Shown piece after piece: positions 1 through 64,000 of a stretch of DNA of 64,000 nucleotides. Numbering within the stretch: the first letter of the stretch is position 1; each line of letters starts with the position of its first letter. Origin of the DNA: Bacteroidales bacterium. Its GTDB lineage: Bacteria > Bacteroidota > Bacteroidia > Bacteroidales > UBA4417. The position numbers and the translations under genes are program-made. The stretch spans positions 84,637 to 148,636 of the forward strand of contig OY762227.1 of the NCBI GenBank assembly GCA_963665485.1, written 5' to 3'. The notes beneath the pieces were generated by a model. That model was not told the DNA's origin. It made no database searches and was given only the letters and a program-made list of their open reading frames with translations.

Positions 1-2
1 GA

Positions 3-551
3 ATGGCTCGTTTATCGATGCCGGTGCCGGAAAAAGTATGGGAAAGATATTCGGACGAAATATACATTCTTTCGCGCACAAACGATATTAACAACACCAA
101 AGTACGCGACGGAAAGATGGATATAAAAACGTATGTTCAAACCGTGGATGGACTTGAGCAGTGGAACCCGCTTATGAAAGGAGAATTCCCGATCAAGGCA
201 TCGGTTCTTAAAAATGAAGTTTTTCCGGCGTTTAACGTGCAGATGCCCGAATTGACAAAAGAGGTTTATACATTCGACGAATTTATGAACATCATCCACT
301 CACATCCTGATCTGGCAGCTGTTAAGGTACACAAACAACGTTTCGGATATATGGTAAACAATACCATCTGCGAATTCGGCGAAGTACTGATTAATGGTGC
401 ACGCGTTATGACCATTAATTCCGAATCAACAGAGGTAGAAGATATCAGAAAAACCGTAAAGGATATTGGGCTCGAAGGGGTAGAAAACATCAATTATTTA
501 CAAGCTATCAAGCGTGTTATCGGAATGATTAACAAACCTCTGGCTAATTAA
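3..551 (+). CDS. hypothetical protein (possibly CYTH-like beta-rich fold); may be 5'-truncated by the window edge
   Basis: 182-aa ORF with an ATG at nt 3 and coding-like composition. It lies 26 nt upstream of a CYTH gene on the same strand. No diagnostic motif recognised. Confidence 0.5.
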   Translation: MARLSMPVPEKVWERYSDEIYILSRTNDINNTKVRDGKMDIKTYVQTVDGLEQWNPLMKGEFPIKASVLKNEVFPAFNVQMPELTKEVYTFDEFMNIIHSHPDLAAVKVHKQRFGYMVNNTICEFGEVLINGARVMTINSESTEVEDIRKTVKDIGLEGVENINYLQAIKRVIGMINKPLAN

Positions 552-577
552 TTAACCACACTTTAAAAATAAGTAAG

Positions 578-1045
578 ATGGCACAAGAAATAGAACGCAA
601 ATTCCTGGTAAAAGGTGATTTCAAACAGGATATCTATAAAGAAACACGGATAACTCAAGGTTATTTATGCTCTGTTCCGGAACGAACCGTGCGTGTGAGG
701 ATTAAAGGCAAGCAGGGATTTATTACTATAAAAGGAATCGGCAACGCATCAGGTGCAAGCCGGTATGAGTGGGAAAAAGAAATTCCTGTAAGCGAGGTTG
801 AAGCCCTGCTACAGATATGCGAACCTGGCGTAATTGATAAAACCCGCTACCAGGTGAAATCAGGTGTTCACACCTTTGAGATAGATGAATTCTATGGTGA
901 AAACCAGGGTTTGATTGTTGCCGAAGTAGAACTGGGCGCTGAAGCCGAAGCATTTATAAAACCAGTTTGGCTCGGAGAAGAGGTAACCGGCGATGTGAAG
1001 TATTACAATTCAATGTTGATGAAACATCCGTTTACAAAATGGTAA
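578..1045 (+). CDS. CYTH domain protein (triphosphate tunnel metalloenzyme / class IV adenylate cyclase-like)
   Basis: N-terminal EIERKFLV matches the ExExK signature of CYTH. The ~155-aa size is typical, with alternating charged beta-strand residues (RVRIKG, EIDEF, VAEVEL). Confidence 0.8.
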   Translation: MAQEIERKFLVKGDFKQDIYKETRITQGYLCSVPERTVRVRIKGKQGFITIKGIGNASGASRYEWEKEIPVSEVEALLQICEPGVIDKTRYQVKSGVHTFEIDEFYGENQGLIVAEVELGAEAEAFIKPVWLGEEVTGDVKYYNSMLMKHPFTKW

Positions 1046-1255
1046 ATCTTCTGTATTTTGAAGTAATTTATACAAGCAGATTTTGATTTGATAACAAGGA
1101 AATTCTGGCAGCAATTTTTTATTGTTTTTGCTTCATTTTATGACTAATGGATGTGAAATCGTAAAAGATTGAGCCTTGTTAGTAAGTAAGTTGTTATGAA
1201 AAATAATCTGCCATTACCTGCACGACTTTGAATTTCAAAAATAATATTCAGGAAT

Positions 1256-2878
1256 ATGAATGAGCCAGATACAACAATACGCGAAGATATTGTCTTCGAC
1301 CCATTGGATATGAATAATTACAGAATCGAAAAACTTCCGAAACGTAAAAAGGGAGTTTTCGAAACCTGGTTGACTTATATCGGACCACCGTTGGCAATTA
1401 TTTCATTTGTATTGTTTGCTTTCATCCTGAAATTGCCGTTTCTGCAACAAATTGATCCAGTCCATTTAACAGAAGAAGCAAAGAAAGTTTTTGACAAAAT
1501 AGGTCCTGCCGCGTTTTCCAGAAACAACGCTATTATGCTTGGGATTTTTATGGCAGGTATAATTCTTTGGATTACTGAATCATTGCCTAATTATCTCACA
1601 TCACTTATCCTCATTGTTACGTTGGTGCTTACAGGTGTTCTTCCTGAAAAAAAAGCGTATGCCGAACTGGGAAATCCTGTAATGTGGCTTAATATCATGT
1701 CATTTGTTTTGGCAAGCATGTTAGTAGCTACAGGCGTAGCCAAGCGTTTTGCCTTATGGTTCATATTAAAATTCGGGAAAAACGCCGGATCCGTTTTCCT
1801 TAGCTTTATGGTTATCAATATAGTACTATCGGCCTTTATTTCGGCAACTACAGCAAAGGCAGCCATTTTGCTTCCCATTTTTATGGTTATTGCTGCTATT
1901 TATGGTGCCCGTAGTGGCGAGCATCGCAATAATTTCGGACGAAGTGTAGTGCTCCAGAATTTACTCTATATCAATATTGGCGCCAGCGGTTTTTTGACCG
2001 GCTCAGGTGCCAATTTACTGGCGGCATTTTTGATTGGAGGTGCCATGGGAGGAAAAATTTTCTTCAGCGAATGGATGATGGCCATGTTTCCGATTATGCT
2101 GATAATGATGCTAATAGGCTATTGGCTGGCTATGAGAGTATTCTTTCCTCTACCTCCATCCGAACGTTTGCCACAGATTGAAGGAGGCCTTGAAAGGTTG
2201 AGGACTGAATATGACAAACTTGGTAAGATTAGTTTTCAGGAAAAAAAATCTGTACTCATATTTATTCTCATTCTGGCCTTTTGGGCCACGGATAAACTTC
2301 ACGGAATCAGTCCTACTGCGGTAGCTTTTGTTGGCGCCATTGTTGCTCTGCTTCCCCGTATCGGTGTTATTAAATGGAACGAAGTTGACATTCCGTGGCA
2401 CTTAATGTTATTTTCGGCCGGAGCTTACGCCTTAGGTGCCGGATTTGCAGCTACAGATCTCCCTTCAATCAGTGTAAACGCCTTTTTCAATCACGTTGGA
2501 ATTGGAAATGAAACTCCTTTTTGGGTACTTTTCTTGTTACTCACCGGGGTCATGCTATTCAGCGCTCTGTTATTTGAATCAAAAACCATGAGGGCAATGA
2601 TATTTGTGCCAATAGCCATTGGAGTAGCCGGGCGTTTCAACCTGAGTGTGATAAGCCTTGCTCTGCCTGTTGCATTCATGATTGAGCATGTATATGTGCT
2701 GCCATTTAACAGCAAACCAGCCGCTTTACTATATGAAACTGATCACTACAGCATTACGGATACCTTTAAGTTTGGATTTACCATGATGGTGACAGCCTGG
2801 CTGGTTATAATACTCGCCGGTGAAACCTGGTTTAAAGTTTTGGGTATTACTCCCAACGGGGTATTTGGCCTTTTTTAA
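1256..2878 (+). CDS. DASS/SLC13-type (ArsB/NhaD superfamily) anion permease
   Basis: 540 aa and very hydrophobic, with >10 predicted TM helices in a two-half architecture separated by a charged loop (RLRTEYDKLGKISFQEKK). Resembles CitT/SLC13-like permeases. Confidence 0.65.
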   Translation: MNEPDTTIREDIVFDPLDMNNYRIEKLPKRKKGVFETWLTYIGPPLAIISFVLFAFILKLPFLQQIDPVHLTEEAKKVFDKIGPAAFSRNNAIMLGIFMAGIILWITESLPNYLTSLILIVTLVLTGVLPEKKAYAELGNPVMWLNIMSFVLASMLVATGVAKRFALWFILKFGKNAGSVFLSFMVINIVLSAFISATTAKAAILLPIFMVIAAIYGARSGEHRNNFGRSVVLQNLLYINIGASGFLTGSGANLLAAFLIGGAMGGKIFFSEWMMAMFPIMLIMMLIGYWLAMRVFFPLPPSERLPQIEGGLERLRTEYDKLGKISFQEKKSVLIFILILAFWATDKLHGISPTAVAFVGAIVALLPRIGVIKWNEVDIPWHLMLFSAGAYALGAGFAATDLPSISVNAFFNHVGIGNETPFWVLFLLLTGVMLFSALLFESKTMRAMIFVPIAIGVAGRFNLSVISLALPVAFMIEHVYVLPFNSKPAALLYETDHYSITDTFKFGFTMMVTAWLVIILAGETWFKVLGITPNGVFGLF

Positions 2879-3008
2879 ATAAGTATACTCCAATCTGCAA
2901 TTCTGCGTTTTTCTATTTTACGCACAATTGTTTTTTGTGAAAACAGCAAATTGAAACGAAACTGATTACACAAATTATCAGGCGTTTTTCAAAAAACAGC
3001 GATATATT

Positions 3009-5771
3009 ATGCTGATAAAAACATACAACGATATTGTAAATTTCCTGAGTTTTGCCACAAACCTCAGAAAATTGCGTAGTCGGATAAATCAAAGCATTGA
3101 TATACCTGAAATTATAAGCGAATTTCCCAATTCACATCCCAGGGGATTTATTAAGGAATTTAAAAAAAGAAGGACAACTATTGTCGAAACCTATTTGCGG
3201 ATTACTAAAAGCCTTGAATCAGCAAACTACAACGAAAGAGTTCACGCATTAAGCCTTTTGGCGGAGCACATTATATATTCACGCTCGCTTAAAATGCCGC
3301 TTAACGCTGCCAGGGTGCAGCTGGCATTAATGAAAGAAGTTGTAAAAAACCGCGATAATAAACGCGTACAACTTGAGTTGATGCGCGATTTTACAGTTTC
3401 TTCTTACGGGCATCCCCGGGTTATCAGAAATTTCCTGAAAAAACTTGATATTATCGAGGTTCCCGAAACAGGTGAAGAACTCAAAGATTTGAAAATGGGA
3501 TGGGATTTTCATGTGCACGACAGCACTTCGTATGGACGAAAATCGCCAATTCAGCTCATTATTGACGCATTTATTAAAGGTATTTCCGAACTCACTATTG
3601 CCTATAACAATCTCGATCGGGAGGAAGCCGTAAAAGAAGTGCTTGAAGCAGGTAGAATTTTGGGCATTAAAGTGAATATTGCTTTGGAATTCAGTGCATT
3701 AACTAACGGAATGCGTTTTCATTACTTGTATATACTACCCAATTTTTCCAGCAAAAAAGGACGCTTCAAGAAATTTCTGAAACAAAAAACAGATGATTTT
3801 AAAGAATTCATGCACGAGCTGGAAGAAAATGAAAAAAAACGGGAAAAAATTATTGAACAACTGATCGAAAACTTTAATAATCAGCATTTACCACACATAA
3901 ATGAAGGTTATTCACCCGATTCAATTTATTACCTTCAGCCGCTTACTGTTAACACCGAAGAAAATTCCTTAGGGAATAAAATCTATTCACGCCGGCAACT
4001 GGGAGAGGTTCTGTATCCAAAGCTTAAAACGGTGCTCGAAAAAAGAGCTTTACAGGTTACAGCTCAAAAGATTCAATCTGAAACATCACCTGAAAAGTTC
4101 AGCATACGCGAAATTGAAAGTATACAAAAACGATTTGTTGATATCCGTAAGCAATATCAAAACCTGGAACCTGAAAAAATAAGGGTTGAATACTTTGCGG
4201 GAAACGAATCGTTATTGGCCGAATCGGCAATGAGCAACCTTGAAGATATTTACAATCTGGCTAAAAAAGCAGGGGGAACCATTAAATTCATCCAACCGCT
4301 GGAACATGGATTACAGGCGGCAATTGACCAGATTCTCGAAAACCACGAAATGTTATCGTATACTGAGATTTACAATATATATGAGACAATCGATACCAAA
4401 GAATCAGATTTCGTGGTATTTACAAATTTCATAAAACTCCTGAACCATGGTGACCAGGCTGAATTAGCTCAATTTCTTGAATCAAACAACTTAACATACA
4501 ACAAGCTTAAACTTGAAAATGCGCAGGCTTACGTTAAGCATAACCTGCTCATTCCTGCAATTGGAAGCGATGCAGCCGGCAGGTCGACACTTGCGCCGGG
4601 TATGGGATTTATCCTGGAAAGCCGTTTGCCCAACTATCAAAGAAAATATTTCAGTAAAACTCATTATGAGCTGCCTGGTGAAATTTCAGAATTGATATAC
4701 AGGCTTGCCAGGATTCCAAAAACTCAGCTAAAAAAGAAAGAGAAGCCAAGGATTATTTGTTTGGGCAAACTTAGTGCCGGCAAACAAAACATGTTAGGCG
4801 ACGAAAACATTGAAAAGCCGATTAGTCCGGTTCGGGCGTGGGAATACCTCAATCCCGCTATCAAAAATTCCATATTTATTTTAATCGGTTTTATCCCGGC
4901 GTATTTGATTGTCGGGTATGAGTATGCATTATTGTGGTTTGCCATTACAGGTTCACGCAATATGTTTGTGGATGTGATTTCCGGAAATGGTTTCAGGCCC
5001 AAAGAGTGGCATTCGAACGATATAAACTGGACTAATTTTGCACATTCACTTTTCTGGACAGGCTTTTCGGTACCTATTCTTGGATTTGTAAAAGCCCGTT
5101 TCGATATTGTCTGGACCGGATCGCACGAAGGAATTATGTTTGAGACTTTAAAGTTCTTTTTCCTCAACATAGCAAATGGCATGTACCTGGCAACGCATAA
5201 TTACATCAGGGGATTTGATAAAGGGACGATCAGGGCCAATTTTTTCCGAAGTATCATTGCCTGGCCTATTGCGGCTGTTTTTTCGCCCGTTGGAAACGCT
5301 CTCTTCTTACCAAGTATTGTACAAACTAAATTCTGGTCCGATTTCGTGGCGGCAATAATCGAGGGAAGTGCCAAATACAAGAACATTATCCGTATTAAAT
5401 ATCAGATAATTAAGAGACTAATGCCGGACCTGTTCAGCGAAGACGAAGAGACTGAAAAATTAGCCATGCTTGATATGATCTATTTTGTTAACGAAAGCAC
5501 CAGGGCAAAAACAGCATTAAGAAATCAATTGATCCCGAAGCAAAGTTATTTATCTAGATTAAAAAACGCTGTTCGCAGAAGAAAGATGCGTTATAAACCA
5601 AATGAATCCTTCTTTGAGCTAAAAAAACGAATGGAGAACCCTGAAGGAGTTCCTCAGCTGATAAATTTCATTATTGAAAATTATCGTCGTGAGCAGAGTT
5701 TGTACCTGGTAAAAATGGTATCGGAGAATTATTATAACCTACAGAAATGGCTTGAAAGAATTGAGAAATAA
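3009..5771 (+). CDS. large uncharacterised protein: N-terminal soluble region with a PHP-like motif plus a C-terminal multi-TM domain
   Basis: 920-aa ORF. The motif WDFHVHDSTSYGRKSPIQLIIDAFIKGISELTIAYNN resembles PHP-domain motif I (DxHxHTxxSxDG...ELv..A...G...iAiTDH), but the second metal motif is degenerate. About 5 hydrophobic helices fall between aa ~610 and 790. Confidence 0.6.
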   Translation: MLIKTYNDIVNFLSFATNLRKLRSRINQSIDIPEIISEFPNSHPRGFIKEFKKRRTTIVETYLRITKSLESANYNERVHALSLLAEHIIYSRSLKMPLNAARVQLALMKEVVKNRDNKRVQLELMRDFTVSSYGHPRVIRNFLKKLDIIEVPETGEELKDLKMGWDFHVHDSTSYGRKSPIQLIIDAFIKGISELTIAYNNLDREEAVKEVLEAGRILGIKVNIALEFSALTNGMRFHYLYILPNFSSKKGRFKKFLKQKTDDFKEFMHELEENEKKREKIIEQLIENFNNQHLPHINEGYSPDSIYYLQPLTVNTEENSLGNKIYSRRQLGEVLYPKLKTVLEKRALQVTAQKIQSETSPEKFSIREIESIQKRFVDIRKQYQNLEPEKIRVEYFAGNESLLAESAMSNLEDIYNLAKKAGGTIKFIQPLEHGLQAAIDQILENHEMLSYTEIYNIYETIDTKESDFVVFTNFIKLLNHGDQAELAQFLESNNLTYNKLKLENAQAYVKHNLLIPAIGSDAAGRSTLAPGMGFILESRLPNYQRKYFSKTHYELPGEISELIYRLARIPKTQLKKKEKPRIICLGKLSAGKQNMLGDENIEKPISPVRAWEYLNPAIKNSIFILIGFIPAYLIVGYEYALLWFAITGSRNMFVDVISGNGFRPKEWHSNDINWTNFAHSLFWTGFSVPILGFVKARFDIVWTGSHEGIMFETLKFFFLNIANGMYLATHNYIRGFDKGTIRANFFRSIIAWPIAAVFSPVGNALFLPSIVQTKFWSDFVAAIIEGSAKYKNIIRIKYQIIKRLMPDLFSEDEETEKLAMLDMIYFVNESTRAKTALRNQLIPKQSYLSRLKNAVRRRKMRYKPNESFFELKKRMENPEGVPQLINFIIENYRREQSLYLVKMVSENYYNLQKWLERIEK

Positions 5772-6336
5772 ATTCACCTTTCGCTTCAAATACTTCCCTT
5801 TCCTCCGACAATCAATTTCTGAATATCCCTTAATTTTCCTGTGCTTTGTTCGATTACACCGTATGCTGATGTTAATAAATTACCCATAATCCTTACTTCC
5901 ACCTGAAGCCAGCAACCAGGTACTGACTTAGAATCACAAAATATGTTTAATCAACCTATATGGTTCTGTTAAATATGTCTTAACTTTATATGGTTAAAAT
6001 CACTGCTTCAGTATAATCGCTCAACACACTTACTTCATTCACGATCTTATACTTATTACGGATTTTTACCTGGCAGCTGATTTTTAAAATTTCACTCCTA
6101 TTTCCCGGCAACAGAAACTCCTTTCAACATAGCATCTCTCGGTGTACATGTTAAATTTCGGGTCTACGTGTAATTTCTCATGAACAGCACTTCTGAAGGC
6201 TTTAAATCACATCATTTATCAAGCCTTATCTAATCAGCATTATAAATTGTTTTTTGCTGATTGTATTTAATTTCCGTTTAGGGATTATAAAAAACTTATC
6301 TCAAAGCATTAGTCTTTAATCACTTAAACAATAAAT

Positions 6337-7671
6337 ATGAAAACCATAAGATTTCTATTTAGCCTGATGTTGATCTGTTTTATCACATCGTGTACGAAAG
6401 ATTTTCTGCAAGATGAAACACCTTTAACATCAGATAACACAAATGATGAACTGAAATGCAAACCGCAGCAACTTAAAATTGCAGTAATCTCAGATATACA
6501 TTTCATGGCTCCTTCACTGCTCAGAAATGGAGCCGCAAATGGCGAAGCCTTTCAAACTTACCTGAACTATGATCCCAAACTGATTGAATTCAGTGATCCT
6601 ATCTTTAGAAAAGTGATTTCGCAACTCAAAAGGGACAGGCCTGATATCGTTTTGATTCCGGGCGACCTGACAAAAGATGGTGAAAAAGTGAGCCACGAAA
6701 GCGTTGCGCGAATCCTGCAACAACTTTTGGAATGTGGAACAAAAGTGTACGTAATTCCTGGAAATCACGATATTAACAATCCTGAGGCCGTAGCTTATAA
6801 CGGCGATATTTCACACCCGACTCCTATAATCCAGGCCCGTGATTTCCCGAAAATTTACGCTCAGTTCGGCTATAGAAATGCACTGTGCCGCGACGCTAAT
6901 TCGTTAAGTTATTTAAGCCAGCCTTACCATGGTTTATGGATTCTGGCAATTGATGATTGCGAATATTATGACAATACGAATATTGCATTGGTTCCTGGCA
7001 AAATAAAGCCTGAAACCATGGCATGGATACTTGGAAAACTTCGTGAAGCCAGTCAAAAGAACATTACCGTGTTGGGCATGATGCATCATGGCATTTTGGA
7101 ACATTTTACCGGCCAGGAAAAAGTTGATCCGGGCTACGTTACTGATGATTGGCAGAGTCAGGCGGAAAAACTGATGAACGCAGGCCTGAAAGTTATGTTT
7201 ACAGGTCATTATCATGCCAATGATATCACGATGCTCGGCTCAGAAGAAACGAATATTCTTTATGATATTGAAACAGGCTCTCTTGTTACGCCTCCAAGTC
7301 CATACCGCATGATTACCCTTTCTGGCAAAGCCATGGATATTACAACCAATAAAGTCACTTCCATTAATCGCCCGATGCCGGGAGGTATGAGTTTCACCGA
7401 TTACTCAAATGCTTTCCTAACCGCTCATATGGACGGGTATTTTAAATATGTGTTTACAAGCCCGGCATATGGATTAGATGAAGCTACTGCTGCATACCTG
7501 GCACCTTATTTCAGGGATGGCTGGATGGCACACTATGCCGGCGATGAGATTCCTCCCGCAGATTTAATGGAGATGTATCTTTCTTTGGGGGAAGAACTGG
7601 GAGGCGCATATTACAGCATCTGGACTGATCTTGCACCAGCAGATAACCAGCTTCATATTGATTTGAATTGA
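6337..7671 (+). CDS. calcineurin-like metallophosphoesterase, lipoprotein
   Basis: Lipoprotein-type signal peptide (LICFITSC). Metallophosphoesterase motifs are present in order: SDIH, GDLTKDG, GNHD, MMHHG, GHYH. Confidence 0.85.
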   Translation: MKTIRFLFSLMLICFITSCTKDFLQDETPLTSDNTNDELKCKPQQLKIAVISDIHFMAPSLLRNGAANGEAFQTYLNYDPKLIEFSDPIFRKVISQLKRDRPDIVLIPGDLTKDGEKVSHESVARILQQLLECGTKVYVIPGNHDINNPEAVAYNGDISHPTPIIQARDFPKIYAQFGYRNALCRDANSLSYLSQPYHGLWILAIDDCEYYDNTNIALVPGKIKPETMAWILGKLREASQKNITVLGMMHHGILEHFTGQEKVDPGYVTDDWQSQAEKLMNAGLKVMFTGHYHANDITMLGSEETNILYDIETGSLVTPPSPYRMITLSGKAMDITTNKVTSINRPMPGGMSFTDYSNAFLTAHMDGYFKYVFTSPAYGLDEATAAYLAPYFRDGWMAHYAGDEIPPADLMEMYLSLGEELGGAYYSIWTDLAPADNQLHIDLN

Positions 7672-7690
7672 TTAACATCAGTTAAAAACA

Positions 7691-7736
7691 AAACTACCCT
7701 TGTTAGCCATTTATTTTTGGTTAACAAGGGTAGTTT
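7691..7736. terminator. bidirectional intrinsic terminator hairpin between convergent genes
   Basis: Perfect 15-bp inverted repeat AAACTACCCTTGTTA / TAACAAGGGTAGTTT (7691-7705 and 7722-7736). It extends to 18 bp with one G-U pair and has a 10-nt AT-rich loop. It sits between the stop at 7671 (+) and the stop at 7771 (-). Confidence 0.7.
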
Positions 7737-7770
7737 GGTGTGTCAGACACCCTGCGGGTGTGCAGACATA

Positions 7771-10700
7771 CTATTTATTCCAAACCGGTAATCTTCCGGG
7801 CGTAACCGGCGCTCCCAGTTTTTCAACTTCTTTTTCAAGTTGTAAGATATCAGTTTCACCTATTCGTTTCACCTGTTCATACACCAGTGGAAATTCCGCC
7901 ATTAGTATTTTGTATGCGTCCAATTGCATTTGAGTAGGTGCGCCGGTTGATGCCCAATGAGCCCATGCTATTTTAGAGAGACGGTTATTAAGCGTTACCG
8001 GAGCAGGGGGATTCTCCTCATCGCTGGGTCTGTCGCTGTTGTTATTGAATTTGAGCTTAATATCTTCCAGTTGTTCCGAAACTTTGCTGATACGCGAACG
8101 CAAATCCATATTAGCACCGGGAACAGCGTTCAGGGCTACCTGCAAGGCATATACCCGTTTTGAAAGATTGTCGGCATAATTTTCAGTGCCGTGCATTACA
8201 CGTGAAAGTTCAGCCACTTTCTTCTGAAAATCGGCAACTGCAGCTTTGTCGGAAGCCGGCAAAGTGCTGTTATTTAACGTTAATGCGTTAAACTCAACCG
8301 CATCGGCAAGTTGTTTAACAGTATCACGAACGGTAATTGAAAGGCTAACCTTATATTTGCCTGGCATTACAGGAATTCCACTGTGGGATGCGGCAAAAGG
8401 ATCATACTTCTCCTTTCCTTCAACAGAAGACCTGTCAAGATAGCGTAAATCCCAGTTTATACGATTAATTCCTGAGGAGGGCGCTTTATTGATACGACAA
8501 ATCTCGTTTCCGGTTCCGTCAGTAATAGTAAAAGTAAGGTATGCAGGAACTTCTTCGCGTTCGGCACGTAATTCCATGGCTGTAGGTTGCGGAATCCGTT
8601 CGCCTTTTTCGAATAGTTTTTTCTCGCGTTCCTGGCGCATATCTTTCAGGCTTTTAGGCGCATCTTTCAGATAATAAGTGAAAACGGCTCCGAAGTCAGG
8701 ATTTTTAGCGATAAAATAAGTAGATCCCTGCCCATATTTTGTATCAGATGGAATGTACATCAACGCGTCTTTAACAGGGAAAATATAAGCATCTTTCCGG
8801 AGTAAATCTTTAGTGACAAGGCGCAGTGGCGAATAATCTTCCAGGATATAGAACCCACGTCCAAAGGTTGCAATGGCAAGGTCGCTTTCACGTTTCTGGA
8901 TTGTAATATCGCGTACCGGAATTGAAGGCATTCCATTTGCCAGTTTTACCCATATTTTTCCTCCGTCGTTGCTGAAATAGAAACTGAATTCGGTACCAAC
9001 AAATAGCAGGTCGGGATTAATAAAATCCTGCTGAATGCTGTGTATGGTTTCGTCTTTAGGAAGATTGGCCGCGATGGATGTCCATGTGCGACCTTTGTCA
9101 GTGCTTTTTAAAATATAAGGTTTGAAATCGTCGCGTAAGATATTATCAAAGGAGGCAAACACTATATTTTCGTCGAAACGGGAAGCCATAATATCGCTGA
9201 CATATGTGTTTTCCGGTACACCGGTAAACTTGTCTGTTTTTGACCATGTTTTTCCACCATCGCTGCTTGACTGTATCACACCATCATCGGTACCAACATA
9301 AAGAATGTTTTCCTTTACCGGCGATTCGTCCATCGAAACAATTGTGCCATACAATGAAGTAGATATGTCTTTTGCTACAGCGTCATAGCTCCAGTATTTG
9401 CCCATAACAGGCCAGGTATTACGGTCAATCTGGGCAGTAAGATCTTCGCTGATCACCTGCCAGGTATTTCCGCGGTCGTCGCTGCGGAAAACTTTATTCG
9501 CAGCACAATAAAGGCGGGTTGGTGAATGTGAGCTCAGGATAAGCGGCGTATTCCAGTTCCAGCGGTAAGATAGTTCGTCTTTGCGTGGCTCAGGCCTGAT
9601 ATCAATTGATTCCTGGCTTTTGCGGTCGTAACGGACCATGCCGCCGTATTGTGATTCGGAATACACAATGTTTGGTTCAACGGGATCAACCTGCGACCAG
9701 AAACCGTCGCCACCACAGGTTACAAACCAATCATCGCTTACAACTCCCGATCCGCTGGTATTGCGTGAAGGACCTCCAAAACTGTTGTTGTCCTGTGTTC
9801 CACCATATACATTATAGAAAGGCGCTGAATTATCAACCTGCACACGATACATTTGTGTTACCGGCAGGTTCGACTTGAAGAGAAACTCCTTCCCTCCATC
9901 GAAGGATTCATAAATTCCGCCATCACCACCAATAAACAAGTGCCGGGTATCGGAAGGATCAATCCATATCGCATGGTCATCGACATGACGTTTATTATTA
10001 CCGATGGCTTTCCAGGTTTTGCCGCCATCCTCGGTAAACTGCGAAACGGTTTCGGCCGAATAGATTTTATTTACGTCTTTAGGATCGCAATAAATTTCGT
10101 TGTAATACTGGCCCTGGGCTGAATGGTCGCTTATTTTCTGCCAGCTGGCACCACGGTTGGTACTACGGTAGAATCCACTCGCATCTCCGGCAGCTTCGAT
10201 AATTGCAAAGATATAATCAGGATTCACCGGCGAAATAGCCAACCCTATTCCACCCATATCACCACCGGGAAGACCACTTTTAAGTTTATCCCAGCTTTCA
10301 CCAGCATTGGTTGATTTGTAAATTGCGGTTTCAGGGCCTCCGCCTATTTTGGTAAATACATGCCTGCGGCGCTGTTCGCTGCTGGCATACATTACATCAG
10401 GATTCCGCGGATCGATGAGGATATCATTTACACCTGTATTTTCGCTTATTTCCAGCACTTTCTTCCAGGTTTTACCGCCATCAATGGTTTTATACATTCC
10501 TCGATCGCCACCCGGCCCCCAGGCTGATCCTTCGGCAGCAACAAATACAATATCGCTGTTCCGGGGATCAATAACTATTTTACCTATGTGCTCTGAGGCT
10601 TTGAGTCCCATATTCTTCCACGACTTTCCGCCGTCGGTGCTTTTGTAAACACCATCGCCGTAGCCTAACGCACGCTGGTGGTTATTTTCGCCGGTTCCAA

Positions 10701-11124
10701 CCCAAACTACATTTGTGTTGTTAGGATCGATAACCACAACGCCTATGGAATACGATTTTTGCCCGTCGAAGACAGGCTCAAAAGTGGTTCCGTTGTTGGT
10801 TGTTTTCCATACATGCCCTGAAGCAACGGCTACAAACCATTCGCTATGATTATTGGGATTTACAGCAAAATCAGCAATACGGCCTGATGTAAAAGCCGGG
10901 CCGATGGAACGCCATTTTAATCCTCCGAAATCAGATGATTTTAAGGAATCGGACTTTGCTTCCTGTTTTGAAGATTCCTTTTTTGAAGATTCCTTTTTCA
11001 CAGTTTCATGTTTTACTTTAGCTTTCTGCGCAACAGTGCCGGAGCCTGAAAACATTACAACAACCAGAATTAAAGTTGCTGTTAAGCTTTTGAAGAATTT
11101 AAATGTGTGCTCTTTCATATACAT
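7771..11124 (-). CDS. BNR/Asp-box repeat protein, sortilin/VPS10- or GH74-like double propeller, secreted
   Basis: At least 10 Asp-box motifs (SxDGGxTW: STDGGKSWK, TIDGGKTWK, TEDGGKTWK, SSDGGKTWS, STDKGRTWT, SNDGGKIWV and others). The likely start is the ATG at 11124 (MYMKEHTFKFF...), which is followed by a signal peptide. The 61-codon upstream extension in the ORF track looks non-coding. Confidence 0.85.
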   Translation of the reverse strand: MYMKEHTFKFFKSLTATLILVVVMFSGSGTVAQKAKVKHETVKKESSKKESSKQEAKSDSLKSSDFGGLKWRSIGPAFTSGRIADFAVNPNNHSEWFVAVASGHVWKTTNNGTTFEPVFDGQKSYSIGVVVIDPNNTNVVWVGTGENNHQRALGYGDGVYKSTDGGKSWKNMGLKASEHIGKIVIDPRNSDIVFVAAEGSAWGPGGDRGMYKTIDGGKTWKKVLEISENTGVNDILIDPRNPDVMYASSEQRRRHVFTKIGGGPETAIYKSTNAGESWDKLKSGLPGGDMGGIGLAISPVNPDYIFAIIEAAGDASGFYRSTNRGASWQKISDHSAQGQYYNEIYCDPKDVNKIYSAETVSQFTEDGGKTWKAIGNNKRHVDDHAIWIDPSDTRHLFIGGDGGIYESFDGGKEFLFKSNLPVTQMYRVQVDNSAPFYNVYGGTQDNNSFGGPSRNTSGSGVVSDDWFVTCGGDGFWSQVDPVEPNIVYSESQYGGMVRYDRKSQESIDIRPEPRKDELSYRWNWNTPLILSSHSPTRLYCAANKVFRSDDRGNTWQVISEDLTAQIDRNTWPVMGKYWSYDAVAKDISTSLYGTIVSMDESPVKENILYVGTDDGVIQSSSDGGKTWSKTDKFTGVPENTYVSDIMASRFDENIVFASFDNILRDDFKPYILKSTDKGRTWTSIAANLPKDETIHSIQQDFINPDLLFVGTEFSFYFSNDGGKIWVKLANGMPSIPVRDITIQKRESDLAIATFGRGFYILEDYSPLRLVTKDLLRKDAYIFPVKDALMYIPSDTKYGQGSTYFIAKNPDFGAVFTYYLKDAPKSLKDMRQEREKKLFEKGERIPQPTAMELRAEREEVPAYLTFTITDGTGNEICRINKAPSSGINRINWDLRYLDRSSVEGKEKYDPFAASHSGIPVMPGKYKVSLSITVRDTVKQLADAVEFNALTLNNSTLPASDKAAVADFQKKVAELSRVMHGTENYADNLSKRVYALQVALNAVPGANMDLRSRISKVSEQLEDIKLKFNNNSDRPSDEENPPAPVTLNNRLSKIAWAHWASTGAPTQMQLDAYKILMAEFPLVYEQVKRIGETDILQLEKEVEKLGAPVTPGRLPVWNK

Positions 11125-11318
11125 TCTGAGATTGATTTGTAGAGGATTCAGGCACCTTTGCCTGGAAATTTGTATAAAACCTGTTAATCGTAACAAAGAT
11201 GAAATTTTATTCATTACCAAAGCCAGGAATGCTGTTGAATTATGTAAAAATGCCTCTGCCATCGGTGAAATCATCATAAAATCTGTTAAAATACATTTGA
11301 TGTACAACTATATTCTTC

Positions 11319-11326
11319 TATATTTG
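11319..11326 (+). promoter_or_regulatory. candidate Bacteroidota -7 promoter box (TAnnTTTG)
   Basis: TATATTTG lies 89 nt upstream of the ATG at 11415. A second match, TACATTTG, is at 11292-11299. Confidence 0.3.
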
Positions 11327-11414
11327 TACTTTTATTGATACTTGAATTATTGAAGTCTGTTTAAACAACGTTAGTCCCTTATTCCCCAATTTATAAATTT
11401 ATAATTCTCTGAGT

Positions 11415-12911
11415 ATGAAAAAGATCAAACTGATTGCGCTCTTGCTTATTTCAATGGTTGTATTCTCTTTAAAATCTTCCGTTGCACAAAACACAACGTT
11501 TAAACTTTCGGACTACAAGAATCCGAAATACTTTTACCAGACGCTGGACATGAATTTCGGATTTGGCAACTCTTCAAATATTCAAAAAAACGACAACTCC
11601 TCTGATTTCTACAACCTGAAAAGCTATTTGTCATCAGTAAATGCTCTGGCATATTATTCAGTCTATGCAAATTCACGCAAATCACAAAGTGAGGTTTATG
11701 CTTATTTTAACGGCGGTTTCAGTTCCAGCGCACAAAAAAATCTGTTCGATCTAGCTAACAACGAGTCGAGACAAAGTACATTATCAAATAATGAATCTTT
11801 TTCTTTTGGTGGAACAAAAAGGTTTTATAATGAAAAACAGAATTATTTCGAAATTGGAGGTTCATTTTCAAATAGTCATTCTGGCAATTTGAGTAAGAAT
11901 AAATCGTTGTACAATGATAATATTACCAATCAAACAAAAAACAACTCAAGTACTTTTTATTCTAATTCAGATTTAGCATTGCACATTGGGAAAGGAAGAA
12001 TTGAGCAGGTTCAGGATGCACGCATGGCATTATATTTAATTGAAGATTTGCACCGTATGAACCGGGATAAACGCCCGGCTTCTGATAAAGATGTGCTGGA
12101 GTTGGCTGAACTTATAACCTCTCTGAAGTACAAACGCTTTTTTGATAACCGGCTGCGAAAAATAGCTGAAATCACGGCCATTGACTCCTTTATGCAGCAA
12201 AAAGGAATAGTGAGCTCTACTGATGCCACCTATTTTACTTCGTTAAACGATAATTGGGACTTTGCTAATAACCCGGCAAGGAACAGCGGTTGGCGTGTTT
12301 TCGCTGGTGTTGAAGGGAGTTTTGGTTATAATTATAATAAAGGCCAGGTGGAATACATAAAGCCTTCTCAAAGCACTCAAGATCAATCGTTTGCTAACAA
12401 TAGTCTAAATGTTTATTTAGTTTCAGGAGTGGACTATGAAAAGCCTATTAACCTTAAATGGCAGAATTCGGCATCTATCAAGGCGCGGTTTGGTTCCATG
12501 TCAACTAAATCAACCAACAAAGCTTCGGGTACATCAGATGTTATTAATTACCTCAGCGAATCTCCAACAATGTATCTAAGTGCCAGCTATGGATTTGGGT
12601 ATTATCCAAACTCAAGAACCTGGTTAACCGCAGATTGGACCCTTTCATCAGGGTACAAAAAGCAATTTACAGGTACATCAAAAAGTGATAAAGAAAATTC
12701 AACAAATAGCTTCTTACTTTATACAGGGCCAAGTGCTCATGCTTATTATTATTTGTCTGAAAGACTCAGGTTGAGTATAAACTTTACAGGTTATCTTCAA
12801 CTCAATAATGATAATTATATAACTGATATCCCTGAAAATTCTGATAATAATCAGACCAAAACAGTATGGGATTATCACCTGAATGCCTCGCTTACGTATA
12901 GTTTGTTTTAA
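11415..12911 (+). CDS. putative outer-membrane beta-barrel protein
   Basis: Signal peptide (LISMVVFSLKSSVAQ). The sequence is N/S/Y-rich with alternating-hydrophobicity strands, and it ends in LTYSLF, an aromatic terminus typical of OMP beta-signals. Confidence 0.6.
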   Translation: MKKIKLIALLLISMVVFSLKSSVAQNTTFKLSDYKNPKYFYQTLDMNFGFGNSSNIQKNDNSSDFYNLKSYLSSVNALAYYSVYANSRKSQSEVYAYFNGGFSSSAQKNLFDLANNESRQSTLSNNESFSFGGTKRFYNEKQNYFEIGGSFSNSHSGNLSKNKSLYNDNITNQTKNNSSTFYSNSDLALHIGKGRIEQVQDARMALYLIEDLHRMNRDKRPASDKDVLELAELITSLKYKRFFDNRLRKIAEITAIDSFMQQKGIVSSTDATYFTSLNDNWDFANNPARNSGWRVFAGVEGSFGYNYNKGQVEYIKPSQSTQDQSFANNSLNVYLVSGVDYEKPINLKWQNSASIKARFGSMSTKSTNKASGTSDVINYLSESPTMYLSASYGFGYYPNSRTWLTADWTLSSGYKKQFTGTSKSDKENSTNSFLLYTGPSAHAYYYLSERLRLSINFTGYLQLNNDNYITDIPENSDNNQTKTVWDYHLNASLTYSLF

Positions 12912-13085
12912 ACAAATCTAATTTAAGTCAGGTAAAAAAATTTCCTGATTGTGCTTCACGTAATTGAAAAAAGGGAATTATTCAGCGCAATGCAACCATT
13001 TCGCTGTATAAGATCCCTTTACTGGCATGAAACCGAAGCTAGCGAAGCCGGAAAGCAAAGGGGCGACAAATGGCGATTTAAGAAT

Positions 13086-13093
13086 TACTTTTG
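13086..13093 (+). promoter_or_regulatory. candidate -7 promoter box (TAnnTTTG)
   Basis: TACTTTTG lies 24 nt upstream of the sigma-factor start codon. Confidence 0.3.
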
Positions 13094-13116
13094 TAAAAGG
13101 CTAAACATCTGATGGA

Positions 13117-13677
13117 TTGAGGAACGTTGTACAACTGATTTCCGGGAATAAGAGCGATATTGAGCGGGACCTCGTGCGGGGTTGCACCCGTAACGATCGC
13201 ATTGCCCAGCGCGACCTTTATCACAAGTATTGCGATGCCATGTTCACCATAGCTTACCGCATTGTCAGCAACCGCGATGATGCCCACGACGCACTGCAGG
13301 ATGCCTTTATACAGGTTTTCCGCGATATAGCGCAGTACAGGTTCGATTCCACCTTAGGCGCATGGATCAAGACCATTGTTGTTCGCACTTCGTTGAAATT
13401 GCTTTCGAAAAATCGTAAACTGGCTTTTGCCGATTTGGATGAAACAAAAAGCGATGAAATGATCCTTATCCCTGATACGCTGAACAGTGAATACCTCGAA
13501 AAAATAATTCTTTCGTTACCCGATGGATACAGGACGGTTTTCTTGCTCACCGAGGTTGAAGGCTATAGCCATGAAGAGGCTGCCAAAATGCTTGGCATTT
13601 CAACAGGAACTTCCAAATCGCAATTGCATCACGCAAAGAAAATGCTTAAGAACCGGCTTGCCGCGTTGAATGACTGA
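13117..13677 (+). CDS. ECF-type RNA polymerase sigma-70 family factor
   Basis: Region 2 (RDDAHDALQDAFIQVFRDIAQY) and region 4 HTH (LPDGYRTVFLLTEVEGYSHEEAAKMLGISTGTSKSQLHHAKKMLK) are both recognisable. The start codon is TTG and no in-frame ATG lies upstream. Confidence 0.9.
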   Translation: MRNVVQLISGNKSDIERDLVRGCTRNDRIAQRDLYHKYCDAMFTIAYRIVSNRDDAHDALQDAFIQVFRDIAQYRFDSTLGAWIKTIVVRTSLKLLSKNRKLAFADLDETKSDEMILIPDTLNSEYLEKIILSLPDGYRTVFLLTEVEGYSHEEAAKMLGISTGTSKSQLHHAKKMLKNRLAALND

Positions 13678-13682
13678 TAAAC

Positions 13683-15170
13683 ATGGACGAAAACAAAAAC
13701 CATAGTATTAACAGGCTCAGCGAACAGCTGCCATCACATTCTCCTGACAAGGGGACATGGCAACGCCTTTCGGACAAGCTCGATAGTATGGATTCAGAAA
13801 CTGCTTATTATGAAAAGCTCCGGGGACTACCGGTTCATTCGCCTGACGCGGGAACCTGGAACCTGATTTATTCGAGACTCAGCCGTATCGCTTATTATAA
13901 AACCGGTGTCCGGATAGCTTTATCAGCTGCGGCAGTGCTGTTAGTATTCTTCACCGTTTCACGTATTTCGGATCAGTACCAAAATAAGCCAAACAGAGTT
14001 CCACAAGTTGCCAAACAGGAAAAGCTCTTAGAACTTCCCGGGAAATCAAATCGGGACGCTACGCCGGAAACAAAGGAACCGGAAACGACGAACCCAAATC
14101 GCAAGTACAGGAATCATCCTTCTGACGTTAACCTGGCGGCGAAAATGCCTGTAATGCATGATGCCATTACCGAAAAGAGTGAATCTGCCGAAGAACTCTC
14201 AAGAGCTGATAACATTGGCGTTTCTACAGGAATTCAGGAACCCGGGCAGGTCGTTACTGGTTATAACGATGCAATTACCGGGACCGGGAATGTAGTGATT
14301 CCGGTAGCCAGCGACGGCGAAACACATTTAAATGTGGAAAAGGGTTCGGACCTTGCAGTTCAAAGTAACGGTTTTCAAGATACTGTTACCCTTGCTAAAA
14401 AAATACTAAATCCTGAAACGGAACCTAAATCAATTTTATTCCAGAAAGAGCAATATGCTGCAACACCTCTTCCTTTAAAATATAGTGTTCCCGATGATCC
14501 GAAACCAATGAGCCAGAAAAACCATTTTGCCCTGGCTATGAATTACCTTCCCGAAAACATCAATAACGGCACCAAAAATTCTCTTTTTCACAATGTTGAT
14601 CTTACCGCTAGCTATAACAAGGAAAAAGTGAGGTTCAACACCAGTTTAGGTATGGCTTATAATGAAGAACAAATAGAATTTAATGTCAACTACAACATCA
14701 ATACACCAGTAACAGCTTATGGACAGGGAGGCAAACTGGATACGTTAGGTTATAGTCAGGCAAATATGCGTTCGCAATACACCGGAAATGAAAAACACCA
14801 GTACTTTACTTATAACCTAGGCCTGGGTAGAAAACTCTTTAGTTCCGGGAAATTTTCGACATGGGTCAATCTTGGGGCCGGATTTGGCATCCTGCTGAAT
14901 AATTCTGACCTGATCGCCTCAACTGAAAATTCAGTTATGAGCCAGAACAATGTGCTAAGTTTCAGCGTCGACAGTTCAAAACCAGTTTATAACAGTGTAA
15001 ATGTGAACGTTGTTACCGCTATTGATTTTAACTATAATATCTTTAACAGGTTAAGTATTACCTTCACTCCTACGAGCCGTTGGTATTTAAAACCGGTTCT
15101 TTCGTTGGACAGCCAGTCAACAGATAAACTTACCCTCGGATTTAAGACCGGAATGAAATTCGACTTTTAA
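13683..15170 (+). CDS. putative anti-sigma factor with one TM helix, a low-complexity linker and a C-terminal beta-barrel-like domain
   Basis: Starts 6 nt after the sigma gene. It has a duplicated N-terminal motif (LPSHSPDKGTWQRLSDKL / LPVHSPDAGTWNLIYSRL) and a TM helix (VRIALSAAAVLLVFFTV). A P/E/T/N-rich linker is followed by ~230 aa of alternating strands ending in GMKFDF. Confidence 0.6.
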   Translation: MDENKNHSINRLSEQLPSHSPDKGTWQRLSDKLDSMDSETAYYEKLRGLPVHSPDAGTWNLIYSRLSRIAYYKTGVRIALSAAAVLLVFFTVSRISDQYQNKPNRVPQVAKQEKLLELPGKSNRDATPETKEPETTNPNRKYRNHPSDVNLAAKMPVMHDAITEKSESAEELSRADNIGVSTGIQEPGQVVTGYNDAITGTGNVVIPVASDGETHLNVEKGSDLAVQSNGFQDTVTLAKKILNPETEPKSILFQKEQYAATPLPLKYSVPDDPKPMSQKNHFALAMNYLPENINNGTKNSLFHNVDLTASYNKEKVRFNTSLGMAYNEEQIEFNVNYNINTPVTAYGQGGKLDTLGYSQANMRSQYTGNEKHQYFTYNLGLGRKLFSSGKFSTWVNLGAGFGILLNNSDLIASTENSVMSQNNVLSFSVDSSKPVYNSVNVNVVTAIDFNYNIFNRLSITFTPTSRWYLKPVLSLDSQSTDKLTLGFKTGMKFDF

Positions 15171-15293
15171 TCAGATTATCCGCTTTCACTGAGATTAAAA
15201 GTTTCGTACGATATTTGCATGCCTGGTTTATTGATTCAGGCGACAAGTACAATCAAAATAGGAATTTAGCTTGCATTAGCTGCCGATATTCAT

Positions 15294-15301
15294 TATATTT
15301 G
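15294..15301 (+). promoter_or_regulatory. candidate -7 promoter box (TAnnTTTG)
   Basis: TATATTTG lies 32 nt upstream of the usp ATG at 15334. Confidence 0.35.
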
Positions 15302-15333
15302 TAGTACGAAATGATCGTTAAACTATTTGTAAA

Positions 15334-15768
15334 ATGAATAAGATACTAGTTGCTGTTGACCTTTCGGATGTTGCGACCGTAGCTCTTAATCATACTGCTT
15401 CATTCGCCCTGGCGTTTAAAAGCCATGTCCGTATTTTGCATGTTGAGGTTCCTGTTCCCGCTTATATCGGAAACGAAGTTGTTCAACCGGTAGTTCCAAC
15501 CGATAACGAAGAAGAACTGGAACGGATCAGGAAGGACTTATCGGCAATGGTTGATCACCTTAGTCGGCGCGGTATTGAAGTCGATTACGAACTTGTAAAA
15601 GGTCCGGTAGTTGAATCGATTATAGAAAAAGCCGCAAATTACAATGCTGACCTGATTATCCTGGGTGCCCATAACCATGGTTTCCTCTACAGGGCTTTTA
15701 TAGGAAGCGTATGTTCAGGTGTCGTAAAACATTCTCCATGTCCCGTTCTGATTATTCCGTCTAAATAA
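15334..15768 (+). CDS. universal stress protein (UspA family)
   Basis: 144 aa. Begins KILVAVDLSD and ends with the Usp ATP-binding region (DLIILGAHNHGFLYRAFIGSVCSGVVKHSPCPVLIIP). Confidence 0.9.
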   Translation: MNKILVAVDLSDVATVALNHTASFALAFKSHVRILHVEVPVPAYIGNEVVQPVVPTDNEEELERIRKDLSAMVDHLSRRGIEVDYELVKGPVVESIIEKAANYNADLIILGAHNHGFLYRAFIGSVCSGVVKHSPCPVLIIPSK

Positions 15769-15806
15769 TAACTGATTTTCTTTTTAGATCTCCCAGAAAC
15801 ACAGCT

Positions 15807-16268
15807 ATGGTTTTCTATTCCACTGTATTATTTGTAAAGGACATCGAGGTATCAAAAAATTTCTTCATACGTTTCCTTAATTTTTCAGTCGAACATGATT
15901 TCGGGAAAAATGCAATTATGAGTAACGGGCTTTCTCTTTGGGAAATTAACCCGGGACATTTAATAAACAAGCAGTTAGAAACCTCAAATGAATCGAATAG
16001 ATTTGAACTTTATTTCGAAACTGATAACCTGGAGGAGATTTCACTAAAACTGAAAACCGCCGGAGTAAAATTCCTACACTCCATTCTGGAGGAATCCTGG
16101 GGACAAAGAACAATCCGGTTTTTTGATCCTGACAACCACCTTATTGAAATAGGTGAACCTATGGATGTATTTATAAATAACATGTATAAAAACGGGTTAA
16201 CAACCGCGCAGATTTCAGCAAAAACTGGTATTCCAATTGAAAAAGTAGTTGATTTAATCTGGAAATGA
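15807..16268 (+). CDS. VOC family (glyoxalase/bleomycin-resistance-like) protein
   Basis: 153 aa. Paired beta-alpha-beta-beta-beta pattern (VLFVKDIEVSKNFF...; RTIRFFDPDNHLIEIGE) typical of the VOC fold. Confidence 0.7.
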   Translation: MVFYSTVLFVKDIEVSKNFFIRFLNFSVEHDFGKNAIMSNGLSLWEINPGHLINKQLETSNESNRFELYFETDNLEEISLKLKTAGVKFLHSILEESWGQRTIRFFDPDNHLIEIGEPMDVFINNMYKNGLTTAQISAKTGIPIEKVVDLIWK

Positions 16269-16275
16269 TTTCAAA

Positions 16276-16680
16276 ATGAACACTCAACTCATAGCGCCAT
16301 GCGGCATGAATTGCGGAATCTGCATGGCTTACCTGCGTGATAAAAACGTTTGTAAGGGTTGTTGGAGCGATAACGGGGATAAATCAAAATCCTGTATAAA
16401 CTGTTCCATTAAAAATTGCAATTTGTTAAGTAAAACAGACCCGAAATTCTGCTACGAGTGTACAAAATTTCCCTGTTCCCGTATAAAACAGCTGGATAAA
16501 CGATATAGGTTGAAATATAACATGAGTATGATTGAGAACCTGCATTATATTCAAAAATTCGGGTTGCAAAACTTTGAACAAACGGAAGCCATCAGGTGGA
16601 AGTGCTCTACTTGTGGTGGAACTATCTGTGTTCATCGGGGGTACTGCTTAAAATGTCACCCAAAAAAACAATTGAAGTAA
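16276..16680 (+). CDS. DUF3795-like Cys-rich protein
   Basis: N-terminal IAPCGMNCGICMAYL followed by several CxxC clusters. The ~130-aa size is typical of DUF3795. Confidence 0.7.
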   Translation: MNTQLIAPCGMNCGICMAYLRDKNVCKGCWSDNGDKSKSCINCSIKNCNLLSKTDPKFCYECTKFPCSRIKQLDKRYRLKYNMSMIENLHYIQKFGLQNFEQTEAIRWKCSTCGGTICVHRGYCLKCHPKKQLK

Positions 16681-16725
16681 TTGTCGAAATGCACAGTGGG
16701 TAGCGCCATGATTAAAAACCTGAAT

Positions 16726-18567
16726 TTACCGCGATTTTCCGCCTAACAGACGGTCAGCGAGTCCAGCCTCCCCCATTTTCGCCAGCGTTTGCCTTATCCA
16801 CTGTCGATTTTCAGGTTTATACCAGAAGAAAAACTTCCTTTGATCTTCCTTTTCCTGTCGGCTTCGGGCTGTGAACACCCGTTCACCGGTATATGGATGA
16901 ATGCCAGAATAATAGATAGCGCTTGCCAGGGTTAAGGGCGTTGGCGTAAAATCCTGGACCTGCTCCAGCTGAAATCCCAATTCCCGCGTTTCACAAGCTA
17001 AATGAGCCATATCGTTGAGCTCGCTGCCGGGGTGGCTCGAAATAAAATAAGGAATGATTTGCTGTTTGAGACCTTCCTGCTGGTTTAGCTTATCAAAGGT
17101 TTGCTTGAACTGGTGAAACAGTTTAAACGATGGCTTCCGCATAATTTTCAGGATATGATCGCTGGTATGTTCAGGTGCAACTTTCAGCCGGCCAGAGACA
17201 TGGTTTTTTACCAGGTTGCGCGTATAATCTGTTAATCCGAAACGTTTATCATCCTCAGCACTGCGACCAATTAGCATATCGTATCGGATTCCGCTTCCGA
17301 TATAGATTTTTTTAATGCCTTTGATTGCTGCTGCCTGTTTGTATAAACTGGTGAGTGGTTTGTGATCGGTATTCAGGTTATTGCAGATGGAAGGAAAAAT
17401 ACAGGACGGACGTTTGCATTTCTCGCAAATATCAAGGTCGAAGCCTTGCATCTTGTACATATTGGCGGATGGACCTCCAAGGTCGGAGACATTCCCGCCG
17501 AAGTCGGGCATTTCGGTAATGGATTTTACCTCGTTAAGAATGGATTTCTCTGAACGGCTGGAGATAAATTTCCCCTGGTGAGCACTTAATGTACAAAAAG
17601 CACATCCACCGAAGCAACCGCGATGCATGGTTACTGAATGGCGGATCATTTCGTAAGCAGGAACAGTTCCGCGCTTTTTATATTTAGGATGTGGAAGCCG
17701 TGTATAAGGCAAAGCGTAAACGGCATCCAATTCGTTGGAAGTCATTAGCGGGAAAGGCGGGTTAATGATCACAGCTTTATCGCCTGAGTGTTGAATTAGC
17801 TTTTTTGCTGAGGCTTTATTGCTTTCCTGTTCAATATGTTTGAACGATTCACCAAATGCTTTCTTGTCTTTCAGGCAAGCCGTAAACGATGGAAGCGTGA
17901 TAGAATTTGCACTGGTATCAAAATCCTTAACGGCTGCTTCGGGCACTACAAAACCGGTTTGAGGAACATCCGTTATCCAGCCCACTTCAGGATTTTCATT
18001 CAGTCTTTTCAAAACCTCCACAATTCCTTTTTCGGCCATGCCATATACCAAAAGATCCGCGCCGCTCTCAATCAGTATGGAAGGTTTCAGCGTATCCGAC
18101 CAGTAATCGTAATGGGCCAGCCGCCGCATACTTGCTTCTATACCACCAATTACTACAGGAACATCGGGATATAGCTTTTTCAGAATCTGTGAATAAACAA
18201 CCGTGGCATAATCCGGCCTGAATCCGGCTTTTCCACCCGGAGTGTACGCATCGTCAGATCGCAGCCGTTTTCCGGCTGTATAATGATTCACCATGCTGTC
18301 CATATTGCCGGCAGCAACAGCAAAACAAAGTCTGGGTTTGCCAAATTTCCGGAAATCGCGCAGATCGTCTTTCCAGTTGGGCTGGGGTACAATGGCAACC
18401 GTGAAGCCGGCATTTTCGATAACCCTGGCAATCACTGCCGTTCCAAATGCCGGATGATCCACATAGGCATCGCCCGAAATGATTACAACATCAACCTCAT
18501 CCCAGCCATGGGCAAGCATTTCGTCGCGTGTAATCGGAAGCCAGGCTTTCAGGGGGAGTTGATCCAT
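16726..18567 (-). CDS. ygiQ: YgiQ family (UPF0313) radical SAM protein
   Basis: WLPITRDEM..GWDEVDVVIISGDAYVDHPAFG N-terminus, the CFGGCAFC radical-SAM cluster motif and a ~610-aa length. The start is taken as the ATG at 18567 (MDQLPLKAWLP), because the longer track ORF would run into the divergent GNAT gene. Confidence 0.9.
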   Translation of the reverse strand: MDQLPLKAWLPITRDEMLAHGWDEVDVVIISGDAYVDHPAFGTAVIARVIENAGFTVAIVPQPNWKDDLRDFRKFGKPRLCFAVAAGNMDSMVNHYTAGKRLRSDDAYTPGGKAGFRPDYATVVYSQILKKLYPDVPVVIGGIEASMRRLAHYDYWSDTLKPSILIESGADLLVYGMAEKGIVEVLKRLNENPEVGWITDVPQTGFVVPEAAVKDFDTSANSITLPSFTACLKDKKAFGESFKHIEQESNKASAKKLIQHSGDKAVIINPPFPLMTSNELDAVYALPYTRLPHPKYKKRGTVPAYEMIRHSVTMHRGCFGGCAFCTLSAHQGKFISSRSEKSILNEVKSITEMPDFGGNVSDLGGPSANMYKMQGFDLDICEKCKRPSCIFPSICNNLNTDHKPLTSLYKQAAAIKGIKKIYIGSGIRYDMLIGRSAEDDKRFGLTDYTRNLVKNHVSGRLKVAPEHTSDHILKIMRKPSFKLFHQFKQTFDKLNQQEGLKQQIIPYFISSHPGSELNDMAHLACETRELGFQLEQVQDFTPTPLTLASAIYYSGIHPYTGERVFTARSRQEKEDQRKFFFWYKPENRQWIRQTLAKMGEAGLADRLLGGKSR

Positions 18568-18712
18568 CGTGATTTGAAAATTTCTGCAAAGATACGGATT
18601 GAAGGAATATCGGCTATCTTTGTTAAGATGATTGAGGAGATTGAGGGTTTGAGAGTTTGAAGATTTATTGGTTTTGGATTCTTTTAAAGTATATTCAAAT
18701 AATTCACAGAGC

Positions 18713-19216
18713 ATGATTAAAAACGCTGATTCTGAATTACGGCATTTCCAAATCAGGAATGCTGAAGAAAGTGATGTTCAACTAATCCTCCGGTTTATTA
18801 AAGGACTTGGCGAATATGAAAAACTCAGCCACGAAGTAGTTGCTACCGAGGAGAAACTACGTAAAAGCCTGTTTAAACAAAAAATGGCCGAAGTAATTAT
18901 TGGCGAATTTGGTGGCATACCGATTGGATTTGCTTTGTTTTTTTATAACTATTCTACCTTTTTAGGGCAGGCAGGAATCTACCTAGAAGATTTGTATATC
19001 GTTCCTGAAATGCGGGGAAAGGGTTTTGGCAAAACTATGTTAAAGCACCTTGCAAAACTCGCTGTTGACCGGGATTGCGGACGATTGGAATGGGCATGCC
19101 TCGATTGGAACGAACCATCTATATGTTTTTACAAAGGTTTAGGCGCAACAGCGCTGGATGACTGGACAGTTTACAGGGTTACAGGGAAAACGTTGCTGGA
19201 AATGGCAAAGGATTAA
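18713..19216 (+). CDS. GNAT family N-acetyltransferase (diamine/SSAT-like)
   Basis: Acetyl-CoA binding motif (VPEMRGKGFGKTMLKHLAKLA) followed by EWACLDWNEPSICFYKGLGA. The ATG at 18713 is preferred over the TTG at 18668. Confidence 0.85.
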   Translation: MIKNADSELRHFQIRNAEESDVQLILRFIKGLGEYEKLSHEVVATEEKLRKSLFKQKMAEVIIGEFGGIPIGFALFFYNYSTFLGQAGIYLEDLYIVPEMRGKGFGKTMLKHLAKLAVDRDCGRLEWACLDWNEPSICFYKGLGATALDDWTVYRVTGKTLLEMAKD

Positions 19217-19280
19217 TTTTTTCGGACTACTGAAAATCAACATATTTACTCCTCCTTTTATCCATACTAATCAATATTTC

Positions 19281-20846
19281 ATGCCGTCAAAAGAAAACTA
19301 CGATTACGTTATTATCGGTTCAGGATTTGGAGGATCTGTATCTGCTTTGCGGTTAGCAGAAAAAGGGTATTCAGTTCTGGTCATTGAAAAAGGCAAAAAG
19401 TTTGAAAGTGGGGATTTCCCAAAAACAAACTGGAACCTTCGTAAGTGGCTGTGGATCCCCGGTCTGAAAATTTTTGGTATTCAAAAACTTAATTTTCTGC
19501 GGCATATCAGCGCCCTGAGCGGAGTTGGAGTTGGCGGAGGTTCGCTGGTATATGCAAATACGCTTCCGAAGCCCAAATCACCTTTTTTCAACCAGGGCTC
19601 GTGGAAAGGGCTTGCCGACTGGGAAAACGAACTTGCTCCGCATTACGACACTGCCTGGCGGATGCTTGGCGCTGCTTTAAATCCTGTGTTGGCCGAAAGC
19701 GACCGGGCCATGCAGCAGCTGGCTGCGAAGATGAATAAACCAGGGCAATTTTCTCCCACCACGGTCGCCATTTATTTCGGGGAACCTGAGGTAACGGTGA
19801 AAGATCCTTATTTTGATGGAAAAGGCCCCGACCGCACCGGCTGCAGGCATTGCGGCGCCTGCATGACGGGCTGTCGTCACAATGCAAAAAACACCCTGGA
19901 TAAAAACTACCTTCATCTTGCTCAGCAACTCGGGGTCACCATCCTGCCCGAAAACGAGGTTACCGCTGTAAAGCCTCTGGGCAAAAATGGGATGGAAGGT
20001 TACGAAATCAGTTTCAGGCAATCGACAAAATATTTTTCGCGGACCAAAACCGTAAATGCAGGCGGAGTTATATTTGCCGGTGGCGTTTTCGGAACCATTC
20101 CGCTGCTGCTGAAACTTAAAAAAACCACCTTGCCCGGGTTAAGCAACCGGCTTGGGCATATGATCCGTACCAACAGCGAAGCACTTATTTATGTAACTAC
20201 CGCAGATAAATCCCGTGAACTGCACAAAGGCATTGCCATCGGATCTATACTGGAAGTGGATGAAAACAGCCACCTTGAGCCGGTGCGGTATGGTGAAGGT
20301 TCAGGGTTCTGGCGGATTACCATGGTTCCAATGGTGAGCGGCCGCAATGTTTTCGCGCGTATCCTTAAAATCATTTACCTTACTTTGGCAGCACCCCTCA
20401 CCTGGCTTAAGGTCTTTTTTGTGCGCGACTTTGGAAGAAGCAGTACTGTTTTGCTTTTCATGCAGCACCTCGATAGTGCGCTTGAACTCCGTAAAGGCAT
20501 TTTTGGAATAAAAACCCGTGTCGAACAGGGCAAAGCGCCTACTCCTTTTATCCCCGAAGCACATGCCGCTGCACACATGTTTTCTGACCTTATCAACGGC
20601 AAGCCGCAAATCATGATCAACGAAGTACTGGCCGGTATTCCATCAACTGCCCATATACTGGGTGGAGCCTGCATGGGGAAATCGCCCGATGAAGGTGTAA
20701 TTGACAGCAACAATAAAGTTTTCGGGTACGAAAATATGTATGTTTTCGATGGAGCTATGATTTCGGCGAATCCAGGTGTTAATCCCTCGCTAACCATTAC
20801 AGCTATTTCCGAAAGAGGAATCAGTAAAATACCAGCCAAGATATAA
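19281..20846 (+). CDS. GMC family FAD-dependent oxidoreductase (cholesterol/alcohol oxidase-like)
   Basis: Rossmann FAD motif YDYVIIGSGFGGSVSALRLAEKG at the N-terminus and a C-terminal GMC motif (HILGGACMG...NMYVFDGAMISANPGVNPSLTITAISER). The start is the ATG at 19281. Confidence 0.85.
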   Translation: MPSKENYDYVIIGSGFGGSVSALRLAEKGYSVLVIEKGKKFESGDFPKTNWNLRKWLWIPGLKIFGIQKLNFLRHISALSGVGVGGGSLVYANTLPKPKSPFFNQGSWKGLADWENELAPHYDTAWRMLGAALNPVLAESDRAMQQLAAKMNKPGQFSPTTVAIYFGEPEVTVKDPYFDGKGPDRTGCRHCGACMTGCRHNAKNTLDKNYLHLAQQLGVTILPENEVTAVKPLGKNGMEGYEISFRQSTKYFSRTKTVNAGGVIFAGGVFGTIPLLLKLKKTTLPGLSNRLGHMIRTNSEALIYVTTADKSRELHKGIAIGSILEVDENSHLEPVRYGEGSGFWRITMVPMVSGRNVFARILKIIYLTLAAPLTWLKVFFVRDFGRSSTVLLFMQHLDSALELRKGIFGIKTRVEQGKAPTPFIPEAHAAAHMFSDLINGKPQIMINEVLAGIPSTAHILGGACMGKSPDEGVIDSNNKVFGYENMYVFDGAMISANPGVNPSLTITAISERGISKIPAKI

Positions 20847-22223
20847 ATGGAAATTAAAGCTATTGTTGACCGACAGAAAGACTTTTTTAAAAGTCAGAAA
20901 ACCAAGGATGTTGACTTCCGAAAAACGTGCCTCCTGAACCTGCGCAAAGAACTGCTGAAACGTGAAAAGCAGATTGCCAGGGCCATGTACGACGATTTCC
21001 GCAAACCGGAATTCGAAACTGTAATGACCGAAACGGGCATTGTTATAAACGAATTGAACCTGGCAATCCGCAAGGTGAAATGTTGGGCGAAATCGAGGTA
21101 TGTACGACCTGTTATGGTTAATTTCCCTTCAACCAATCGTCTTTACAAAGAACCGTATGGTACAGTTTTAATAATTGCACCCTGGAATTATCCGTTTCAG
21201 CTTGTTTTCTCCCCGCTTATTGGCGCTATTGCAGCCGGAAATACTGTTGTGATAAAGCCTTCGGAGCATTCGGCCAATACGAGCCGGGTTGTTTCCGAAA
21301 TTATTGCTGCCGTTTTCGATCCCGGCCATGTTACTGTTATCGAAGGGGATGTTCCGGTAGCTGCCAGGCTGTTACGCGAACGCTGGGACTATATTTTTTT
21401 TACCGGAAGCATTGCTGTGGGTAAAATTGTAGCTAAAGCTGCCGCCGAACATTTAACACCGGTAACCCTCGAGATGGGAGGCAAAAATCCATGTATTGTC
21501 GACGAAACAGCCAATATTCCACTGGCAGCCAGGCGCGTCGTATGGGGAAAGTTTATCAACTGCGGCCAAACCTGTATTGCCCCCGATTATGTGTTGGTTC
21601 ATAATAAGGTTAAAGATCAGTTTGTTGAAAACTGTAAAAAGGAGATTACCCGCATTTATGGCGAAAATCCCCGGCAATCGCCTGATTACGGCCGGATAAT
21701 AAATCATTCCAATTTCGAGGTGCTTAAACGAAGTCTGGCCGGTGAAAAAATCCTGTCAGGCGGAAACACCGATCCCGGTGATCTGTACATTGAGCCTACG
21801 CTGCTTGATAATCCTGACAAGGAAAACCACGTGATGAAACATGAAATATTCGGGCCGATACTTCCAGTTATTCCGTTTGACACCGAACAGGAAATACATG
21901 ATTGCATTAACTCGTACGAAAAGCCGCTTGCATTTTATATCTTCTCAAATCATGTAAAATTTATAAAACAGCTGATTGCACTTCATTCGTTTGGAGGCGG
22001 AACGGTAAACGACACCATAGTTCATTTTGCCAACCATCGTTTCCCGTTCGGAGGAGTGGGCCACAGCGGCATTGGCGCTTATCATGGAAAGCATTCGTTC
22101 GATACTTTTTCATTTAAAAAAGGAATTACCACGCGTTACAACTGGCTGGACTTGCCGGTACGGTATGCGCCATACCGGGATAAAATGAAAGCGCTGAAGT
22201 TTTTTATGCGATGGTTTTCGTAA
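20847..22223 (+). CDS. aldehyde dehydrogenase family protein (class 3-like)
   Basis: Catalytic motifs LEMGGKNP (Glu) and FINCGQTCIAPDY (Cys), at ~458 aa. The ATG directly abuts the GMC stop codon (TAAATG). Confidence 0.9.
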   Translation: MEIKAIVDRQKDFFKSQKTKDVDFRKTCLLNLRKELLKREKQIARAMYDDFRKPEFETVMTETGIVINELNLAIRKVKCWAKSRYVRPVMVNFPSTNRLYKEPYGTVLIIAPWNYPFQLVFSPLIGAIAAGNTVVIKPSEHSANTSRVVSEIIAAVFDPGHVTVIEGDVPVAARLLRERWDYIFFTGSIAVGKIVAKAAAEHLTPVTLEMGGKNPCIVDETANIPLAARRVVWGKFINCGQTCIAPDYVLVHNKVKDQFVENCKKEITRIYGENPRQSPDYGRIINHSNFEVLKRSLAGEKILSGGNTDPGDLYIEPTLLDNPDKENHVMKHEIFGPILPVIPFDTEQEIHDCINSYEKPLAFYIFSNHVKFIKQLIALHSFGGGTVNDTIVHFANHRFPFGGVGHSGIGAYHGKHSFDTFSFKKGITTRYNWLDLPVRYAPYRDKMKALKFFMRWFS

Positions 22224-22323
22224 ATTAACTTTAGTTCCTTTTTTGATGCTTTTCAATCAAAAAAACGCTTTATTTTGTGTCAACTAAAAAACCTCAAAAA
22301 ACGATTTTCAAGCAGACTTTACA

Positions 22324-23904
22324 ATGCAAAAACTTTTTCCTTTATTCCTGTTATCTTTTTTCCTGCTCACAGCGAATACCGTCTTTTCGCAGAAGGACGT
22401 TGTCAACAAAATCATCGAAATCGGCAAAACCGATAACCAAACCATGCAACACCTGGATGTGCTGAGTAACCGGTTTGGCGGCAGGCTGATAGGATCTGAT
22501 GCTTACGAAAATGCAGCCGAATGGGCGGCTTCCAAATTTAAGGAATGGGGAATGCAGGTGCAGATGGACGAGGCCGGTACCGCGCCGGTAGGTTTTAACC
22601 GCGGCCCTTGGTTCGGTAAACTGCTGGCCGAAAACGGTATGGATTTGCATTTTGCTACGCCATCCTACACATCAGGAACCAAAGGGTTGCAAACCGGCCA
22701 CGTCCTGCTTGAACCGAAAACGCAGGAAGAATTCGACCATATGAAAGGCCGTCTGAAAGGCGCATGGGTGCTGATAACAGGCAAAAGCGAAGGCTGGCCA
22801 ATCGATTTTTCAGAAAAAGCAAACCACCGCAGAGATTCGCTGATAGCTTCCAATATTGAAATCCGCAAGAAAAACCATGATATAGAAGACTTTAACAAGA
22901 AAGCCGGCGACAGCGTGCAAAAAAAGGAATTAATACAACTTGCCGATGAACCCGCATTGTTTTACAAACAAATGAAAGATGCCGGAATTCTCGGAATAAT
23001 ACAATCTGCACCTGTTCCTATCCGTGTGTTATACGACAGGAAAAATATCGACAGCATGACATTTGAAAATCTTCCTATATTGCCTGATATAAAACTGGAT
23101 GAACATCAATATACAATAATCGAGCAAATGGCAAAGGAGCGCAGGAATTTCTTCCTCGAATTCGATATCCGTAACCATTTTAAACCTGGCCCTATAAAGT
23201 ATTACAATGTTATCGGAGTTATTCCCGGCACTAAATTTAAAGATGAATATGTGGTTATGGGCGGACATCTTGACGCGTATGATGTTGGTACCGGTGGCGT
23301 GGATGATGGCTCGGGAGCCACACCAACCATGGAAGCTGCCCGCATGATTATGAAAGCCGGCGGGAAACCAAAACGGACGATACTTGTATTCCTTTTTGCC
23401 GGTGAAGAGTTTGGTTTACTGGGTTCGAAAAGCTGGGTAAAACGGAATCCCGAAAAACTGTCGAGAATCTCAAATATGTTTAACCGCGATGGCGGACCAA
23501 CCGTAGCAAACAGCTTAAGCGTACCCGATGCATGGAAGGATGATCTGGAAAAAATATGCGAACCTTTAAGCAGCATTAACCCTGATTTCCCGTTTACAAT
23601 CAAAAAACTTGAACCCAGGCCGAAACCTAAAGCCGCATGGGGAACCGACAGCGGGCAGTTTGCCGTTGAAGGCGTTCCTACAATGACCTTCGGAACTGAA
23701 GATACAAAAGGCTACAATTTTAATTATGGCGAAATATGGCATACCGAAAGAGATCTATACAACAAAAGCATTCCCGAATACCAGGAACATACTTCCATTG
23801 TTACAGCAATAGTGGTACTTGGAATTGCTAACCTGGATCATTTGCTCGCAAAAGATGTATATTATGCGCCGGAAAAAACTGAAGAAAAACCAGTTAATAA
23901 ATAA
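22324..23904 (+). CDS. M28 family metallopeptidase with PA-like insert, secreted
   Basis: Signal peptide. M28 zinc-ligand context: GGHLDAYDVGTGGVDDGSG, FAGEEFGLLGS and a distal H (WHTERD). Confidence 0.8.
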   Translation: MQKLFPLFLLSFFLLTANTVFSQKDVVNKIIEIGKTDNQTMQHLDVLSNRFGGRLIGSDAYENAAEWAASKFKEWGMQVQMDEAGTAPVGFNRGPWFGKLLAENGMDLHFATPSYTSGTKGLQTGHVLLEPKTQEEFDHMKGRLKGAWVLITGKSEGWPIDFSEKANHRRDSLIASNIEIRKKNHDIEDFNKKAGDSVQKKELIQLADEPALFYKQMKDAGILGIIQSAPVPIRVLYDRKNIDSMTFENLPILPDIKLDEHQYTIIEQMAKERRNFFLEFDIRNHFKPGPIKYYNVIGVIPGTKFKDEYVVMGGHLDAYDVGTGGVDDGSGATPTMEAARMIMKAGGKPKRTILVFLFAGEEFGLLGSKSWVKRNPEKLSRISNMFNRDGGPTVANSLSVPDAWKDDLEKICEPLSSINPDFPFTIKKLEPRPKPKAAWGTDSGQFAVEGVPTMTFGTEDTKGYNFNYGEIWHTERDLYNKSIPEYQEHTSIVTAIVVLGIANLDHLLAKDVYYAPEKTEEKPVNK

Positions 23905-24056
23905 ATTATTGAAACTTTTGCTCATGGGTTCATTCTTTGCGATCCTCTTTTAACAACTTTGCACCTTTGCGGCAAAAATTAACTGTAAAGGCGGTAAGGA
24001 AATTCAAAGAATGTAAGGCTTATAAAAATGTATTGGGATAACCTATAAACTTATTC

Positions 24057-24064
24057 CTATTTTT
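24057..24064 (+). promoter_or_regulatory. candidate -7 promoter box (TAnnTTTG)
   Basis: TATTTTTG lies 32 nt upstream of the helicase ATG at 24096. Confidence 0.3.
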
Positions 24065-24095
24065 GGTATCGTGAAAATTTAGAAGGAATGCCAAT

Positions 24096-26645
24096 ATGAA
24101 CCAGGAAATCCCGAATCCACAGCTACAACTGGCTTTCGATTTTGTTGAGCAGACCAACACCAACCTGTTTTTAACCGGCAAAGCGGGAACGGGCAAAACC
24201 ACCTTTCTACGCAATCTGAAAATCATTTCACCCAAACGAATGATAGTGGTTGCTCCTACCGGTGTGGCTGCTATCAATGCCGGAGGGGTTACTATTCATT
24301 CGTTTTTCCAGATGCATTTCGGGCCGCATATTCCGGAACAGACTTCACAACAACATAATTATTCTCCGGGCGATTCTCAGAAAAGCGCTTTCGATCGTAC
24401 GCAACGTTTCAACCGTGAGAAGATAAACATTATGAAAAGCCTCGACCTGCTGGTGATTGATGAAATCAGCATGGTACGGGCGGATTTACTGGATGCCATA
24501 GATGAAGTGCTACGGCGGTTTAAAGACCGGTACAAACCATTTGGCGGCGTACAATTGCTGATGATTGGCGATCTGCAGCAGCTTGCACCGGTTGCTAAGG
24601 ACGAGGAATGGGAGTTGCTACGTCCGTATTACGATACTATTTTCTTCTTCGGAAGCAGGGCTTTACAAAAAACTCATTTCACAACAATTGAGCTAAAACA
24701 CATCTACCGCCAGAGTGATGATGTTTTTATCAGGCTGCTGAATAAGGTTCGTGAGAATAATATTGACAACCAATCGCTCGAAGATCTGAATAAAAGATAC
24801 ATTCCCGGATTTAATCCCGGCAACGATGAAGGCTATATTACACTTACCACGCATAATTACCAGTCGCAGGCAATCAACGAAAAGAAGCTGAAAGAACTGC
24901 AAAACTCAAAGCACATTTTTACGGCCGAGGTCGAAGGTGAATTTCCCGAGTACAGTTATCCTACTGATTTTGAATTGATACTGAAAGTTGGCGCGCAGGT
25001 AATGTTTGTGAAAAACGATATTTCGCGCGATAAACTTTTTTACAATGGAAAAATCGGGAAAATAACAATGATCGATGACGATGTTATTTTTGTGAAATGC
25101 GATGGAGATTATGATGTAATTCCAGTGATTCCAGCTGAGTGGACAAACAATAAATACACGATTAACGAAGAAACCAAGGAAATTACAGAAACTCCTGTAG
25201 GAAGTTTTAAGCAATATCCGCTTAAACTGGCGTGGGCCATTACCATTCATAAAAGCCAGGGCCTGACTTTTGAGAAAGCAATTATTGATGCCAATGCAGC
25301 ATTTGCTCACGGACAGGTTTATGTGGCGCTTAGCCGATGTAAAACCTTTGAGGGAATGGTGCTGAGTTCGCCTATTGCTCAGGTTAGTATTAAAAGCGAT
25401 ACAAGTGTGAAAGGCTTTTCGACCGAAGTTGAACTAAACCAGCCAGGGGAACAGGAACTTACAGCTTCAAGGATTGCCTACCAGCAAACTTTGCTTCTGG
25501 AATTGCTGGATTTCTCGGTAATTCAGCATCGATTCTACCAATGCCAGAAACTGATAAAAGAAAATGCCGGCGTTTTGCTTCCGGCTTTGGCTGAATCATT
25601 TATGGCTATGCATAACGCGATCACCACGGAACTCATTGGAGTATCCGATAAATTCAAGCCACAGATCGGGCAGTTTCTGTCAACCGATCCTATGATCGAA
25701 GGACATGAAGCATTGCAGGAACGCATAAAAAAAGCAAGCACTTATTTTGCCGAAAAAACCGATCAGAATATTTGTAAAGTGTTGCAAAACCTGGATATAG
25801 AAACCGATAATAAAGCCATACGGAAAGTGTTGAAGGAAAGTTTCGAAAATCTTTACCAGGAAGCTTTTGTTAAAACTGCCTGTTTCAAAGCATGCATGTC
25901 GGGATTTACGGTTAAAAATTACCTGGCTGCCAAAGCTATTGCTGCCATCGAAAAAATCCAGCTCAAACCGGAAGCAATACCAAAAGCTAACTTTGTCGCT
26001 GGCGGCAAAACTGATTCCGGGCTTTTGCAGGAAATAAAAAACTGGCGTGCTTCCATGGCAGAGGAAGAAGATCTTCCGATTTATATGGTACTTCCCCAAA
26101 AAACCATGTATGATTTGGTGGAAATGCTTCCTGTTACGATGAAAGAGCTCAAAGAAATCAAAGGCTTCGGGAAGAAAAAAGTGATGAAATATGGACCTGA
26201 ATTAATCGGAATTATAAGAAACTATTTAGAGGTCAGCCATCTGGATAAAATTGAAGCGGATTTGCCGGAACCAGATACCGAATTGCCAGATGAGTACCTG
26301 ATTGAAAGACCTAAGCATGTGAAAGGTCAAACGCAGCAACTTAGTTTCGAGATGTTTAAACAAGGAAAAACAATTGCAGAAATTGCCGCTGAGCGATCCT
26401 TATCAGGAACAACTATCGAAACCCACCTGGCAAGATATGTGGCAAGCGGTGAATTGGATATTGCGCAATTTGTTACCCCCGAAAAACTCGAACTTATTAC
26501 AGCTTATTTTCTTGAAGCCGGCAGCGCATCATTAACCGAAGCAAAAACTGCGCTGGGAGAAGACGTAAGTTATGGCGAAATACGGATGGTGCTGGGGCAT
26601 ATGAATCAAAGTAAATCTGAGCTTCCGCCAAAGTATATGTTGTAA
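24096..26645 (+). CDS. Pif1/RecD-like SF1 helicase with C-terminal HRDC and HTH domains
   Basis: Walker A (GKAGTGKTT), Walker B (LLVIDEISMV), QLAPV and the C-terminal SF1 motif (AITIHKSQGLTFE...YVALSRC). An HRDC-like segment follows (LPIYMVLPQKTMYDLVEMLPVTMKELKEIKGFGKKKVMKYG), then a terminal HTH-like segment. Confidence 0.85.
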   Translation: MNQEIPNPQLQLAFDFVEQTNTNLFLTGKAGTGKTTFLRNLKIISPKRMIVVAPTGVAAINAGGVTIHSFFQMHFGPHIPEQTSQQHNYSPGDSQKSAFDRTQRFNREKINIMKSLDLLVIDEISMVRADLLDAIDEVLRRFKDRYKPFGGVQLLMIGDLQQLAPVAKDEEWELLRPYYDTIFFFGSRALQKTHFTTIELKHIYRQSDDVFIRLLNKVRENNIDNQSLEDLNKRYIPGFNPGNDEGYITLTTHNYQSQAINEKKLKELQNSKHIFTAEVEGEFPEYSYPTDFELILKVGAQVMFVKNDISRDKLFYNGKIGKITMIDDDVIFVKCDGDYDVIPVIPAEWTNNKYTINEETKEITETPVGSFKQYPLKLAWAITIHKSQGLTFEKAIIDANAAFAHGQVYVALSRCKTFEGMVLSSPIAQVSIKSDTSVKGFSTEVELNQPGEQELTASRIAYQQTLLLELLDFSVIQHRFYQCQKLIKENAGVLLPALAESFMAMHNAITTELIGVSDKFKPQIGQFLSTDPMIEGHEALQERIKKASTYFAEKTDQNICKVLQNLDIETDNKAIRKVLKESFENLYQEAFVKTACFKACMSGFTVKNYLAAKAIAAIEKIQLKPEAIPKANFVAGGKTDSGLLQEIKNWRASMAEEEDLPIYMVLPQKTMYDLVEMLPVTMKELKEIKGFGKKKVMKYGPELIGIIRNYLEVSHLDKIEADLPEPDTELPDEYLIERPKHVKGQTQQLSFEMFKQGKTIAEIAAERSLSGTTIETHLARYVASGELDIAQFVTPEKLELITAYFLEAGSASLTEAKTALGEDVSYGEIRMVLGHMNQSKSELPPKYML

Positions 26646-26807
26646 CAGTGTTTTTACAATTACATCCGAGTTTCAATATCCTGGTCCTTAATTTCAACCG
26701 CTGTGAAATCAAAATATTTCCTATTTTGCTTTGGGCCTTTAGGCTTGGAATCCGGAGCTTGGATCTTTGTGGAAATGCATAGATTTCTGCATCTTCCATG
26801 TCAATAA

Positions 26808-27512
26808 TTACCTCTTAATAAACCTCGATTCGATCCTGCTCATTACTTCATTTCTATAGTTTTTACTCAAAGGAAGCCGCATCGAACCTGTGATAACTTC
26901 ATTGCCATCAATAGTTTGAATAGCTGAAATTGCCACCAGAAAGGATTTATGTATCCGCACAAAAAGCTCGGCAGGCAGTTGCTCTTCAATACCCGAAAAT
27001 GTGAGATAGGTAATGTATTTTTTTTGCTTTGTATAGATGATGACATAATTAGCCATGGCTTCGATGTAAACTACCTCGGCCATTATTATTTTTTCAATTT
27101 TTCCATTGCATTTTATAAAGAAAAAGTCACCGGTAATGCTGACTTCCTTATTTCGGGCATGAAGATAATTCTGCGCTTTTTCCACAGCTTTCAGGAACCG
27201 TGCAAAGGAAATTGGTTTGAGCAGATAATCAACTACATCCAGTTCAAAACCTTCCAACGCATATTCGGAATATGCCGTTGTAAAAATAACAAGTGGTGGC
27301 TCAGCCAATGCTTTTACAAATTCAATTCCTGTGAGCTTAGGCATCTGAATATCAAGAAAAATGAGGTCGATTTTATGCTTTTGCAGTAAACCTGCAGCCT
27401 CAGCCGCGCTTTTGCATTGGGCAACCGGGTTCAGATAATCTATCTGCCTTACATATTCCATTATGCCTTCACGAGCAATAGGCTCATCATCCACTACAAG
27501 ACAATTAATCAT
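26808..27512 (-). CDS. LytR/AlgR family response regulator (REC + LytTR DNA-binding domain)
   Basis: REC motifs (CLVVDDEP, DLIFLDIQMP, KP) with a C-terminal LytTR pattern (IHKSFLV...). The ATG overlaps the kinase stop codon by 8 nt. Confidence 0.9.
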   Translation of the reverse strand: MINCLVVDDEPIAREGIMEYVRQIDYLNPVAQCKSAAEAAGLLQKHKIDLIFLDIQMPKLTGIEFVKALAEPPLVIFTTAYSEYALEGFELDVVDYLLKPISFARFLKAVEKAQNYLHARNKEVSITGDFFFIKCNGKIEKIIMAEVVYIEAMANYVIIYTKQKKYITYLTFSGIEEQLPAELFVRIHKSFLVAISAIQTIDGNEVITGSMRLPLSKNYRNEVMSRIESRFIKR

Positions 27513-28575
27513 GATATTGGATTTTTAGGGTTGTTTCATATGTATTTTCATTATGCTGCCTTGATATAGAGTGCCTGCCGGGATATAATAATGCAAGTCT
27601 TCGTTCCAGGTTTTTCAATCCAAGTCCGCTCGAATTCTGCAACAAATCAGTTCCATCGGAAGAATTATAGGTATTTACTACGTTAACCACAAACTGAGAA
27701 TCAGGTTGGATAGAGATGACAATATGTAGTTTGTTTTTCGACGGATCTTTATAATTCGAAATATGCTTAAATGCATTTTCTACAAGTGGTAATATAAGAA
27801 GTGGTGCAATTTTAAATGCAGCAATATCTCCGGGGAGCGTCAATCTCAAATCTGTTCCGGCTTCCATTCTCAGTTGCTGGACAGTAACAAAATTTTGGAT
27901 ATAAGCGAGTTCTTTCGAAATATCAATCATATCGGTAGTACATTCATAAAGTTGGTACCGAAGCATTTCCGAAAGTTTTTCCACAGAATTCCGTGCTTCG
28001 CTGTTTCCCTTATGAATTTGAAAATAAATGGTATTCAGAACATTAAAAAGAAAGTGAGGATTTATCTGGGCACGCAGAAAAGCAAGTTCAGTACTCACCT
28101 TTTCATTTTCAACAACATGCAGTTGCACCTCCATACCAAAACGATCGATAATTATTTGAATAGCACCGCTTATAACAATAACAATACAGTTGATTATAAA
28201 AAAGGCCGCAGAAATAGCTTGTATAACATTAATGCTCGCAAATATTGATTTCCCGCTCAATGCATAATAAATGGCTCCACCCAGAAAATACGTAAGCACC
28301 GTATTTACAAATGCAGTAAGAAGCAATGCACCAATAAATTTATTAATTAGTTTCCGATATAAAAGCCTTGGTACCAGCACTTTTGATGAAAGATAGGCCG
28401 GAAAAGCTGTAAATCCGGTAACAACAAGGGTGGCAAGAAATTGATGTAAAAATGGAGTTTTATAGTCGTAAATGAGGTATAAAAGAAAAATGGTGAGAAT
28501 AATCCACAAAAGTAGATAAATACCGACCTCCGTTTTTTTGATTTTCAGGCTCATAAAAAGCTCCTTTTTAAACAT
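27505..28575 (-). CDS. LytS-type sensor histidine kinase (His_kinase PF06580-like + HATPase)
   Basis: About 4-5 N-terminal TM helices. H-box region LRAQINPHFLFNVLN and an ATPase N-box (LILPLVENAFKH). The start is taken as the ATG at 28575. Confidence 0.85.
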   Translation of the reverse strand: MFKKELFMSLKIKKTEVGIYLLLWIILTIFLLYLIYDYKTPFLHQFLATLVVTGFTAFPAYLSSKVLVPRLLYRKLINKFIGALLLTAFVNTVLTYFLGGAIYYALSGKSIFASINVIQAISAAFFIINCIVIVISGAIQIIIDRFGMEVQLHVVENEKVSTELAFLRAQINPHFLFNVLNTIYFQIHKGNSEARNSVEKLSEMLRYQLYECTTDMIDISKELAYIQNFVTVQQLRMEAGTDLRLTLPGDIAAFKIAPLLILPLVENAFKHISNYKDPSKNKLHIVISIQPDSQFVVNVVNTYNSSDGTDLLQNSSGLGLKNLERRLALLYPGRHSISRQHNENTYETTLKIQYHD

Positions 28576-28911
28576 GTGCAATTTACAGCTATTTCGTTCT
28601 GATTGTTTTTTGATTCATCAAGAATATCCGGCCTTTCATCCAGCAATGCTTTCATGTGGTGTAAAACCATCTTCGTAACTGTAGGTAAGTCTCTAAATTT
28701 ACTGTGATAATCAACCACTTTCCTTGAAGTGAATTTAGGGAATTTAGTAAATAAATTCTAACTCGTTTACTGAGAATCCTCTACCTAATAAGTTGATGCC
28801 TTTTGTTGGATTCGATTCTATACTCTACTTTCTTGTATATCATGTTTCATTACTCAGACTATAAAGAATTTCAATCACATTTTATAATAACCTTATTAAC
28901 AAGTAAATACC

Positions 28912-31900
28912 ATGAGAAAATTTACGACTCTGCTCCTGTTCTTAGCCGCCGGATTGGTCAGTTATGCTCAAACTACTGAACTGGAACCAAACAATTCCTT
29001 TGCAACAGCAAATTTTATCACAACGGATAATATTAAGACCGGAAATATTTCTGCATTTACTGATGTGGATTATTTTGTATCGTACCAAAGTGAAGATGGC
29101 ACCCAGAAACTATATATAAAAGCAACTAATATAAGTGCGGCGGCCAGCTATTTGTATTTTACAGTGTATGGAAGCAGTAGAGGGGCTCTAACTGCCAGAT
29201 ATATTTCCGGTTCATCTAGTATTGCTGCCGGAGCTACCGTTTATGATACCATTACGCTTTATGGAAGAGGAATAGATTCAACATTCTTTAAGTTTGAGTC
29301 GAGTGCCACATTTTCCTATGAACTAAAATACAAACTTGAGGACTTGAGTACCTGTGATGCTGAACCTAATAACAGCTTTGCTTTGGCTACTTCTATCAAT
29401 CAGAACGAAACCAAAGCGGGACATATTAAATATATTAAAGATGGAATTGCAGATGACTATGATTATTACCGAACCAAAACATCCTATGATGGCCTTTTTA
29501 AACTATACATTACAGCTACCAATACAAGTGGTGCTTCCAACAATTTGTATATAACTGTATTTGGAAGTAACAAAGGACAACTGGAGGCAAAGTATATTTC
29601 CGGAACATCAGCGATACCTGCCGGGGCAACGGTTAGTGACAGCATTACCCTTTACGGAAGAGGTGTTGATTCAGTTTCCTTCAGGTTTCAGGCAAGTGGT
29701 ACATTTTCCTACAATTTAAAATACAATGTTATTGAAACCAAGGATAATGATGCAGAACCCAACGGAAGTTTTGCGTCAGCTCTTCCAATTAATCAGAACG
29801 AAATTAAGACAGGGCATATCAAATATATAAAAGATGGAGTTGTTGATGACTATGATTATTATCTAACCAAAACCACCGACGATGGTACCTTAAAAATCTA
29901 TTTATCAGCAACAAACACAGGCCCGGTCAGTTCGTACTGTTATTTCTCAGTGTTTGGAAGCAATAAAGTGCAGCTAACAAGCCGGTACATTGTCAGTGCC
30001 TCGGTAAGTCCTGGAAACACAGTTTATGATACCATTACACTTCGGGGAAGAGGAGCGGATTCGGTCTTTTTCAGGTTCGAAGCAAGTGGTACGTATTCGT
30101 ATTCATTCAAATATGATATTACAGATGTAAGTGCTATAGATGCAGAACCTAACAATAGTTTTGCCACAGCAATTCCAATTATTCAGAATGAAACAAAATC
30201 AGGCCATATCAAGTACATCAGCAATGGGGTGGTAGATGATTATGATTATTATAGCTCCAAATTGTCCGACGATGGTACATTAAAAATTTATTTATCAGCC
30301 ACCAATACAGGCCCAGCCAATTCATACTGCTATTTCTCGGTGTTTGGAAGTAATAAAGTGCAGTTGACTGCACGGTACATTGCCTCTGCCTCAGTAAGTC
30401 CTGGAATTACAGTTTACGATACCATTGCACTCCGGGGACGGGGAGTGGATTCAGTATTTTTCAGATTCGAAGCAAGTGGTTCGTATTCTTATTCATTTAG
30501 GTATGAAATTATAGATGTAAGTGCCAAGGATACAGAACCCAACAATAGTTTTGCCTCCGGGGTTCCTATTAAGCAGAACGAAACGAAATCGGGACACATA
30601 AAATACATTTTAAATGGGGTTGTTGATGACTATGATTATTACCGCACCAAAACATCAGATGATGGCACTATAAAAATTTATGTTTCGGCAACAAATACGG
30701 GAGAAGCTTCGAGTTGGCTTTATTTCTCAGCCTATGGGGGTAACCAGGGATTACTGACGGGAAAGTATATATCGGAAGTACCTTCTATTCTTCCCGGCGC
30801 AAAAGTTTATGATACAATAACTTTGAAAGGAATTGGAGTTGATACGCTTTTCTTCAGGATGGAGGCAACCGGCACTTATTCCTACGACATTAATTATGAA
30901 ATAATTGATAAAAGCTTAAGTGACAAGGAACCCGATAACACGTTCGCAACGGCTATCAAAACCAATATGAAACAAGTGAATATGGGCCATTTGATGTACA
31001 AAGCGAAGGGACTAACAGACCAGGACGATTATTATGTAACGCCTGTTTCAACCAAAGGTGACCTGAGAATTATTGTTGAGTTAACCAATATCAGCGGAAC
31101 AGCCAACTGGGTGTACTTATATGGATACAATAAATCCAAAACGCTGGTAGTGCAACAGTATATAAAGAAAATTACAAACTTGCCTCCCGGCCAGCTGATC
31201 CGCGATACCGTTGTGCTGAAATGTGCAGTGATGGACACATTTTACCTGAGGTGGACCGCCGGGGGTACTACCAATTATAAGTTCATGATGGAGATGGTTG
31301 ACCGGCAACCCTATGCCAACATGACCCACGAACGGCTAGGCAATACAGTTGGTTTCAGGCCACAACTGGCAAATGCAGATAAATTTATGTGGGATTTTGG
31401 CGATGCCACTTCCAGTACTCAAAAATACCCGATAAAAACCTATCCGATTGGATATTTTACAACTAATCTGATTGCAATAAACACAGCCTGCAATTTTAAA
31501 GATACGGCACAAACTGCAATCGAAGTTAAAGGAGTTGAATACTTTACGCCTGATTCATCGGGTGTTGGGGGCGATTGTATATTTAAAATATTTGGCGGCG
31601 GCCTCGACTCAACCACAAAAGTCAGATTAATAAAGGGTACCACAGTGCTTACTCCGGTGCAGTTGGAAACTTCAAAAAACAATGTTGAACTTCATGCTAT
31701 TTTCAATTTTCATTTGGTTGACGAAGGCACCTATGATGTAGAGATAGAAATTAAAGGGGAACCAACCTTTGCATACCCCGGCGGTTTCAAGCTGAAAGCA
31801 TTCAGGTATCCTTATACATGGTCCGAAATTGTAACCCCTACCCGCATGAGGACTAACCTGAATACCAGCATGAAACTAGTGGTGGGGAACAAAGGAAATG

Positions 31901-33963
31901 TAATGGCATCAGGGGTTTTGGTTGCGGTTATATGGCCTAAGTCAATCGATTTGAAATTTGACACCAAATGGTTCAAGCCACCGGCAAGTGGAAATTATTC
32001 AATAACCGCAGCCGATACTACCTTCAATTTTAAGTGGGAAGATATTCAGCGTTTTTATAGCGATAGCTTCAATACGGTTACAGCAATAGATACTTTTAAC
32101 CTGCAACCGTATGACGGGTATATGGATTTAATTCTTATCCCAAAAATAGCAGCGGGAAGCACGTACGAAATTCCATTGATTGCTAAAACCACAACTACCG
32201 GAGCTAAAGACTTTGTTACTTACACATTTAAGCCCAATATCTGGGGCTCCTGTCCCAATGGCAGCTGGATGGACGCTTCGGAAAATATGGCGGTTGAGTT
32301 CGCCGATGGGCTTGAAAAGGTAACAGGTACGGTTCCTGTTTTGAATAAGTCACCAGTTAGCTGGCTTGCCAAGGCCGTTAAAGGAACCACACAACATATG
32401 GCAAACTTAGGCCAGGTAATGGGTGCTACTTACAACTATGCTACCGGTGTAACTCCCGATATATACTCGTCATTGCCTTCCAACTTTAACCGTAATGTTC
32501 ATGCCGGAAACATGCAGGTTGTAGGTGCCGTTTGTGAAGTAGGAGTAGATTTAGCGTTCCAAAAAGGGGGTGAAAACTTCATGAAAGGTCAAACCGACAA
32601 TTTGAATAAATGGATAGCTAAAAATCCAAATGCTACTGCTTCGAGCATTGATTTTGCAATCGATAATCTAAATAATATCAATGATGTCAGGAATTTCATA
32701 AAAAACGCTCATCAAATGGTAAAAAACGGTAAGGATCTGTACGATTTAAACGAAAAAATAAACCGACTGAACCAATTGGTAAAGGATTGTCCTGAATTAA
32801 AAGAACAGTTGGAGGAATTAAAGAAAAACCTGAACCAGGATATGACTATCCGTGATCCCAAGCACACTACAACTTCGTCAGTTACATCCTTTGATCCGAA
32901 TGAAATGATCGGACCCATAGGCCAGGGACCAGATCAATTTGTATCGAAACAGGAAAGGCAACAATTTACTATCACCTTCGAAAACAAGAAAACCGCGCTC
33001 GCGGCAGCTCAAATTGTTACCATATACGATACCCTGGATATTACTAAGTTTGATCTGAACAGCTTTGAATTCAACGATTTTACCATTGCAAACAGAACGT
33101 ACACTGTTCCTAAGGGCCGTAAGCAGTTTGTATTGCAGGATAGCCTGTCACCAACCATGAAAGTGAGGATAAACGGTGGGATAGAAGCCAACACTGGCCT
33201 GGTAACATGGCAATTTACAGCCATTGATCCAGCTACAGGCGACATCCCTGTATTCGAAGGATTCTTACCGCCCAATACTAACATTCCTGAAGGGGAAGGA
33301 TCGGTTTCATTTACTGTGTTACCAAAACAATCCTTAGCTGACGGACTTGTTATCAAAAATCATGCTTCCATCATCTTTGATCAAAATGAACCTATACTCA
33401 CCAATACCTGGCAAAATGTGGTAGATGCACTCCCTCCTTCCAGCACTGTTTCCGCTACCCGGGTCATGGGTAGTCCCGAAATAAATCTTACACTTTCTGG
33501 GAGCGACGCTTCCTCCGGAATAGGTTATTACGTGGTTTATATGCAGGAGATAGGTGGCGAATGGCTCGCTATCGGAAACACATTTGGTGAAACTGAAAAG
33601 ATTATTGCTGACTCATCCAAACAATACAATTTTTATGTGTTGGCCAACGATCAGGTTGGAAATACTGAAACTAAAACTCCCGGAGCCGAAGCAACTGTTG
33701 GCATTAATGAATTGATCAAAGGCAAGGGTGAGCTGAGCCTGGGTCCAAACCCGGCCACTGATATGATTTATATTGGTGGTTTAAAACAATCAGGCACTTT
33801 TATTATCTCAGACCTTTCAGGCAAAAAAGTTTTGTCAGGGATTGTTTCTGAAAATAATAACAGCATTGATATTCACCAACTTAACAGTGGAATGTATTTA
33901 CTAAGCGTTTATTCCAATGGAAGTTTTGAATCATTGAAATTGCTTAAATCCAACTTTAAATAA
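28912..33963 (+). CDS. 1683-aa secreted multidomain protein: 6 PPC-like repeats, PKD-like domain, uncharacterised central region, T9SS C-terminal sorting domain
   Basis: Signal peptide. Six ~130-aa modules start at xEPNNSFA...G.I...DDYDYY (a pre-peptidase C-terminal-like pattern). FMWDFGDATSS is PKD-like. The C-terminal ~75 aa (LGPNPATDMIYI...GMYLLSVYSNG) looks like a Por secretion tail. Confidence 0.85.
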   Translation: MRKFTTLLLFLAAGLVSYAQTTELEPNNSFATANFITTDNIKTGNISAFTDVDYFVSYQSEDGTQKLYIKATNISAAASYLYFTVYGSSRGALTARYISGSSSIAAGATVYDTITLYGRGIDSTFFKFESSATFSYELKYKLEDLSTCDAEPNNSFALATSINQNETKAGHIKYIKDGIADDYDYYRTKTSYDGLFKLYITATNTSGASNNLYITVFGSNKGQLEAKYISGTSAIPAGATVSDSITLYGRGVDSVSFRFQASGTFSYNLKYNVIETKDNDAEPNGSFASALPINQNEIKTGHIKYIKDGVVDDYDYYLTKTTDDGTLKIYLSATNTGPVSSYCYFSVFGSNKVQLTSRYIVSASVSPGNTVYDTITLRGRGADSVFFRFEASGTYSYSFKYDITDVSAIDAEPNNSFATAIPIIQNETKSGHIKYISNGVVDDYDYYSSKLSDDGTLKIYLSATNTGPANSYCYFSVFGSNKVQLTARYIASASVSPGITVYDTIALRGRGVDSVFFRFEASGSYSYSFRYEIIDVSAKDTEPNNSFASGVPIKQNETKSGHIKYILNGVVDDYDYYRTKTSDDGTIKIYVSATNTGEASSWLYFSAYGGNQGLLTGKYISEVPSILPGAKVYDTITLKGIGVDTLFFRMEATGTYSYDINYEIIDKSLSDKEPDNTFATAIKTNMKQVNMGHLMYKAKGLTDQDDYYVTPVSTKGDLRIIVELTNISGTANWVYLYGYNKSKTLVVQQYIKKITNLPPGQLIRDTVVLKCAVMDTFYLRWTAGGTTNYKFMMEMVDRQPYANMTHERLGNTVGFRPQLANADKFMWDFGDATSSTQKYPIKTYPIGYFTTNLIAINTACNFKDTAQTAIEVKGVEYFTPDSSGVGGDCIFKIFGGGLDSTTKVRLIKGTTVLTPVQLETSKNNVELHAIFNFHLVDEGTYDVEIEIKGEPTFAYPGGFKLKAFRYPYTWSEIVTPTRMRTNLNTSMKLVVGNKGNVMASGVLVAVIWPKSIDLKFDTKWFKPPASGNYSITAADTTFNFKWEDIQRFYSDSFNTVTAIDTFNLQPYDGYMDLILIPKIAAGSTYEIPLIAKTTTTGAKDFVTYTFKPNIWGSCPNGSWMDASENMAVEFADGLEKVTGTVPVLNKSPVSWLAKAVKGTTQHMANLGQVMGATYNYATGVTPDIYSSLPSNFNRNVHAGNMQVVGAVCEVGVDLAFQKGGENFMKGQTDNLNKWIAKNPNATASSIDFAIDNLNNINDVRNFIKNAHQMVKNGKDLYDLNEKINRLNQLVKDCPELKEQLEELKKNLNQDMTIRDPKHTTTSSVTSFDPNEMIGPIGQGPDQFVSKQERQQFTITFENKKTALAAAQIVTIYDTLDITKFDLNSFEFNDFTIANRTYTVPKGRKQFVLQDSLSPTMKVRINGGIEANTGLVTWQFTAIDPATGDIPVFEGFLPPNTNIPEGEGSVSFTVLPKQSLADGLVIKNHASIIFDQNEPILTNTWQNVVDALPPSSTVSATRVMGSPEINLTLSGSDASSGIGYYVVYMQEIGGEWLAIGNTFGETEKIIADSSKQYNFYVLANDQVGNTETKTPGAEATVGINELIKGKGELSLGPNPATDMIYIGGLKQSGTFIISDLSGKKVLSGIVSENNNSIDIHQLNSGMYLLSVYSNGSFESLKLLKSNFK
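28978..31310 (+). repeat. six in-frame tandem coding repeats, period ~390-393 nt
   Basis: The repeat starts (GAxxxxGAACCyAAy = D/x-x-E-P-N) for units 2-6 are at 29356, 29749, 30139, 30529 and 30922. Unit 1 starts near 28978. Units 3 and 4 look the most alike by eye at the protein level. Confidence 0.9.
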
Positions 33964-33998
33964 TACCAAATATACATCCATTTAAAAATCGGAAACTC

Positions 33999-34799
33999 AT
34001 GAAACAATACAACAGGCTATTTATCTGCCTATTAGCTTTTACAGGCTTTATTTTACTATTCACATTGAGTTGTAAAAAAGATGATTCCAATAATACAACG
34101 GATGAAACTACGGTAAAAGATATTGACGGCAATGTTTACAATACAGTTACCATTGGAACCCAAACCTGGATGGCTGAGAACCTGAGAACTACCAGATACA
34201 ACGATAGCACCCTGATACCACTTCCTTTTGCCAGGTCAAGTGCAATTTTTGGCCCTTTCGTTTGCACGTATAGATACACAACCAATTCCGACACAATAAA
34301 AACCTATGGCAGGTTATACAACTGGTACGCGATCACCGCCGGTAACGGTAAACTATGCCCTAAAGGTTGGCATATACCTACTGATGCCGAATGGACCACA
34401 CTTACTGATTACCTTACCGCCCATGGTTTCAATTATGATGGCTCCGCAGCAGCAACTGCAGCCCCGGGTACAACCCCTGAAAATAGAATAGGCAAAGCTC
34501 TGGCATCGTCAACAGGCTGGCTTTCATCAGCAATTGAAGGATCTGTTGGCAATACCGATTTCGCTGACAAACGGAACGCAGTTGGTTTTAATGCCCAGCC
34601 GGGTAGTGCCCGCAACGAAGTCGGGCAATTCACACAAATGGGTGTAGGTGGTTTTTGGTGGACTTCAACAGAAAACAGTTCAAACACAAATAATGCCTAT
34701 GGCCGTTCGCTGCTTAACAGTTACTATAGCCTAAATACAGGCGTAGCCAATAAAATGTGCGGCTTTTCAGTTCGATGTGTTAAGGATCCACAGCCTTAG
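33999..34799 (+). CDS. FISUMP (Fibrobacter succinogenes major paralogous domain) lipoprotein
   Basis: Lipobox (LFTLSC). Hallmark DIDGNVYNTVTIGTQTWMAENL, LYNWYA, CPKGWHIPTDAEW and a C-terminal GFSVRCVKD. Confidence 0.85.
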   Translation: MKQYNRLFICLLAFTGFILLFTLSCKKDDSNNTTDETTVKDIDGNVYNTVTIGTQTWMAENLRTTRYNDSTLIPLPFARSSAIFGPFVCTYRYTTNSDTIKTYGRLYNWYAITAGNGKLCPKGWHIPTDAEWTTLTDYLTAHGFNYDGSAAATAAPGTTPENRIGKALASSTGWLSSAIEGSVGNTDFADKRNAVGFNAQPGSARNEVGQFTQMGVGGFWWTSTENSSNTNNAYGRSLLNSYYSLNTGVANKMCGFSVRCVKDPQP

Positions 34800-35046
34800 C
34801 TTGCTCTATGTGGTAAAGCAACCTGAGAAAGCAGGAAACAAAGAGCCTGTACCTGGTGATTATTCCAAGTAATTGAGAAAAAGCATGTTGGATAGTATTT
34901 AATAAATTGGATGGTCAATGTTTAGTGGAGTAGATTCTATTTTTAAAGTCTCGAAATTGGAGAAAGGCCGTGAAGTAAGAAAAATGCGTCTAAATACACA
35001 ATTAATAAAAATTTGATCTCAATAACAATTAACGAAGGAAAACAAA

Positions 35047-37271
35047 ATGAACAAATCAGCATTTGTTGGAATTGCGTTTCTCGTTTTATTTTATGCTGAT
35101 GCAAACGCTCAATGGGTACAAACCAATTCCCCGGAGAGTAATTCCCACGAACTAAAGTGCATTGTTGCGGATGAAGGTAATTTGTACGTGGCAACCCGTG
35201 GGAATGGGGTGTACAAGTCAATTGATGGCGGAGGTAACTGGACCCCGGTCAATAATGGAATTGGTGAAACAGTTGCGACCAGTTTTGTAGATGCACTCGC
35301 CGTTGTACCTTCCACTTCGGGCAATGGAACGAATCTTTTTGCTGGTATGGGAGGCGGAGGCATCTGGCGATCGACTGATGAAGGAGCAAGCTGGTTCCAG
35401 GTATATGATATAGGTGTATGGTACCTGGGCGGAACGGGCAGTACAGTTCTTGCAGGGGCAGCACAAGTTGGATATAACAGCGGTGTATATCGCTCAACTT
35501 CGGATGGCCAAACCTGGACAAGGTGCAACGGTGGGTTCACGTCGGCCGCTGATTCCAACGTGAGATGTTTCGCGTCCTTAAAAGTGGGAAATACAACGTA
35601 TACATATACAGGAACCGACGGAGGTGCGTTTATTTCAACCAACGGAGGAGCAAGCTGGACACGTATCTCAAACGGCCTGCCTCCAAGCCGCGTTGAATCA
35701 ATAATTGCAACTCCTGGGACGGGCGGAGCAGGAGTAACTATTTTTGCCGGTGTATACCTTTATGGAGTTTATCGCTCAACTGATAACGGCACAAGCTGGA
35801 CGGAGGCAAACAACGGATTATTTCATCAGGGTCAAACACCATACGTTGATGCATTTGTAGCAAGTCTTGTGCAGGCAGAACTACGAGCAATGTTTTTGCC
35901 TCCTACCATGGGAACGTATTTGTATCAACTGATAATGGAGCCACATGGGAAAATACGGGATGGCCGTTATATATTGGTGATGCCCAATCTCTTGTCATTA
36001 ACGGAGGTATGCTTTACGGGGCAAGCCCTGCCGGAATCTGGAAATATTCATTAACAACAGATTCAAGTTGGGTAGTTCAACAAAGCGGAATAAACGATTC
36101 GCTGACAGCAGTTGTGGCAGTCAGCAATAATGTCGTCTGGGCAGGAGGCAGAAACGGCAAAGTTCTTCGGACAAGCAACGGCGGCACAACCTGGAATTCA
36201 GTCGGAGGTGGAGCGATTGGAACCGATATAGTAAATACCGTGGAGGCTCTCGATGCCAACACGGCTCTTGTAGCAACTTATTCCGAAACCGGTGGAAAGA
36301 TCGCCAGAACGACAAACGGAGGATCCTCGTGGTCTTCGGTGTATAACATAACTGGTGCTTTCATAGGTGGTATTCAGATGAAAAATACACTTGAAGGCTA
36401 CGCAGTTGGCAGCCCCATTAATGGGAAATGGCTTGTGCTGAAAACGACCAATGGAGGAATTTCATGGGAAAGCTTGAAAACCGCACCGACACAAATAGCA
36501 GACGATTACGGGCCTGTTGGTGTGCAACTTCTGGGTGATACATTGTGGTTCGGTACCTTTTCGGGATCAATATATCGTTCAACCGATCTGGGTGCAACCT
36601 GGACTTCGGCGACCACATCCGAAACAACTTCGTACGGCCCACATTTCAATTCTCCAACAAAAGGCTTGATGGGGAACTTCAGCGATGGCAGTTTCTATAA
36701 ATCAACGGATGGCGGTACTTCCTGGATTAAAGCACCGGCAACAGTTTATCATACGGCTACCTCTATTTCCGGATTGGGCGACGAATTCTGGGCTACAACG
36801 GGAGGCAGTATAGCCTATACAAAAAATCTGGGCCAATCCTGGTCGTTTGCCACCCCGGGGCATAGCGGGCACACCACACTGAGCGCCTTAAGTTTTTCAC
36901 CGGTTGCTTCAGCACTTAACGGCTGGGCGGTTGGCGCAGCAGGATTGATACTTCATTACCAAAGGCAGGGAACCACACCCGTTGCAATTAATGCACAAAC
37001 CCGTGCAACGAAGCCCGGTTTGGAACAGAATTTCCCCAACCCCTTCACTTCAACTACAACCATAAAGTATAAAGTTGCAGAGCCAGGATTCATATCGTTA
37101 AAAGTATTTAATGCGCTGGGAACCGAAGTTGCCAGCCTGGTGAATGAGAAAAAGGCTACTGGCGAATATACTTCAGAGTTAAATGCTGCTGGATTGTCAG
37201 ATGGCATATACTTCTGTCGCTTGCAGGCTGGCTTAATCACAGATACCAAAAAACTTATTAAACGGAAATAA
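35047..37271 (+). pseudogene. BNR/Ycf48-like propeller protein with T9SS CTD, split by a frameshift (track ORFs 35047-36054 and 36009-37271)
   Basis: Both halves carry S/TxDGGxSW-type Asp boxes. The frame of the second ORF is open from 35850 and reads ...AGRTTSNVFASYHGNVFVSTDNGATWENTGW..., continuing the repeat pattern. The tail of the first ORF (LRAMFLPPTMGTYLYQLIMEPHGKIRDG...) looks out of frame. Confidence 0.7.
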
Positions 37272-37307
37272 TTCCTAAAACAAATTCAAAATCCAGAAGA
37301 CTAAATT

Positions 37308-39056
37308 ATGAAAACAATTTTACCGCTTTTCTTTTCCCTATTTTTCATTTCCATTCTCAGCGCGCAAACTCCGCAATGGATAACTTACACAAGTTCAAAC
37401 TCTGGTTTGCCTGGTAACAATACCAAGTCAATAGCAATAGACGCATCAGGGACTAAATGGATCGGGACTCAGCAAGGACTTGCAAAATTCGATGGCACAA
37501 CCTGGAAGGTTTATAGCGGGAACGTTTATATTACTCCAACCCTTTACTTCATACTTACCGATGTTCATGATATCACTATTGATAACAATGGGAACAAATG
37601 GATGTCTGTAGGTGGCTTACTTGCAAAATTTGATGGCACAAACTGGAAAGTTTATTCTTCTTCAAATACTGGAATGCCTAACAATGGTGTCCTTTCAATA
37701 GTGGAAGACGGTTCAGGGAATATTTGGATTGGTACAGATGGTGGCGGAATTGTAAAATTTGACGGCACAAACTTTACGATTTATAACTCTTCAAATTCGG
37801 GATTGCCAAATAATACTATCTTTTCATTAGCAATAGATGCTTCAGGAAATAAATGGGTAACAACCTTTGGTGGCGGACTTGCAAAATTCGACGGTACAAC
37901 CTGGACAGTTTACAATACTTCAAATTCGGGTATTCCTTCAAATAGTTTATTTAACGCAATTGCTATAGATGGGTCAGGAAATAAATGGTTGTCAACTTAT
38001 GATGGTGCACTTGTGAAATTTGATGGCACAAATTGGACCGTTTATAATAGTTCAAATTCGCTGATTCCGGCATATAAGAAAATTTTTTCACTTGCAATAG
38101 ACGGTTCAGATAATAAGTGGATAGGGATGGAGAATGGCGAACTTATAAAATTTGACGGAACTAACTGGACGGTTTATACTAATCCTGATCTAGCACTTTC
38201 TAATAGCATAATTCAGGCAATAGCAATTGACGGTTCGGGAAATAAGTGGTTAGCGACCTATGGTGGCGGTGTTTCTGTTTTTAAAGAAGGAGGAGTTACT
38301 ATGCCGGCTGAACAGGCACTCAACGGTGAATTCAACTATGGGATACAGAACTGGAATGTCTCAACCTATGCAACAGGCGCTACAGCCACCATACAAGTTG
38401 ATAGCTCTTCTGCAATATCAGGAAAAAATTCCGCTGCTATTACTATTTCCCAAACTACCGGGACCGACTGGCATATTCAAATGTGGCAATGGTTATCCCT
38501 TAAGCAGGGACATAAATATACAATTACCTTCAAAGCAAAGGCTTCGGCTGCCAGATCGATAATCTTGGCAGTGCAGAAAGGCGCATCACCTTATACAACT
38601 TATCTCTTCAATGCACATAACCTTACAACCCAGGTTCAGACTTTCACTGACGAAGTAACTATGAATACAACAGATTTGGCGGCTAAGCTACAGTTTTATC
38701 TTGGAAGCTCCTCTGCAAAGGTTTGGATTGATGATATTACCATTGTTGATAACAATCTGACAACCGATTTAGATGAGCCTGTTGACGCTAATAGAATTAT
38801 TTCGGTTTTACAGAATTACCCCAACCCTTTCAATTCAGTAACAACCATCAAGTATAAAGTCACACAGCCAGGCTTTGTATTGTTAAAAGTATTTGATGTT
38901 CTGGGAACTGAAGTTGCCAGCCTGGTAAATGAGAAAAAGGCCGTTGGAGACTATTCGATAGATTGGAATGCAGCGGGATCCGAAAATGGTATTTACTTCT
39001 GCAAAATGCAAAATGGAAGCTTTACTGAGGTAAAAAAAATGATGCTGATGAAATAA
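37308..39056 (+). CDS. secreted protein: two-component-regulator-propeller (Reg_prop) repeats + CBM4/9-like module + T9SS CTD
   Basis: Signal peptide. Seven or more repeats of I(A/V)IDxSGNKW(I/L)xTxxGGLxKFDGTNWTVY. NGEFNYGIQNW...VWIDDITIV resembles CBM_4_9. The C-terminal NYPNPFNSVTTIKYKV... is a Por tail. Confidence 0.8.
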   Translation: MKTILPLFFSLFFISILSAQTPQWITYTSSNSGLPGNNTKSIAIDASGTKWIGTQQGLAKFDGTTWKVYSGNVYITPTLYFILTDVHDITIDNNGNKWMSVGGLLAKFDGTNWKVYSSSNTGMPNNGVLSIVEDGSGNIWIGTDGGGIVKFDGTNFTIYNSSNSGLPNNTIFSLAIDASGNKWVTTFGGGLAKFDGTTWTVYNTSNSGIPSNSLFNAIAIDGSGNKWLSTYDGALVKFDGTNWTVYNSSNSLIPAYKKIFSLAIDGSDNKWIGMENGELIKFDGTNWTVYTNPDLALSNSIIQAIAIDGSGNKWLATYGGGVSVFKEGGVTMPAEQALNGEFNYGIQNWNVSTYATGATATIQVDSSSAISGKNSAAITISQTTGTDWHIQMWQWLSLKQGHKYTITFKAKASAARSIILAVQKGASPYTTYLFNAHNLTTQVQTFTDEVTMNTTDLAAKLQFYLGSSSAKVWIDDITIVDNNLTTDLDEPVDANRIISVLQNYPNPFNSVTTIKYKVTQPGFVLLKVFDVLGTEVASLVNEKKAVGDYSIDWNAAGSENGIYFCKMQNGSFTEVKKMMLMK

Positions 39057-39069
39057 TGGAGCCATAAAA

Positions 39070-40503
39070 ATGAAACTCAACATGAAAAAATTACTAATTA
39101 TTTTCATCGCCATTCTTGGCATATTTCATGCCAATTTGTTGGCGCAACCTGCAAACCGCAACTATGGTCTAAAACCCTGGTATCAATCACCTGAACAAAA
39201 TGTGAATGCCGAATTCCCAGGTATAAATCAAGCCATTGATGCCATTACATTCTCTGATGGAAGCATTAAATTAGATAGTATTATTGCCCAAAAACGCCAA
39301 TTGGAATATTTTACTTATGATAACCTGGGCCATTTGCTTTCTGATAGAACTTATGTAAGTTATGATCCCGTTCTTGATCTGTTCAATTCTGGTTACGAAA
39401 ATCTTTATTCGTATGCCAATGGTTTACTTGTTACATTAACCCATAAAGGATACGACTATATAAACCATGCCTGGAATAATAACTATAAGGCCGAATACAT
39501 AAACGATGTTCAAGGCCATCAAACATTATATACTCTATACGATTGGAATACAATAAATAGTACCTGGGATGCTCGAAGTAAAAACGTATATACGTATAAC
39601 CCAAGCGGGAAAAAAACCTTAGAAACCGACTCAGTATGGAATCAAACTACTTTGAAATTTGACAATTCGTACAAGTACGAGTTTCAGTATGATGCAAATG
39701 GAAATCTAACACTTAAAACAACGTATAATTGGAGAACAGACGTGTTAGAATGGAGCATTTCATCTAAAGATGAAAATACTTACGATGCCAATGGCAACAT
39801 CACTTTAAGTAAAAAATATACGTACAACAACACTGGCCTGAATTATTTATCGGCTCAGTCTGAATACAGCTATGATGCCGGCAATCTAATTACCATAATT
39901 TCATATTCCGGTTCGTATGGCAATCCAACGTTGACCCTTAGCACTAAAATAGAATACAGCTATGATGATAACGGTAACCGTACGCAGGAAATTGACTATG
40001 ATTGGTTCCTTGCTCATCAAGTTTGGACTAATTCGTACAAACGAGTTTATTCCTATGATCCTTCTGTTAATGCGGCCGATGTTTTATGGTCACTGAATGG
40101 TGTTAATTGGATAAAAAACAAAATAACGTCGTTTCAAAATTTCCCATGGTACAATAGCCAATGGACAGCACAACCTGTTCAACAATATTACTATTCCGGT
40201 TATAGTGGTATAATGCCTTTGTCCATTGAACAAACAAGTACAAATAGCATTAGCCTTTACCTATACCCCAACCCTTTCACTATAAGCACAACTATCAAGT
40301 ATAAAGTTACAAAGCCAGGATTTGTATCGTTAAAGGTATTTAATGCAATGGGTACCGAAGTTGTCAGCCTGGTGAACGAGAAAAAGACAGTTGGCGAGTA
40401 TTCTGTTGAGTTGAAAGCTTCAGGATTATCCGATGGTATATACTACTGCCGCTTGCAGGAAGGCTTAATTTCAGAATCAAAAAAACTTGTTTTACAGAAA
40501 TAA
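39070..40503 (+). CDS. secreted YD/RHS-repeat-like protein with T9SS CTD
   Basis: Signal peptide. Repeated Y(S/T)YDANGN motifs (FQYDANGNLTL, NTYDANGNITL, YSYDDNGNRTQ). C-terminal LYPNPFTISTTIKYKV... tail. Confidence 0.75.
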   Translation: MKLNMKKLLIIFIAILGIFHANLLAQPANRNYGLKPWYQSPEQNVNAEFPGINQAIDAITFSDGSIKLDSIIAQKRQLEYFTYDNLGHLLSDRTYVSYDPVLDLFNSGYENLYSYANGLLVTLTHKGYDYINHAWNNNYKAEYINDVQGHQTLYTLYDWNTINSTWDARSKNVYTYNPSGKKTLETDSVWNQTTLKFDNSYKYEFQYDANGNLTLKTTYNWRTDVLEWSISSKDENTYDANGNITLSKKYTYNNTGLNYLSAQSEYSYDAGNLITIISYSGSYGNPTLTLSTKIEYSYDDNGNRTQEIDYDWFLAHQVWTNSYKRVYSYDPSVNAADVLWSLNGVNWIKNKITSFQNFPWYNSQWTAQPVQQYYYSGYSGIMPLSIEQTSTNSISLYLYPNPFTISTTIKYKVTKPGFVSLKVFNAMGTEVVSLVNEKKTVGEYSVELKASGLSDGIYYCRLQEGLISESKKLVLQK

Positions 40504-40561
40504 ATTCACGCGTCCCATCGCCGCAAAAGAGGGGACGTGTTAACTTAAAAATCAACTCATT

Positions 40562-41861
40562 ATGAAAATAAAACTTTTACTCTTAGTGTTCCCCATTTTA
40601 TTTACAACCACAAACTTGCGTGCAGCCGATTTTACGGTTGATGGGATTGCTTACTCTATTACATCCGCTACCTCACCATATACCGTGGCAGTAAGTTTAA
40701 AATCACCTGGTTACACTGGTGTGGTAACTATCCCTGCCTCGGTAAGCTACAATTCTATTAACTATTCGGTAACTTCTATAGGAGTTAGCGCTTTTCAGAA
40801 TTGCGCCGGTTTAACCTCCGTAACCATCCCTAATTCAGTAAGTTCTATTGGGACTCAGGCTTTTTGCTATTCTGCAGGTTTAACTTCTGTAACCATTCCT
40901 AATTCAGTAAATTCAATTGGAACACGAGCTTTTTTATAATTGTACAGCTTTAACCACCGTTACCATCCCTGCATCAGTAACTTCTATCGGGGTTGAAACC
41001 TTTACCGGTGTAGGCAGTATTGATGTAAATAGTAATAATCCTAATTATTCAGGTATTGACGGAGTGCTTTACAACAAAGCCCAAACAATACTTATTCATT
41101 GCCCTAAATCAAAAACAGGCAGTTTTGATATTCCCTCCCAGGTAACTTCAATCGGGAATGGTGCTTTTTTAGGTTGTGAAAGTTTGGCTTCAGTAACCAT
41201 TCCCAATTCGTTAAACACCATAGGAGATAACACTTTTTATTCGTGTTCCAACCTCTCAAGTATTATCTTACCTAATACGTTAACTGCGATAGGAGATTAT
41301 GCTTTTGCACATTGCGGAAAATTATCAACATTTACCATCCCCCCATCAGTAACTTCTATTGGAGAATTTGCATTTTATGATTGTACTGGTTTAACTACTG
41401 TTACCATTAATAATTCGGTAACTTTAATTAAAAGATATGCCTTCGAAGATTGTACCGGTTTAACCACTCTGTATGCCAACAGTCCCACTCCGATTGACTT
41501 AAGCAGTAGTCCGTATGTATTTTATAATGTACATACTTCCACATGCACATTGTATGTGCCCAATGGTTCCAAAAGTCTATATTCGGTAGCTGATCAATGG
41601 AAAGACTTTATAAATATAGTGGAACATACAGTTACCGGCATCGCCACCGTAGCGGCATCCAAATTAAACATCAGGGTAATCGGACACACAGTGGAAATAG
41701 GTTTGCCGGAAAAACCGGCACAGATTCAGGTAGTTGATATTAGTGGCAGGCAGTTATACAACGAAAAACCGTCGGGCAGTACAATTTCCATTAGCCTTCC
41801 GCAGGCGGGTGTATATTTGATAAGGGTAGGAAATAAAACTACAAAACTGGTGGTAAAATAA
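40562..41861 (+). pseudogene. BspA-type leucine-rich-repeat surface protein with T9SS-like CTD, frameshifted in a T6 run
   Basis: Track ORFs 40562-40939 and 40917-41861 join if the T run at 40930-40935 is T5. That would read ...[18 protein letters not shown]..., matching the repeat consensus (F.[18 protein letters not shown]). Confidence 0.75.
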
Positions 41862-41965
41862 GTGCGAATTAGCCCTCACCCGCACTCTCTTGCTTGTGAG
41901 TGGAATAGAGAAAATTAATTCTTAATGCAAAATAAACAAACTTAAAATCAGATAGGGAAAACAGT

Positions 41966-44128
41966 ATGAAAACAAAACTTATACTTTTATTATTCATCAT
42001 TGCCTTAACAATCACAAACCTGCGCGCAGCCGACTTTACGGTGAATGACATTGCATACTCTATTACTTCCGCTTCGGCGCCATATACAGTAGCAGTAAGC
42101 AAAAAATCGCCTATCTACGCGGGAACTGTAACTATTCCCAACGTGGTAAGCTACAATTCAATCAGCTATTCGGTAACTTCTATCGCGGAGCGTACTTTTC
42201 AAAGTTGCACTGGTTTAACCTCCGTAACTATTCCCAATTCGGTAACTTCTGTCGGGAGATATGCTTTTGATAATTGCACCGGTTTAACCTCTGTTATACT
42301 TCCAAATTCGATAACTTCTATCGCGTCTTACACTTTTGATGGTTGCATCGGTTTAACCTCTGTTACCATTCCCAATTCAATAACTTCCATCGGGGCTAGT
42401 GCTTTTAATGGTTGCACCGGATTAACCGCTGTTATCATACCCAATTCGGTAACTTATTTAGGGGATTATGCCTTTGATGGTTGTAGCGGTTTAACCTCTG
42501 TTACCATTTCCTCCTCTATACTATCTATCGGAGATCATGCTTTTTATAAATGCACAGGATTAACCTCTGTAACGATTCCCAATTCGGTGACTTCTATCGG
42601 GCAATATGCTTTTTATAAATGCACAGGATTAACCTCAGTAACTTTTCCCAATTCGATAACTTCTATCGGGACTGATGCCTTTAATGGTTGTACCGGTTTA
42701 ACCTCTGTTACTATTCCCAATTCGGTAACTTATATCGGGGGGTGGGCCTTTGAAAATTGCACCGGTTTAACCTCTGTTATCCTCCCTAATTCGGTAACTT
42801 TTATCGGGACCAGTGCTTTTAGTGGTTGCACTGGCATAATTTCCATCTATGCCTGCAAACAAACGCCAATCAATTTTTACAACAATACAGGCGTATTTGA
42901 TTATATAGATAAAACCAAATGTACACTTTACGTACCCATAGGCTCCAAAAGTTTATATACTGCTGCATATCAGTGGGAAGAGTTTACAAATACCAAGGAA
43001 AGTAGCACGGCCGGCTTTATGGTGAATGGCATTGTTTACATCATCACCTCATCTACTTCTCCTTATACCGTTGAAGTCGCTGCTGGCGGCACCTCCTCAG
43101 ATGTGGTTACTATCCCTGCCTCGGTTAGCTGCAATTCAATCAGCTATTCGGTAACGTCTATAGGAAATTATGCTTTTAATCAGTTCACTGGTATAAGCTC
43201 GGTTACCCTTCCCGGTTCGGTGACCGAAATCGGGAGTTATGCTTTTTACGGATGCACTGGTTTAACAAGTATTACCATCCCCTTATCGGTATCGTCAATT
43301 GGGAAATATGCTTTTACATTTAACAGCTGTTTATTTTATGTTGATGGCAATAATGCATACTTTTCAAGTAAAGACGATGTGCTTTACAATAAAGTACAAA
43401 CAACACTTATTCAATGCCCCGCGTCAAAAACAGGCGGCTTTGATATCCCCGCTTCGGTAACTTCTATTGCGGATGGTGCTTTTGAAAATTGCTCCGGGAT
43501 AACGTCAGTTAGCCTCCCTAATTCACTTACATACATCGGGGATAATGCTTTTAATGGTTGCTCTGGTTTAACTTCAGTCTGCCTCCCAAATTCGCTTACC
43601 CGAATTGGGGATTATGCCTTTTACAAATGCACCGGTTTAACCTCTGTTACTATAACTGCATTGGTTGTTATCAGTCCTAACGCAGTAACTGCTATCGGGG
43701 ATTATGCTTTTGATAAATGCACCAATTTAATCTCGCTGTATGCAAACAGCGCAATACCGATTAATTTGAGACTTAATTCGGACGCAAATTATACCGGATT
43801 TAATTCTGATATCATACTGTATGTACCAATTGGTTCAAAAAGCCTGTACGCATCAGCGCCGGTGTGGAAAGATTTTAAAAACATCGTGGAGCATACAGTT
43901 ACCGGCATTGCCACTATTAGTGCGTACAGTCTAAATATCAGGGTAACCGGGCGCACGGCTGAAATCGGCTTGCCAGAAGAATCCGCACACGTTCAGATTG
44001 TTGATATTAGCGGAAGGCAGCTTTACAACGGAAAACCGACAGGCAGCACATTTTCCATTACATTTCCTCATGCGGGCATCTATTTGGTAAAGGTGGGAAA
44101 TAGAACGGCTAAACTGCTTGCTCCATAA
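41966..44128 (+). CDS. BspA-type leucine-rich-repeat surface protein (two fused LRR modules) with T9SS-like CTD
   Basis: Signal peptide. More than 15 repeats of ~23 aa ([23 protein letters not shown]). The N- and C-termini are paralogous to the preceding gene. Confidence 0.85.
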   Translation: MKTKLILLLFIIALTITNLRAADFTVNDIAYSITSASAPYTVAVSKKSPIYAGTVTIPNVVSYNSISYSVTSIAERTFQSCTGLTSVTIPNSVTSVGRYAFDNCTGLTSVILPNSITSIASYTFDGCIGLTSVTIPNSITSIGASAFNGCTGLTAVIIPNSVTYLGDYAFDGCSGLTSVTISSSILSIGDHAFYKCTGLTSVTIPNSVTSIGQYAFYKCTGLTSVTFPNSITSIGTDAFNGCTGLTSVTIPNSVTYIGGWAFENCTGLTSVILPNSVTFIGTSAFSGCTGIISIYACKQTPINFYNNTGVFDYIDKTKCTLYVPIGSKSLYTAAYQWEEFTNTKESSTAGFMVNGIVYIITSSTSPYTVEVAAGGTSSDVVTIPASVSCNSISYSVTSIGNYAFNQFTGISSVTLPGSVTEIGSYAFYGCTGLTSITIPLSVSSIGKYAFTFNSCLFYVDGNNAYFSSKDDVLYNKVQTTLIQCPASKTGGFDIPASVTSIADGAFENCSGITSVSLPNSLTYIGDNAFNGCSGLTSVCLPNSLTRIGDYAFYKCTGLTSVTITALVVISPNAVTAIGDYAFDKCTNLISLYANSAIPINLRLNSDANYTGFNSDIILYVPIGSKSLYASAPVWKDFKNIVEHTVTGIATISAYSLNIRVTGRTAEIGLPEESAHVQIVDISGRQLYNGKPTGSTFSITFPHAGIYLVKVGNRTAKLLAP

Positions 44129-44289
44129 TCACCAGGAGGAAATGCTGTTAATTGAAATAAACTGTTAAAATCCGAAGCAGGAGTTACTTTCTGATAATGA
44201 ATATTTCTCTTGCTTTATCCGATAAAAATACCTAACTTGTTTTTTTATATTATATCAAAGTGATAGTTAATAGTCTAAAACATATTTCC

Positions 44290-46116
44290 ATGAAAACGCT
44301 GAGAATACTTCCCTTTCCCGGATTATTGGTATTAATCCTTTTAAATATAAACATTTCAGCGTTTGCCACCGGTGGCGTTTTGAGTGGAAACGGTACGGCA
44401 GGTAGCCCATATTTGGTTAAGGACTATGCTGATCTAAAAGCGATAGGAACAGGTAGTTATACGTTATCGAAAGTTTACCGTCTCACCAATGATATTGATG
44501 CTTCAGCATCGAAAACAGAAAACGGAGGAAGCGGTTTTGTTCCGATAGGCAACGAAACAACCAATTTTACGGGCAAATTTCACGGCAGTGGTCATGCAAT
44601 TAAAAATCTTAATATCCAGCGTCCGACGGCTAATTATATAGGGCTTTTTGGTTATAGTACCCTTTCAACAATTGACAGCCTGGGAGTAACAAACGCAAAG
44701 ATCGTTGGAAATTATTATGTAGGTTGCATTGTTGGATTTAATAAGGGCATAACAAGCAACAGCTATTCAAGCGGAACTGTTACCGGCATCAGTGTTGTCG
44801 GCGGTATTGCTGGTGAAAACGACGACACAATCATTAACTGCTCTTCATCGAGCAACTGCTATGCAAGCGGCGAAAGACTTAGCGGAAGCACCGTTGGTGG
44901 AATTGCGGGGAGATGCGATTTTGGGGCAATCAGCAATTGTCATTCATCAGGAAACGTAAAAGGTGATATTGTTGAAATTGGTGGTATAGCAGGGCAAATT
45001 GAATTTTCCACTATCAGCCATTGTTATTCAACCGGTAACATAACAGGGGGGGGCTTTGTTGGCGGTATTGCCGGACTTAACCAGCAAGGTACAATTAGCG
45101 TGTGTTATTCGACGGGTAATATAATTAGCAATAGCAATAGCTGTGGTGGTATAGTAGGATCGAATGGTGCAGGTTACACTGGCCCTGGCACAACAATCAA
45201 TTGCTATTCAACCGCTAATGTTACCGGCACTGATGACGCGGGAGGTGTTGCGGGATCTAACAACGACACAATCAGCCTCTGCTATGCAACAGGGAAAGTG
45301 ACCGGAACTTATATCGGTGGAGTTGTCGGGAATAATTATGACGCCACAGTTATTCAGTGTAACTGGAATATAGAAACCACCGGATTAATTTTAGGACATG
45401 GTGATGGCCACAGTACGTTTACAGGATCAGGGTTAACAACAATACAGATGAAAAAGACTTCCAATTTTAGCGGCTGGGATTTCAATAAAGTATGGTTAAT
45501 CCGCACCGATAGCACTTATCCCGGTTTGCGAGGTATAGAAAACGCACCCTTTGCGCTTCCTGATATCCTGAAATCGAACAGAACCTTTACACTTTCCAGG
45601 CTACTGCTGAATGATTATGATATTCAATCAGTACATAAAAATCTTGTGCTGAAAATAGTGAGAGTAAGCGAAGGCACAACGGATAGCGTAAGCAAATTCA
45701 CGTTCCCCGCAAATGTTTCCAACGGCCAAGTGGATACTCTGTTCTATCGTGTAGGGAAAGCCCTTGCGGCAGATACCTTGTGGGGTAACATTGCAAAAGC
45801 AGTTATCACACTTGATGAAACTTTCACATCCCTAGAATTATATACGGGAGAATCATCGTTGCTAATACAGAATTATCCCAACCCATTTACTTCAGTCACA
45901 ACAATCAAATACAAAATTACAGAGCCAGGCTTTGTATCGATTAAGGTATTTAGTGTAATGGGCTCTGAAGTTGCAACCCTTGTGTGTGAAGAGAAAACTG
46001 CCGGAGAATATTCAGTTGAGTGGAATGCTGATGGTTTTAGAAATGGGATTTATTTCTGCAAACTGCAAAAAAATGGGAACAGCTTTGAATTAAAAAAAAT
46101 GATGCTCTTAAAATAA
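44290..46116 (+). CDS. GLUG-motif repeat protein with T9SS CTD
   Basis: Signal peptide. Repeated ...VGGIAG.N.GTI..CYSTGNVTG... units characteristic of the GLUG motif. C-terminal NYPNPFTSVTTIKYKI... tail. The ATG at 44290 is preferred over the GTG at 44260. Confidence 0.8.
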   Translation: MKTLRILPFPGLLVLILLNINISAFATGGVLSGNGTAGSPYLVKDYADLKAIGTGSYTLSKVYRLTNDIDASASKTENGGSGFVPIGNETTNFTGKFHGSGHAIKNLNIQRPTANYIGLFGYSTLSTIDSLGVTNAKIVGNYYVGCIVGFNKGITSNSYSSGTVTGISVVGGIAGENDDTIINCSSSSNCYASGERLSGSTVGGIAGRCDFGAISNCHSSGNVKGDIVEIGGIAGQIEFSTISHCYSTGNITGGGFVGGIAGLNQQGTISVCYSTGNIISNSNSCGGIVGSNGAGYTGPGTTINCYSTANVTGTDDAGGVAGSNNDTISLCYATGKVTGTYIGGVVGNNYDATVIQCNWNIETTGLILGHGDGHSTFTGSGLTTIQMKKTSNFSGWDFNKVWLIRTDSTYPGLRGIENAPFALPDILKSNRTFTLSRLLLNDYDIQSVHKNLVLKIVRVSEGTTDSVSKFTFPANVSNGQVDTLFYRVGKALAADTLWGNIAKAVITLDETFTSLELYTGESSLLIQNYPNPFTSVTTIKYKITEPGFVSIKVFSVMGSEVATLVCEEKTAGEYSVEWNADGFRNGIYFCKLQKNGNSFELKKMMLLK

Positions 46117-46225
46117 TAATCAGCCTGTGAAAGGTCAGCTCTCTCAGGTTTGTCTTTGTACAAGCATATATTAAATCTTAAAACCAATAAATCAAATCCA
46201 TGAACCTAAAATACCTTAAACCAAC

Positions 46226-46936
46226 ATGAAAAAGATACATACAAAATTTTTCGGCCTTATGTTCTTTTTAGTTTTAGCATTGATCATGGCCATCAGCTGC
46301 AAGAAAGATGAAAACAATAATTCACCGGAAACAGTTACTGATGTTGACGGCAACATTTACCATACTGTTACCATTCACGGCCAAACCTGGATGGTTGAGA
46401 ACCTTAAAGTCACCCATTTGAACGATAGTACCACTGCCATTCCAAATGTTACTAACAACACTACCTGGATAGGTTCAACTACCATGGCTTATTGTTGGTA
46501 TAACAACGATGCCTCAAATAAAACCACGTATGGCGCGCTTTACAACTGGTACGCTGTAAATAACAGCAAATTATGCCCTAAAGGCTGGCGTGTGCCTTCC
46601 AAAGATGAATGGAACACCCTGATCTCCAACCTGGGTGGCGACACTACCTTAGTTGGCGGATATTTAAAAGAAGCCGGCACAACACATTGGGTTTCACCAA
46701 ATACAGGCGCCGATAACAGCAGTGGATTTTCGGCACTTCCGGGAGGCAGCTGCTATCATACGAATGGTTCATTCTACTATAATGGAAAATATGGCTGGTA
46801 TTGGAGTTCGACAGGAACCTCAACAACCGAAGCATGGCACATATATGTGAACTATAATACAAGCAGCATATTCGGGAAAACAGGTTCATGGAAAGATGGA
46901 TTTTCGGTCCGTTGTATTAAAGGATTACCTAAATAA
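46226..46936 (+). CDS. FISUMP domain lipoprotein (second copy)
   Basis: Lipobox (MAISC). DVDGNIYHTVTIHGQTWMVENL, LYNWYA, CPKGWRVPSKDEW, GFSVRCIKG. Confidence 0.85.
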   Translation: MKKIHTKFFGLMFFLVLALIMAISCKKDENNNSPETVTDVDGNIYHTVTIHGQTWMVENLKVTHLNDSTTAIPNVTNNTTWIGSTTMAYCWYNNDASNKTTYGALYNWYAVNNSKLCPKGWRVPSKDEWNTLISNLGGDTTLVGGYLKEAGTTHWVSPNTGADNSSGFSALPGGSCYHTNGSFYYNGKYGWYWSSTGTSTTEAWHIYVNYNTSSIFGKTGSWKDGFSVRCIKGLPK

Positions 46937-47148
46937 AAAATGCGGTATTATCAATTTATGATTTGTTTGAGATGAGGTTTCAACAAGATCAAAGGAAGTA
47001 AAACCTGCCGGAAATTATCTGTTAATCTTGATGGGATAAATATTCCGGTTGAGGCTCATTTTGTGAAACGCGTGGCTGGCAACTCTATGACAATGAAAAA
47101 GCTATTTTCAAAATGTACTGTAATCACTGGCTCATATAAACCTGGTAC

Positions 47149-47724
47149 CTATTTTTCAGTATTTTTAGGATTCCTTGAACAATAAACCATATGATCATTT
47201 ACCATACCGGCGGCCTGCATAAACGCATAGCAAATGGTTGATCCTACGAATTTGAAACCTCTTTTGATCAAATCCTTGCTCATGGCATCCGATTCGGTAG
47301 ATTTTGCAGGAATTTCGCTGAGTTTGGCAAAGTGATTGTATTTGGTTGTTCCACCGGTAAACTGCCAGATATACTTATCGAAGGTGCCGAACTCAGACTG
47401 CACCCTGAGAAAAGCCTGTGCATTGGTTACAGTTGAGCGGATTTTTAACTGGTTTTTTATAATGCGCGAATCCTGCATCAGTTCCTGGATTTTATCTTCT
47501 CCATACTTCGAAATTTTAACCACGTCAAAATGATCGAAAGCAGCCCTGAAACCTTCGCGGCGGTGAAGGATAGTTTTCCAGCTCAATCCTGCTTGAAAAG
47601 CATCCAGAATCATAAATTCAAAAAGCTTTTGGTCGTCGTGCAGTGGAACGCCCCATTCGGTATCGTGGTATTCGATCATTAAAGGATCGTTGCCGGGCCA
47701 GTTGCAGGTGTTGAGGGTTTGCAT
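47149..47724 (-). CDS. tag: DNA-3-methyladenine glycosylase I
   Basis: CNWPGNDPLMIEYHDTEWGVPLHDDQKLFEFMILDAFQAGLSWKTIL matches the Tag N-terminal signature, at 191 aa. Confidence 0.92.
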   Translation of the reverse strand: MQTLNTCNWPGNDPLMIEYHDTEWGVPLHDDQKLFEFMILDAFQAGLSWKTILHRREGFRAAFDHFDVVKISKYGEDKIQELMQDSRIIKNQLKIRSTVTNAQAFLRVQSEFGTFDKYIWQFTGGTTKYNHFAKLSEIPAKSTESDAMSKDLIKRGFKFVGSTICYAFMQAAGMVNDHMVYCSRNPKNTEK

Positions 47725-47747
47725 GGGTGGTTGATTTTAGAATTAAG

Positions 47748-47777
47748 GTGCTGAGTGCTATGTGCCTTGTGCTGAGC
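47748..47777 (+). repeat. heptanucleotide (NGTGCTN) microsatellite, solo copy
   Basis: GTGCTGAGTGCTATGTGCCTTGTGCTGAGC sits between the mtnA stop and the tag start. Its first 18 nt are identical to 48855-48872. Confidence 0.85.
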
Positions 47778-47785
47778 GGGAAATG

Positions 47786-48841
47786 TTACTGATTAAAACG
47801 GATCAGATCTTGAGGAGCAATTATGCCTTTCTCAGTGATAAATCCAGTTATAAACCTCGCCGGTGTTACATCAAAGGCCGGATTCAGTGCATGTGATCCA
47901 GGTGAAGCCAGTCGAATAGTACGCATTTTCCCATCTGCATCAGGACCTGAATAATAAAGCACTTCGTCCTCAGTGCGCTCTTCAATCGGAATCATAGCGC
48001 CATCTGTCAACGAGAAATCGATGGTCGAAAATGGAACGGCAACATAAAAAGGGATACCAAATTCCTTGGCTACAATGGCTTTTTCGAAAGTGCCTATTTT
48101 ATTGGCTGTATCGCCGTTGGCAGCAATGCGGTCGGCACCGGTAATCACAAAATCAATCATTCCTTTGCTCATCAAGAAAGCACCGGCATTGTCGGGAACA
48201 ATTTTATGCGGAATTCCTTCGTTTTGAAGTTCCCAGGCTGTAAGGCGAGCACCCTGGTTTCGCGGACGGGTTTCGTCGGCATAAACGAAAAATTCTTTGC
48301 CCTGTTCTTTGGCAATATACATGGGAGCCAGCGCACTTCCATAATCCACAAAACCCAGCCAGCCGGCATTGCAATGGGTTAATATACGGCTGCCGTTTTG
48401 AATAAGTGCGTTTCCATATTCTCCGATTTGCTTCGCATCGGCAATATTTGCTTCAGCAAGTTTCTGCGCTTCGGTCAATGCAGCTTCAGGGCTATTCAAC
48501 CCGGCTTCGTAAACCCTTTCGGTGGCATAAAACAGGTTGCGGGCTGTGGGGCGGGTGGCTTCAATTTCCAGCCTTGCCTTTTCCACGAAGGCTTGATATG
48601 CTGATGAAAATAAGCCAAATTGAAGGTCTGCCTGTACATAAGCCTGCGCCATGGCAAAACCGGCAGCTGCACCAATTGCACCGGCCCCACGGGTAATCAT
48701 GGTGATTATTGAATGACAGGTGTCGGAATAGGATTTTGCTTCGTAGATTTTAAAATTGAATGGTAAGGCATTCTGATCTATCATTAAAACTGATGATCCT
48801 TCCATCCAGATAGTTCTATAGTGCTTGCCTGCTACATTCAT
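47786..48841 (-). CDS. mtnA: S-methyl-5-thioribose-1-phosphate isomerase (eIF-2B alpha/beta/delta-like)
   Basis: Motifs GAGAIGAAAGFA, TRPRNQGARLTAWEL and GADRIAANGDTANKIGT, at 351 aa. Confidence 0.9.
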   Translation of the reverse strand: MNVAGKHYRTIWMEGSSVLMIDQNALPFNFKIYEAKSYSDTCHSIITMITRGAGAIGAAAGFAMAQAYVQADLQFGLFSSAYQAFVEKARLEIEATRPTARNLFYATERVYEAGLNSPEAALTEAQKLAEANIADAKQIGEYGNALIQNGSRILTHCNAGWLGFVDYGSALAPMYIAKEQGKEFFVYADETRPRNQGARLTAWELQNEGIPHKIVPDNAGAFLMSKGMIDFVITGADRIAANGDTANKIGTFEKAIVAKEFGIPFYVAVPFSTIDFSLTDGAMIPIEERTEDEVLYYSGPDADGKMRTIRLASPGSHALNPAFDVTPARFITGFITEKGIIAPQDLIRFNQ

Positions 48842-48846
48842 GTTTT

Positions 48847-48907
48847 AGTGCTGAGTGCTGAGTGCTATGTGCTTTGTGCTTTGTGCTTTGTGCTAAGTGT
48901 TGTGCAG
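48847..48907 (+). repeat. tandem heptanucleotide array (~8.5 units of NGTGCTN)
   Basis: AGTGCTG AGTGCTG AGTGCTA TGTGCTT TGTGCTT TGTGCTT TGTGCTA AGTGTTG TGCAG. It begins 6 nt upstream of the mtnA ATG. Confidence 0.9.
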
Positions 48908-48943
48908 ATAATTAGAAGAATTATGTAACCAGACATAATTGAA

Positions 48944-49321
48944 CTACATACTTTGTGGCTTAGTTCGATAATAATTAATAAATCCGGAAATTAATTTTTT
49001 ACAGTCTTCGACCTTGCTCAAAATGATTGATAAATTTTCTTCGTTAAGATATCCGATATCGTACGAAAGATAAAGCTGAGTTTCGAGCTCATATAACGAT
49101 CCTTTTGAAATGTGCAGAAACTGAACGGTTTCCTTATCATGATTTCGGGCCACACCTTCAGCAATATTGGATGGAATCGAAATCGCAGCTCTTCTCATTT
49201 GGGAAGTAAGCGAATAAACCTCTTCCTTAGGAAAATCTTTTGTTAGAAAATATAATTGTTTAACAAGCTCACGGCTACAGATCCAGGCATTCAGATTTGT
49301 AAATGATTTATTCTCTTTCAT
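48944..49321 (-). CDS. four-helix-bundle protein (23S rRNA intervening-sequence protein family, TIGR02436-like)
   Basis: 125 aa. AAISIPSNIAEG...FLHISKGSLYELETQL is the hallmark pattern of this family. Confidence 0.85.
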   Translation of the reverse strand: MKENKSFTNLNAWICSRELVKQLYFLTKDFPKEEVYSLTSQMRRAAISIPSNIAEGVARNHDKETVQFLHISKGSLYELETQLYLSYDIGYLNEENLSIILSKVEDCKKLISGFINYYRTKPQSM

Positions 49322-49390
49322 GGCATTTTGAATTTGATGAAAATTGGATGTTAGCTATTTTTAAAAAATACGAAAATACCACATTAATTA

Positions 49391-49420
49391 CAAAGCACTA
49401 AGCACATAGCACTAAGCACC
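49391..49420 (-). repeat. heptanucleotide array, inverted copy of 48854-48883
   Basis: The reverse complement, GGTGCTTAGTGCTATGTGCTTAGTGCTTTG, matches 48854-48883 at 27/30 positions. It overlaps the last codons and the TAG stop of the M20 gene. Confidence 0.9.
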
Positions 49421-50641
49421 AAATTCATTACTTTTTAATGCTCCCAACGCCAACCACGCCATCAATCCCATCCCCGTTTCAAGGCTACTTTCATCTGCAT
49501 CAAACTCCGGAGTATGAAGATTACGTATATTTTTCCATTCAGGATTTTTAACTCCCAGACGGTAAAAACATGCCGGAATTATCTGGGTATAATAAGCAAA
49601 ATCTTCGGCTGTCATGCGCTGGTCGAGGTCGACTACATTTTCGGGACCGAGATATTCCTGAGCCAAGGCTTTGGCTTCTGAAGTTGCCAGGTCATCATTT
49701 ACAAGGAACGGATACCCGTGATCGATAAAAACCTCGCACGTTCCGCCCATGCTTTCGGCAATACCGCTGGCCAGTTTTGTGATTTTTTCATGTGCTTTTG
49801 CCCGCCATTCCTCATCGAAGGTGCGGAAAGTACCGTCGATCTTCACTTCCGAAGGAATAATATTGGTGCGTCCATCGGCAATTACCCTACCAAACGAAAG
49901 CACAGTAGGAACTCCCGGAGGCGCTATGCGGCTTACCACTTGTTGAAGAGCAACTATAATATGTGAGGCAATCAAAACGGTATCCGTATTCAGATCAGGT
50001 GTGGCCGAATGGCCTCCCCGACCTTTTATGGTAAGATAAACTTCATCGGTGGAAGCCATATACTTTCCGGATTTAAAGCCAACTTTTCCGGCTTCAAGAG
50101 TTGGTAATACGTGCTGACCTAAAATACGTTCAGGAATTGGGTTTTCAAGCACTCCATCCTTGATCATTGCCAAAGCGCCACCAGGAAATTTCTCTTCCGA
50201 AGGTTGAAAAATAAGCCGGATAGTACCTTCGAATTCGTTCCGAAGTTCATTCAGTATTTTTGATGCTCCAAGCAACGAAGCCATATGAACATCGTGACCA
50301 CAGGCGTGCATCACGCCTGGGTTCTGCGATTTGTAATCGCAGACATTTGACTCAGTTATTGGCAATGCATCCATATCAGCACGAAGCGCCAATGAGGTTG
50401 TGTGGGGCTGTTGACCTTCAATTTTGGCAACAATACCGTTTCCCCCAACTCCGCGGGTATAAGTAATGCCGTAACCATCAAGCGTTTTGCAGATAAAATC
50501 GGCTGTATTAAATTCCTTTTCCGACAATTCAGGATTTGCATGCAGATGCCTGCGAATCTGAATAATTTCAGGAGCTAATTCTGCTGCCAGGGTTTTTATT
50601 TTTTCACTTAATGGGTTCATCATATTTTGAATTTGACTCAT
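49412..50641 (-). CDS. M20 family amidohydrolase (N-acyl-L-amino acid amidohydrolase / hippuricase-like)
   Basis: HACGHDVHMASLLGA, FQPSEE and the GGH..P pattern typical of M20D, at 409 aa. Confidence 0.85.
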   Translation of the reverse strand: MSQIQNMMNPLSEKIKTLAAELAPEIIQIRRHLHANPELSEKEFNTADFICKTLDGYGITYTRGVGGNGIVAKIEGQQPHTTSLALRADMDALPITESNVCDYKSQNPGVMHACGHDVHMASLLGASKILNELRNEFEGTIRLIFQPSEEKFPGGALAMIKDGVLENPIPERILGQHVLPTLEAGKVGFKSGKYMASTDEVYLTIKGRGGHSATPDLNTDTVLIASHIIVALQQVVSRIAPPGVPTVLSFGRVIADGRTNIIPSEVKIDGTFRTFDEEWRAKAHEKITKLASGIAESMGGTCEVFIDHGYPFLVNDDLATSEAKALAQEYLGPENVVDLDQRMTAEDFAYYTQIIPACFYRLGVKNPEWKNIRNLHTPEFDADESSLETGMGLMAWLALGALKSNEFGA

Positions 50642-50679
50642 TGATTGAGTGGAAATATATCTCGGGAACTCCCGGATTA

Positions 50680-51027
50680 CTATTCCAGGTCAAGCGTTAT
50701 TTTAATGTTATCTTTAATTAAATCTTTAAGATCAGCAGGAATATCACCAATCTTTCTGACCAGTCTTTTATTGTCAATAGCTCTGATCTGATCAATCATT
50801 ATATCGCAATTCTCTGACAGGTTTGCCATTCCTTTCCTGAGATGCACACGTAAAATGTCAGCCTCATTTTCAACTTTGGTTGTAATCGGGCAAACAATTG
50901 TTGAAGGATGTGGAAGTTTATTCAGCAGATTTGTCTGAATGATCAATACTGGTCTGGTTTTGCCTGGCTCTGTCCCGATTTGTGGATTTAAGTCTGCTAT
51001 CCAGACCTCAAATTGTCTAATCAGCAT
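50680..51027 (-). CDS. type II toxin, PemK/MazF family endoribonuclease
   Basis: FEVWIADLNPQIGTEPGKTRPVLIIQTN matches the MazF/PemK N-terminal pattern. The ATG at 51027 overlaps the antitoxin 3' end by 11 nt. The track start at 51042 is a TTG. Confidence 0.85.
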   Translation of the reverse strand: MLIRQFEVWIADLNPQIGTEPGKTRPVLIIQTNLLNKLPHPSTIVCPITTKVENEADILRVHLRKGMANLSENCDIMIDQIRAIDNKRLVRKIGDIPADLKDLIKDNIKITLDLE

Positions 51028-51247
51028 AATCAATGCTTTCAAATTCGTTAAGTACGGTTACAGATTCCTTTTCCACCAAAGCAGATTCATATTTTAGTTT
51101 GCTTTCGAGCAGAATTCTCCGCTGATAGCGGTTATAATAATCCAGGGCCTCGTTTATGTAACGATTCCTTGTTTTCTTTATCCGGGAAAGAATTTTCTCA
51201 GTTTCTCCGAATACTGAATCGTCAATTTTTAATGATACAGTTTTCAT
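51017..51247 (-). CDS. putative antitoxin (ribbon-helix-helix-like) of the MazF pair
   Basis: A 76-aa ORF immediately upstream of and overlapping the toxin gene. N-terminal beta strand (KTVSLKIDDSVF) followed by helices (RNRYINEALDYY). Confidence 0.65.
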   Translation of the reverse strand: MKTVSLKIDDSVFGETEKILSRIKKTRNRYINEALDYYNRYQRRILLESKLKYESALVEKESVTVLNEFESIDYAD

Positions 51248-51378
51248 TTTTCAATTAATATATCACAAAGGTATATCAAAAAAGTATATTTTCTTTAAAT
51301 GAAGGGAATAATTTCTGATTTTGAAAAGCTGGCTAACGTTCCCGAATCTGGCGTCATGGCTTGCGTGACTTAGTGTTT

Positions 51379-51768
51379 TTAACCTGGAATTGCTTCCGAA
51401 AGCATTTCCTTTCCTTGCTTATCGTAATATGTACAAGTCATTTCAATTGTACTTACCGTCCATTTTTGAACACCACATTCAGCGGAATGATTACAAAATG
51501 TCATATAGTCAGTCTGTCCTTGCTGGTGAATTTTTAAATATTGTTTAAATTTTTCGGTATCACCTTTATCAGCCACTGTCAACAGGTTGTACTTAGCTTC
51601 CGACTTTGTTTCGAAGTTATTGGTTCCGAAATATTCTCCGTGTCCATCGTAAACGTAAGTGTCATACGTCAGTACACCCAGTTTGATCAGCTCCTGAATA
51701 TATTTTGGAAAGTCGGAACCACTTTTAACTTTTGAATGGGCTTCCTTTATTTGTGAAATGGTAAACAT
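51379..51768 (-). CDS. DUF1398 family protein
   Basis: 129 aa. MFTISQIKEAHSKVKSGSDFPKYIQELIKLGV..YDTYV.DGH is typical of DUF1398. Confidence 0.7.
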   Translation of the reverse strand: MFTISQIKEAHSKVKSGSDFPKYIQELIKLGVLTYDTYVYDGHGEYFGTNNFETKSEAKYNLLTVADKGDTEKFKQYLKIHQQGQTDYMTFCNHSAECGVQKWTVSTIEMTCTYYDKQGKEMLSEAIPG

Positions 51769-51894
51769 ATTCTGTGGGGTTTAATTGTTGATACTGATTT
51801 ATACCGATCATACGCTCAAATTTCAGACTGATAGAACAGTTTAAATGTGGTAAAGTTTGGTAAAACACTGATTCTTCAACTAAACATCACAAAT

Positions 51895-53715
51895 CTACGT
51901 GAACGATTGCATCTCACACAGTTTCTTGTAAATTCCTTCCACAGCAATTAAATCGTGGTGTGTTCCGCGCTGAACAATTTCACCGGCATTGAGAACAATA
52001 ATTTCGTCGGCATGCTGAATGGTTGATAGCCGGTGCGCAATCACCACCGAAGTGCGGTTTTGCATCAGTTTTACCAATGCATCCTGCACCAGGCGTTCGC
52101 TTTCGGTATCCAGCGCCGAAGTAGCTTCGTCGAGGATAAGTACAGGCGGATTTTTCAGAACCGCTCTTGCAATGCTGATGCGCTGCCGCTGTCCGCCCGA
52201 AAGTTTCAGACCACGGTCGCCGATATTGGTGTTGTAACCATCATCCAGTTTCTCAATAAATTCGTGGGCATTGGCAACTTTGGCAGCTGAAATCACTTTC
52301 TCCATAGTAACATTCTTCATGCCGAAAGAAATATTGTCGTAAACAGATCCGTTGAAAAGAATGGTTTCCTGGTTCACAATTCCCATCAGTCCGCGTACAT
52401 CGGCAATGGCAATATCGCGTATTTCGTGACCATCAATCAGCAATTCGCCACCGGTGATATCGTAAAAGCGGGGCAGTAAGTCGACCATAGTCGATTTTCC
52501 GCCGCCCGACTGGCCAACCAGCGCAATTGATTTCCCCTTGGGTATCACAAGGTTAATTCCCTTAAGCACCGGCTCGGTATTGTAACTAAAGGTTACGTTG
52601 CGGTATTCAATACTGTGTTGAAGGTCGCTCACCCTTACCGGGTCTGGTTTTTCAACAATAACTTCTTCGGCTTTCAAAATGTAATCAATCCGATCGAGTG
52701 ACGATGCTCCTTTTTGTATATAAGCGGCGGCTTGCGAAATATCCTTGGCCGGGGGCAGAAGCTGTGAGAAAACGCCAAGGTAAACGATAAACTTGGTTGC
52801 ATCCAGCGAATTGTCGTTTGCCAGGATCAGTCCGCCACCATACCATAAAATTACAGCCGTTACCATAATTCCCAAAAATTCGCTGAGCGGTGAAGCCAGG
52901 TCGCGTTTGCGGATCATGCGCGTTGACACTTTGGCGAAATCCGCGTTCAGTTTCACGAAATTGTTATAACTGAAATTGATGGCATTAAATGCTTTGATGA
53001 TACGGAGGCCGGAAATGGTTTCTTCGATCATAGATACCATATTGCCCATTTTTGACTGCACCTTGTCGGAAGTACGCCGTAGCGAACGGCCTATCCTGCC
53101 AATGATAAACCCTGAAACCGGCAGTACCAGCAGAACAAATATGGTGAGGCTTGGGCTCAGTATAAAAAGAAAAACCAGGTAAGCAACCAACGTAATCGGC
53201 TGGCGGAAAATAATTTCAATCATTTGCAGGATCGACCATTCAACTTCCTGCACATCGCCGGTAATACGTGATATGATATCGCCTTTACGCTGCTCATTAA
53301 AATAGGAGAGTGGCAGTATAAGCGCTTTGTAATAAATGGCATTGCGGAGGTCCTTCACCACCCCGAAACGTAGCACTGCAATAAAAAACATGGCCAGGTA
53401 ACGGAAAAGGTTTTTCAGGAAATAAAGGGCAACCAATAGAATGCAGATATACCCTAGCACCATGTGTTCGCCGTAGGTATGAATGAGCTGGCTCACATAA
53501 AAATTCAGGTTCTGCATAATGGCGTCCTGGTTAAAAGTAAGCGGGGGCGCCGATGTTACCGGTTTCGTCATTTTAAATAATATCTGTAGAATTGGTACGA
53601 GCGCGGCAAACGAAACCAGCGAAAAAAGAATAACCAGTAAATTGCAGATAATATTAATCACGGCATACACCCAGTAAGGTTTTGCGTAACGCATCAGATT
53701 TATGAATCTTCTCAC
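51895..53715 (-). CDS. ABC transporter permease/ATP-binding fusion (MsbA-like exporter)
   Basis: Six-TM N-terminal domain. Walker A (GQSGGGKST), signature (LSGGQRQRISIARA) and Walker B (LILDEATSALD). Confidence 0.9.
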   Translation of the reverse strand: MRRFINLMRYAKPYWVYAVINIICNLLVILFSLVSFAALVPILQILFKMTKPVTSAPPLTFNQDAIMQNLNFYVSQLIHTYGEHMVLGYICILLVALYFLKNLFRYLAMFFIAVLRFGVVKDLRNAIYYKALILPLSYFNEQRKGDIISRITGDVQEVEWSILQMIEIIFRQPITLVAYLVFLFILSPSLTIFVLLVLPVSGFIIGRIGRSLRRTSDKVQSKMGNMVSMIEETISGLRIIKAFNAINFSYNNFVKLNADFAKVSTRMIRKRDLASPLSEFLGIMVTAVILWYGGGLILANDNSLDATKFIVYLGVFSQLLPPAKDISQAAAYIQKGASSLDRIDYILKAEEVIVEKPDPVRVSDLQHSIEYRNVTFSYNTEPVLKGINLVIPKGKSIALVGQSGGGKSTMVDLLPRFYDITGGELLIDGHEIRDIAIADVRGLMGIVNQETILFNGSVYDNISFGMKNVTMEKVISAAKVANAHEFIEKLDDGYNTNIGDRGLKLSGGQRQRISIARAVLKNPPVLILDEATSALDTESERLVQDALVKLMQNRTSVVIAHRLSTIQHADEIIVLNAGEIVQRGTHHDLIAVEGIYKKLCEMQSFT

Positions 53716-53847
53716 GAGAATAGTTTTTTAGAAGAAAAGCAGGTTGTGGTTTTAATTATCCGCAAAATTAACATTTAATGACATTGGTCGGTAAATTTTC
53801 GTTACCGTGCTTTGCGGCACTTTATCACGTATTATTTATAAAATCAG

Positions 53848-53855
53848 TACCTTTG
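53848..53855 (+). promoter_or_regulatory. candidate -7 promoter box (TAnnTTTG) abutting the rbfA start
   Basis: TACCTTTG ends 4 nt before the ATG at 53860. If functional, it implies a leaderless or near-leaderless mRNA. Confidence 0.25.
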
Positions 53856-53859
53856 CCGC

Positions 53860-54201
53860 ATGGAAACAACACGCCAGCAAAAAATTGCACGACTCCTGCA
53901 AAAGGATCTAGGTGAAATATTCCAGGCCATGGGCCGCGATGTATTTCCCGGGAATATGATTACTGTTACAAAGGTTCATGTGTCGCCTGATCTGTTCCTT
54001 GCCAAAGTTTATCTCAGCCTCTTCGGGAAAACTGCTAAACAGGAACTTTTAGATCACATAAAAGTTCACAAAAAAGAAATCAGGTTCGCATTGGGCAACC
54101 GCATTAAAAACCAGGTGCGCTCTATACCGGAACTCGACTTTTTTATCGACGATTCGCTCGACTATATTGAAAATATTGACAATCTGTTGAAAAAGAGCTA
54201 G
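53860..54201 (+). CDS. rbfA: 30S ribosome-binding factor RbfA
   Basis: 113 aa. RQQKIARLLQKDLGEIF....ITVTKVHVSPDLFLAKVYLS is typical of RbfA. Confidence 0.88.
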   Translation: METTRQQKIARLLQKDLGEIFQAMGRDVFPGNMITVTKVHVSPDLFLAKVYLSLFGKTAKQELLDHIKVHKKEIRFALGNRIKNQVRSIPELDFFIDDSLDYIENIDNLLKKS

Positions 54202-54202
54202 G

Positions 54203-54245
54203 AGTCGGAAGACAGAAGTCGGAAGTCGGAAGACAGAAGTCGAAA
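54203..54245 (+). repeat. tandem heptanucleotide array of a second sequence family (AGTCGGA/AGACAGA)
   Basis: AGTCGGA AGACAGA AGTCGGA AGTCGGA AGACAGA AGTCGAA AG. It starts 2 nt after the rbfA stop codon. Confidence 0.85.
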
Positions 54246-54364
54246 GATCACTCGATTTATGAACATTTATCCATTTCAGCTCGCTTTATACGTTTCTCCC
54301 CGCGCCACTTCGCCTTTTACCCCTTCTTAGATTTAATAATTCCTTGAAACATCCTTAAACAAAC

Positions 54365-55174
54365 ATGCAATACGATCCAATCAAACGTTCGCTTGGCAAC
54401 GTTTTTAACAGTACACCATTTTTAAGAAAAGTATTTTATCACTTGCTTGATTTGCTTTTGCTCCGCTCCTGGCATGTTCGCCGCGAATTGAGAAAATGGG
54501 CGGAAGCAGCGGTAAAAAATGCCTCCATACTGGATGCCGGCTCAGGTTTCGGGCAATACGATTTCTATATGTCATCCAAAAATCCAGACTGGAAAATAAG
54601 AGGAGTTGATGTGAAAGACGAGCAGATTGCTGACTGCAACAATTTTTTCAGCCGTATCCATCGTAAGAATGTAACTTTTGCAATCGCTGATCTTACCGCG
54701 TTTACTGATGTTTCGGAATATAACCTTATACTTTCGGTTGATGTTATGGAGCATATACTTGAAGACGTACAGGTATTCCGTAATTTTTATGCTTCACTCC
54801 AGCCAGGTGGAATGGTTTTGATTTCCACACCTTCGGACCAGGGCGGCAGCGATGTTCACGACCATGATGAAGAGGAATCATTTATTGATGAGCATGTCCG
54901 CGATGGTTATAACATCAACGAAATTCAGGAGAAATTAAAACTGGCAGGTTTCCGGCGCACCGAAGCACGTTATCAGTACGGGAAACCGGGACAGCTTAGT
55001 TGGAGGCTATCGATGAAATACCCGATTCTCGCGCTGGGGAAGACTAAACTTTTCTTTATTCTGTTACCATTTTATTACTTAATCACATTCCCGGTTTGCC
55101 TGGTTCTAAATTATCTTGATTCTACCCTGATTCATAAAACAGGAACCGGACTTATTGTGAAAGCATGGAAGTAA
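54365..55174 (+). CDS. class I SAM-dependent methyltransferase
   Basis: Motif I (ILDAGSGFGQY) and post-I/II spacing (DLILSVDVMEHI; LQPGGMVLIS). The C-terminal hydrophobic segment suggests membrane association. Confidence 0.75.
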   Translation: MQYDPIKRSLGNVFNSTPFLRKVFYHLLDLLLLRSWHVRRELRKWAEAAVKNASILDAGSGFGQYDFYMSSKNPDWKIRGVDVKDEQIADCNNFFSRIHRKNVTFAIADLTAFTDVSEYNLILSVDVMEHILEDVQVFRNFYASLQPGGMVLISTPSDQGGSDVHDHDEEESFIDEHVRDGYNINEIQEKLKLAGFRRTEARYQYGKPGQLSWRLSMKYPILALGKTKLFFILLPFYYLITFPVCLVLNYLDSTLIHKTGTGLIVKAWK

Positions 55175-55229
55175 AACAGAAAAGAAAGGGATTTCAGAAT
55201 GATTTTATATCAATTTTAGTAATAACCAA

Positions 55230-57170
55230 ATGAAATCTCTCAAGCACTTTCCAAATATTATTTTAATTATCAGGATATTTCTGCTTTCATTATCTGTTTT
55301 CTTTTGTTTCAGATTGATTTTATTTCTGACAGAAACGGATAGAGTTGGTGGTTTGAGTGAAAACTTTGTTACCATTCTCCTTGCCTTTATAATGGGGATT
55401 CGGTTTGATCTCGTAATTTCAGGCTATATTTTATTCTTTCCTTTCATTATCATTTCGCTGCTGAGCATAATTAATAAGCCTTCAAAAATCACCAACAGAG
55501 TACTTTTCTACCTCATCTACTTCCTTTTTTGTATATCATTTGCAATGTGCGCAATAGATATACCCTATTTTAACCAGTTTTTCACACGACTCAATGTAAC
55601 AGCTCTTGCCTGGCTCGATAGCCCGGCTTTTGTTTTTAAAATGATAGTTGAGGAACCCCGCCTATGGCTTTTTGTTCTTCCGGCCATACTTCTATCAATC
55701 GTATTCTACAAAGTGCTAAAAAGAATTTTCACTTCTTTTGAAAAACATGAAAACACAAGATCCCGCTACCTGGTAAAATCCTTGATTTTTGTATTATTCC
55801 TAGGTCTTATTTTTGTTGGGGTCCGTGGAAGGATTTCGAAGAAATCGCCAATAAGAATAGGGACTGCCTATTTTTCTGACAACTCTTTTCTGAATCAGTT
55901 GGGACTGAATCCGGTATTTACTTTTTTACGAAGTTATATTGATAGTAAAGATGAAAGGAATAACGCTATTCAACTGATGGATGAAAAAACTGCCATAGCA
56001 AACGTGCAGAAATATCTTTCAATCAGTCCGGGTAACCAGGCTTCACCACTCTCCAGAAAAATTGATCCTGACACCATAGCAGCTACAAAGCATAATGTTG
56101 TTGTAGTTATTATGGAGTCAATGAGTGCCGCAAAAATGAAACGATTTGACAATAAAAAGAACTTAACTCCATTTCTCGACAGTTTAGCAGTTCACAGCTA
56201 TTGCTTTGATCATATTTATACCGCCGGAATGCATACATTTAATGGAATTTTCAGTACACTTTTTTCATTTCCGGCTATCTTCCGGCAACACCCGATGAAA
56301 GATGATAATATTTCGAACCGTAACGGAATGGCCTCCGTTTTGAGGCAACAAGGATATACAACTACCTATTTTACTACTCACGACGGGCAATTCGATAACG
56401 TTGAAGGATTTCTAAGGTCAAATGATTTTGAAAATGTTATTTCACAATCCGATTACCCTTTCGGCGAAATTAAGACAACTCTAGGTGTGCCTGACGACTA
56501 TTTATTCCGCTATTCTATTCCTTATATTTCAAAGCTAAATGACCGTAAAAAACCCTTTTTTGTGGCTTTTATGACAGCCAGTGATCACGCGCCATTTTAT
56601 GTTCCTGATTATTTTAAATCACATTTTACCGATACACGAGACCAGATAACAGAATATGCCGACTGGTCGATACGGCAATTTATTTCGATGGCATCAAAAC
56701 AAAGCTGGTTCCGAAACACTTTGTTTGTTTTTATTGCCGATCATGGGGAACCGATAAATACTACCTATGATATTTCATTGGATTACCACCATACTCCGCT
56801 TATTTTTTACGCGCCCTATTTGCTGCCCGAAAACCGGGCTTTTGAAATGATTGGTGGACAGATCGATGTATTCCCGACAATAATGGGGCTTATTAAATTA
56901 CCCTATGTTAATACCACATTAGGCGTTGATTTACTTAAACAATCGCGGCCTTTCATATTTATTAACAGTGATGATAAATATGGAGTTTTGAATAAAGAGT
57001 TTTTCCTTATTGTCAGAAAGGACGGAAGGTCGAATTTGTATAGATATTTGAACAACGATAAAACAGACTATTTAAGTATGTATGAGAAGGAAGCAAACCT
57101 GATGAATGAATACGCCAAATCAAACCTCCAGGTTTTTCAGTATATATTAAAACACAGGAATTCCGAATAG
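55230..57170 (+). CDS. LTA synthase / phosphoglycerol- or phosphoethanolamine-transferase-like sulfatase family membrane protein
   Basis: About 5 N-terminal TM helices are followed by an extracytoplasmic alkaline-phosphatase-superfamily domain (VVVIMESMSA, ...TASDHAPF, FIADHGEP). Confidence 0.8.
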   Translation: MKSLKHFPNIILIIRIFLLSLSVFFCFRLILFLTETDRVGGLSENFVTILLAFIMGIRFDLVISGYILFFPFIIISLLSIINKPSKITNRVLFYLIYFLFCISFAMCAIDIPYFNQFFTRLNVTALAWLDSPAFVFKMIVEEPRLWLFVLPAILLSIVFYKVLKRIFTSFEKHENTRSRYLVKSLIFVLFLGLIFVGVRGRISKKSPIRIGTAYFSDNSFLNQLGLNPVFTFLRSYIDSKDERNNAIQLMDEKTAIANVQKYLSISPGNQASPLSRKIDPDTIAATKHNVVVVIMESMSAAKMKRFDNKKNLTPFLDSLAVHSYCFDHIYTAGMHTFNGIFSTLFSFPAIFRQHPMKDDNISNRNGMASVLRQQGYTTTYFTTHDGQFDNVEGFLRSNDFENVISQSDYPFGEIKTTLGVPDDYLFRYSIPYISKLNDRKKPFFVAFMTASDHAPFYVPDYFKSHFTDTRDQITEYADWSIRQFISMASKQSWFRNTLFVFIADHGEPINTTYDISLDYHHTPLIFYAPYLLPENRAFEMIGGQIDVFPTIMGLIKLPYVNTTLGVDLLKQSRPFIFINSDDKYGVLNKEFFLIVRKDGRSNLYRYLNNDKTDYLSMYEKEANLMNEYAKSNLQVFQYILKHRNSE

Positions 57171-57257
57171 AATATAGAGATAGATTCTAATAACGTAGGC
57201 AGTAAGGCTCAATTTATTTTAAATTTCGGTTATAATGCAGAATTCATCCCTGTTGTC

Positions 57258-57265
57258 TATCTTTG
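57258..57265 (+). promoter_or_regulatory. candidate -7 promoter box (TAnnTTTG)
   Basis: TATCTTTG lies 21 nt upstream of the GTG start at 57286. Confidence 0.3.
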
Positions 57266-57285
57266 TTCATTAAAGTATTGTCCTT

Positions 57286-58512
57286 GTGAACCTCCCGTTT
57301 TTCATAGCCCGCAGATACCTGATTTCGAAGAAATCGCACAACATTATCAACCTGATTTCGGGCATTTCGATGGTTGGTGTTGCTTTGGGAACGGCGGCAC
57401 TGATAATTGTGCTGAGCGTTTTTAATGGGTTTGAATCGGTAGTGGTTTCCTTGTTTTCAGTTTTCGATCCTGATGTCAGAATAACGGTTGTCGAGGGGAA
57501 ATCCTTCCATAACCACCAAATTGACGCTGATAAAATCCGAGCCATTCCCGGCATAATTAAATACACTGAGGTGGTTGAGGAAAATGCGCTTTTATATTAC
57601 AAAAAGCAGCAATTCCTGGCTACCATTAAAGGCGTGGATTCGCTTTACCAAGTCAACAGTCCCATTAACGACTCTTTGCTTGTAACCGGCAAAATGATAT
57701 TACAGGATGACAGCCTTGATTTTGCCATCCCAGGATATGGAATCGCGTATTTCCTCAACCTGGATATGAACGCGCCTGATAACCTGATATCGGTCTACAT
57801 TCCAAAGCGTAAAGGCAACATATCCGGGTTACCTCAGGAATCGTTCAGAAGCGAATTGATCAGACCTATCGCAATTTTTTCGGTTCAGCAGGATTTTGAT
57901 GACAAATACATGCTTGTACCCTTGCGTTTTGCCCGACGAATGCTCGATTATACTGATGAAGTTACCAGTATTGAAATCAGGTTGGCAAAAGGTGCGGATG
58001 TCCCGGTTATACAGGAAAAAATCAATTCAATTGTCGGATCAAAATTCAGGACACAGAACCGTTTTCAGCAGCAGGAAGTACTGTATAAAATCATGAAATC
58101 GGAGAAATGGGCTGTATTTCTGATACTTACATTTATCCTTATTGTTGCCTCATTTAATGTTATAGGATCGCTTACCATGTTGATACTTGATAAGAAAAAA
58201 GACATCGGCATACTTCGAAGCTTGGGAGCAAGAGATACGCTTATAAAGCAGATTTTCTTTTTCGAAGGATTGTTGATTTCCTTACTTGGCGCATTTTCAG
58301 GACTTCTGCTTGGTTTATTGGTTTGCGTGCTGCAACAGCATTTTGGCCTGATTAAACTCCAGGGGGGCGGATCGTTTATAATTAATGCCTACCCTGTAAA
58401 ACTGATCGCAACTGACTTTTTATATGTTTTTATAACAATCACATTGATAGGAACTGCTGCAGCCTGGTTACCGGTTAAGCGGATGGCAGTAAAATTGAGT
58501 AAATCGGTTTAG
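57286..58512 (+). CDS. FtsX-like ABC transporter permease (LolC/E-like)
   Basis: N-terminal FIARRYL..KKSHNIINLIS, a MacB-like periplasmic domain and a C-terminal FtsX 3-TM bundle (ILRSLGA motif). GTG start. Confidence 0.85.
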   Translation: MNLPFFIARRYLISKKSHNIINLISGISMVGVALGTAALIIVLSVFNGFESVVVSLFSVFDPDVRITVVEGKSFHNHQIDADKIRAIPGIIKYTEVVEENALLYYKKQQFLATIKGVDSLYQVNSPINDSLLVTGKMILQDDSLDFAIPGYGIAYFLNLDMNAPDNLISVYIPKRKGNISGLPQESFRSELIRPIAIFSVQQDFDDKYMLVPLRFARRMLDYTDEVTSIEIRLAKGADVPVIQEKINSIVGSKFRTQNRFQQQEVLYKIMKSEKWAVFLILTFILIVASFNVIGSLTMLILDKKKDIGILRSLGARDTLIKQIFFFEGLLISLLGAFSGLLLGLLVCVLQQHFGLIKLQGGGSFIINAYPVKLIATDFLYVFITITLIGTAAAWLPVKRMAVKLSKSV

Positions 58513-58677
58513 CCGGTGCCGGACTTTGTTGCACTAGCTATTTGCTAAGGCTTTTATTCCTTGAGTTCGTAGCTGATTAATTCAAGGCTCTTCAGCTCTG
58601 ACAGGCGCAAATACTTATTAATGAACAGATTAATAGATAAAGTTTAGCATCAAGAGGAAACACTTTAGTATAAAAAA

Positions 58678-58723
58678 TCCCGAAGTATTTCCCGGTTGAT
58701 AAACAACAGGTTATACTTCGGGA
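58678..58723. terminator. hairpin between convergent genes (candidate bidirectional terminator)
   Basis: An 11-bp perfect stem, TCCCGAAGTAT (58678-58688) / ATACTTCGGGA (58713-58723), with a 24-nt loop. It sits between the stops at 58512 (+) and 58772 (-). Confidence 0.45.
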
Positions 58724-58771
58724 CTTGCAGGTTACAACCAGAATGCGTTAAAATCATTCCGGAAATGACAA

Positions 58772-59638
58772 CTATTTCTTTTCCAGTAATTTAAAGAACT
58801 GATCCAACTGTGGTAAGATTACGATACGCGTCCTGCGGTTGGCAGCTTTACCATCAGCAGTCGAGTTGGAGGTAAGAGGTTGGTATTCGCTGCGACCAGC
58901 GGCAATAATACTGGCAGGATCAAGACCGTATTTAGTCTGAAGCAGACGTACGATTGTAGTGGAACGTTTAACACTTAAATCCCAGTTGTCGATCAGATCG
59001 CCTTTTTTAAAGGGAACATTATCAGTATGGCCTTCTACCATAAATTCCATGTTAGGTTGATTTTTCAGCACTTTGGCTACTTTGCCCAGCACTTCATTAG
59101 CCTTATCGGTTACATCGTAACTTCCGCTTTTGAATAACAACTTATCGGAAATATCAATAAACACGACACCTTTATCAACTTTAATATTGATATCCTTGTC
59201 ATCCATACTGCCAACAGCGCCTTTCAGATTCATAACCAAGGCCAGGTTGAGTGAATCTTTTTTGGCCATTGAGGTTTGCAGGTCTTTGATGTAAGCGTCT
59301 TTCATACCGAGATTTTCCATCGATTTTTTAATGCTTTCAGCCTGGGTACTCGAAATAACTGAGAGGGCTTCCAGTTGGTTCAAAACCACAGCACTGTTGT
59401 CTTTCAGCATCGACTTTTCTTTCATTAAGTCTGCAATCTGTTTATTCAGATCTTCAATTTGTTTCAGGTAATTGGCTTTTGCTGTTTCACAGGTATTCAG
59501 GTCACTCTGCTTTTTTGTGTATTGATCATTCAACGCTTCGAAACTGCTAACCTGTGATTTGTATTTTTTCTGGCTAACACATGATGACCCTAATATAAGT
59601 ACAACCAGGCTCATCATTAATAAGAATTTTGTTTTCAT
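58772..59638 (-). CDS. OmpA family lipoprotein with coiled-coil N-terminal region
   Basis: Lipobox (LGSSC). Coiled-coil region (LKQIEDLNKQIADLMKEK). C-terminal OmpA_C peptidoglycan-binding motifs (GHTDNVP, NWDLSVKRS, NRRTRIVI). Confidence 0.88.
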   Translation of the reverse strand: MKTKFLLMMSLVVLILGSSCVSQKKYKSQVSSFEALNDQYTKKQSDLNTCETAKANYLKQIEDLNKQIADLMKEKSMLKDNSAVVLNQLEALSVISSTQAESIKKSMENLGMKDAYIKDLQTSMAKKDSLNLALVMNLKGAVGSMDDKDINIKVDKGVVFIDISDKLLFKSGSYDVTDKANEVLGKVAKVLKNQPNMEFMVEGHTDNVPFKKGDLIDNWDLSVKRSTTIVRLLQTKYGLDPASIIAAGRSEYQPLTSNSTADGKAANRRTRIVILPQLDQFFKLLEKK

Positions 59639-60136
59639 TTTTTTTGTTTTAATTATAGAATTATATTAATTGTTTTGTGATTTTCAAATAGTTAGTATAA
59701 AGCATTAAAAACACTTTACTTCCAAACTTAGCTTAGCTCTTTCCGGGTTAAGACGCTGCAAAATTAAATAAGAATTTTATATGATGAAACGGATTTTCAT
59801 AATAACTTTTGTGTCAGCTAATTTTATGCCTTCCATTTTATTACACATAACAATAGTAACAGGCTAAAAGTTCGTGGTGAATCTTAAAAATCATCCGGGT
59901 CACCTACCTGAAAACACGACTTCAGAATGATACCTGGATTTAAATGATTCGGATAACAGATTCCGAAACTAATTAATTCACTTAAAATTTTTGCTGTATA
60001 TAAAAGGACGCACTCAAATTGGTATGAAAAGAATTACATCCGATTCAAAGCGAAGTAATTTAAGTTCAATCTTTAGTGCCATAAATTCAACTTATAAATT
60101 TTAAGCTCATGATTCAATTATTTTAATTGATCTTTT

Positions 60137-60145
60137 ATACCTATC
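60137..60145. repeat. target-site duplication, left copy (ATACCTATC)
   Basis: An identical 9-mer immediately flanks both IS termini (60137-60145 and 61445-61453). Confidence 0.85.
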
Positions 60146-61444
60146 CACTAGTGTCCACTTTAAACTAACTGAATAACAGTTGATTATAATTCAGTTCATT
60201 GACATCTTTGTAATCTATATTTGTAAACAGCTGTTTTACAGGCGTTTTATCAAGTAGGGATATGCCTAAGACCTGTAATATTTCGTAGGTCGAACGTTCA
60301 ATTTTAAGGTCGTGCCCTGCAATCGCCACCAAACAATAAGTGATGATTGCGGTGTAAATCTGGATACGAACAGCATTTTCAGAAGTTCCCCAAAAGGATT
60401 TTATCTTTAAATGTTGTTTTATCCACTTGAAGAATAACTCAACTTGCCAACGATTTTTGTAAAGCAACGCAATTTGTTCGGCTGTCAACTCAAAGTTATT
60501 GGTCAGGAAAACAAAAGTTCGCTTGGTTTCCACATCATAAAACTTAACTCTGCGTAATTTTTCAGGGTATTGTTTTGCTACATAAAACCCTGCTAGTTTC
60601 CCAATCTGATCGCATTGAACACCTTTAGTTTTATCAATTCTATTAGAGTACATTCTCGTAAAATTGAGATTAGATTTAGCTCTTATCACAAAATATGCTG
60701 AGTGATTGGTGATTTTATGGAGTCTGGTATAGTCAACGTAACCTCGGTCGAGAATATAGTATGCTTCAGTTTCGTAAGGAATTACATCCATTGCGTTTAC
60801 ATCATTTACGGATGCTGCTGTAACGTATATGAATGCTGGGATTTGTGTGGAAATGTCATAAAGTGTATGGAGTTTTATTCCTCCCTTTGCTTTACGAAAT
60901 TTGGCCCACCAAAATACATTCAGGCAGAGATCGATAGTAGAAGAGTCAAATGCATAGACTTTACCCTTAATCTCGAAATCATCATTAGCTCGTTTCCTTC
61001 TTGCAACATCAATAAGATGGTATGCAAACTCTTCAAATATCTTACTGTTACGACTCTCGTTCGCCTTTGCTAAATTACTCCTGATTACACTTTTACCAAA
61101 ACCCAGATGATAGGTTTTTCGACTGTGAGCATCAATAGCAACAATCAAATCACGAAGACTATCCCGATTGGTAAGTTGACCGAAAATCATACAAAGCAGC
61201 TGGTTCCAACATGTAAAGTATCTCACAAATTTATTACCTGAATACTTTGCTACATACCCGTCAAAAACTCTTTGCGGTAAGAACTCGATCAACTGTGCGT
61301 AAACATATTTGCCTTTATTCATGGTAACAGAAAATTTACCACCTAACTTAGGCATTTCAAATCGTCACGCAGCTAAAACGCTCGCAATATATAGATACAC
61401 AAGGATTTCAAAGAACGATTGTTAAAATTTAGTGGACACTAGTG
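60146..61444 (-). mobile_element. intact IS4-family-like insertion sequence (1299 bp)
   Basis: 14-bp perfect terminal inverted repeats: CACTAGTGTCCACT at 60146-60159, with its complement at 61431-61444. There is a single DDE transposase ORF and a 9-bp direct target duplication. Confidence 0.88.
60165..61322 (-). CDS. IS4 family DDE transposase with DUF4372-type N-terminus
   Basis: MNKGKYVYAQLIEFLPQRVFD...FTCWNQLLCMIFGQLTNRDSLRDL is DUF4372-like. DDE-region motifs include DSS, ILDRGY and YKNRWQVELFFKWIKQ. An alternative upstream ATG lies at 61355. Confidence 0.88.
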   Translation of the reverse strand: MNKGKYVYAQLIEFLPQRVFDGYVAKYSGNKFVRYFTCWNQLLCMIFGQLTNRDSLRDLIVAIDAHSRKTYHLGFGKSVIRSNLAKANESRNSKIFEEFAYHLIDVARRKRANDDFEIKGKVYAFDSSTIDLCLNVFWWAKFRKAKGGIKLHTLYDISTQIPAFIYVTAASVNDVNAMDVIPYETEAYYILDRGYVDYTRLHKITNHSAYFVIRAKSNLNFTRMYSNRIDKTKGVQCDQIGKLAGFYVAKQYPEKLRRVKFYDVETKRTFVFLTNNFELTAEQIALLYKNRWQVELFFKWIKQHLKIKSFWGTSENAVRIQIYTAIITYCLVAIAGHDLKIERSTYEILQVLGISLLDKTPVKQLFTNIDYKDVNELNYNQLLFS

Positions 61445-61453
61445 ATACCTATC
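61445..61453. repeat. target-site duplication, right copy (ATACCTATC)
   Basis: See the left copy. Confidence 0.85.
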
Positions 61454-61839
61454 ACGTAATCAGAAGATTTAGGTTTATGGTTCAAAAAATCGCACAATTT
61501 GACTTCCTATTTTTGAAATATGCTGTCAATCTCTGAATATGAGCTAAAAACGAGTTAACAAAAAAGAACATATGTTATTGATTTACTGATATATAGTTGT
61601 TAATAAATCGTTTGATAACTTATTAGAAGCCACCTAACGCTGGCATTTTTTTGTAATAACTTGCACATAAATTAGGCAGATTAACTAAAAAACTGCTTTC
61701 ACCAATGTATTACAAGGATAATATCGGATTACGCTATAAAACTATATTAAACATCTCGTACCCACCAATCAGTAAAAATCTGATGACAGACTGCTTAACT
61801 ACTTCCGGAATAATCAAGTTAAAGATTAAAACTACCGAC

Positions 61840-64000
61840 ATGAAGAAGTCACTATATAATCGAATCCAAAACAAGGTATTAGGATTAATTTTCATCCTTA
61901 TGCCTTACTTCTTTTGTGCAACCACATTAGCCGGACCAACGTCGTATATAGTAGATTATGGTTCAAATAACCTGACAAACCAGGCTGCGAGCAGTTTCCC
62001 CTTGGCCATTACACTTAATACCCGGAATAGTATAATCCCTGATTCTACGTTGAATTCATTTGCCGGAAGCGCGCAATATACACTCAACGGTTTATTAAGC
62101 AGGAATGCAAAATCAAATATCCTTGCTGTTACTGCCTTCGCTGCACCTCCTACCATAACTTGCCCGGGTAATAAAACGGCAAACACTGATCCGGGATTCT
62201 GCAGAGCATCAATAAGTGATCTTTCCGCTGCGATAAATGACACGGACGGCGATATTACAACCCTTACCTGGACAATGAACGGAGCGACCATAGCAGCTTC
62301 GCCAATTAGCGGAATAAACAATATACTCGGATCCTATAATTTTAATAAAGGTTTAACCTCCGTTACTTACAGAGTGACTGATGCGTTAGGTTCATCGGTT
62401 ACCTGCAGTTTTATAGTGACAGTGAGCGACAAAGAAATTCCAACAATCATTTGTCCCCCAAATGCTAATCTGACCATTCCCAGTTGTGCCAGTATTACAG
62501 ATCCTATTTCGTTTAGTCCGCTTTCATTGAGCGACAATTGCGGAATCAGTAGTTTTTCAAGTAATCCTGTACTACCTGCACAATTCTCATTGGACAGTAC
62601 TTCTGTAATATGGACGGCAAATGATGTTAATGGCAACTCATCACAGTGTACACAGCTTGTAACTGTTGTAAACGAATCTGCATTGAGCCTGACTACAAGC
62701 AGTACACCTGTAAGTTGTTTTGGTGGGAATAACGGCACAGTTACCGTTGCAGTAACGGGTGGGTCTCCTTCATATACTTATTCATGGAATACAGTCCCTG
62801 CTCAAACTACTTCAACCGCCACAAACCTGTTACCAGGAACTTACACTGTAACAGTTACTGATTTTTATGGTTGTACGGCAACTGCGTCTGCAACTGTTAC
62901 TCAGCCTGCTGCGGTTCTTACCGTTGCCGTTGCAAGCCAGGTTAATGTTGCATGCTTAGGCACTTCTACCGGTTCGGTTACAGCTGCCGGCAGTGGAGGA
63001 ACACCAGTTTATCAGTATAGTATTAACGGAGTAACATTCCAGGCAAGTGCTACATTTTCGGGTCTTGCAGCAGGCGCTTATACAATAACTATAAAGGATT
63101 CACGAAATTGTATCAACACTACTATTGCAACAATCACTCAGCCTGCAACATCCGTTTCCGGAACTATTGCCAGCCAGACTAATGTCTCATGTCTGGGTAC
63201 AGCTACCGGTTCTGTTACGATAGCCGGAAGTGGAGGAACACCACCTTATCAGTATAATATAAATGGAGGTGCGTTCCAGGTAAGTGGTATTTTCAGCGGT
63301 CTGGTTGCCGGCAACTATAATATTCTCGTCAGGGATTCTAAAAATTGCACTTTTGGTTTATCTGTTACCATTACTCAATCAGCTACAGCACTATCTGCTG
63401 CAATTACCAGCCACACTGATATTTTATGCTCCGGCGCATCAACCGGCAATGCAACCGTTGCAGCAAGTGGAGGAACTGCGCCATACACTTATTCCTGGAA
63501 TTCGGTTCCTGTACAAACTACTGCTGTTGCCAGCAACCTTATTGCGGGTGCTTATATTGTTACTGTTAAAGATGCATCCGGATGTACTGCAACCGCAAGT
63601 ATTACACTTATTCAGCCTACCCCGGTTGTTGTAACAGCAATCACTACAAATGTCGCTTGTTTCGGGGATAAAACAGGTTCTTCCACGGCTTCAGCCAGCG
63701 GAGGAAAGCCCCCTTACACTTATCTATGGCTCACAACACCTATGCAAAATGGCGCTACAGCTAATAACCTTGCAGCAGGCATTTATACTGTTGCAGTTTT
63801 TGATGCTTCAGGTTGTTACAAAGCAGCTGTTGTTACTATTTCCCAACCTGCTACCAAACTCACTGCTTCTATTACTAACCAGGTAAATGTGGTTTGCGCA
63901 GGCAGCAACACGGGGTCAATCACTGTTTCCGGAAGCGGGGGAACTGCGCCAATTCAATACAATATTAATGGAGGTGCATTTCAAGCCAGCGGTACTTTCA
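61840..64000 (+). CDS. giant cell-surface adhesin, 5' part only (signal peptide, 2 HYR-like domains, >=7 SprB-type repeats); runs off the window
   Basis: My own translation from the ATG at 61840 (MKKSLYNRIQNKVLGLIFILMPYFFCATTLAG...) is open for 720 codons to the window end. It contains HYR-like segments (PPTITCPGNKTANTDPGFC...; EIPTIICPPNANL...) and SprB repeats (VSCFGGNNGTVTVAVTGGSPSYTYSWN...TYTVTVTDFYGCTATASATVTQP). It is not in the supplied ORF track. Confidence 0.85.
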   Translation, partial: MKKSLYNRIQNKVLGLIFILMPYFFCATTLAGPTSYIVDYGSNNLTNQAASSFPLAITLNTRNSIIPDSTLNSFAGSAQYTLNGLLSRNAKSNILAVTAFAAPPTITCPGNKTANTDPGFCRASISDLSAAINDTDGDITTLTWTMNGATIAASPISGINNILGSYNFNKGLTSVTYRVTDALGSSVTCSFIVTVSDKEIPTIICPPNANLTIPSCASITDPISFSPLSLSDNCGISSFSSNPVLPAQFSLDSTSVIWTANDVNGNSSQCTQLVTVVNESALSLTTSSTPVSCFGGNNGTVTVAVTGGSPSYTYSWNTVPAQTTSTATNLLPGTYTVTVTDFYGCTATASATVTQPAAVLTVAVASQVNVACLGTSTGSVTAAGSGGTPVYQYSINGVTFQASATFSGLAAGAYTITIKDSRNCINTTIATITQPATSVSGTIASQTNVSCLGTATGSVTIAGSGGTPPYQYNINGGAFQVSGIFSGLVAGNYNILVRDSKNCTFGLSVTITQSATALSAAITSHTDILCSGASTGNATVAASGGTAPYTYSWNSVPVQTTAVASNLIAGAYIVTVKDASGCTATASITLIQPTPVVVTAITTNVACFGDKTGSSTASASGGKPPYTYLWLTTPMQNGATANNLAAGIYTVAVFDASGCYKAAVVTISQPATKLTASITNQVNVVCAGSNTGSITVSGSGGTAPIQYNINGGAFQASGTF
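62686..64000 (+). repeat. in-frame tandem coding repeats (~79 aa / ~237 nt), SprB-repeat type
   Basis: Recurrent ITQP(A/T)..L......Q.NV.C.G..TGS.T..GSGGT.PYQY.INGG.FQ.SG.F.GL.AG.Y.I.V.D...C units continue to the window edge. Confidence 0.8.

Follow-up and report, generated by a model that had tools for sequence, protein, structure and literature searches.

A conserved LytTR two-component system and FISUMP lipoprotein gene separated by a variable array of T9SS cargo genes in a Bacteroidales genome

A co-oriented run of secreted-protein genes (28912-46936, plus strand) lies divergent from a LytTR regulator and His_kinase gene pair in the window, that is, the whole 64,000-nt stretch of Bacteroidales DNA that we analyzed. 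Comparison with related loci indicated that the conserved unit is the two-component system together with a FISUMP lipoprotein gene, that the last gene of the run (G9) is the ancestral divergent partner of this system, and that the preceding genes (G1-G8, ~17 kb) are T9SS cargo, added in this lineage between the kinase and G9 and uniform in orientation. We lean towards a family-level module, consisting of the His_kinase/LytTR system and its divergent FISUMP gene, in which the accreted cargo array would have come under the old FISUMP control.

The two-component system is encoded by two minus-strand genes that overlap by 8 nt.

26808-27512, minus strand: response regulator of 234 aa with REC and LytTR DNA-binding domains (Response_reg 79.1 bits, LytTR 69.8 bits; Pfam)
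27505-28554, minus strand: sensor histidine kinase of 349 aa from the ATG at 28554, with four predicted TM helices and a His_kinase (PF06580) core (Pfam)

A preliminary description of this DNA had named a LytS-like kinase and a LytTR regulator. The PF06580 core of the kinase (84.3 bits against a cut-off of 25.2, with the motif INPHFLFN in the translation) and the REC and C-terminal LytTR domains of the regulator, with the acceptor Asp54 in FLDIQMP, were recovered, but the N-terminal 5TMR-LYT and GAF modules of LytS/BtsS-type kinases were not. In particular, 5TMR_LYT, GAF, and HATPase_c were absent even at E<=1 (Pfam), no NCBIfam model matched the kinase, and only ~150 residues with four hydrophobic helices precede its core, with no sizeable periplasmic domain. 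The regulator scored 149 bits against the BtsR equivalog (cut-off 246) and 102 bits against LytR (cut-off 375; NCBIfam). More than 100 kinase orthologue clusters with 71-100% identity were found, nearly all of 349 aa, and regulator orthologues in 14 related loci were 84-93% identical, a higher conservation than that of the flanking helicase, Tag, and MtnA (72-89%).

Both the coordinates and the gene order previously given for the plus-strand run were correct, as were its intergenic gaps of 13-247 nt; however, the ten consecutive genes proposed were reduced to nine, all co-oriented and spread over 11 ORFs, two ORF pairs being single genes split by frameshifts.

28912-33963, plus strand: G1, T9SS protein of 1683 aa (DUF7619 67.4 bits, Por_Secre_tail 37.5 bits)
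33999-34799, plus strand: G2, FISUMP lipoprotein of 266 aa, lipobox LSC, CKKDD (Fib_succ_major 133 bits, TIGR02145 119.6 bits)
35047-37271, plus strand: G3, BNR/Sortilin-type propeller with type A CTD, frameshifted (BNR/Sortilin/PSII_BNR; Pfam)
37308-39056, plus strand: G4, Reg_prop propeller with CBM_4_9 and type A CTD, 582 aa (Pfam)
39070-40503, plus strand: G5, DUF3836/YD-like repeats with type A CTD, 477 aa (DUF3836 34.4 bits, Por_Secre_tail 39.5 bits)
40562-41861, plus strand: G6, BspA-type LRR (LRR_5) with divergent CTD, frameshifted (Pfam)
41966-44128, plus strand: G7, BspA-type LRR protein of 720 aa with 69-nt repeat units and divergent CTD (LRR_5 389 bits)
44260-46116, plus strand: G8, GLUG repeats with type A CTD; translation probably begins with the ATG at 44290 (Glug 49.9 bits over 8 stretches; Por_Secre_tail 38.1 bits)
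46226-46936, plus strand: G9, FISUMP lipoprotein of 236 aa, lipobox ISC, CKKDE (Fib_succ_major 138.5 bits, TIGR02145 123.1 bits)

The ORFs at 35047-36054 and 36009-37271 form one BNR gene (G3), split by a missing C at 35872/3; in L013 and L014, Logan contigs assembled from short reads and otherwise identical to the window, the gene is unbroken (741 aa), and its orthologues encode 745 aa (L003) and 737 aa (L033). The ORFs at 40562-40939 and 40917-41861 form one LRR gene (G6) with an extra T in the T-run at 40930-40935, and here the frameshift was present in both Logan contigs. G6 is a shortened paralogue of G7 and probably a pseudogene, a point against strong selection acting on the array as a unit.

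HMM searches upheld most of the domains proposed earlier, namely two FISUMP proteins, BNR, Reg_prop with CBM4/9, two LRR_5 proteins, GLUG, and the T9SS tails, but not PPC, and PKD and RHS_repeat remained below threshold. G1 comprises, in order, a signal peptide, six repeats of ~130 aa each with the motif EPNNSF (28975-31311), a weak PKD (PKD_4 18.5 bits against a cut-off of 27), Ig-like sandwiches, a helical segment, DUF7619, and a type A CTD. PPC (PF04151) matched neither the whole protein at E<=0.01 nor a single repeat at E<=1 (Pfam), and a PDB profile search for it found nothing; members of the G1 family carry PPC/PKD_4, and because PF04151 is present in the full-length homologues P0271, P0311, P0312, P0331, P0337, and P0338, the repeats likely adopt a divergent PPC-like fold. 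The AF2 model of G1 (pLDDT 73) gave Foldseek matches to adhesin/integrin-leg folds, with adhesin-like Ig-sandwich matches for its unannotated core. As proposed, no catalytic domain was recognized in the island at the HMM level, nor in the G1 core by the AF2 model. G5 does not resemble an Rhs/YD polymorphic toxin: it is 477 aa long and ends in a T9SS CTD, and its RHS_repeat score was below the cut-off (20.6 vs 22 bits), with DUF3836 above its own.

G2 and G9 are full-length matches to TIGR02145 (cut-off 41.65 bits). Their proteins are 39% identical, and DNA repeats that are 75% identical reflect their paralogy. Among FISUMP orthologues, Cys25 is invariant and K26, K27, and D28 are invariant or nearly so; the resulting CKKD(D/E) resembles the Bacteroidetes surface-export signal. 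No PDB sequence relative of FISUMP was found, and its AlphaFold2 model (pLDDT 52) was too poor for use. FISUMP has been reported as one type of target for diversity-generating retroelements (DGRs), that is, as a variable ligand-binding fold (PMC11661182). Action of a DGR on these genes was considered and rejected, with no reverse transcriptase among the scanned window ORFs. The sole DGR-related match was an IVP/bAvd-like ORF at 48944-49321.

The C-terminal sorting domains were above the Por_Secre_tail/TIGR04183 cut-off in G1, G3, G4, G5, G6, and G8, and G7 scored 22.2 bits against a cut-off of 23 and E=1.8e-16 with a custom CTD HMM. Thus, seven of the nine genes end in a Por CTD, in agreement with the claim that most do; signal peptides of these proteins were read from their translations, so that they combine a signal peptide with TIGR04183/PF18962 as type A cargo does. 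CTD-bearing ORFs are confined to the 18-kb island, with seven there against none in the remaining 46 kb of the window, and this clustering is not due to chance. Some of it could be neutral, because CTD proteins are common in these genomes; outside the islands, the flanks of the loci that we retrieved contained ~8 of them. A 238-nt CTD module is common to G3, G4, G5, and G8. We rejected an island-specific CTD or concerted CTD evolution, since the CTDs within the window are as similar to one another (57-71% identity) as to those of island genes from other genomes, and the subtype is widespread globally, with 81,493 50%-clusters at E<=1e-10. No match to the T9SS machinery families (PorK/L/M/N, SprA, PorU/V) was found among the scanned ORFs of the 64-kb window.

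In the region from 26808 to 46936, the Pfam and NCBIfam scans matched no family of TonB-dependent receptors, SusD proteins, or glycoside hydrolases, and thus neither the SusC/SusD pair nor the glycan-active enzymes of a PUL. A mobile or horizontally acquired island was likewise unsupported: no tRNA was found, no integrase or transposase matched in 26808-46936 in the HMM scan, the GC content (0.36-0.44) was like that of the remainder of the window, and the synteny was that of stepwise vertical growth. A scan for sigma-70 promoters and intrinsic terminators gave no excess over shuffled sequences, including for terminator-like sites in the 13-247-nt island gaps, and is thus uninformative for Bacteroidota; the short spacing of the genes nevertheless fits the module proposed below.

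To place the locus in its family, we compared 15 independent Lentimicrobiaceae-like loci that each contained a kinase orthologue (70-84% identity) together with sequence upstream of it. The divergent gene nearest the kinase encoded FISUMP in nine loci and a CTD protein in six, so that the linkage of the LytTR system with secreted-protein or lipoprotein genes held in 15 of 15 informative loci. Homologues of G1, the largest gene of the array, with 62% and 48% identity occur elsewhere without any LytTR system. The G9 orthologue (45-71% identical) lies directly beside the kinase in L007, L017, L020, L027, L028, and L029; in L002, L003, and L019 it closes the insert on the side away from the kinase. 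The order in L017, M20-MtnA-Tag-(one 294-aa ORF)-FISUMP<>kinase-regulator-helicase, has the outer synteny of the window with no insert between FISUMP and kinase. The number of genes between the kinase and the terminal FISUMP was one in L019, two in L002 and L003, at least four in L005, L030, and L033, and eight in the window. Over these seven loci, all 26 inserted genes encode CTD or FISUMP proteins in the orientation of G9, with no housekeeping gene among them. The order G1-G2-G3-G4 is common to the window and L033, where G2 has an orthologue at the same position; G4 has orthologues in L030 (69%) and L033, and G7 in L030 (74% identical). The neighbor on the regulator side varies (helicase, M23-CTD, ABC, DUF389, and others), and the cargo side is kept. 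In L004, an IS fragment adjoins the FISUMP gene. Because kinase homologues with 49-57% identity (Mucilaginibacter and the metagenome contig L022) face an OMP beta-barrel gene, the FISUMP/CTD pairing is confined to one family; still more distant homologues (26-35%) have different neighbors.

The region between the divergent genes contains conserved elements on both sides.

28570-28715, minus strand: conserved non-coding control block just upstream of the kinase start codon (alignment of 13 loci)
28694-28702, minus strand: invariant segment GTAAATTTA of the control block
28659-28667, minus strand: invariant segment GTTTTACAC
28618-28628, minus strand: invariant segment GATATTCTTGA
28578-28594, minus strand: invariant segment AAATAGCTGTAAATTGC
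28619-28646, minus strand: TTG-N17-TATTCTTG, a candidate promoter of Bacteroidetes type for the kinase operon, 64 nt ahead of the kinase ATG (pattern scan)
28819-28840, plus strand: conserved cargo-side element TATACTCT-N3-TTCTTGTATAT, candidate cargo promoter, 72 nt before the G1 ATG

The 330-nt spacer reported earlier is reproduced when the kinase is read from a TTG start, but it measures 357 nt from the ATG at 28554, the start used by all orthologues. The control block (~150 nt) showed a mean column identity of 72% over the 13 loci, with invariant blocks, and each segment occurred once per locus, at this site alone; none was found to recur between the genes of the island. The conserved blocks all lie close to the kinase gene, and autoregulation of the kinase genes may be their sole role. 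An RNA leader or riboswitch was rejected, as RNAalifold gave 3 pairs and no covariation, the MFE z-score was +0.7, and Rfam had no match; the frame of a 33-codon upstream ORF in the window was not kept in L002. The candidate kinase promoter, defined by the Bacteroidetes consensus, had the same position in the window, L002, L020, L027, and L029. The cargo-side element was kept in the window, L033, L030, and L002, loci that differ in their first genes, and its 11-mer occurred four times in 454 kb, always at the same position and in the same orientation; we infer that it may act as a cargo promoter. On the cargo side, the pattern scan gave no clear -33/-7 promoter of Bacteroidetes, and an alignment upstream of the G9-type FISUMP genes contained no conserved block.

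Based on these observations, we propose that the ancestral module comprised the intramembrane-type His_kinase/LytTR pair, the divergent FISUMP lipoprotein gene, and the conserved control region between them. In the sublineage of the window, adhesin-like T9SS cargo genes and an extra FISUMP, all in one direction, have gathered between the control region and the ancestral FISUMP to give the nine-gene array G1-G9. The kinase, with its four TM helices, probably senses a membrane- or envelope-associated cue and would phosphorylate Asp54 of the regulator, which in turn would bind inside the conserved 150-nt block and control both its own operon and the divergent promoter; regulator control of the cargo is plausible, and the array, or at minimum its first genes, would ride on the old FISUMP control. 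Sec is expected to take the array products across the inner membrane. The seven with a CTD would then pass through the T9SS and most likely be anchored at the cell surface, and the two FISUMPs would be lipidated at Cys25. The net result would be a cell whose binding surface changes with condition and whose set of binders is evolutionarily fluid.

A neutral plasticity zone, that is, a permissive gap between kinase and FISUMP in which the cargo genes keep their own promoters and the system regulates itself and perhaps FISUMP or distant genes, is the most serious competitor, one that we regard as doubtful. The larger internal gaps (G2-G3, 247 nt; G6-G7, 104 nt; G7-G8, 131 nt; G8-G9, 109 nt) could hold independent promoters, which counts against shared control, and the kinase-proximal position of the conserved motifs and their absence from these internal gaps point the same way. 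Neutral growth would also be consistent with the different island content of close relatives, the unlinked G1 homologues, the pseudogene within the array, the CTD genes in other flanks, and the IS fragment in L004. However, such a zone would not lead us to expect that all 26 inserts are co-oriented CTD or FISUMP genes, that the regulator-side neighbor is free to change while the cargo side remains secreted or lipoprotein, or that loci with different first genes share a cargo-side element. Going beyond the family-level module, the control region might act as a capture site, such that any correctly oriented T9SS cargo landing before FISUMP joins a signal-responsive surface regulon; we consider this extension rather unlikely.

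The preliminary description had itself envisaged a defined ten-gene modular adhesion or particle-binding system, a distinct LytTR-controlled locus type built of binding folds only and bracketed by two FISUMP paralogs. Although most of its domain calls hold, no catalytic domain was found, the genes are closely spaced on one strand, and the G1-G4 block recurs in L033, we think it improbable: the gene set is not fixed (zero to eight inserts), one of the nine genes is broken, and G2 and G9 are unequal brackets, G9 being the ancestral partner and G2 a part of the inserted G1-G4 block. Nor do binding modules alone make a general rule, as T9SS peptidases occur nearby in relatives (a Peptidase_C1 cysteine-peptidase protein after the FISUMP gene in L027 and an M23-peptidase protein on the regulator side in L002). 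Three-component sensing, with FISUMP as an extracytoplasmic ligand-binding co-sensor feeding the kinase and the cargo as bystanders or outputs, would suit a kinase with no periplasmic domain, the strictly kept kinase-FISUMP pairing, and the variable fold reported for this DGR target, but it is very improbable, since CKKD(D/E), with its resemblance to the surface-export signal, would put FISUMP on the external side of the outer membrane, far from the inner-membrane kinase, and FISUMP diverges faster than the kinase (45-71% vs 70-84% identity) and tolerates a 17-kb displacement.

Bacteroidota have a very large number of LytTR-type two-component systems, and our literature searches found none there with defined targets; thus, the family-wide pairing of the system with FISUMP and its 150-nt control region offer a testable entry to the function of a LytTR system, in an environmentally abundant lineage of anaerobic digesters and wastewater, as well as to the function of the FISUMP family and the growth of surface-protein repertoires. 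If the capture-site reading is true, the locus would be an evolvable, regulated adhesin cassette array whose composition tracks the niche, diversifying in a PUL-like manner but with binding proteins instead of enzymes. If the cargo is not regulated by the system, the finding becomes an ordinary insertion hot spot.

Compared with known systems, the locus resembles LytS/LytR and BtsS/BtsR in its PF06580 core, its REC and LytTR domains, and its overlapping, presumably co-transcribed genes in the order kinase then regulator. It differs from LytS/BtsS in that the kinase has four TM helices only, with no 5TMR-LYT, GAF, or HATPase_c match, and from BtsR/LytR in that the regulator is far below both equivalog cut-offs. 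Systems of this type typically target adjacent genes, and those known so far encode holin-like proteins or transporters rather than secreted adhesins. PorX/PorY of Porphyromonas gingivalis is similar as a two-component system tied to type IX secretion in Bacteroidota. The output of PorX is PglZ/alkaline-phosphatase-like and acts on secretion machinery genes, and the regulation of T9SS cargo is known mainly at this machinery level (PorXY). Unlike PorX, the regulator described here is LytTR-type (NF052313 34.9 bits vs a cut-off of 300) and adjoins cargo, not machinery. G2 and G9 carry lipoprotein signals and match, over their full length, the FISUMP family of paralogous lipoproteins (TIGR02145/PF09603; Fibrobacter and Bacteroidota), for which we know of no function, and we found no report in the literature of one FISUMP orthologue group paired with a specific two-component system. 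Two-component control of a T9SS protein encoded in the same locus has a precedent in Flavobacterium johnsoniae, where CusS/CusR are required for production of the T9SS-secreted ChiA of the chitin utilization locus (PMC5127042). As a PUL, the chitin locus also encodes SusC/D pairs, glycoside hydrolases, and a transporter for sugar (PMC5127042), whereas the island described here has no SusC/D or recognized enzymes and its content is variable. The locus thus presents a tidy evolutionary pattern, yet no new type of system.

The association between the two-component system and the divergent run of secreted-protein genes is real and conserved, and we re-describe it as a module of a two-component system and a lipoprotein of the FISUMP family (TIGR02145/Fib_succ_major) with a growing array of type IX secretion (T9SS) cargo. 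The following genes were recognised, with T9SS C-terminal sorting domains abbreviated as CTD.

26808-27512, minus strand: response regulator, REC and LytTR domains (Pfam, NCBIfam)
27505-28554, minus strand: histidine kinase, His_kinase PF06580
28912-33963, plus strand: G1, DUF7619 and Por_Secre_tail (Pfam/NCBIfam)
33999-34799, plus strand: G2, FISUMP
35047-37271, plus strand: G3, BNR/Sortilin/PSII_BNR and CTD
Plus strand: G4, Reg_prop, CBM_4_9 and CTD
Plus strand: G5, DUF3836, sub-threshold RHS repeats and CTD
Plus strand: G6 and G7, LRR_5
Plus strand: G8, GLUG and CTD
46226-46936, plus strand: G9, FISUMP

The island, which lies across the spacer from the kinase (28912 to 46936), was preliminarily counted as ten genes; its eleven ORFs are nine genes, all on one strand (9/9), because two ORF pairs are single frameshifted genes. 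ORFs 35047-36054 and 36009-37271 form the BNR gene G3, with a frame switch near 35873; at 35872-35873 the window has one C fewer than two independent short-read Logan contigs (ERR12015700, ERR12015701), which are otherwise identical to it over 10.5 and 15.3 kb and carry an intact G3 of 741 aa. A consensus error in the source assembly is the probable cause of the G3 break, with a strain variant as the alternative. The LRR gene G6 is made up of ORFs 40562-40939 and 40917-41861, and DNA repeat matches within the window identify it as a shortened G7 paralogue; its extra T in the T-run 40930-40935 is present in all three assemblies, and this break is therefore real. G6 is a probable pseudogene, or its T-run may be a phase-variable tract. 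HMM searches (Pfam, NCBIfam) upheld the majority of the domains first proposed, three being weaker than claimed. The PPC and PKD domains proposed for G1 occur in its full-length homologues (PF04151, PKD_4), but in G1 itself PKD_4 reached only 18.5 bits and PPC gave no match, even as a single repeat at E<=1 or in a profile search of the PDB. The G7 CTD fell 0.8 bits short of the TIGR04183 cut-off, yet was clear with a CTD HMM built for this analysis. Seven CTD-bearing ORFs lie in the island and none in the remaining 46 kb of the window. The CTDs of G3, G4, G5, and G8 are 57-71% identical to each other, and a 238-nt CTD-coding module ends four genes (37034-37271, 38819-39056, 40266-40503, 45876-46113; DNA 62-81% identical); an island-specific cassette was rejected, the CTD class being globally common (81,493 clusters at E<=1e-10).

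The kinase has the His_kinase domain expected of the LytS-like protein it was taken for; however, PF06580 is its sole Pfam match at E<=1, preceded by four hydrophobic helices, and it is not a canonical LytS. Because orthologues place its start at the ATG at 28554 (349 aa), the spacer is 357 nt rather than 330 nt. Its orthologues form more than 100 clusters at 71-100% identity, and those with titles derive from metagenome-assembled genomes of Lentimicrobiaceae, Bacteroidales, or Bacteroidota. Fifteen independent loci with upstream sequence were compared (window, L002, L003, L004, L005, L007, L016, L017, L019, L020, L027, L028, L029, L030, and L033), and in 15/15 the pair faces a FISUMP lipoprotein gene (9/15) or a CTD protein gene (6/15), which bears out the proposed linkage. 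A G9 orthologue directly adjoins the kinase in L007, L017, L020, L027, L028, and L029; L017 shares the outer synteny of the window (M20, MtnA, Tag, one 294-aa ORF, FISUMP, kinase, regulator, PIF1-type helicase), with zero genes between FISUMP and kinase. The number of genes separating the kinase from the G9-type FISUMP is one in L019, two each in L002 and L003, at least four each in L005, L030, and L033, and eight in the window. In the window and these six relatives, 26/26 inserted genes encode CTD or FISUMP proteins and 26/26 are co-oriented with G9. The order G1-G2-G3-G4 recurs in L033, where the G2-G3 gap is 37 nt vs 247 nt in the window (34800-35046); the extra ~210 nt may hold a promoter or be left over from an insertion. 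The L030 insert includes G1, G4, G7, and a G6-like gene. Unlike the cargo side, the regulator side shows no conserved neighbour. G1 has homologues elsewhere (62% and 48% identity) with no LytTR system nearby, and kinase homologues at 49-57% identity (Mucilaginibacter, one unassigned metagenome contig) are instead opposite an OMP beta-barrel gene. The kinase match lists apparently share 13 contigs with those of G9 and 2 with those of G1; five of these 15 matches were read directly as loci, and the remaining ten suggest further co-occurrences. By this comparison of neighbours across loci, the conserved unit consists of the two-component system and the G9-type FISUMP, with G1-G8 (~17.3 kb) a lineage-specific accretion.

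The ~150 nt ahead of the kinase ATG (~28570-28715) are kept in all loci, at a mean column identity of 72%. The blocks GTAAATTTA, GTTTTACAC, GATATTCTTGA, and AAATTGCTGTAAATTGC are invariant, and each occurs once per locus and there only. A structured RNA was ruled out (Rfam, conserved-structure and folding-energy tests negative). One block pair gives a candidate promoter, TTG-N17-TATTCTTG, 62-64 nt ahead of the kinase ATG (80 nt in L029), which fits the Bacteroidetes-type consensus. A cargo-side element, TA(C/T)ACTCT...T(C/T)CTTGTATA(A/T) (28819-28840), is common to the window, L033, L030, and L002, the last despite its different first gene. This DNA is a conserved, predicted regulatory region that separates the system from the gene divergent from it; the system, that gene side or both may be under its control.

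The pairing and the control DNA are conserved, secreted-protein genes accreted stepwise in one orientation, and export signals are present. We proposed that the membrane-embedded kinase would sense an envelope-associated cue and phosphorylate the regulator, which would bind the conserved block and control the divergent promoter as well as its own operon; genes that inserted downstream of the divergent promoter would thereby be co-opted, and their products, reaching the surface via Sec, T9SS, or lipidation, would alter the binding range of the cell. As a whole, this package is somewhat probable, with high confidence in the evolutionary description and lower confidence in the regulatory link. 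A neutral insertion hot spot, in which inserted genes bring their own promoters, is a less likely though sizeable alternative: neither the kinase-side nor the cargo-side motifs recur in the internal gaps of the island. An alignment of the DNA ahead of G9-type genes defined no conserved promoter. The fixed ten-gene system of binding modules initially envisaged is improbable, being contradicted by gene content that varies among loci; T9SS peptidases near the system in L027 (4703-8872, Peptidase_C1 with lectin and PKD domains) and L002 (11904-14960, M23) indicate that neighbouring cargo is not limited to binding modules. A co-sensor role for FISUMP is very improbable, as the lipoprotein probably lies at the surface and evolves fast.

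The family of DUF7619 T9SS proteins to which G1 belongs is widespread (1300-2800 aa; Chitinophagaceae, Flavobacteriales, Bacteroidales). An AlphaFold2 model of residues 860-1560 (pLDDT 73, confident in beta-sandwich parts) matched integrin alpha legs, streptococcal antigen I/II C-domains, CNA collagen adhesin, and alpha2-macroglobulins in Foldseek; the modelled part is predicted to consist of stalk/adhesin folds, not enzymes. Directly after a poorly modelled helical segment, at the DUF7619 start, is an S-x-D-P-N-x3-G-P-x-G motif (residues 1326-1337, 32887-32922), with five residues invariant and the central Pro nearly so in 46 family members; it may serve for processing or cross-linking. G2 and G9 have a lipobox Cys25 followed by a conserved KKD(D/E), a putative export signal that resembles the one directing Bacteroidetes lipoproteins to the surface. 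Between MtnA and the M20 peptidase, a 125-aa 23S-rRNA-IVP/bAvd-like four-helix-bundle gene (48944-49321, minus strand) is missing from the syntenic L017; although FISUMP is a reported target domain of diversity-generating retroelements (PMC11661182), this gene was rejected as part of one, with no reverse transcriptase nearby. Elsewhere in the window are a 1178-aa Sortilin/BNR protein without CTD (7771-11307, minus strand); an ECF-type sigma factor gene with a 495-aa ORF directly behind it that has no Pfam match and possibly encodes an anti-sigma factor (13117-15170, plus strand); and an IS4-type transposase (60165-61355, minus strand; DUF4372 and DDE_Tnp_1), which lies 13 kb from the island and is the sole mobile-element gene seen there. 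In L004, an IS-like fragment (7334-7663) abuts the FISUMP gene.

In the literature searched, no LytTR system was connected to T9SS cargo or to FISUMP. A precedent is known in CusS/CusR, a two-component system required for the T9SS-secreted ChiA of its own locus (PMC5127042); however, that locus sits within a PUL, whereas the island locus has neither SusC/D genes nor recognised enzymes. PorXY is unrelated in output domain and in targets. Lacking 5TMR-LYT and GAF domains and scoring under the equivalog cut-offs, the system falls outside the LytS/BtsS subgroup. In operation, it would resemble other LytTR systems that control adjacent genes.

Follow-up and report, generated by a model that had tools for sequence, protein, structure and literature searches.

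The locus raises the question of what kind of element places a small four-helix-bundle (4HB) gene, enclosed by inverted heptamer arrays, between two genes of a methionine-salvage operon. We analyzed it in a 64,000-nt stretch of DNA (the window) from a Bacteroidales bacterium (GCA_963665485.1, contig OY762227.1), together with homologous loci from other genomes and from viral contigs. The original prediction was that of a cassette built like the intervening sequences (IVSs) of 23S rRNA, possibly mobile or excisable at the RNA level. The following features were found at the locus:

49412..50641, minus strand: M20 amidohydrolase, the upstream host gene (TIGR01891 match)
49390..49420, minus strand: 5′ arm (A1), four GTGCTNN units (sequence, repeat and inverted-pair searches)
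49322..49389, minus strand: AT-rich spacer of 68 nt, from the 5′ arm to the 4HB start codon
48944..49321, minus strand: PF05635/TIGR02436 4HB gene, 125 aa (profile matches and ORF call)
48903..48943, minus strand: 3′ spacer with a small 6-bp hairpin (TTATGT..ACATAA, 48921-48938)
48845..48902, minus strand: 3′ arm (A2), about eight AGCACNN units, C-rich on the transcript
47786..48841, minus strand: mtnA (S-methyl-5-thioribose-1-phosphate isomerase), the downstream host gene (TIGR00512, 367 bits)
47748..47773, minus strand: third array (A3), about four AGCACNN/GGCACNN units, from the mtnA stop to the tag start
47149-47724: tag, the next gene after mtnA

The insert and its heptamer arrays

The 4HB protein exceeded the curated cut-offs of both models of its family, with 122.3 bits against TIGR02436 (cut-off 24) and 127.6 bits against PF05635 (cut-off 33.8; residues 9-113 of 125 covered). 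It also resembles XCC0516 of Xanthomonas (PDB 2GSC, E = 2.7e-23). Profile scores thus confirmed the predicted identities of all three genes, the M20 gene, the 4HB gene, and mtnA, which follow each other on the same strand.

Period-7 arrays were identified with Tandem Repeats Finder on both sides of the ORF: 48845-48899 (7.9 copies) and 49393-49419 (3.9 copies). The units of A1, in the minus-strand reading, are GGTGCTT, AGTGCTA, TGTGCTT, and AGTGCTT. With no more than one mismatch, GTGCTNNGTGCT was matched 14 times in the window against 2.2 matches expected (none of 100 shuffles reached 14), and 13 of the 14 matches fell in 47748-49419. The heptamer arrays at the locus are therefore not due to chance. 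The best inverted pair was 48855-48884/49390-49419 (30 nt, 93% complementary, 28/30, 505 nt apart); a looser alternative pairing of the arms extended over 42 nt at 79%. That the arrays flanking the ORF are inverted was predicted correctly, and the proposed arm match (48854-48883/49391-49420, 27/30) proved to be real, although off by one base and one match. The prediction named two arrays only and missed A3, which is in the AGCAC orientation, with the same unit and direction as A2, and is also present in two relatives (L087 and L088). Another array in the window, 54203-54246, has a unit unrelated to GTGCTNN.

The stop codon TAG of the M20 gene (49414-49412) lies inside the first unit of A1, which also holds the last two M20 sense codons, and 6 nt separate the end of A2 from the ATG of mtnA; both junctions agree with what had been proposed for them. 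Taken together with the adjoining TGTAATTAA, A1 carries stops in all three frames within 37 nt, as read from the sequence. The word ATGAAT was found on both sides of the cassette at this locus, as an isolated case.

Nothing convincing as a promoter or terminator was found in the 68-nt spacer. A TAnnTTTG-like element of the Bacteroidetes-type promoter was seen there by eye, with the wrong spacing. A G+C-rich hairpin followed by a U tract, as in an intrinsic terminator, was found neither at nor beside either arm, and the arms themselves are 505 nt apart. No Rfam family reached its gathering score over the 64-kb window; at E <= 1 over 46500-55000, the sole match was mir-383, a chance match well under the gathering score, and no rRNA was detected. 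With PADLOC, neither the 4HB protein nor the MazF-like genes close by matched a defence system.

Folding of 48830-49440, a check suggested with the original prediction, gave pairing of the arms in both the MFE and centroid structures (z = -2.55), with a predicted energy of -48.3 kcal/mol for the A1/A2 duplex. By this prediction the arms could close the proposed loop of about 500 nt, but this enclosure of the ORF is not unique, because A3 competes with A2. The predicted A1/A3 duplex (-45.3 kcal/mol) is nearly as good, and when the 1.77-kb transcript was folded, A1 paired in the MFE structure with A3, not with the proximal A2.

Empty site and homologous loci

A related genome (L090) contains the empty site that the prediction had proposed to look for: the M20 stop codon overlaps the mtnA start codon (ATGA), and neither arrays nor ORF lie between the two genes. 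When occupied and empty sites are compared, the outer limits of the cassette coincide with the outer ends of the arrays. The array-ORF-array segment is an insertion relative to the empty site. L090 is nested among cassette-bearing lineages in 200 of 200 bootstraps, and the two arrays and the ORF behave together as a discrete block that can be inserted and removed. Identities of the 4HB protein to its relatives are 60-88% and incongruent with those of the host genes; in L087, mtnA is 92% identical and the 4HB gene 75%. Of the predicted mobile or excisable RNA-level cassette, the discrete block is borne out by the empty site, whereas the evidence for mobility (presence/absence, incongruent phylogeny) concerns DNA and not RNA. 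Values of dN/dS between the 4HB gene and those of orthologous cassettes (0.04-0.10) indicate purifying selection. Array lengths differ between relatives.

With a 26-sequence profile, we collected 80 diverse homologue loci. The family is very large (20,627 cluster representatives at 50% identity), and these loci are its highest-scoring part, include orthologous groups, and are not independent samples. Period-7 arrays occurred at 2.1 per kb within 250 nt of the ORF and at 0.135 per kb elsewhere, an enrichment of about 16-fold. Near the ORF, periods 5, 6, 9, and 10 were nearly or wholly absent, and periods 8 and 11 were present at 0.17 and 0.12 per kb. In 57 of the 80 loci (71%), the 200-nt flanks on the two sides scored at least 12 for inverted complementarity; the other 23 of the 80 had no detectable complementary arms. 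Of 34 loci on viral contigs, 23 likewise reached this score. When the downstream flank was shuffled five times, the mean reached 12 in no locus, and in direct orientation 15 loci reached this score. Among control small ORFs, 18 of 285 (6%) scored at least 12, and two of the top three of these were themselves divergent PF05635 genes. Two observations had been named as adverse to the prediction, homologues without repeats in relatives and arrays equally common elsewhere; the relatives carry both the gene and the repeats, and the arrays are enriched beside the gene family in the 80 loci, as given above.

The repeat unit varies from locus to locus while the inverted arrangement stays conserved, and the gene-plus-arms design recurs around homologues in many phyla and on viral contigs, at many unrelated junctions. 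Neighboring genes are mostly co-oriented with the 4HB gene (upstream in 71 of 76 loci, downstream in 65 of 73; median gaps 58 and 55 nt), and the upstream stop codon lies within the arm or no more than 30 nt before it in 49 of 54 loci. All three frames are closed by the first arm in 29 of 57 loci and by the second arm in 9 of 57. In Flavobacteriia, a cassette is located exactly at the linker between the two domain halves of methionine synthase. In 51 of 56 loci the first arm is G-rich (p = 1e-10). The two strands of an inverted repeat read alike; this bias therefore describes topology and not strand, and arm polarity as a sign of transcript orientation was dropped. The window locus has the characters of the class: one-unit period-7 arrays on both sides, inverted and with the G-rich arm first, and a co-directional insert between operon genes, whose limits against the empty site of a relative match the array ends.

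A further 136 arrays were found far from 4HB genes, and inverted pairs without an ORF are present there too. The 4HB cassette thus represents, within a wider class of such arrays, the form that bears an ORF, and for the same reason the arms may act in a way that does not depend on the ORF. Arrays are present inside genes as well, for example, in a loop of mtnA.

Relation to rRNA intervening sequences and other heptanucleotide repeats

ORF-bearing 23S rRNA IVSs of Coxiella burnetii and Leptospira carry the same cargo as the window cassette, a PF05635 four-helix bundle. Both kinds of element have terminal inverted repeats that can form a stem of about 28-30 bp around a loop of about 400-500 nt, and both are promoter-less and part of the host transcript, the window cassette presumably by read-through. 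The Coxiella IVS contains an S23p ORF, a 28-bp terminal stem, and tandem GACAGAT heptamers starting its 5′ region; it is excised by RNase III in vitro, its 5′ processing site in cellular RNA was located by RACE at the start of the first repeat, and its heptamer copy number differs among strains (PMC4990558). The architectural likeness put forward in the original prediction thus extends to heptamers at the 5′ RNase III site.

The hosts are different: the complementary termini (30-nt arms) able to form a long closing stem are present at the window locus, but their flanks are the M20 and mtnA coding genes of an mRNA operon and not helix 25 or 45 of a 23S rRNA gene. No conserved 23S motif was found among 91 related loci. 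Unlike those of the 23S IVS, the arms of the window cassette extend into coding sequence and provide a stop codon. The window ORF is under purifying selection, whereas the ORF of the Coxiella IVS is decaying, and RNase III cutting is known for the latter and putative for the window cassette. On balance, we regard the cassette as an element of the same type as the ORF-bearing 23S rRNA IVS, seated in an mRNA operon. To our knowledge, rRNA IVSs have for 30 years been described as selfish elements, and no mechanism by which they spread is known.

The study of Rehm et al. (2015) describes intergenic 7-nt GGGAATC arrays of Xanthomonas, typically of four units, 70 of which form close convergent (inverted) pairs in X. 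campestris (PMC4692102). Such arrays are found a few nt past stop codons in core operons (groES|groEL, atpA|atpG, atpD|atpC, and ddl|ftsQ). According to these authors all Xanthomonas pairs are convergent, and the supplementary pairs that we examined agree with this. The pairs have the same topology as the 4HB cassettes, with the G-rich arm first, and the arrays, like those of the cassettes, vary in length between related genomes. The Xanthomonas pairs enclose 21-135 nt without an ORF, whereas the window arms enclose the 4HB ORF. GGGAATC repeats were read as G-quadruplex formers, a structure that the window unit GTGCTNN cannot form. No tie to the four-helix-bundle family is drawn in that paper (PMC4692102). 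XCC0516, the crystal-structure representative of PF05635, is encoded 6 nt after bccP, behind a GGGAATC array.

Other heptanucleotide repeats are the TAACTGA repeats of Beggiatoaceae, Microcystis, and some Bacteroidetes and the cyanobacterial STRRs, as given in PMC4679880. Their units carry stop triplets in forward orientation, like the 5′ arm of the cassette; they are described there as direct repeats, with one inverted set in a Maribeggiatoa genome, in contrast to the inverted arrays of the window. No association with PF05635 is reported in the paper, and the family was not found in the supplement consulted. In both papers, heptanucleotides are cited as the commonest long SSR class in many bacteria (PMC4679880, PMC4692102). 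With the exception of the Coxiella IVS study, our literature searches found no paper tying the PF05635/TIGR02436 family to heptamer arrays.

REP/REPIN-RAYT elements and MITEs are also inverted intergenic pairs of short repeats, sometimes around a small gene, and their repeat sequence is genome-specific, like that of the cassette arms. The cassette differs from them in that its arms are tandem 7-nt arrays and not unique palindromes, its cargo is not a transposase, and no target-site duplications were found. Regarding integrons, a single cassette is present here between housekeeping genes, and no integrase was seen among its neighbors. We know of no accepted explanation for heptanucleotides being the most over-represented long simple repeats in many bacteria.

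Possible modes of action

The locus is, in our opinion, somewhat more probably than otherwise a resident copy of a widespread promoter-less cassette, in which a PF05635 ORF lies within inverted 7-nt arrays at the stop/start junction of co-transcribed genes. Read-through from the host operon would transcribe such a cassette. Upstream translation would end, whatever the frame, in the G/U-rich 5′ arm, since its period of 7 nt would bring a stop triplet into every frame, and the C-rich 3′ arm would stay open for the downstream gene. The arms would pair in the transcript into a duplex of about 30 bp and be cut by RNase III as in rRNA IVSs; the cut would release the 4HB message and uncouple the M20 gene from mtnA-tag. 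RNase III processing at the window locus is suggested here by analogy with the Coxiella IVS.

Among 1627 positions of the 57 stems, 39 G·U, 52 A·C, and 133 transversions were counted. There was no excess of G·U; therefore, selection on RNA pairing is not demonstrated by this test, and the complementarity of the arms may simply follow from both arms sharing one unit. Less probably, the arrays could be putative binding sites, in single- or double-stranded RNA or in DNA, for a pentameric Avd-like 4HB protein or a host factor, and not an RNase III stem. Binding might autoregulate or protect the cassette or help to propagate the arrays, the arm complementarity being a by-product of the shared recognition unit. 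Besides the absent wobble signature, this would fit the genome-specific units, which 4HB arms share with distant arrays of the same locus (31 of 107 against 4.1 expected; maximum of 15 in 500 permutations), the recurrence of the unit at A3, which has no partner of its own, the strong purifying selection on the 4HB protein, and the relative Avd, a pentamer binding nucleic acids and RT (PMC10053308). However, common descent or gene conversion would lead just as well to units shared within a genome, the unit at 54203-54246 is unrelated, and simple binding sites do not require the great prevalence of inverted over direct arrangement (57 vs. 15 loci).

Rather unlikely is an action of the arms at the DNA level only, as termini of a mobile or deletion-prone element that form a hairpin or cruciform for some recombination or repair activity, with the RNA duplex incidental. 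Consistent with such an action are the clean presence/absence, bounded by the ends of the arrays, the loss within a nested lineage, the disagreement between cargo and host phylogenies, the occurrence of cassettes on viral contigs and at many junctions unrelated to each other, and the absent RNA-specific wobble signal. So is the fixed topology: in 51 of 56 cassettes the G-rich arm comes first, whichever strand is read, and all Xanthomonas pairs are stated to be convergent (PMC4692102). Nevertheless, that cassettes so consistently run in the direction of their host operons suggests that they have to be transcribed. Target-site duplication at the outer array ends of 46 loci was not found (mean longest shared word 3.37, null 3.40), nor was a transposase or integrase among the neighbor genes of the window cassette. 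With neither a duplication beyond chance nor an adjacent transposase, the cassette lacks the marks of a DNA transposon or MITE. A transposase link was also considered through two inverted-flank control ORFs that are IS200/RAYT-like, and was rejected, since their flanks are ordinary REP hairpins and not heptamer arms.

It is very improbable that the arrays are ordinary slippage SSRs which gather at intercistronic sites, their adjacency to 4HB genes being coincidental or due to hitch-hiking. The abundance of heptanucleotides among long bacterial SSRs cited in PMC4679880 and PMC4692102, the variable array lengths between relatives, and the arrays inside genes such as mtnA would agree with slippage, but the enrichment beside PF05635 genes, the complementary flanks (71% vs. 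6% in controls), the change of unit under a conserved inverted arrangement, and the joint disappearance of arrays and ORF in the empty site do not, and this explanation is already disfavored.

The 4HB gene is almost certainly not the Avd gene of a diversity-generating retroelement (DGR), with the repeats as DGR parts: its weak Avd similarity (NF033474, 27.2 bits; PF22296, 24 bits) is far under the cut-offs (80 and 40), no reverse transcriptase or TR/VR pair was found among the neighbors here or in six syntenic contigs, and the flanks are housekeeping genes, so DGR membership was rejected. Avd has a homologous four-helix-bundle fold, PF05635 and bAvd being related, but as a DGR accessory protein it differs from the 4HB protein of a metabolic operon. 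We know of no role of the PF05635/TIGR02436 family outside DGRs.

Returning to the promoter-less cassette, a wider and more doubtful proposal is that PF05635 genes with inverted heptamer arrays form an unrecognized class of cassettes at operon junctions, which move or are deleted as whole blocks, with an Avd-like pentamer aiding their maintenance or spread. The pentamer might, for example, recognize the genome-specific heptamer unit or recruit a polymerase or repair activity that lays G-rich repeats at both break ends; pairs without an ORF and arrays that stand alone would then be copies that have decayed or are non-autonomous. If this were true, the long-noted excess of bacterial heptanucleotide repeats (cyanobacterial STRRs, the GGGAATC repeats of Xanthomonas, and the TAACTGA repeats) and the ORF-bearing rRNA IVSs would be footprints of one element family.

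At the operon junction, the arms change the C-terminal end encoded by the upstream gene and, in some cases, the N-terminal end encoded by the downstream gene, and translational coupling through the ATGA overlap is replaced by a predicted long hairpin. The window locus and its relatives tie together the PF05635 family, heptanucleotide repeats, and rRNA intervening sequences: the same protein family and the same repeat architecture are found both in rRNA helices and between the genes of mRNA operons, with a clean gain/loss polymorphism.

Architecture of the locus in the window

Along the minus strand of the window, the M20 amidohydrolase gene is followed by a four-helix-bundle (4HB) gene, mtnA, and tag, with period-7 arrays among them:

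49412–50641, minus strand: M20 amidohydrolase gene
49390–49420: 5′ arm on one side of the 4HB gene, period-7 array of four GTGCTNN units
48944–49321, minus strand: 4HB gene, 125 aa, PF05635/TIGR02436
48845–48902: 3′ arm, period-7 array of about eight AGCACNN units (reverse complement of GTGCTNN)
47786–48841, minus strand: mtnA
47748–47773: third array (A3), AGCACNN-orientation heptamers, between mtnA and tag
47149–47724, minus strand: tag

The gene order and the inverted arrays flanking the 4HB gene agree with the original prediction. The expected number of heptamer-motif matches in the window was 2.2; 14 were observed, 13 of them within 47748–49419. The best inverted pair at the locus was 30 nt long, 93% complementary, and spaced by 505 nt; the arms were paired in both MFE and centroid structures, and their duplex energy was predicted at −48.3 kcal/mol, which supports the proposed duplex of about 30 bp at the level of predicted folds. 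As also proposed, one arm carries the M20 stop and the other lies near the mtnA start: the first 5′-arm unit contains the stop codon, all three reading frames are closed by this arm and the adjoining TGTAATTAA, and the 3′ arm ends 6 nt from the mtnA ATG. The suggested closure of a loop of about 500 nt around the ORF stands only in part: pairing at that distance is predicted, but A3, an array that the original prediction had overlooked, pairs with the 5′ arm nearly as strongly (predicted −45.3 kcal/mol) and is its partner in the MFE fold of a longer transcript. A3 thus competes for the 5′ arm, whose predicted pairing is not confined to the duplex around the 4HB ORF.

A public gene call on a 503-kb contig (P0055) matches the window ORF exactly, yet is only 76 aa long, so its start is an internal Met; the full 125-aa version is the one conserved in relatives.

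Heptamer-armed cassettes across the 4HB family

A profile built from 26 4HB homologues retrieved 80 loci, most of them from Bacteroidota and the others from Nitrospirota, Firmicutes, Desulfobacterota, Omnitrophota, Elusimicrobiota, CPR bacteria, and one archaeal MAG. Arrays were not equally common at random sites: period-7 arrays reached 2.1 per kb within 250 nt of the 4HB ORF and 0.135 per kb in the remaining 1.14 Mb of these loci. Near the ORF, periods 5, 6, 9, and 10 gave 0 to 0.05 arrays per kb, and periods 8 and 11 gave 0.17 and 0.12, respectively. Complementarity of the two 200-nt flanks scored at least 12 in 57 of the 80 loci, and likewise in 23 of 34 loci on viral contigs. The same threshold was reached in 0 loci by the mean over five downstream-flank shuffles, in 15 loci in direct orientation, and by 18 of 285 other small ORFs of these loci; two of the top three such “control” ORFs were divergent PF05635 genes. 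The heptamer unit varied by locus (GTTGATA, CGTGAAT, GGGACTN, GCTGTTA, GGAGTAA, and others), but its inverted arrangement did not. The observation of a heptamer-armed 4HB cassette was confirmed and extended, and within its class the window locus is unremarkable.

The cassettes sit within operons. Neighbors were co-oriented with the 4HB gene upstream in 71 of 76 loci (median gap 58 nt) and downstream in 65 of 73 (55 nt), and the upstream gene’s stop lay in the arm or at most 30 nt before it in 49 of 54. Recurrent junctions, identified by eye from translations of flanks, were metH|metF, fadB|fadA, the methylmalonyl-CoA mutase pair, and the Hcy/pterin linker of metH.

The arm read first was G-rich in 51 of 56 cassettes (p = 1e-10), and it closed all three frames in 29 of 57 loci versus 9 of 57 for the second arm. 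An inverted repeat reads identically on both strands; therefore, this bias reflects the layout of the hairpin, a G-rich arm followed by a C-rich one, rather than strand choice. Every Xanthomonas pair examined from the table of Rehm et al. (PMC4692102) has this topology too; that paper describes the 70 X. campestris cases as always convergent. Two rationales would be compatible with it: a 7-nt unit holding a stop triplet would provide a stop in every frame within 21 nt and so insulate the cassette from upstream translation, and the C-rich arm, emerging second, would never be exposed as single-stranded, Rho-attracting RNA.

A further 136 period-7 arrays, unevenly distributed, lay at distances above 250 nt from every 4HB ORF, many of them as close inverted pairs without an ORF. 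Repeated 6-mers were shared with same-locus 4HB arms by 31 of 107 distant arrays versus 4.1 expected, and far more rarely with arms of other loci, which points to genome-specific families of heptamer units; A3 is the window example. A solitary array without an inverted partner or nearby 4HB gene (54203–54246, AGTCGGA/AGACAGA, about 6 units) begins 1 nt past the rbfA stop, and a shorter one of the same unit family occupies the matching position in the related contig L001 (about 120–160). An Elusimicrobiota MAG contig (L054, 2668–2717) carries mid-contig an internal (CCCTAAA)x7 array, its unit identical to the plant-type telomere repeat.

Arms are not exclusive to PF05635 cargo, since inverted heptamer-like arms also flank a PDDEXK_3 (PF13366) nuclease-fold gene and a PilZ-domain gene with CGCGAAT arrays (L075, 2021–2398, and L054, 14129–14542, respectively). 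In Winogradskyella (L007, 8960–13487) and in L008, L009, L016, and L025, a 4HB cassette lies precisely in the linker between the Hcy and pterin domains of methionine synthase, which is encoded by two ORFs. The downstream ORF starts at an ATG that abuts the 4HB stop or overlaps it, and its frame runs through the C-rich arm as an N/Q/T-rich peptide. The L007 MetH ORF also contains in frame a DUF559 (PF04480, Vsr-like endonuclease) domain (11600–12015) between B12-binding_2 and B12-binding, with the inverted repeat CCCCAAAGGGG/CCCCTTTGGGG on its two sides.

Gain, loss and cargo at the M20/mtnA junction

Contigs encoding 4HB proteins 86–88% identical to that of the window retained both the synteny rbfA-ABC-M20-4HB-mtnA-tag and GTGCT-type arms; at this junction, relatives with the gene keep the repeats. 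A search via mtnA homologues added three occupied sites (L087, L088, L089) and a fourth, L090, that is empty: there M20 is joined directly to mtnA, the M20 stop overlapping the mtnA start (caATGAaa), with neither 4HB gene nor array. In all occupied sites, the array starts within the last few M20 codons, the M20 stop is inside a GTGCTGA or GTGCTTAG unit, and the second arm ends 0–14 nt from the mtnA ATG (0–6 nt in 4 of 5). The extra DNA is thus bounded by the outer array ends, supporting the proposed discrete insertable or removable unit. In an mtnA+tag tree rooted with L091, 200/200 bootstraps placed L090 inside the cassette-bearing lineages, and 194/200 made it the sister of L089; on these sequences, either clean cassette loss or repeated gain would have occurred.

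The 4HB phylogeny was at odds with that of the host genes. Compared with the window, L087 had 92% identical mtnA and only 75% identical 4HB, L001 and L089 had 79–81% and 86–87%, respectively, and the 4HB of L088 was only 60% identical. With dN/dS of 0.04–0.10, the 4HB ORF is under purifying selection.

The mtnA|tag spacer has the AGCAC heptamer array in the window, L087, and L088; a roughly 10-nt repeat (CAACTNTRAA/TTGAAC-type) replaces it in L089 (about 4570–4700) and L001 (about 5565–5620). Within the window lineage, mtnA homologues (P0133–P0233, 350 to 389 aa) have a hypervariable in-frame insert of GEGRGA(K)-like 7-aa repeats after “AQAF.EG”, encoded in L001 by a heptamer array (4698–4728, GGGGCGA/GGGACGA); the window mtnA (351 aa) lacks it. 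Between the ABC transporter and M20, the window has three small genes (50680–51768), none matched by PADLOC: a MazF-like toxin gene, an overlapping 76-aa gene without a family match that may encode the antitoxin, and a gene for a 129-aa protein of unassigned family. Their absence from this position in L001 and L087–L090 suggests a separate recent insertion.

Relation to known elements

Roles of the 4HB protein as a DGR Avd and of the arms as a terminator were rejected, as was a transposon making target-site duplications: comparison of cassette loci revealed none at the outer array ends. Neither transposase nor integrase genes were found near the window cassette. DNA-level dynamics are shown by presence/absence polymorphism with exact boundaries, host-incongruent cargo phylogeny, and variable unit numbers. 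RNA pairing of the arms is plausible from the predicted folds; a wobble test for it was negative (39 G·U, 52 A·C, and 133 transversion mismatches in 1627 stem positions), so arm complementarity is explicable by one unit building both arms. By analogy, the cassette may be excised at the RNA level.

The closest known system is the ORF-bearing 23S rRNA intervening sequence (IVS), and the IVS-like architecture originally proposed was upheld. The window element shares with it the cargo family, stem, loop size, and an apparent lack of its own promoter; unlike an IVS, it is not inside rRNA, the defining feature. The Coxiella IVS is closed by a 28-bp terminal stem and contains an S23p ORF together with tandem GACAGAT heptamers; these differ in copy number between strains, and the first of them holds the 5′ RNase III processing site (PMC4990558). 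The arrays without a gene match the GGGAATC catalogue of X. campestris, for which Rehm et al. list 186 arrays and do not connect them to PF05635 (PMC4692102); 70 of these form inverted pairs with a spacing of 21–135 nt, at junctions that include groES|groEL and atpA|atpG. One such array adjoins XCC0516, a PF05635 gene; among solved structures, the crystal structure of its product (2GSC) comes closest to the window 4HB protein.

In the literature searched, outside which a description may exist, no paper linked PF05635 genes generally to heptamer arms, and the class of 4HB cassettes with heptamer arms, situated at operon junctions in different phyla, appears to be undescribed so far. This class connects three old puzzles: rRNA intervening sequences, heptanucleotide repeat excess, and the function of the 4HB family.
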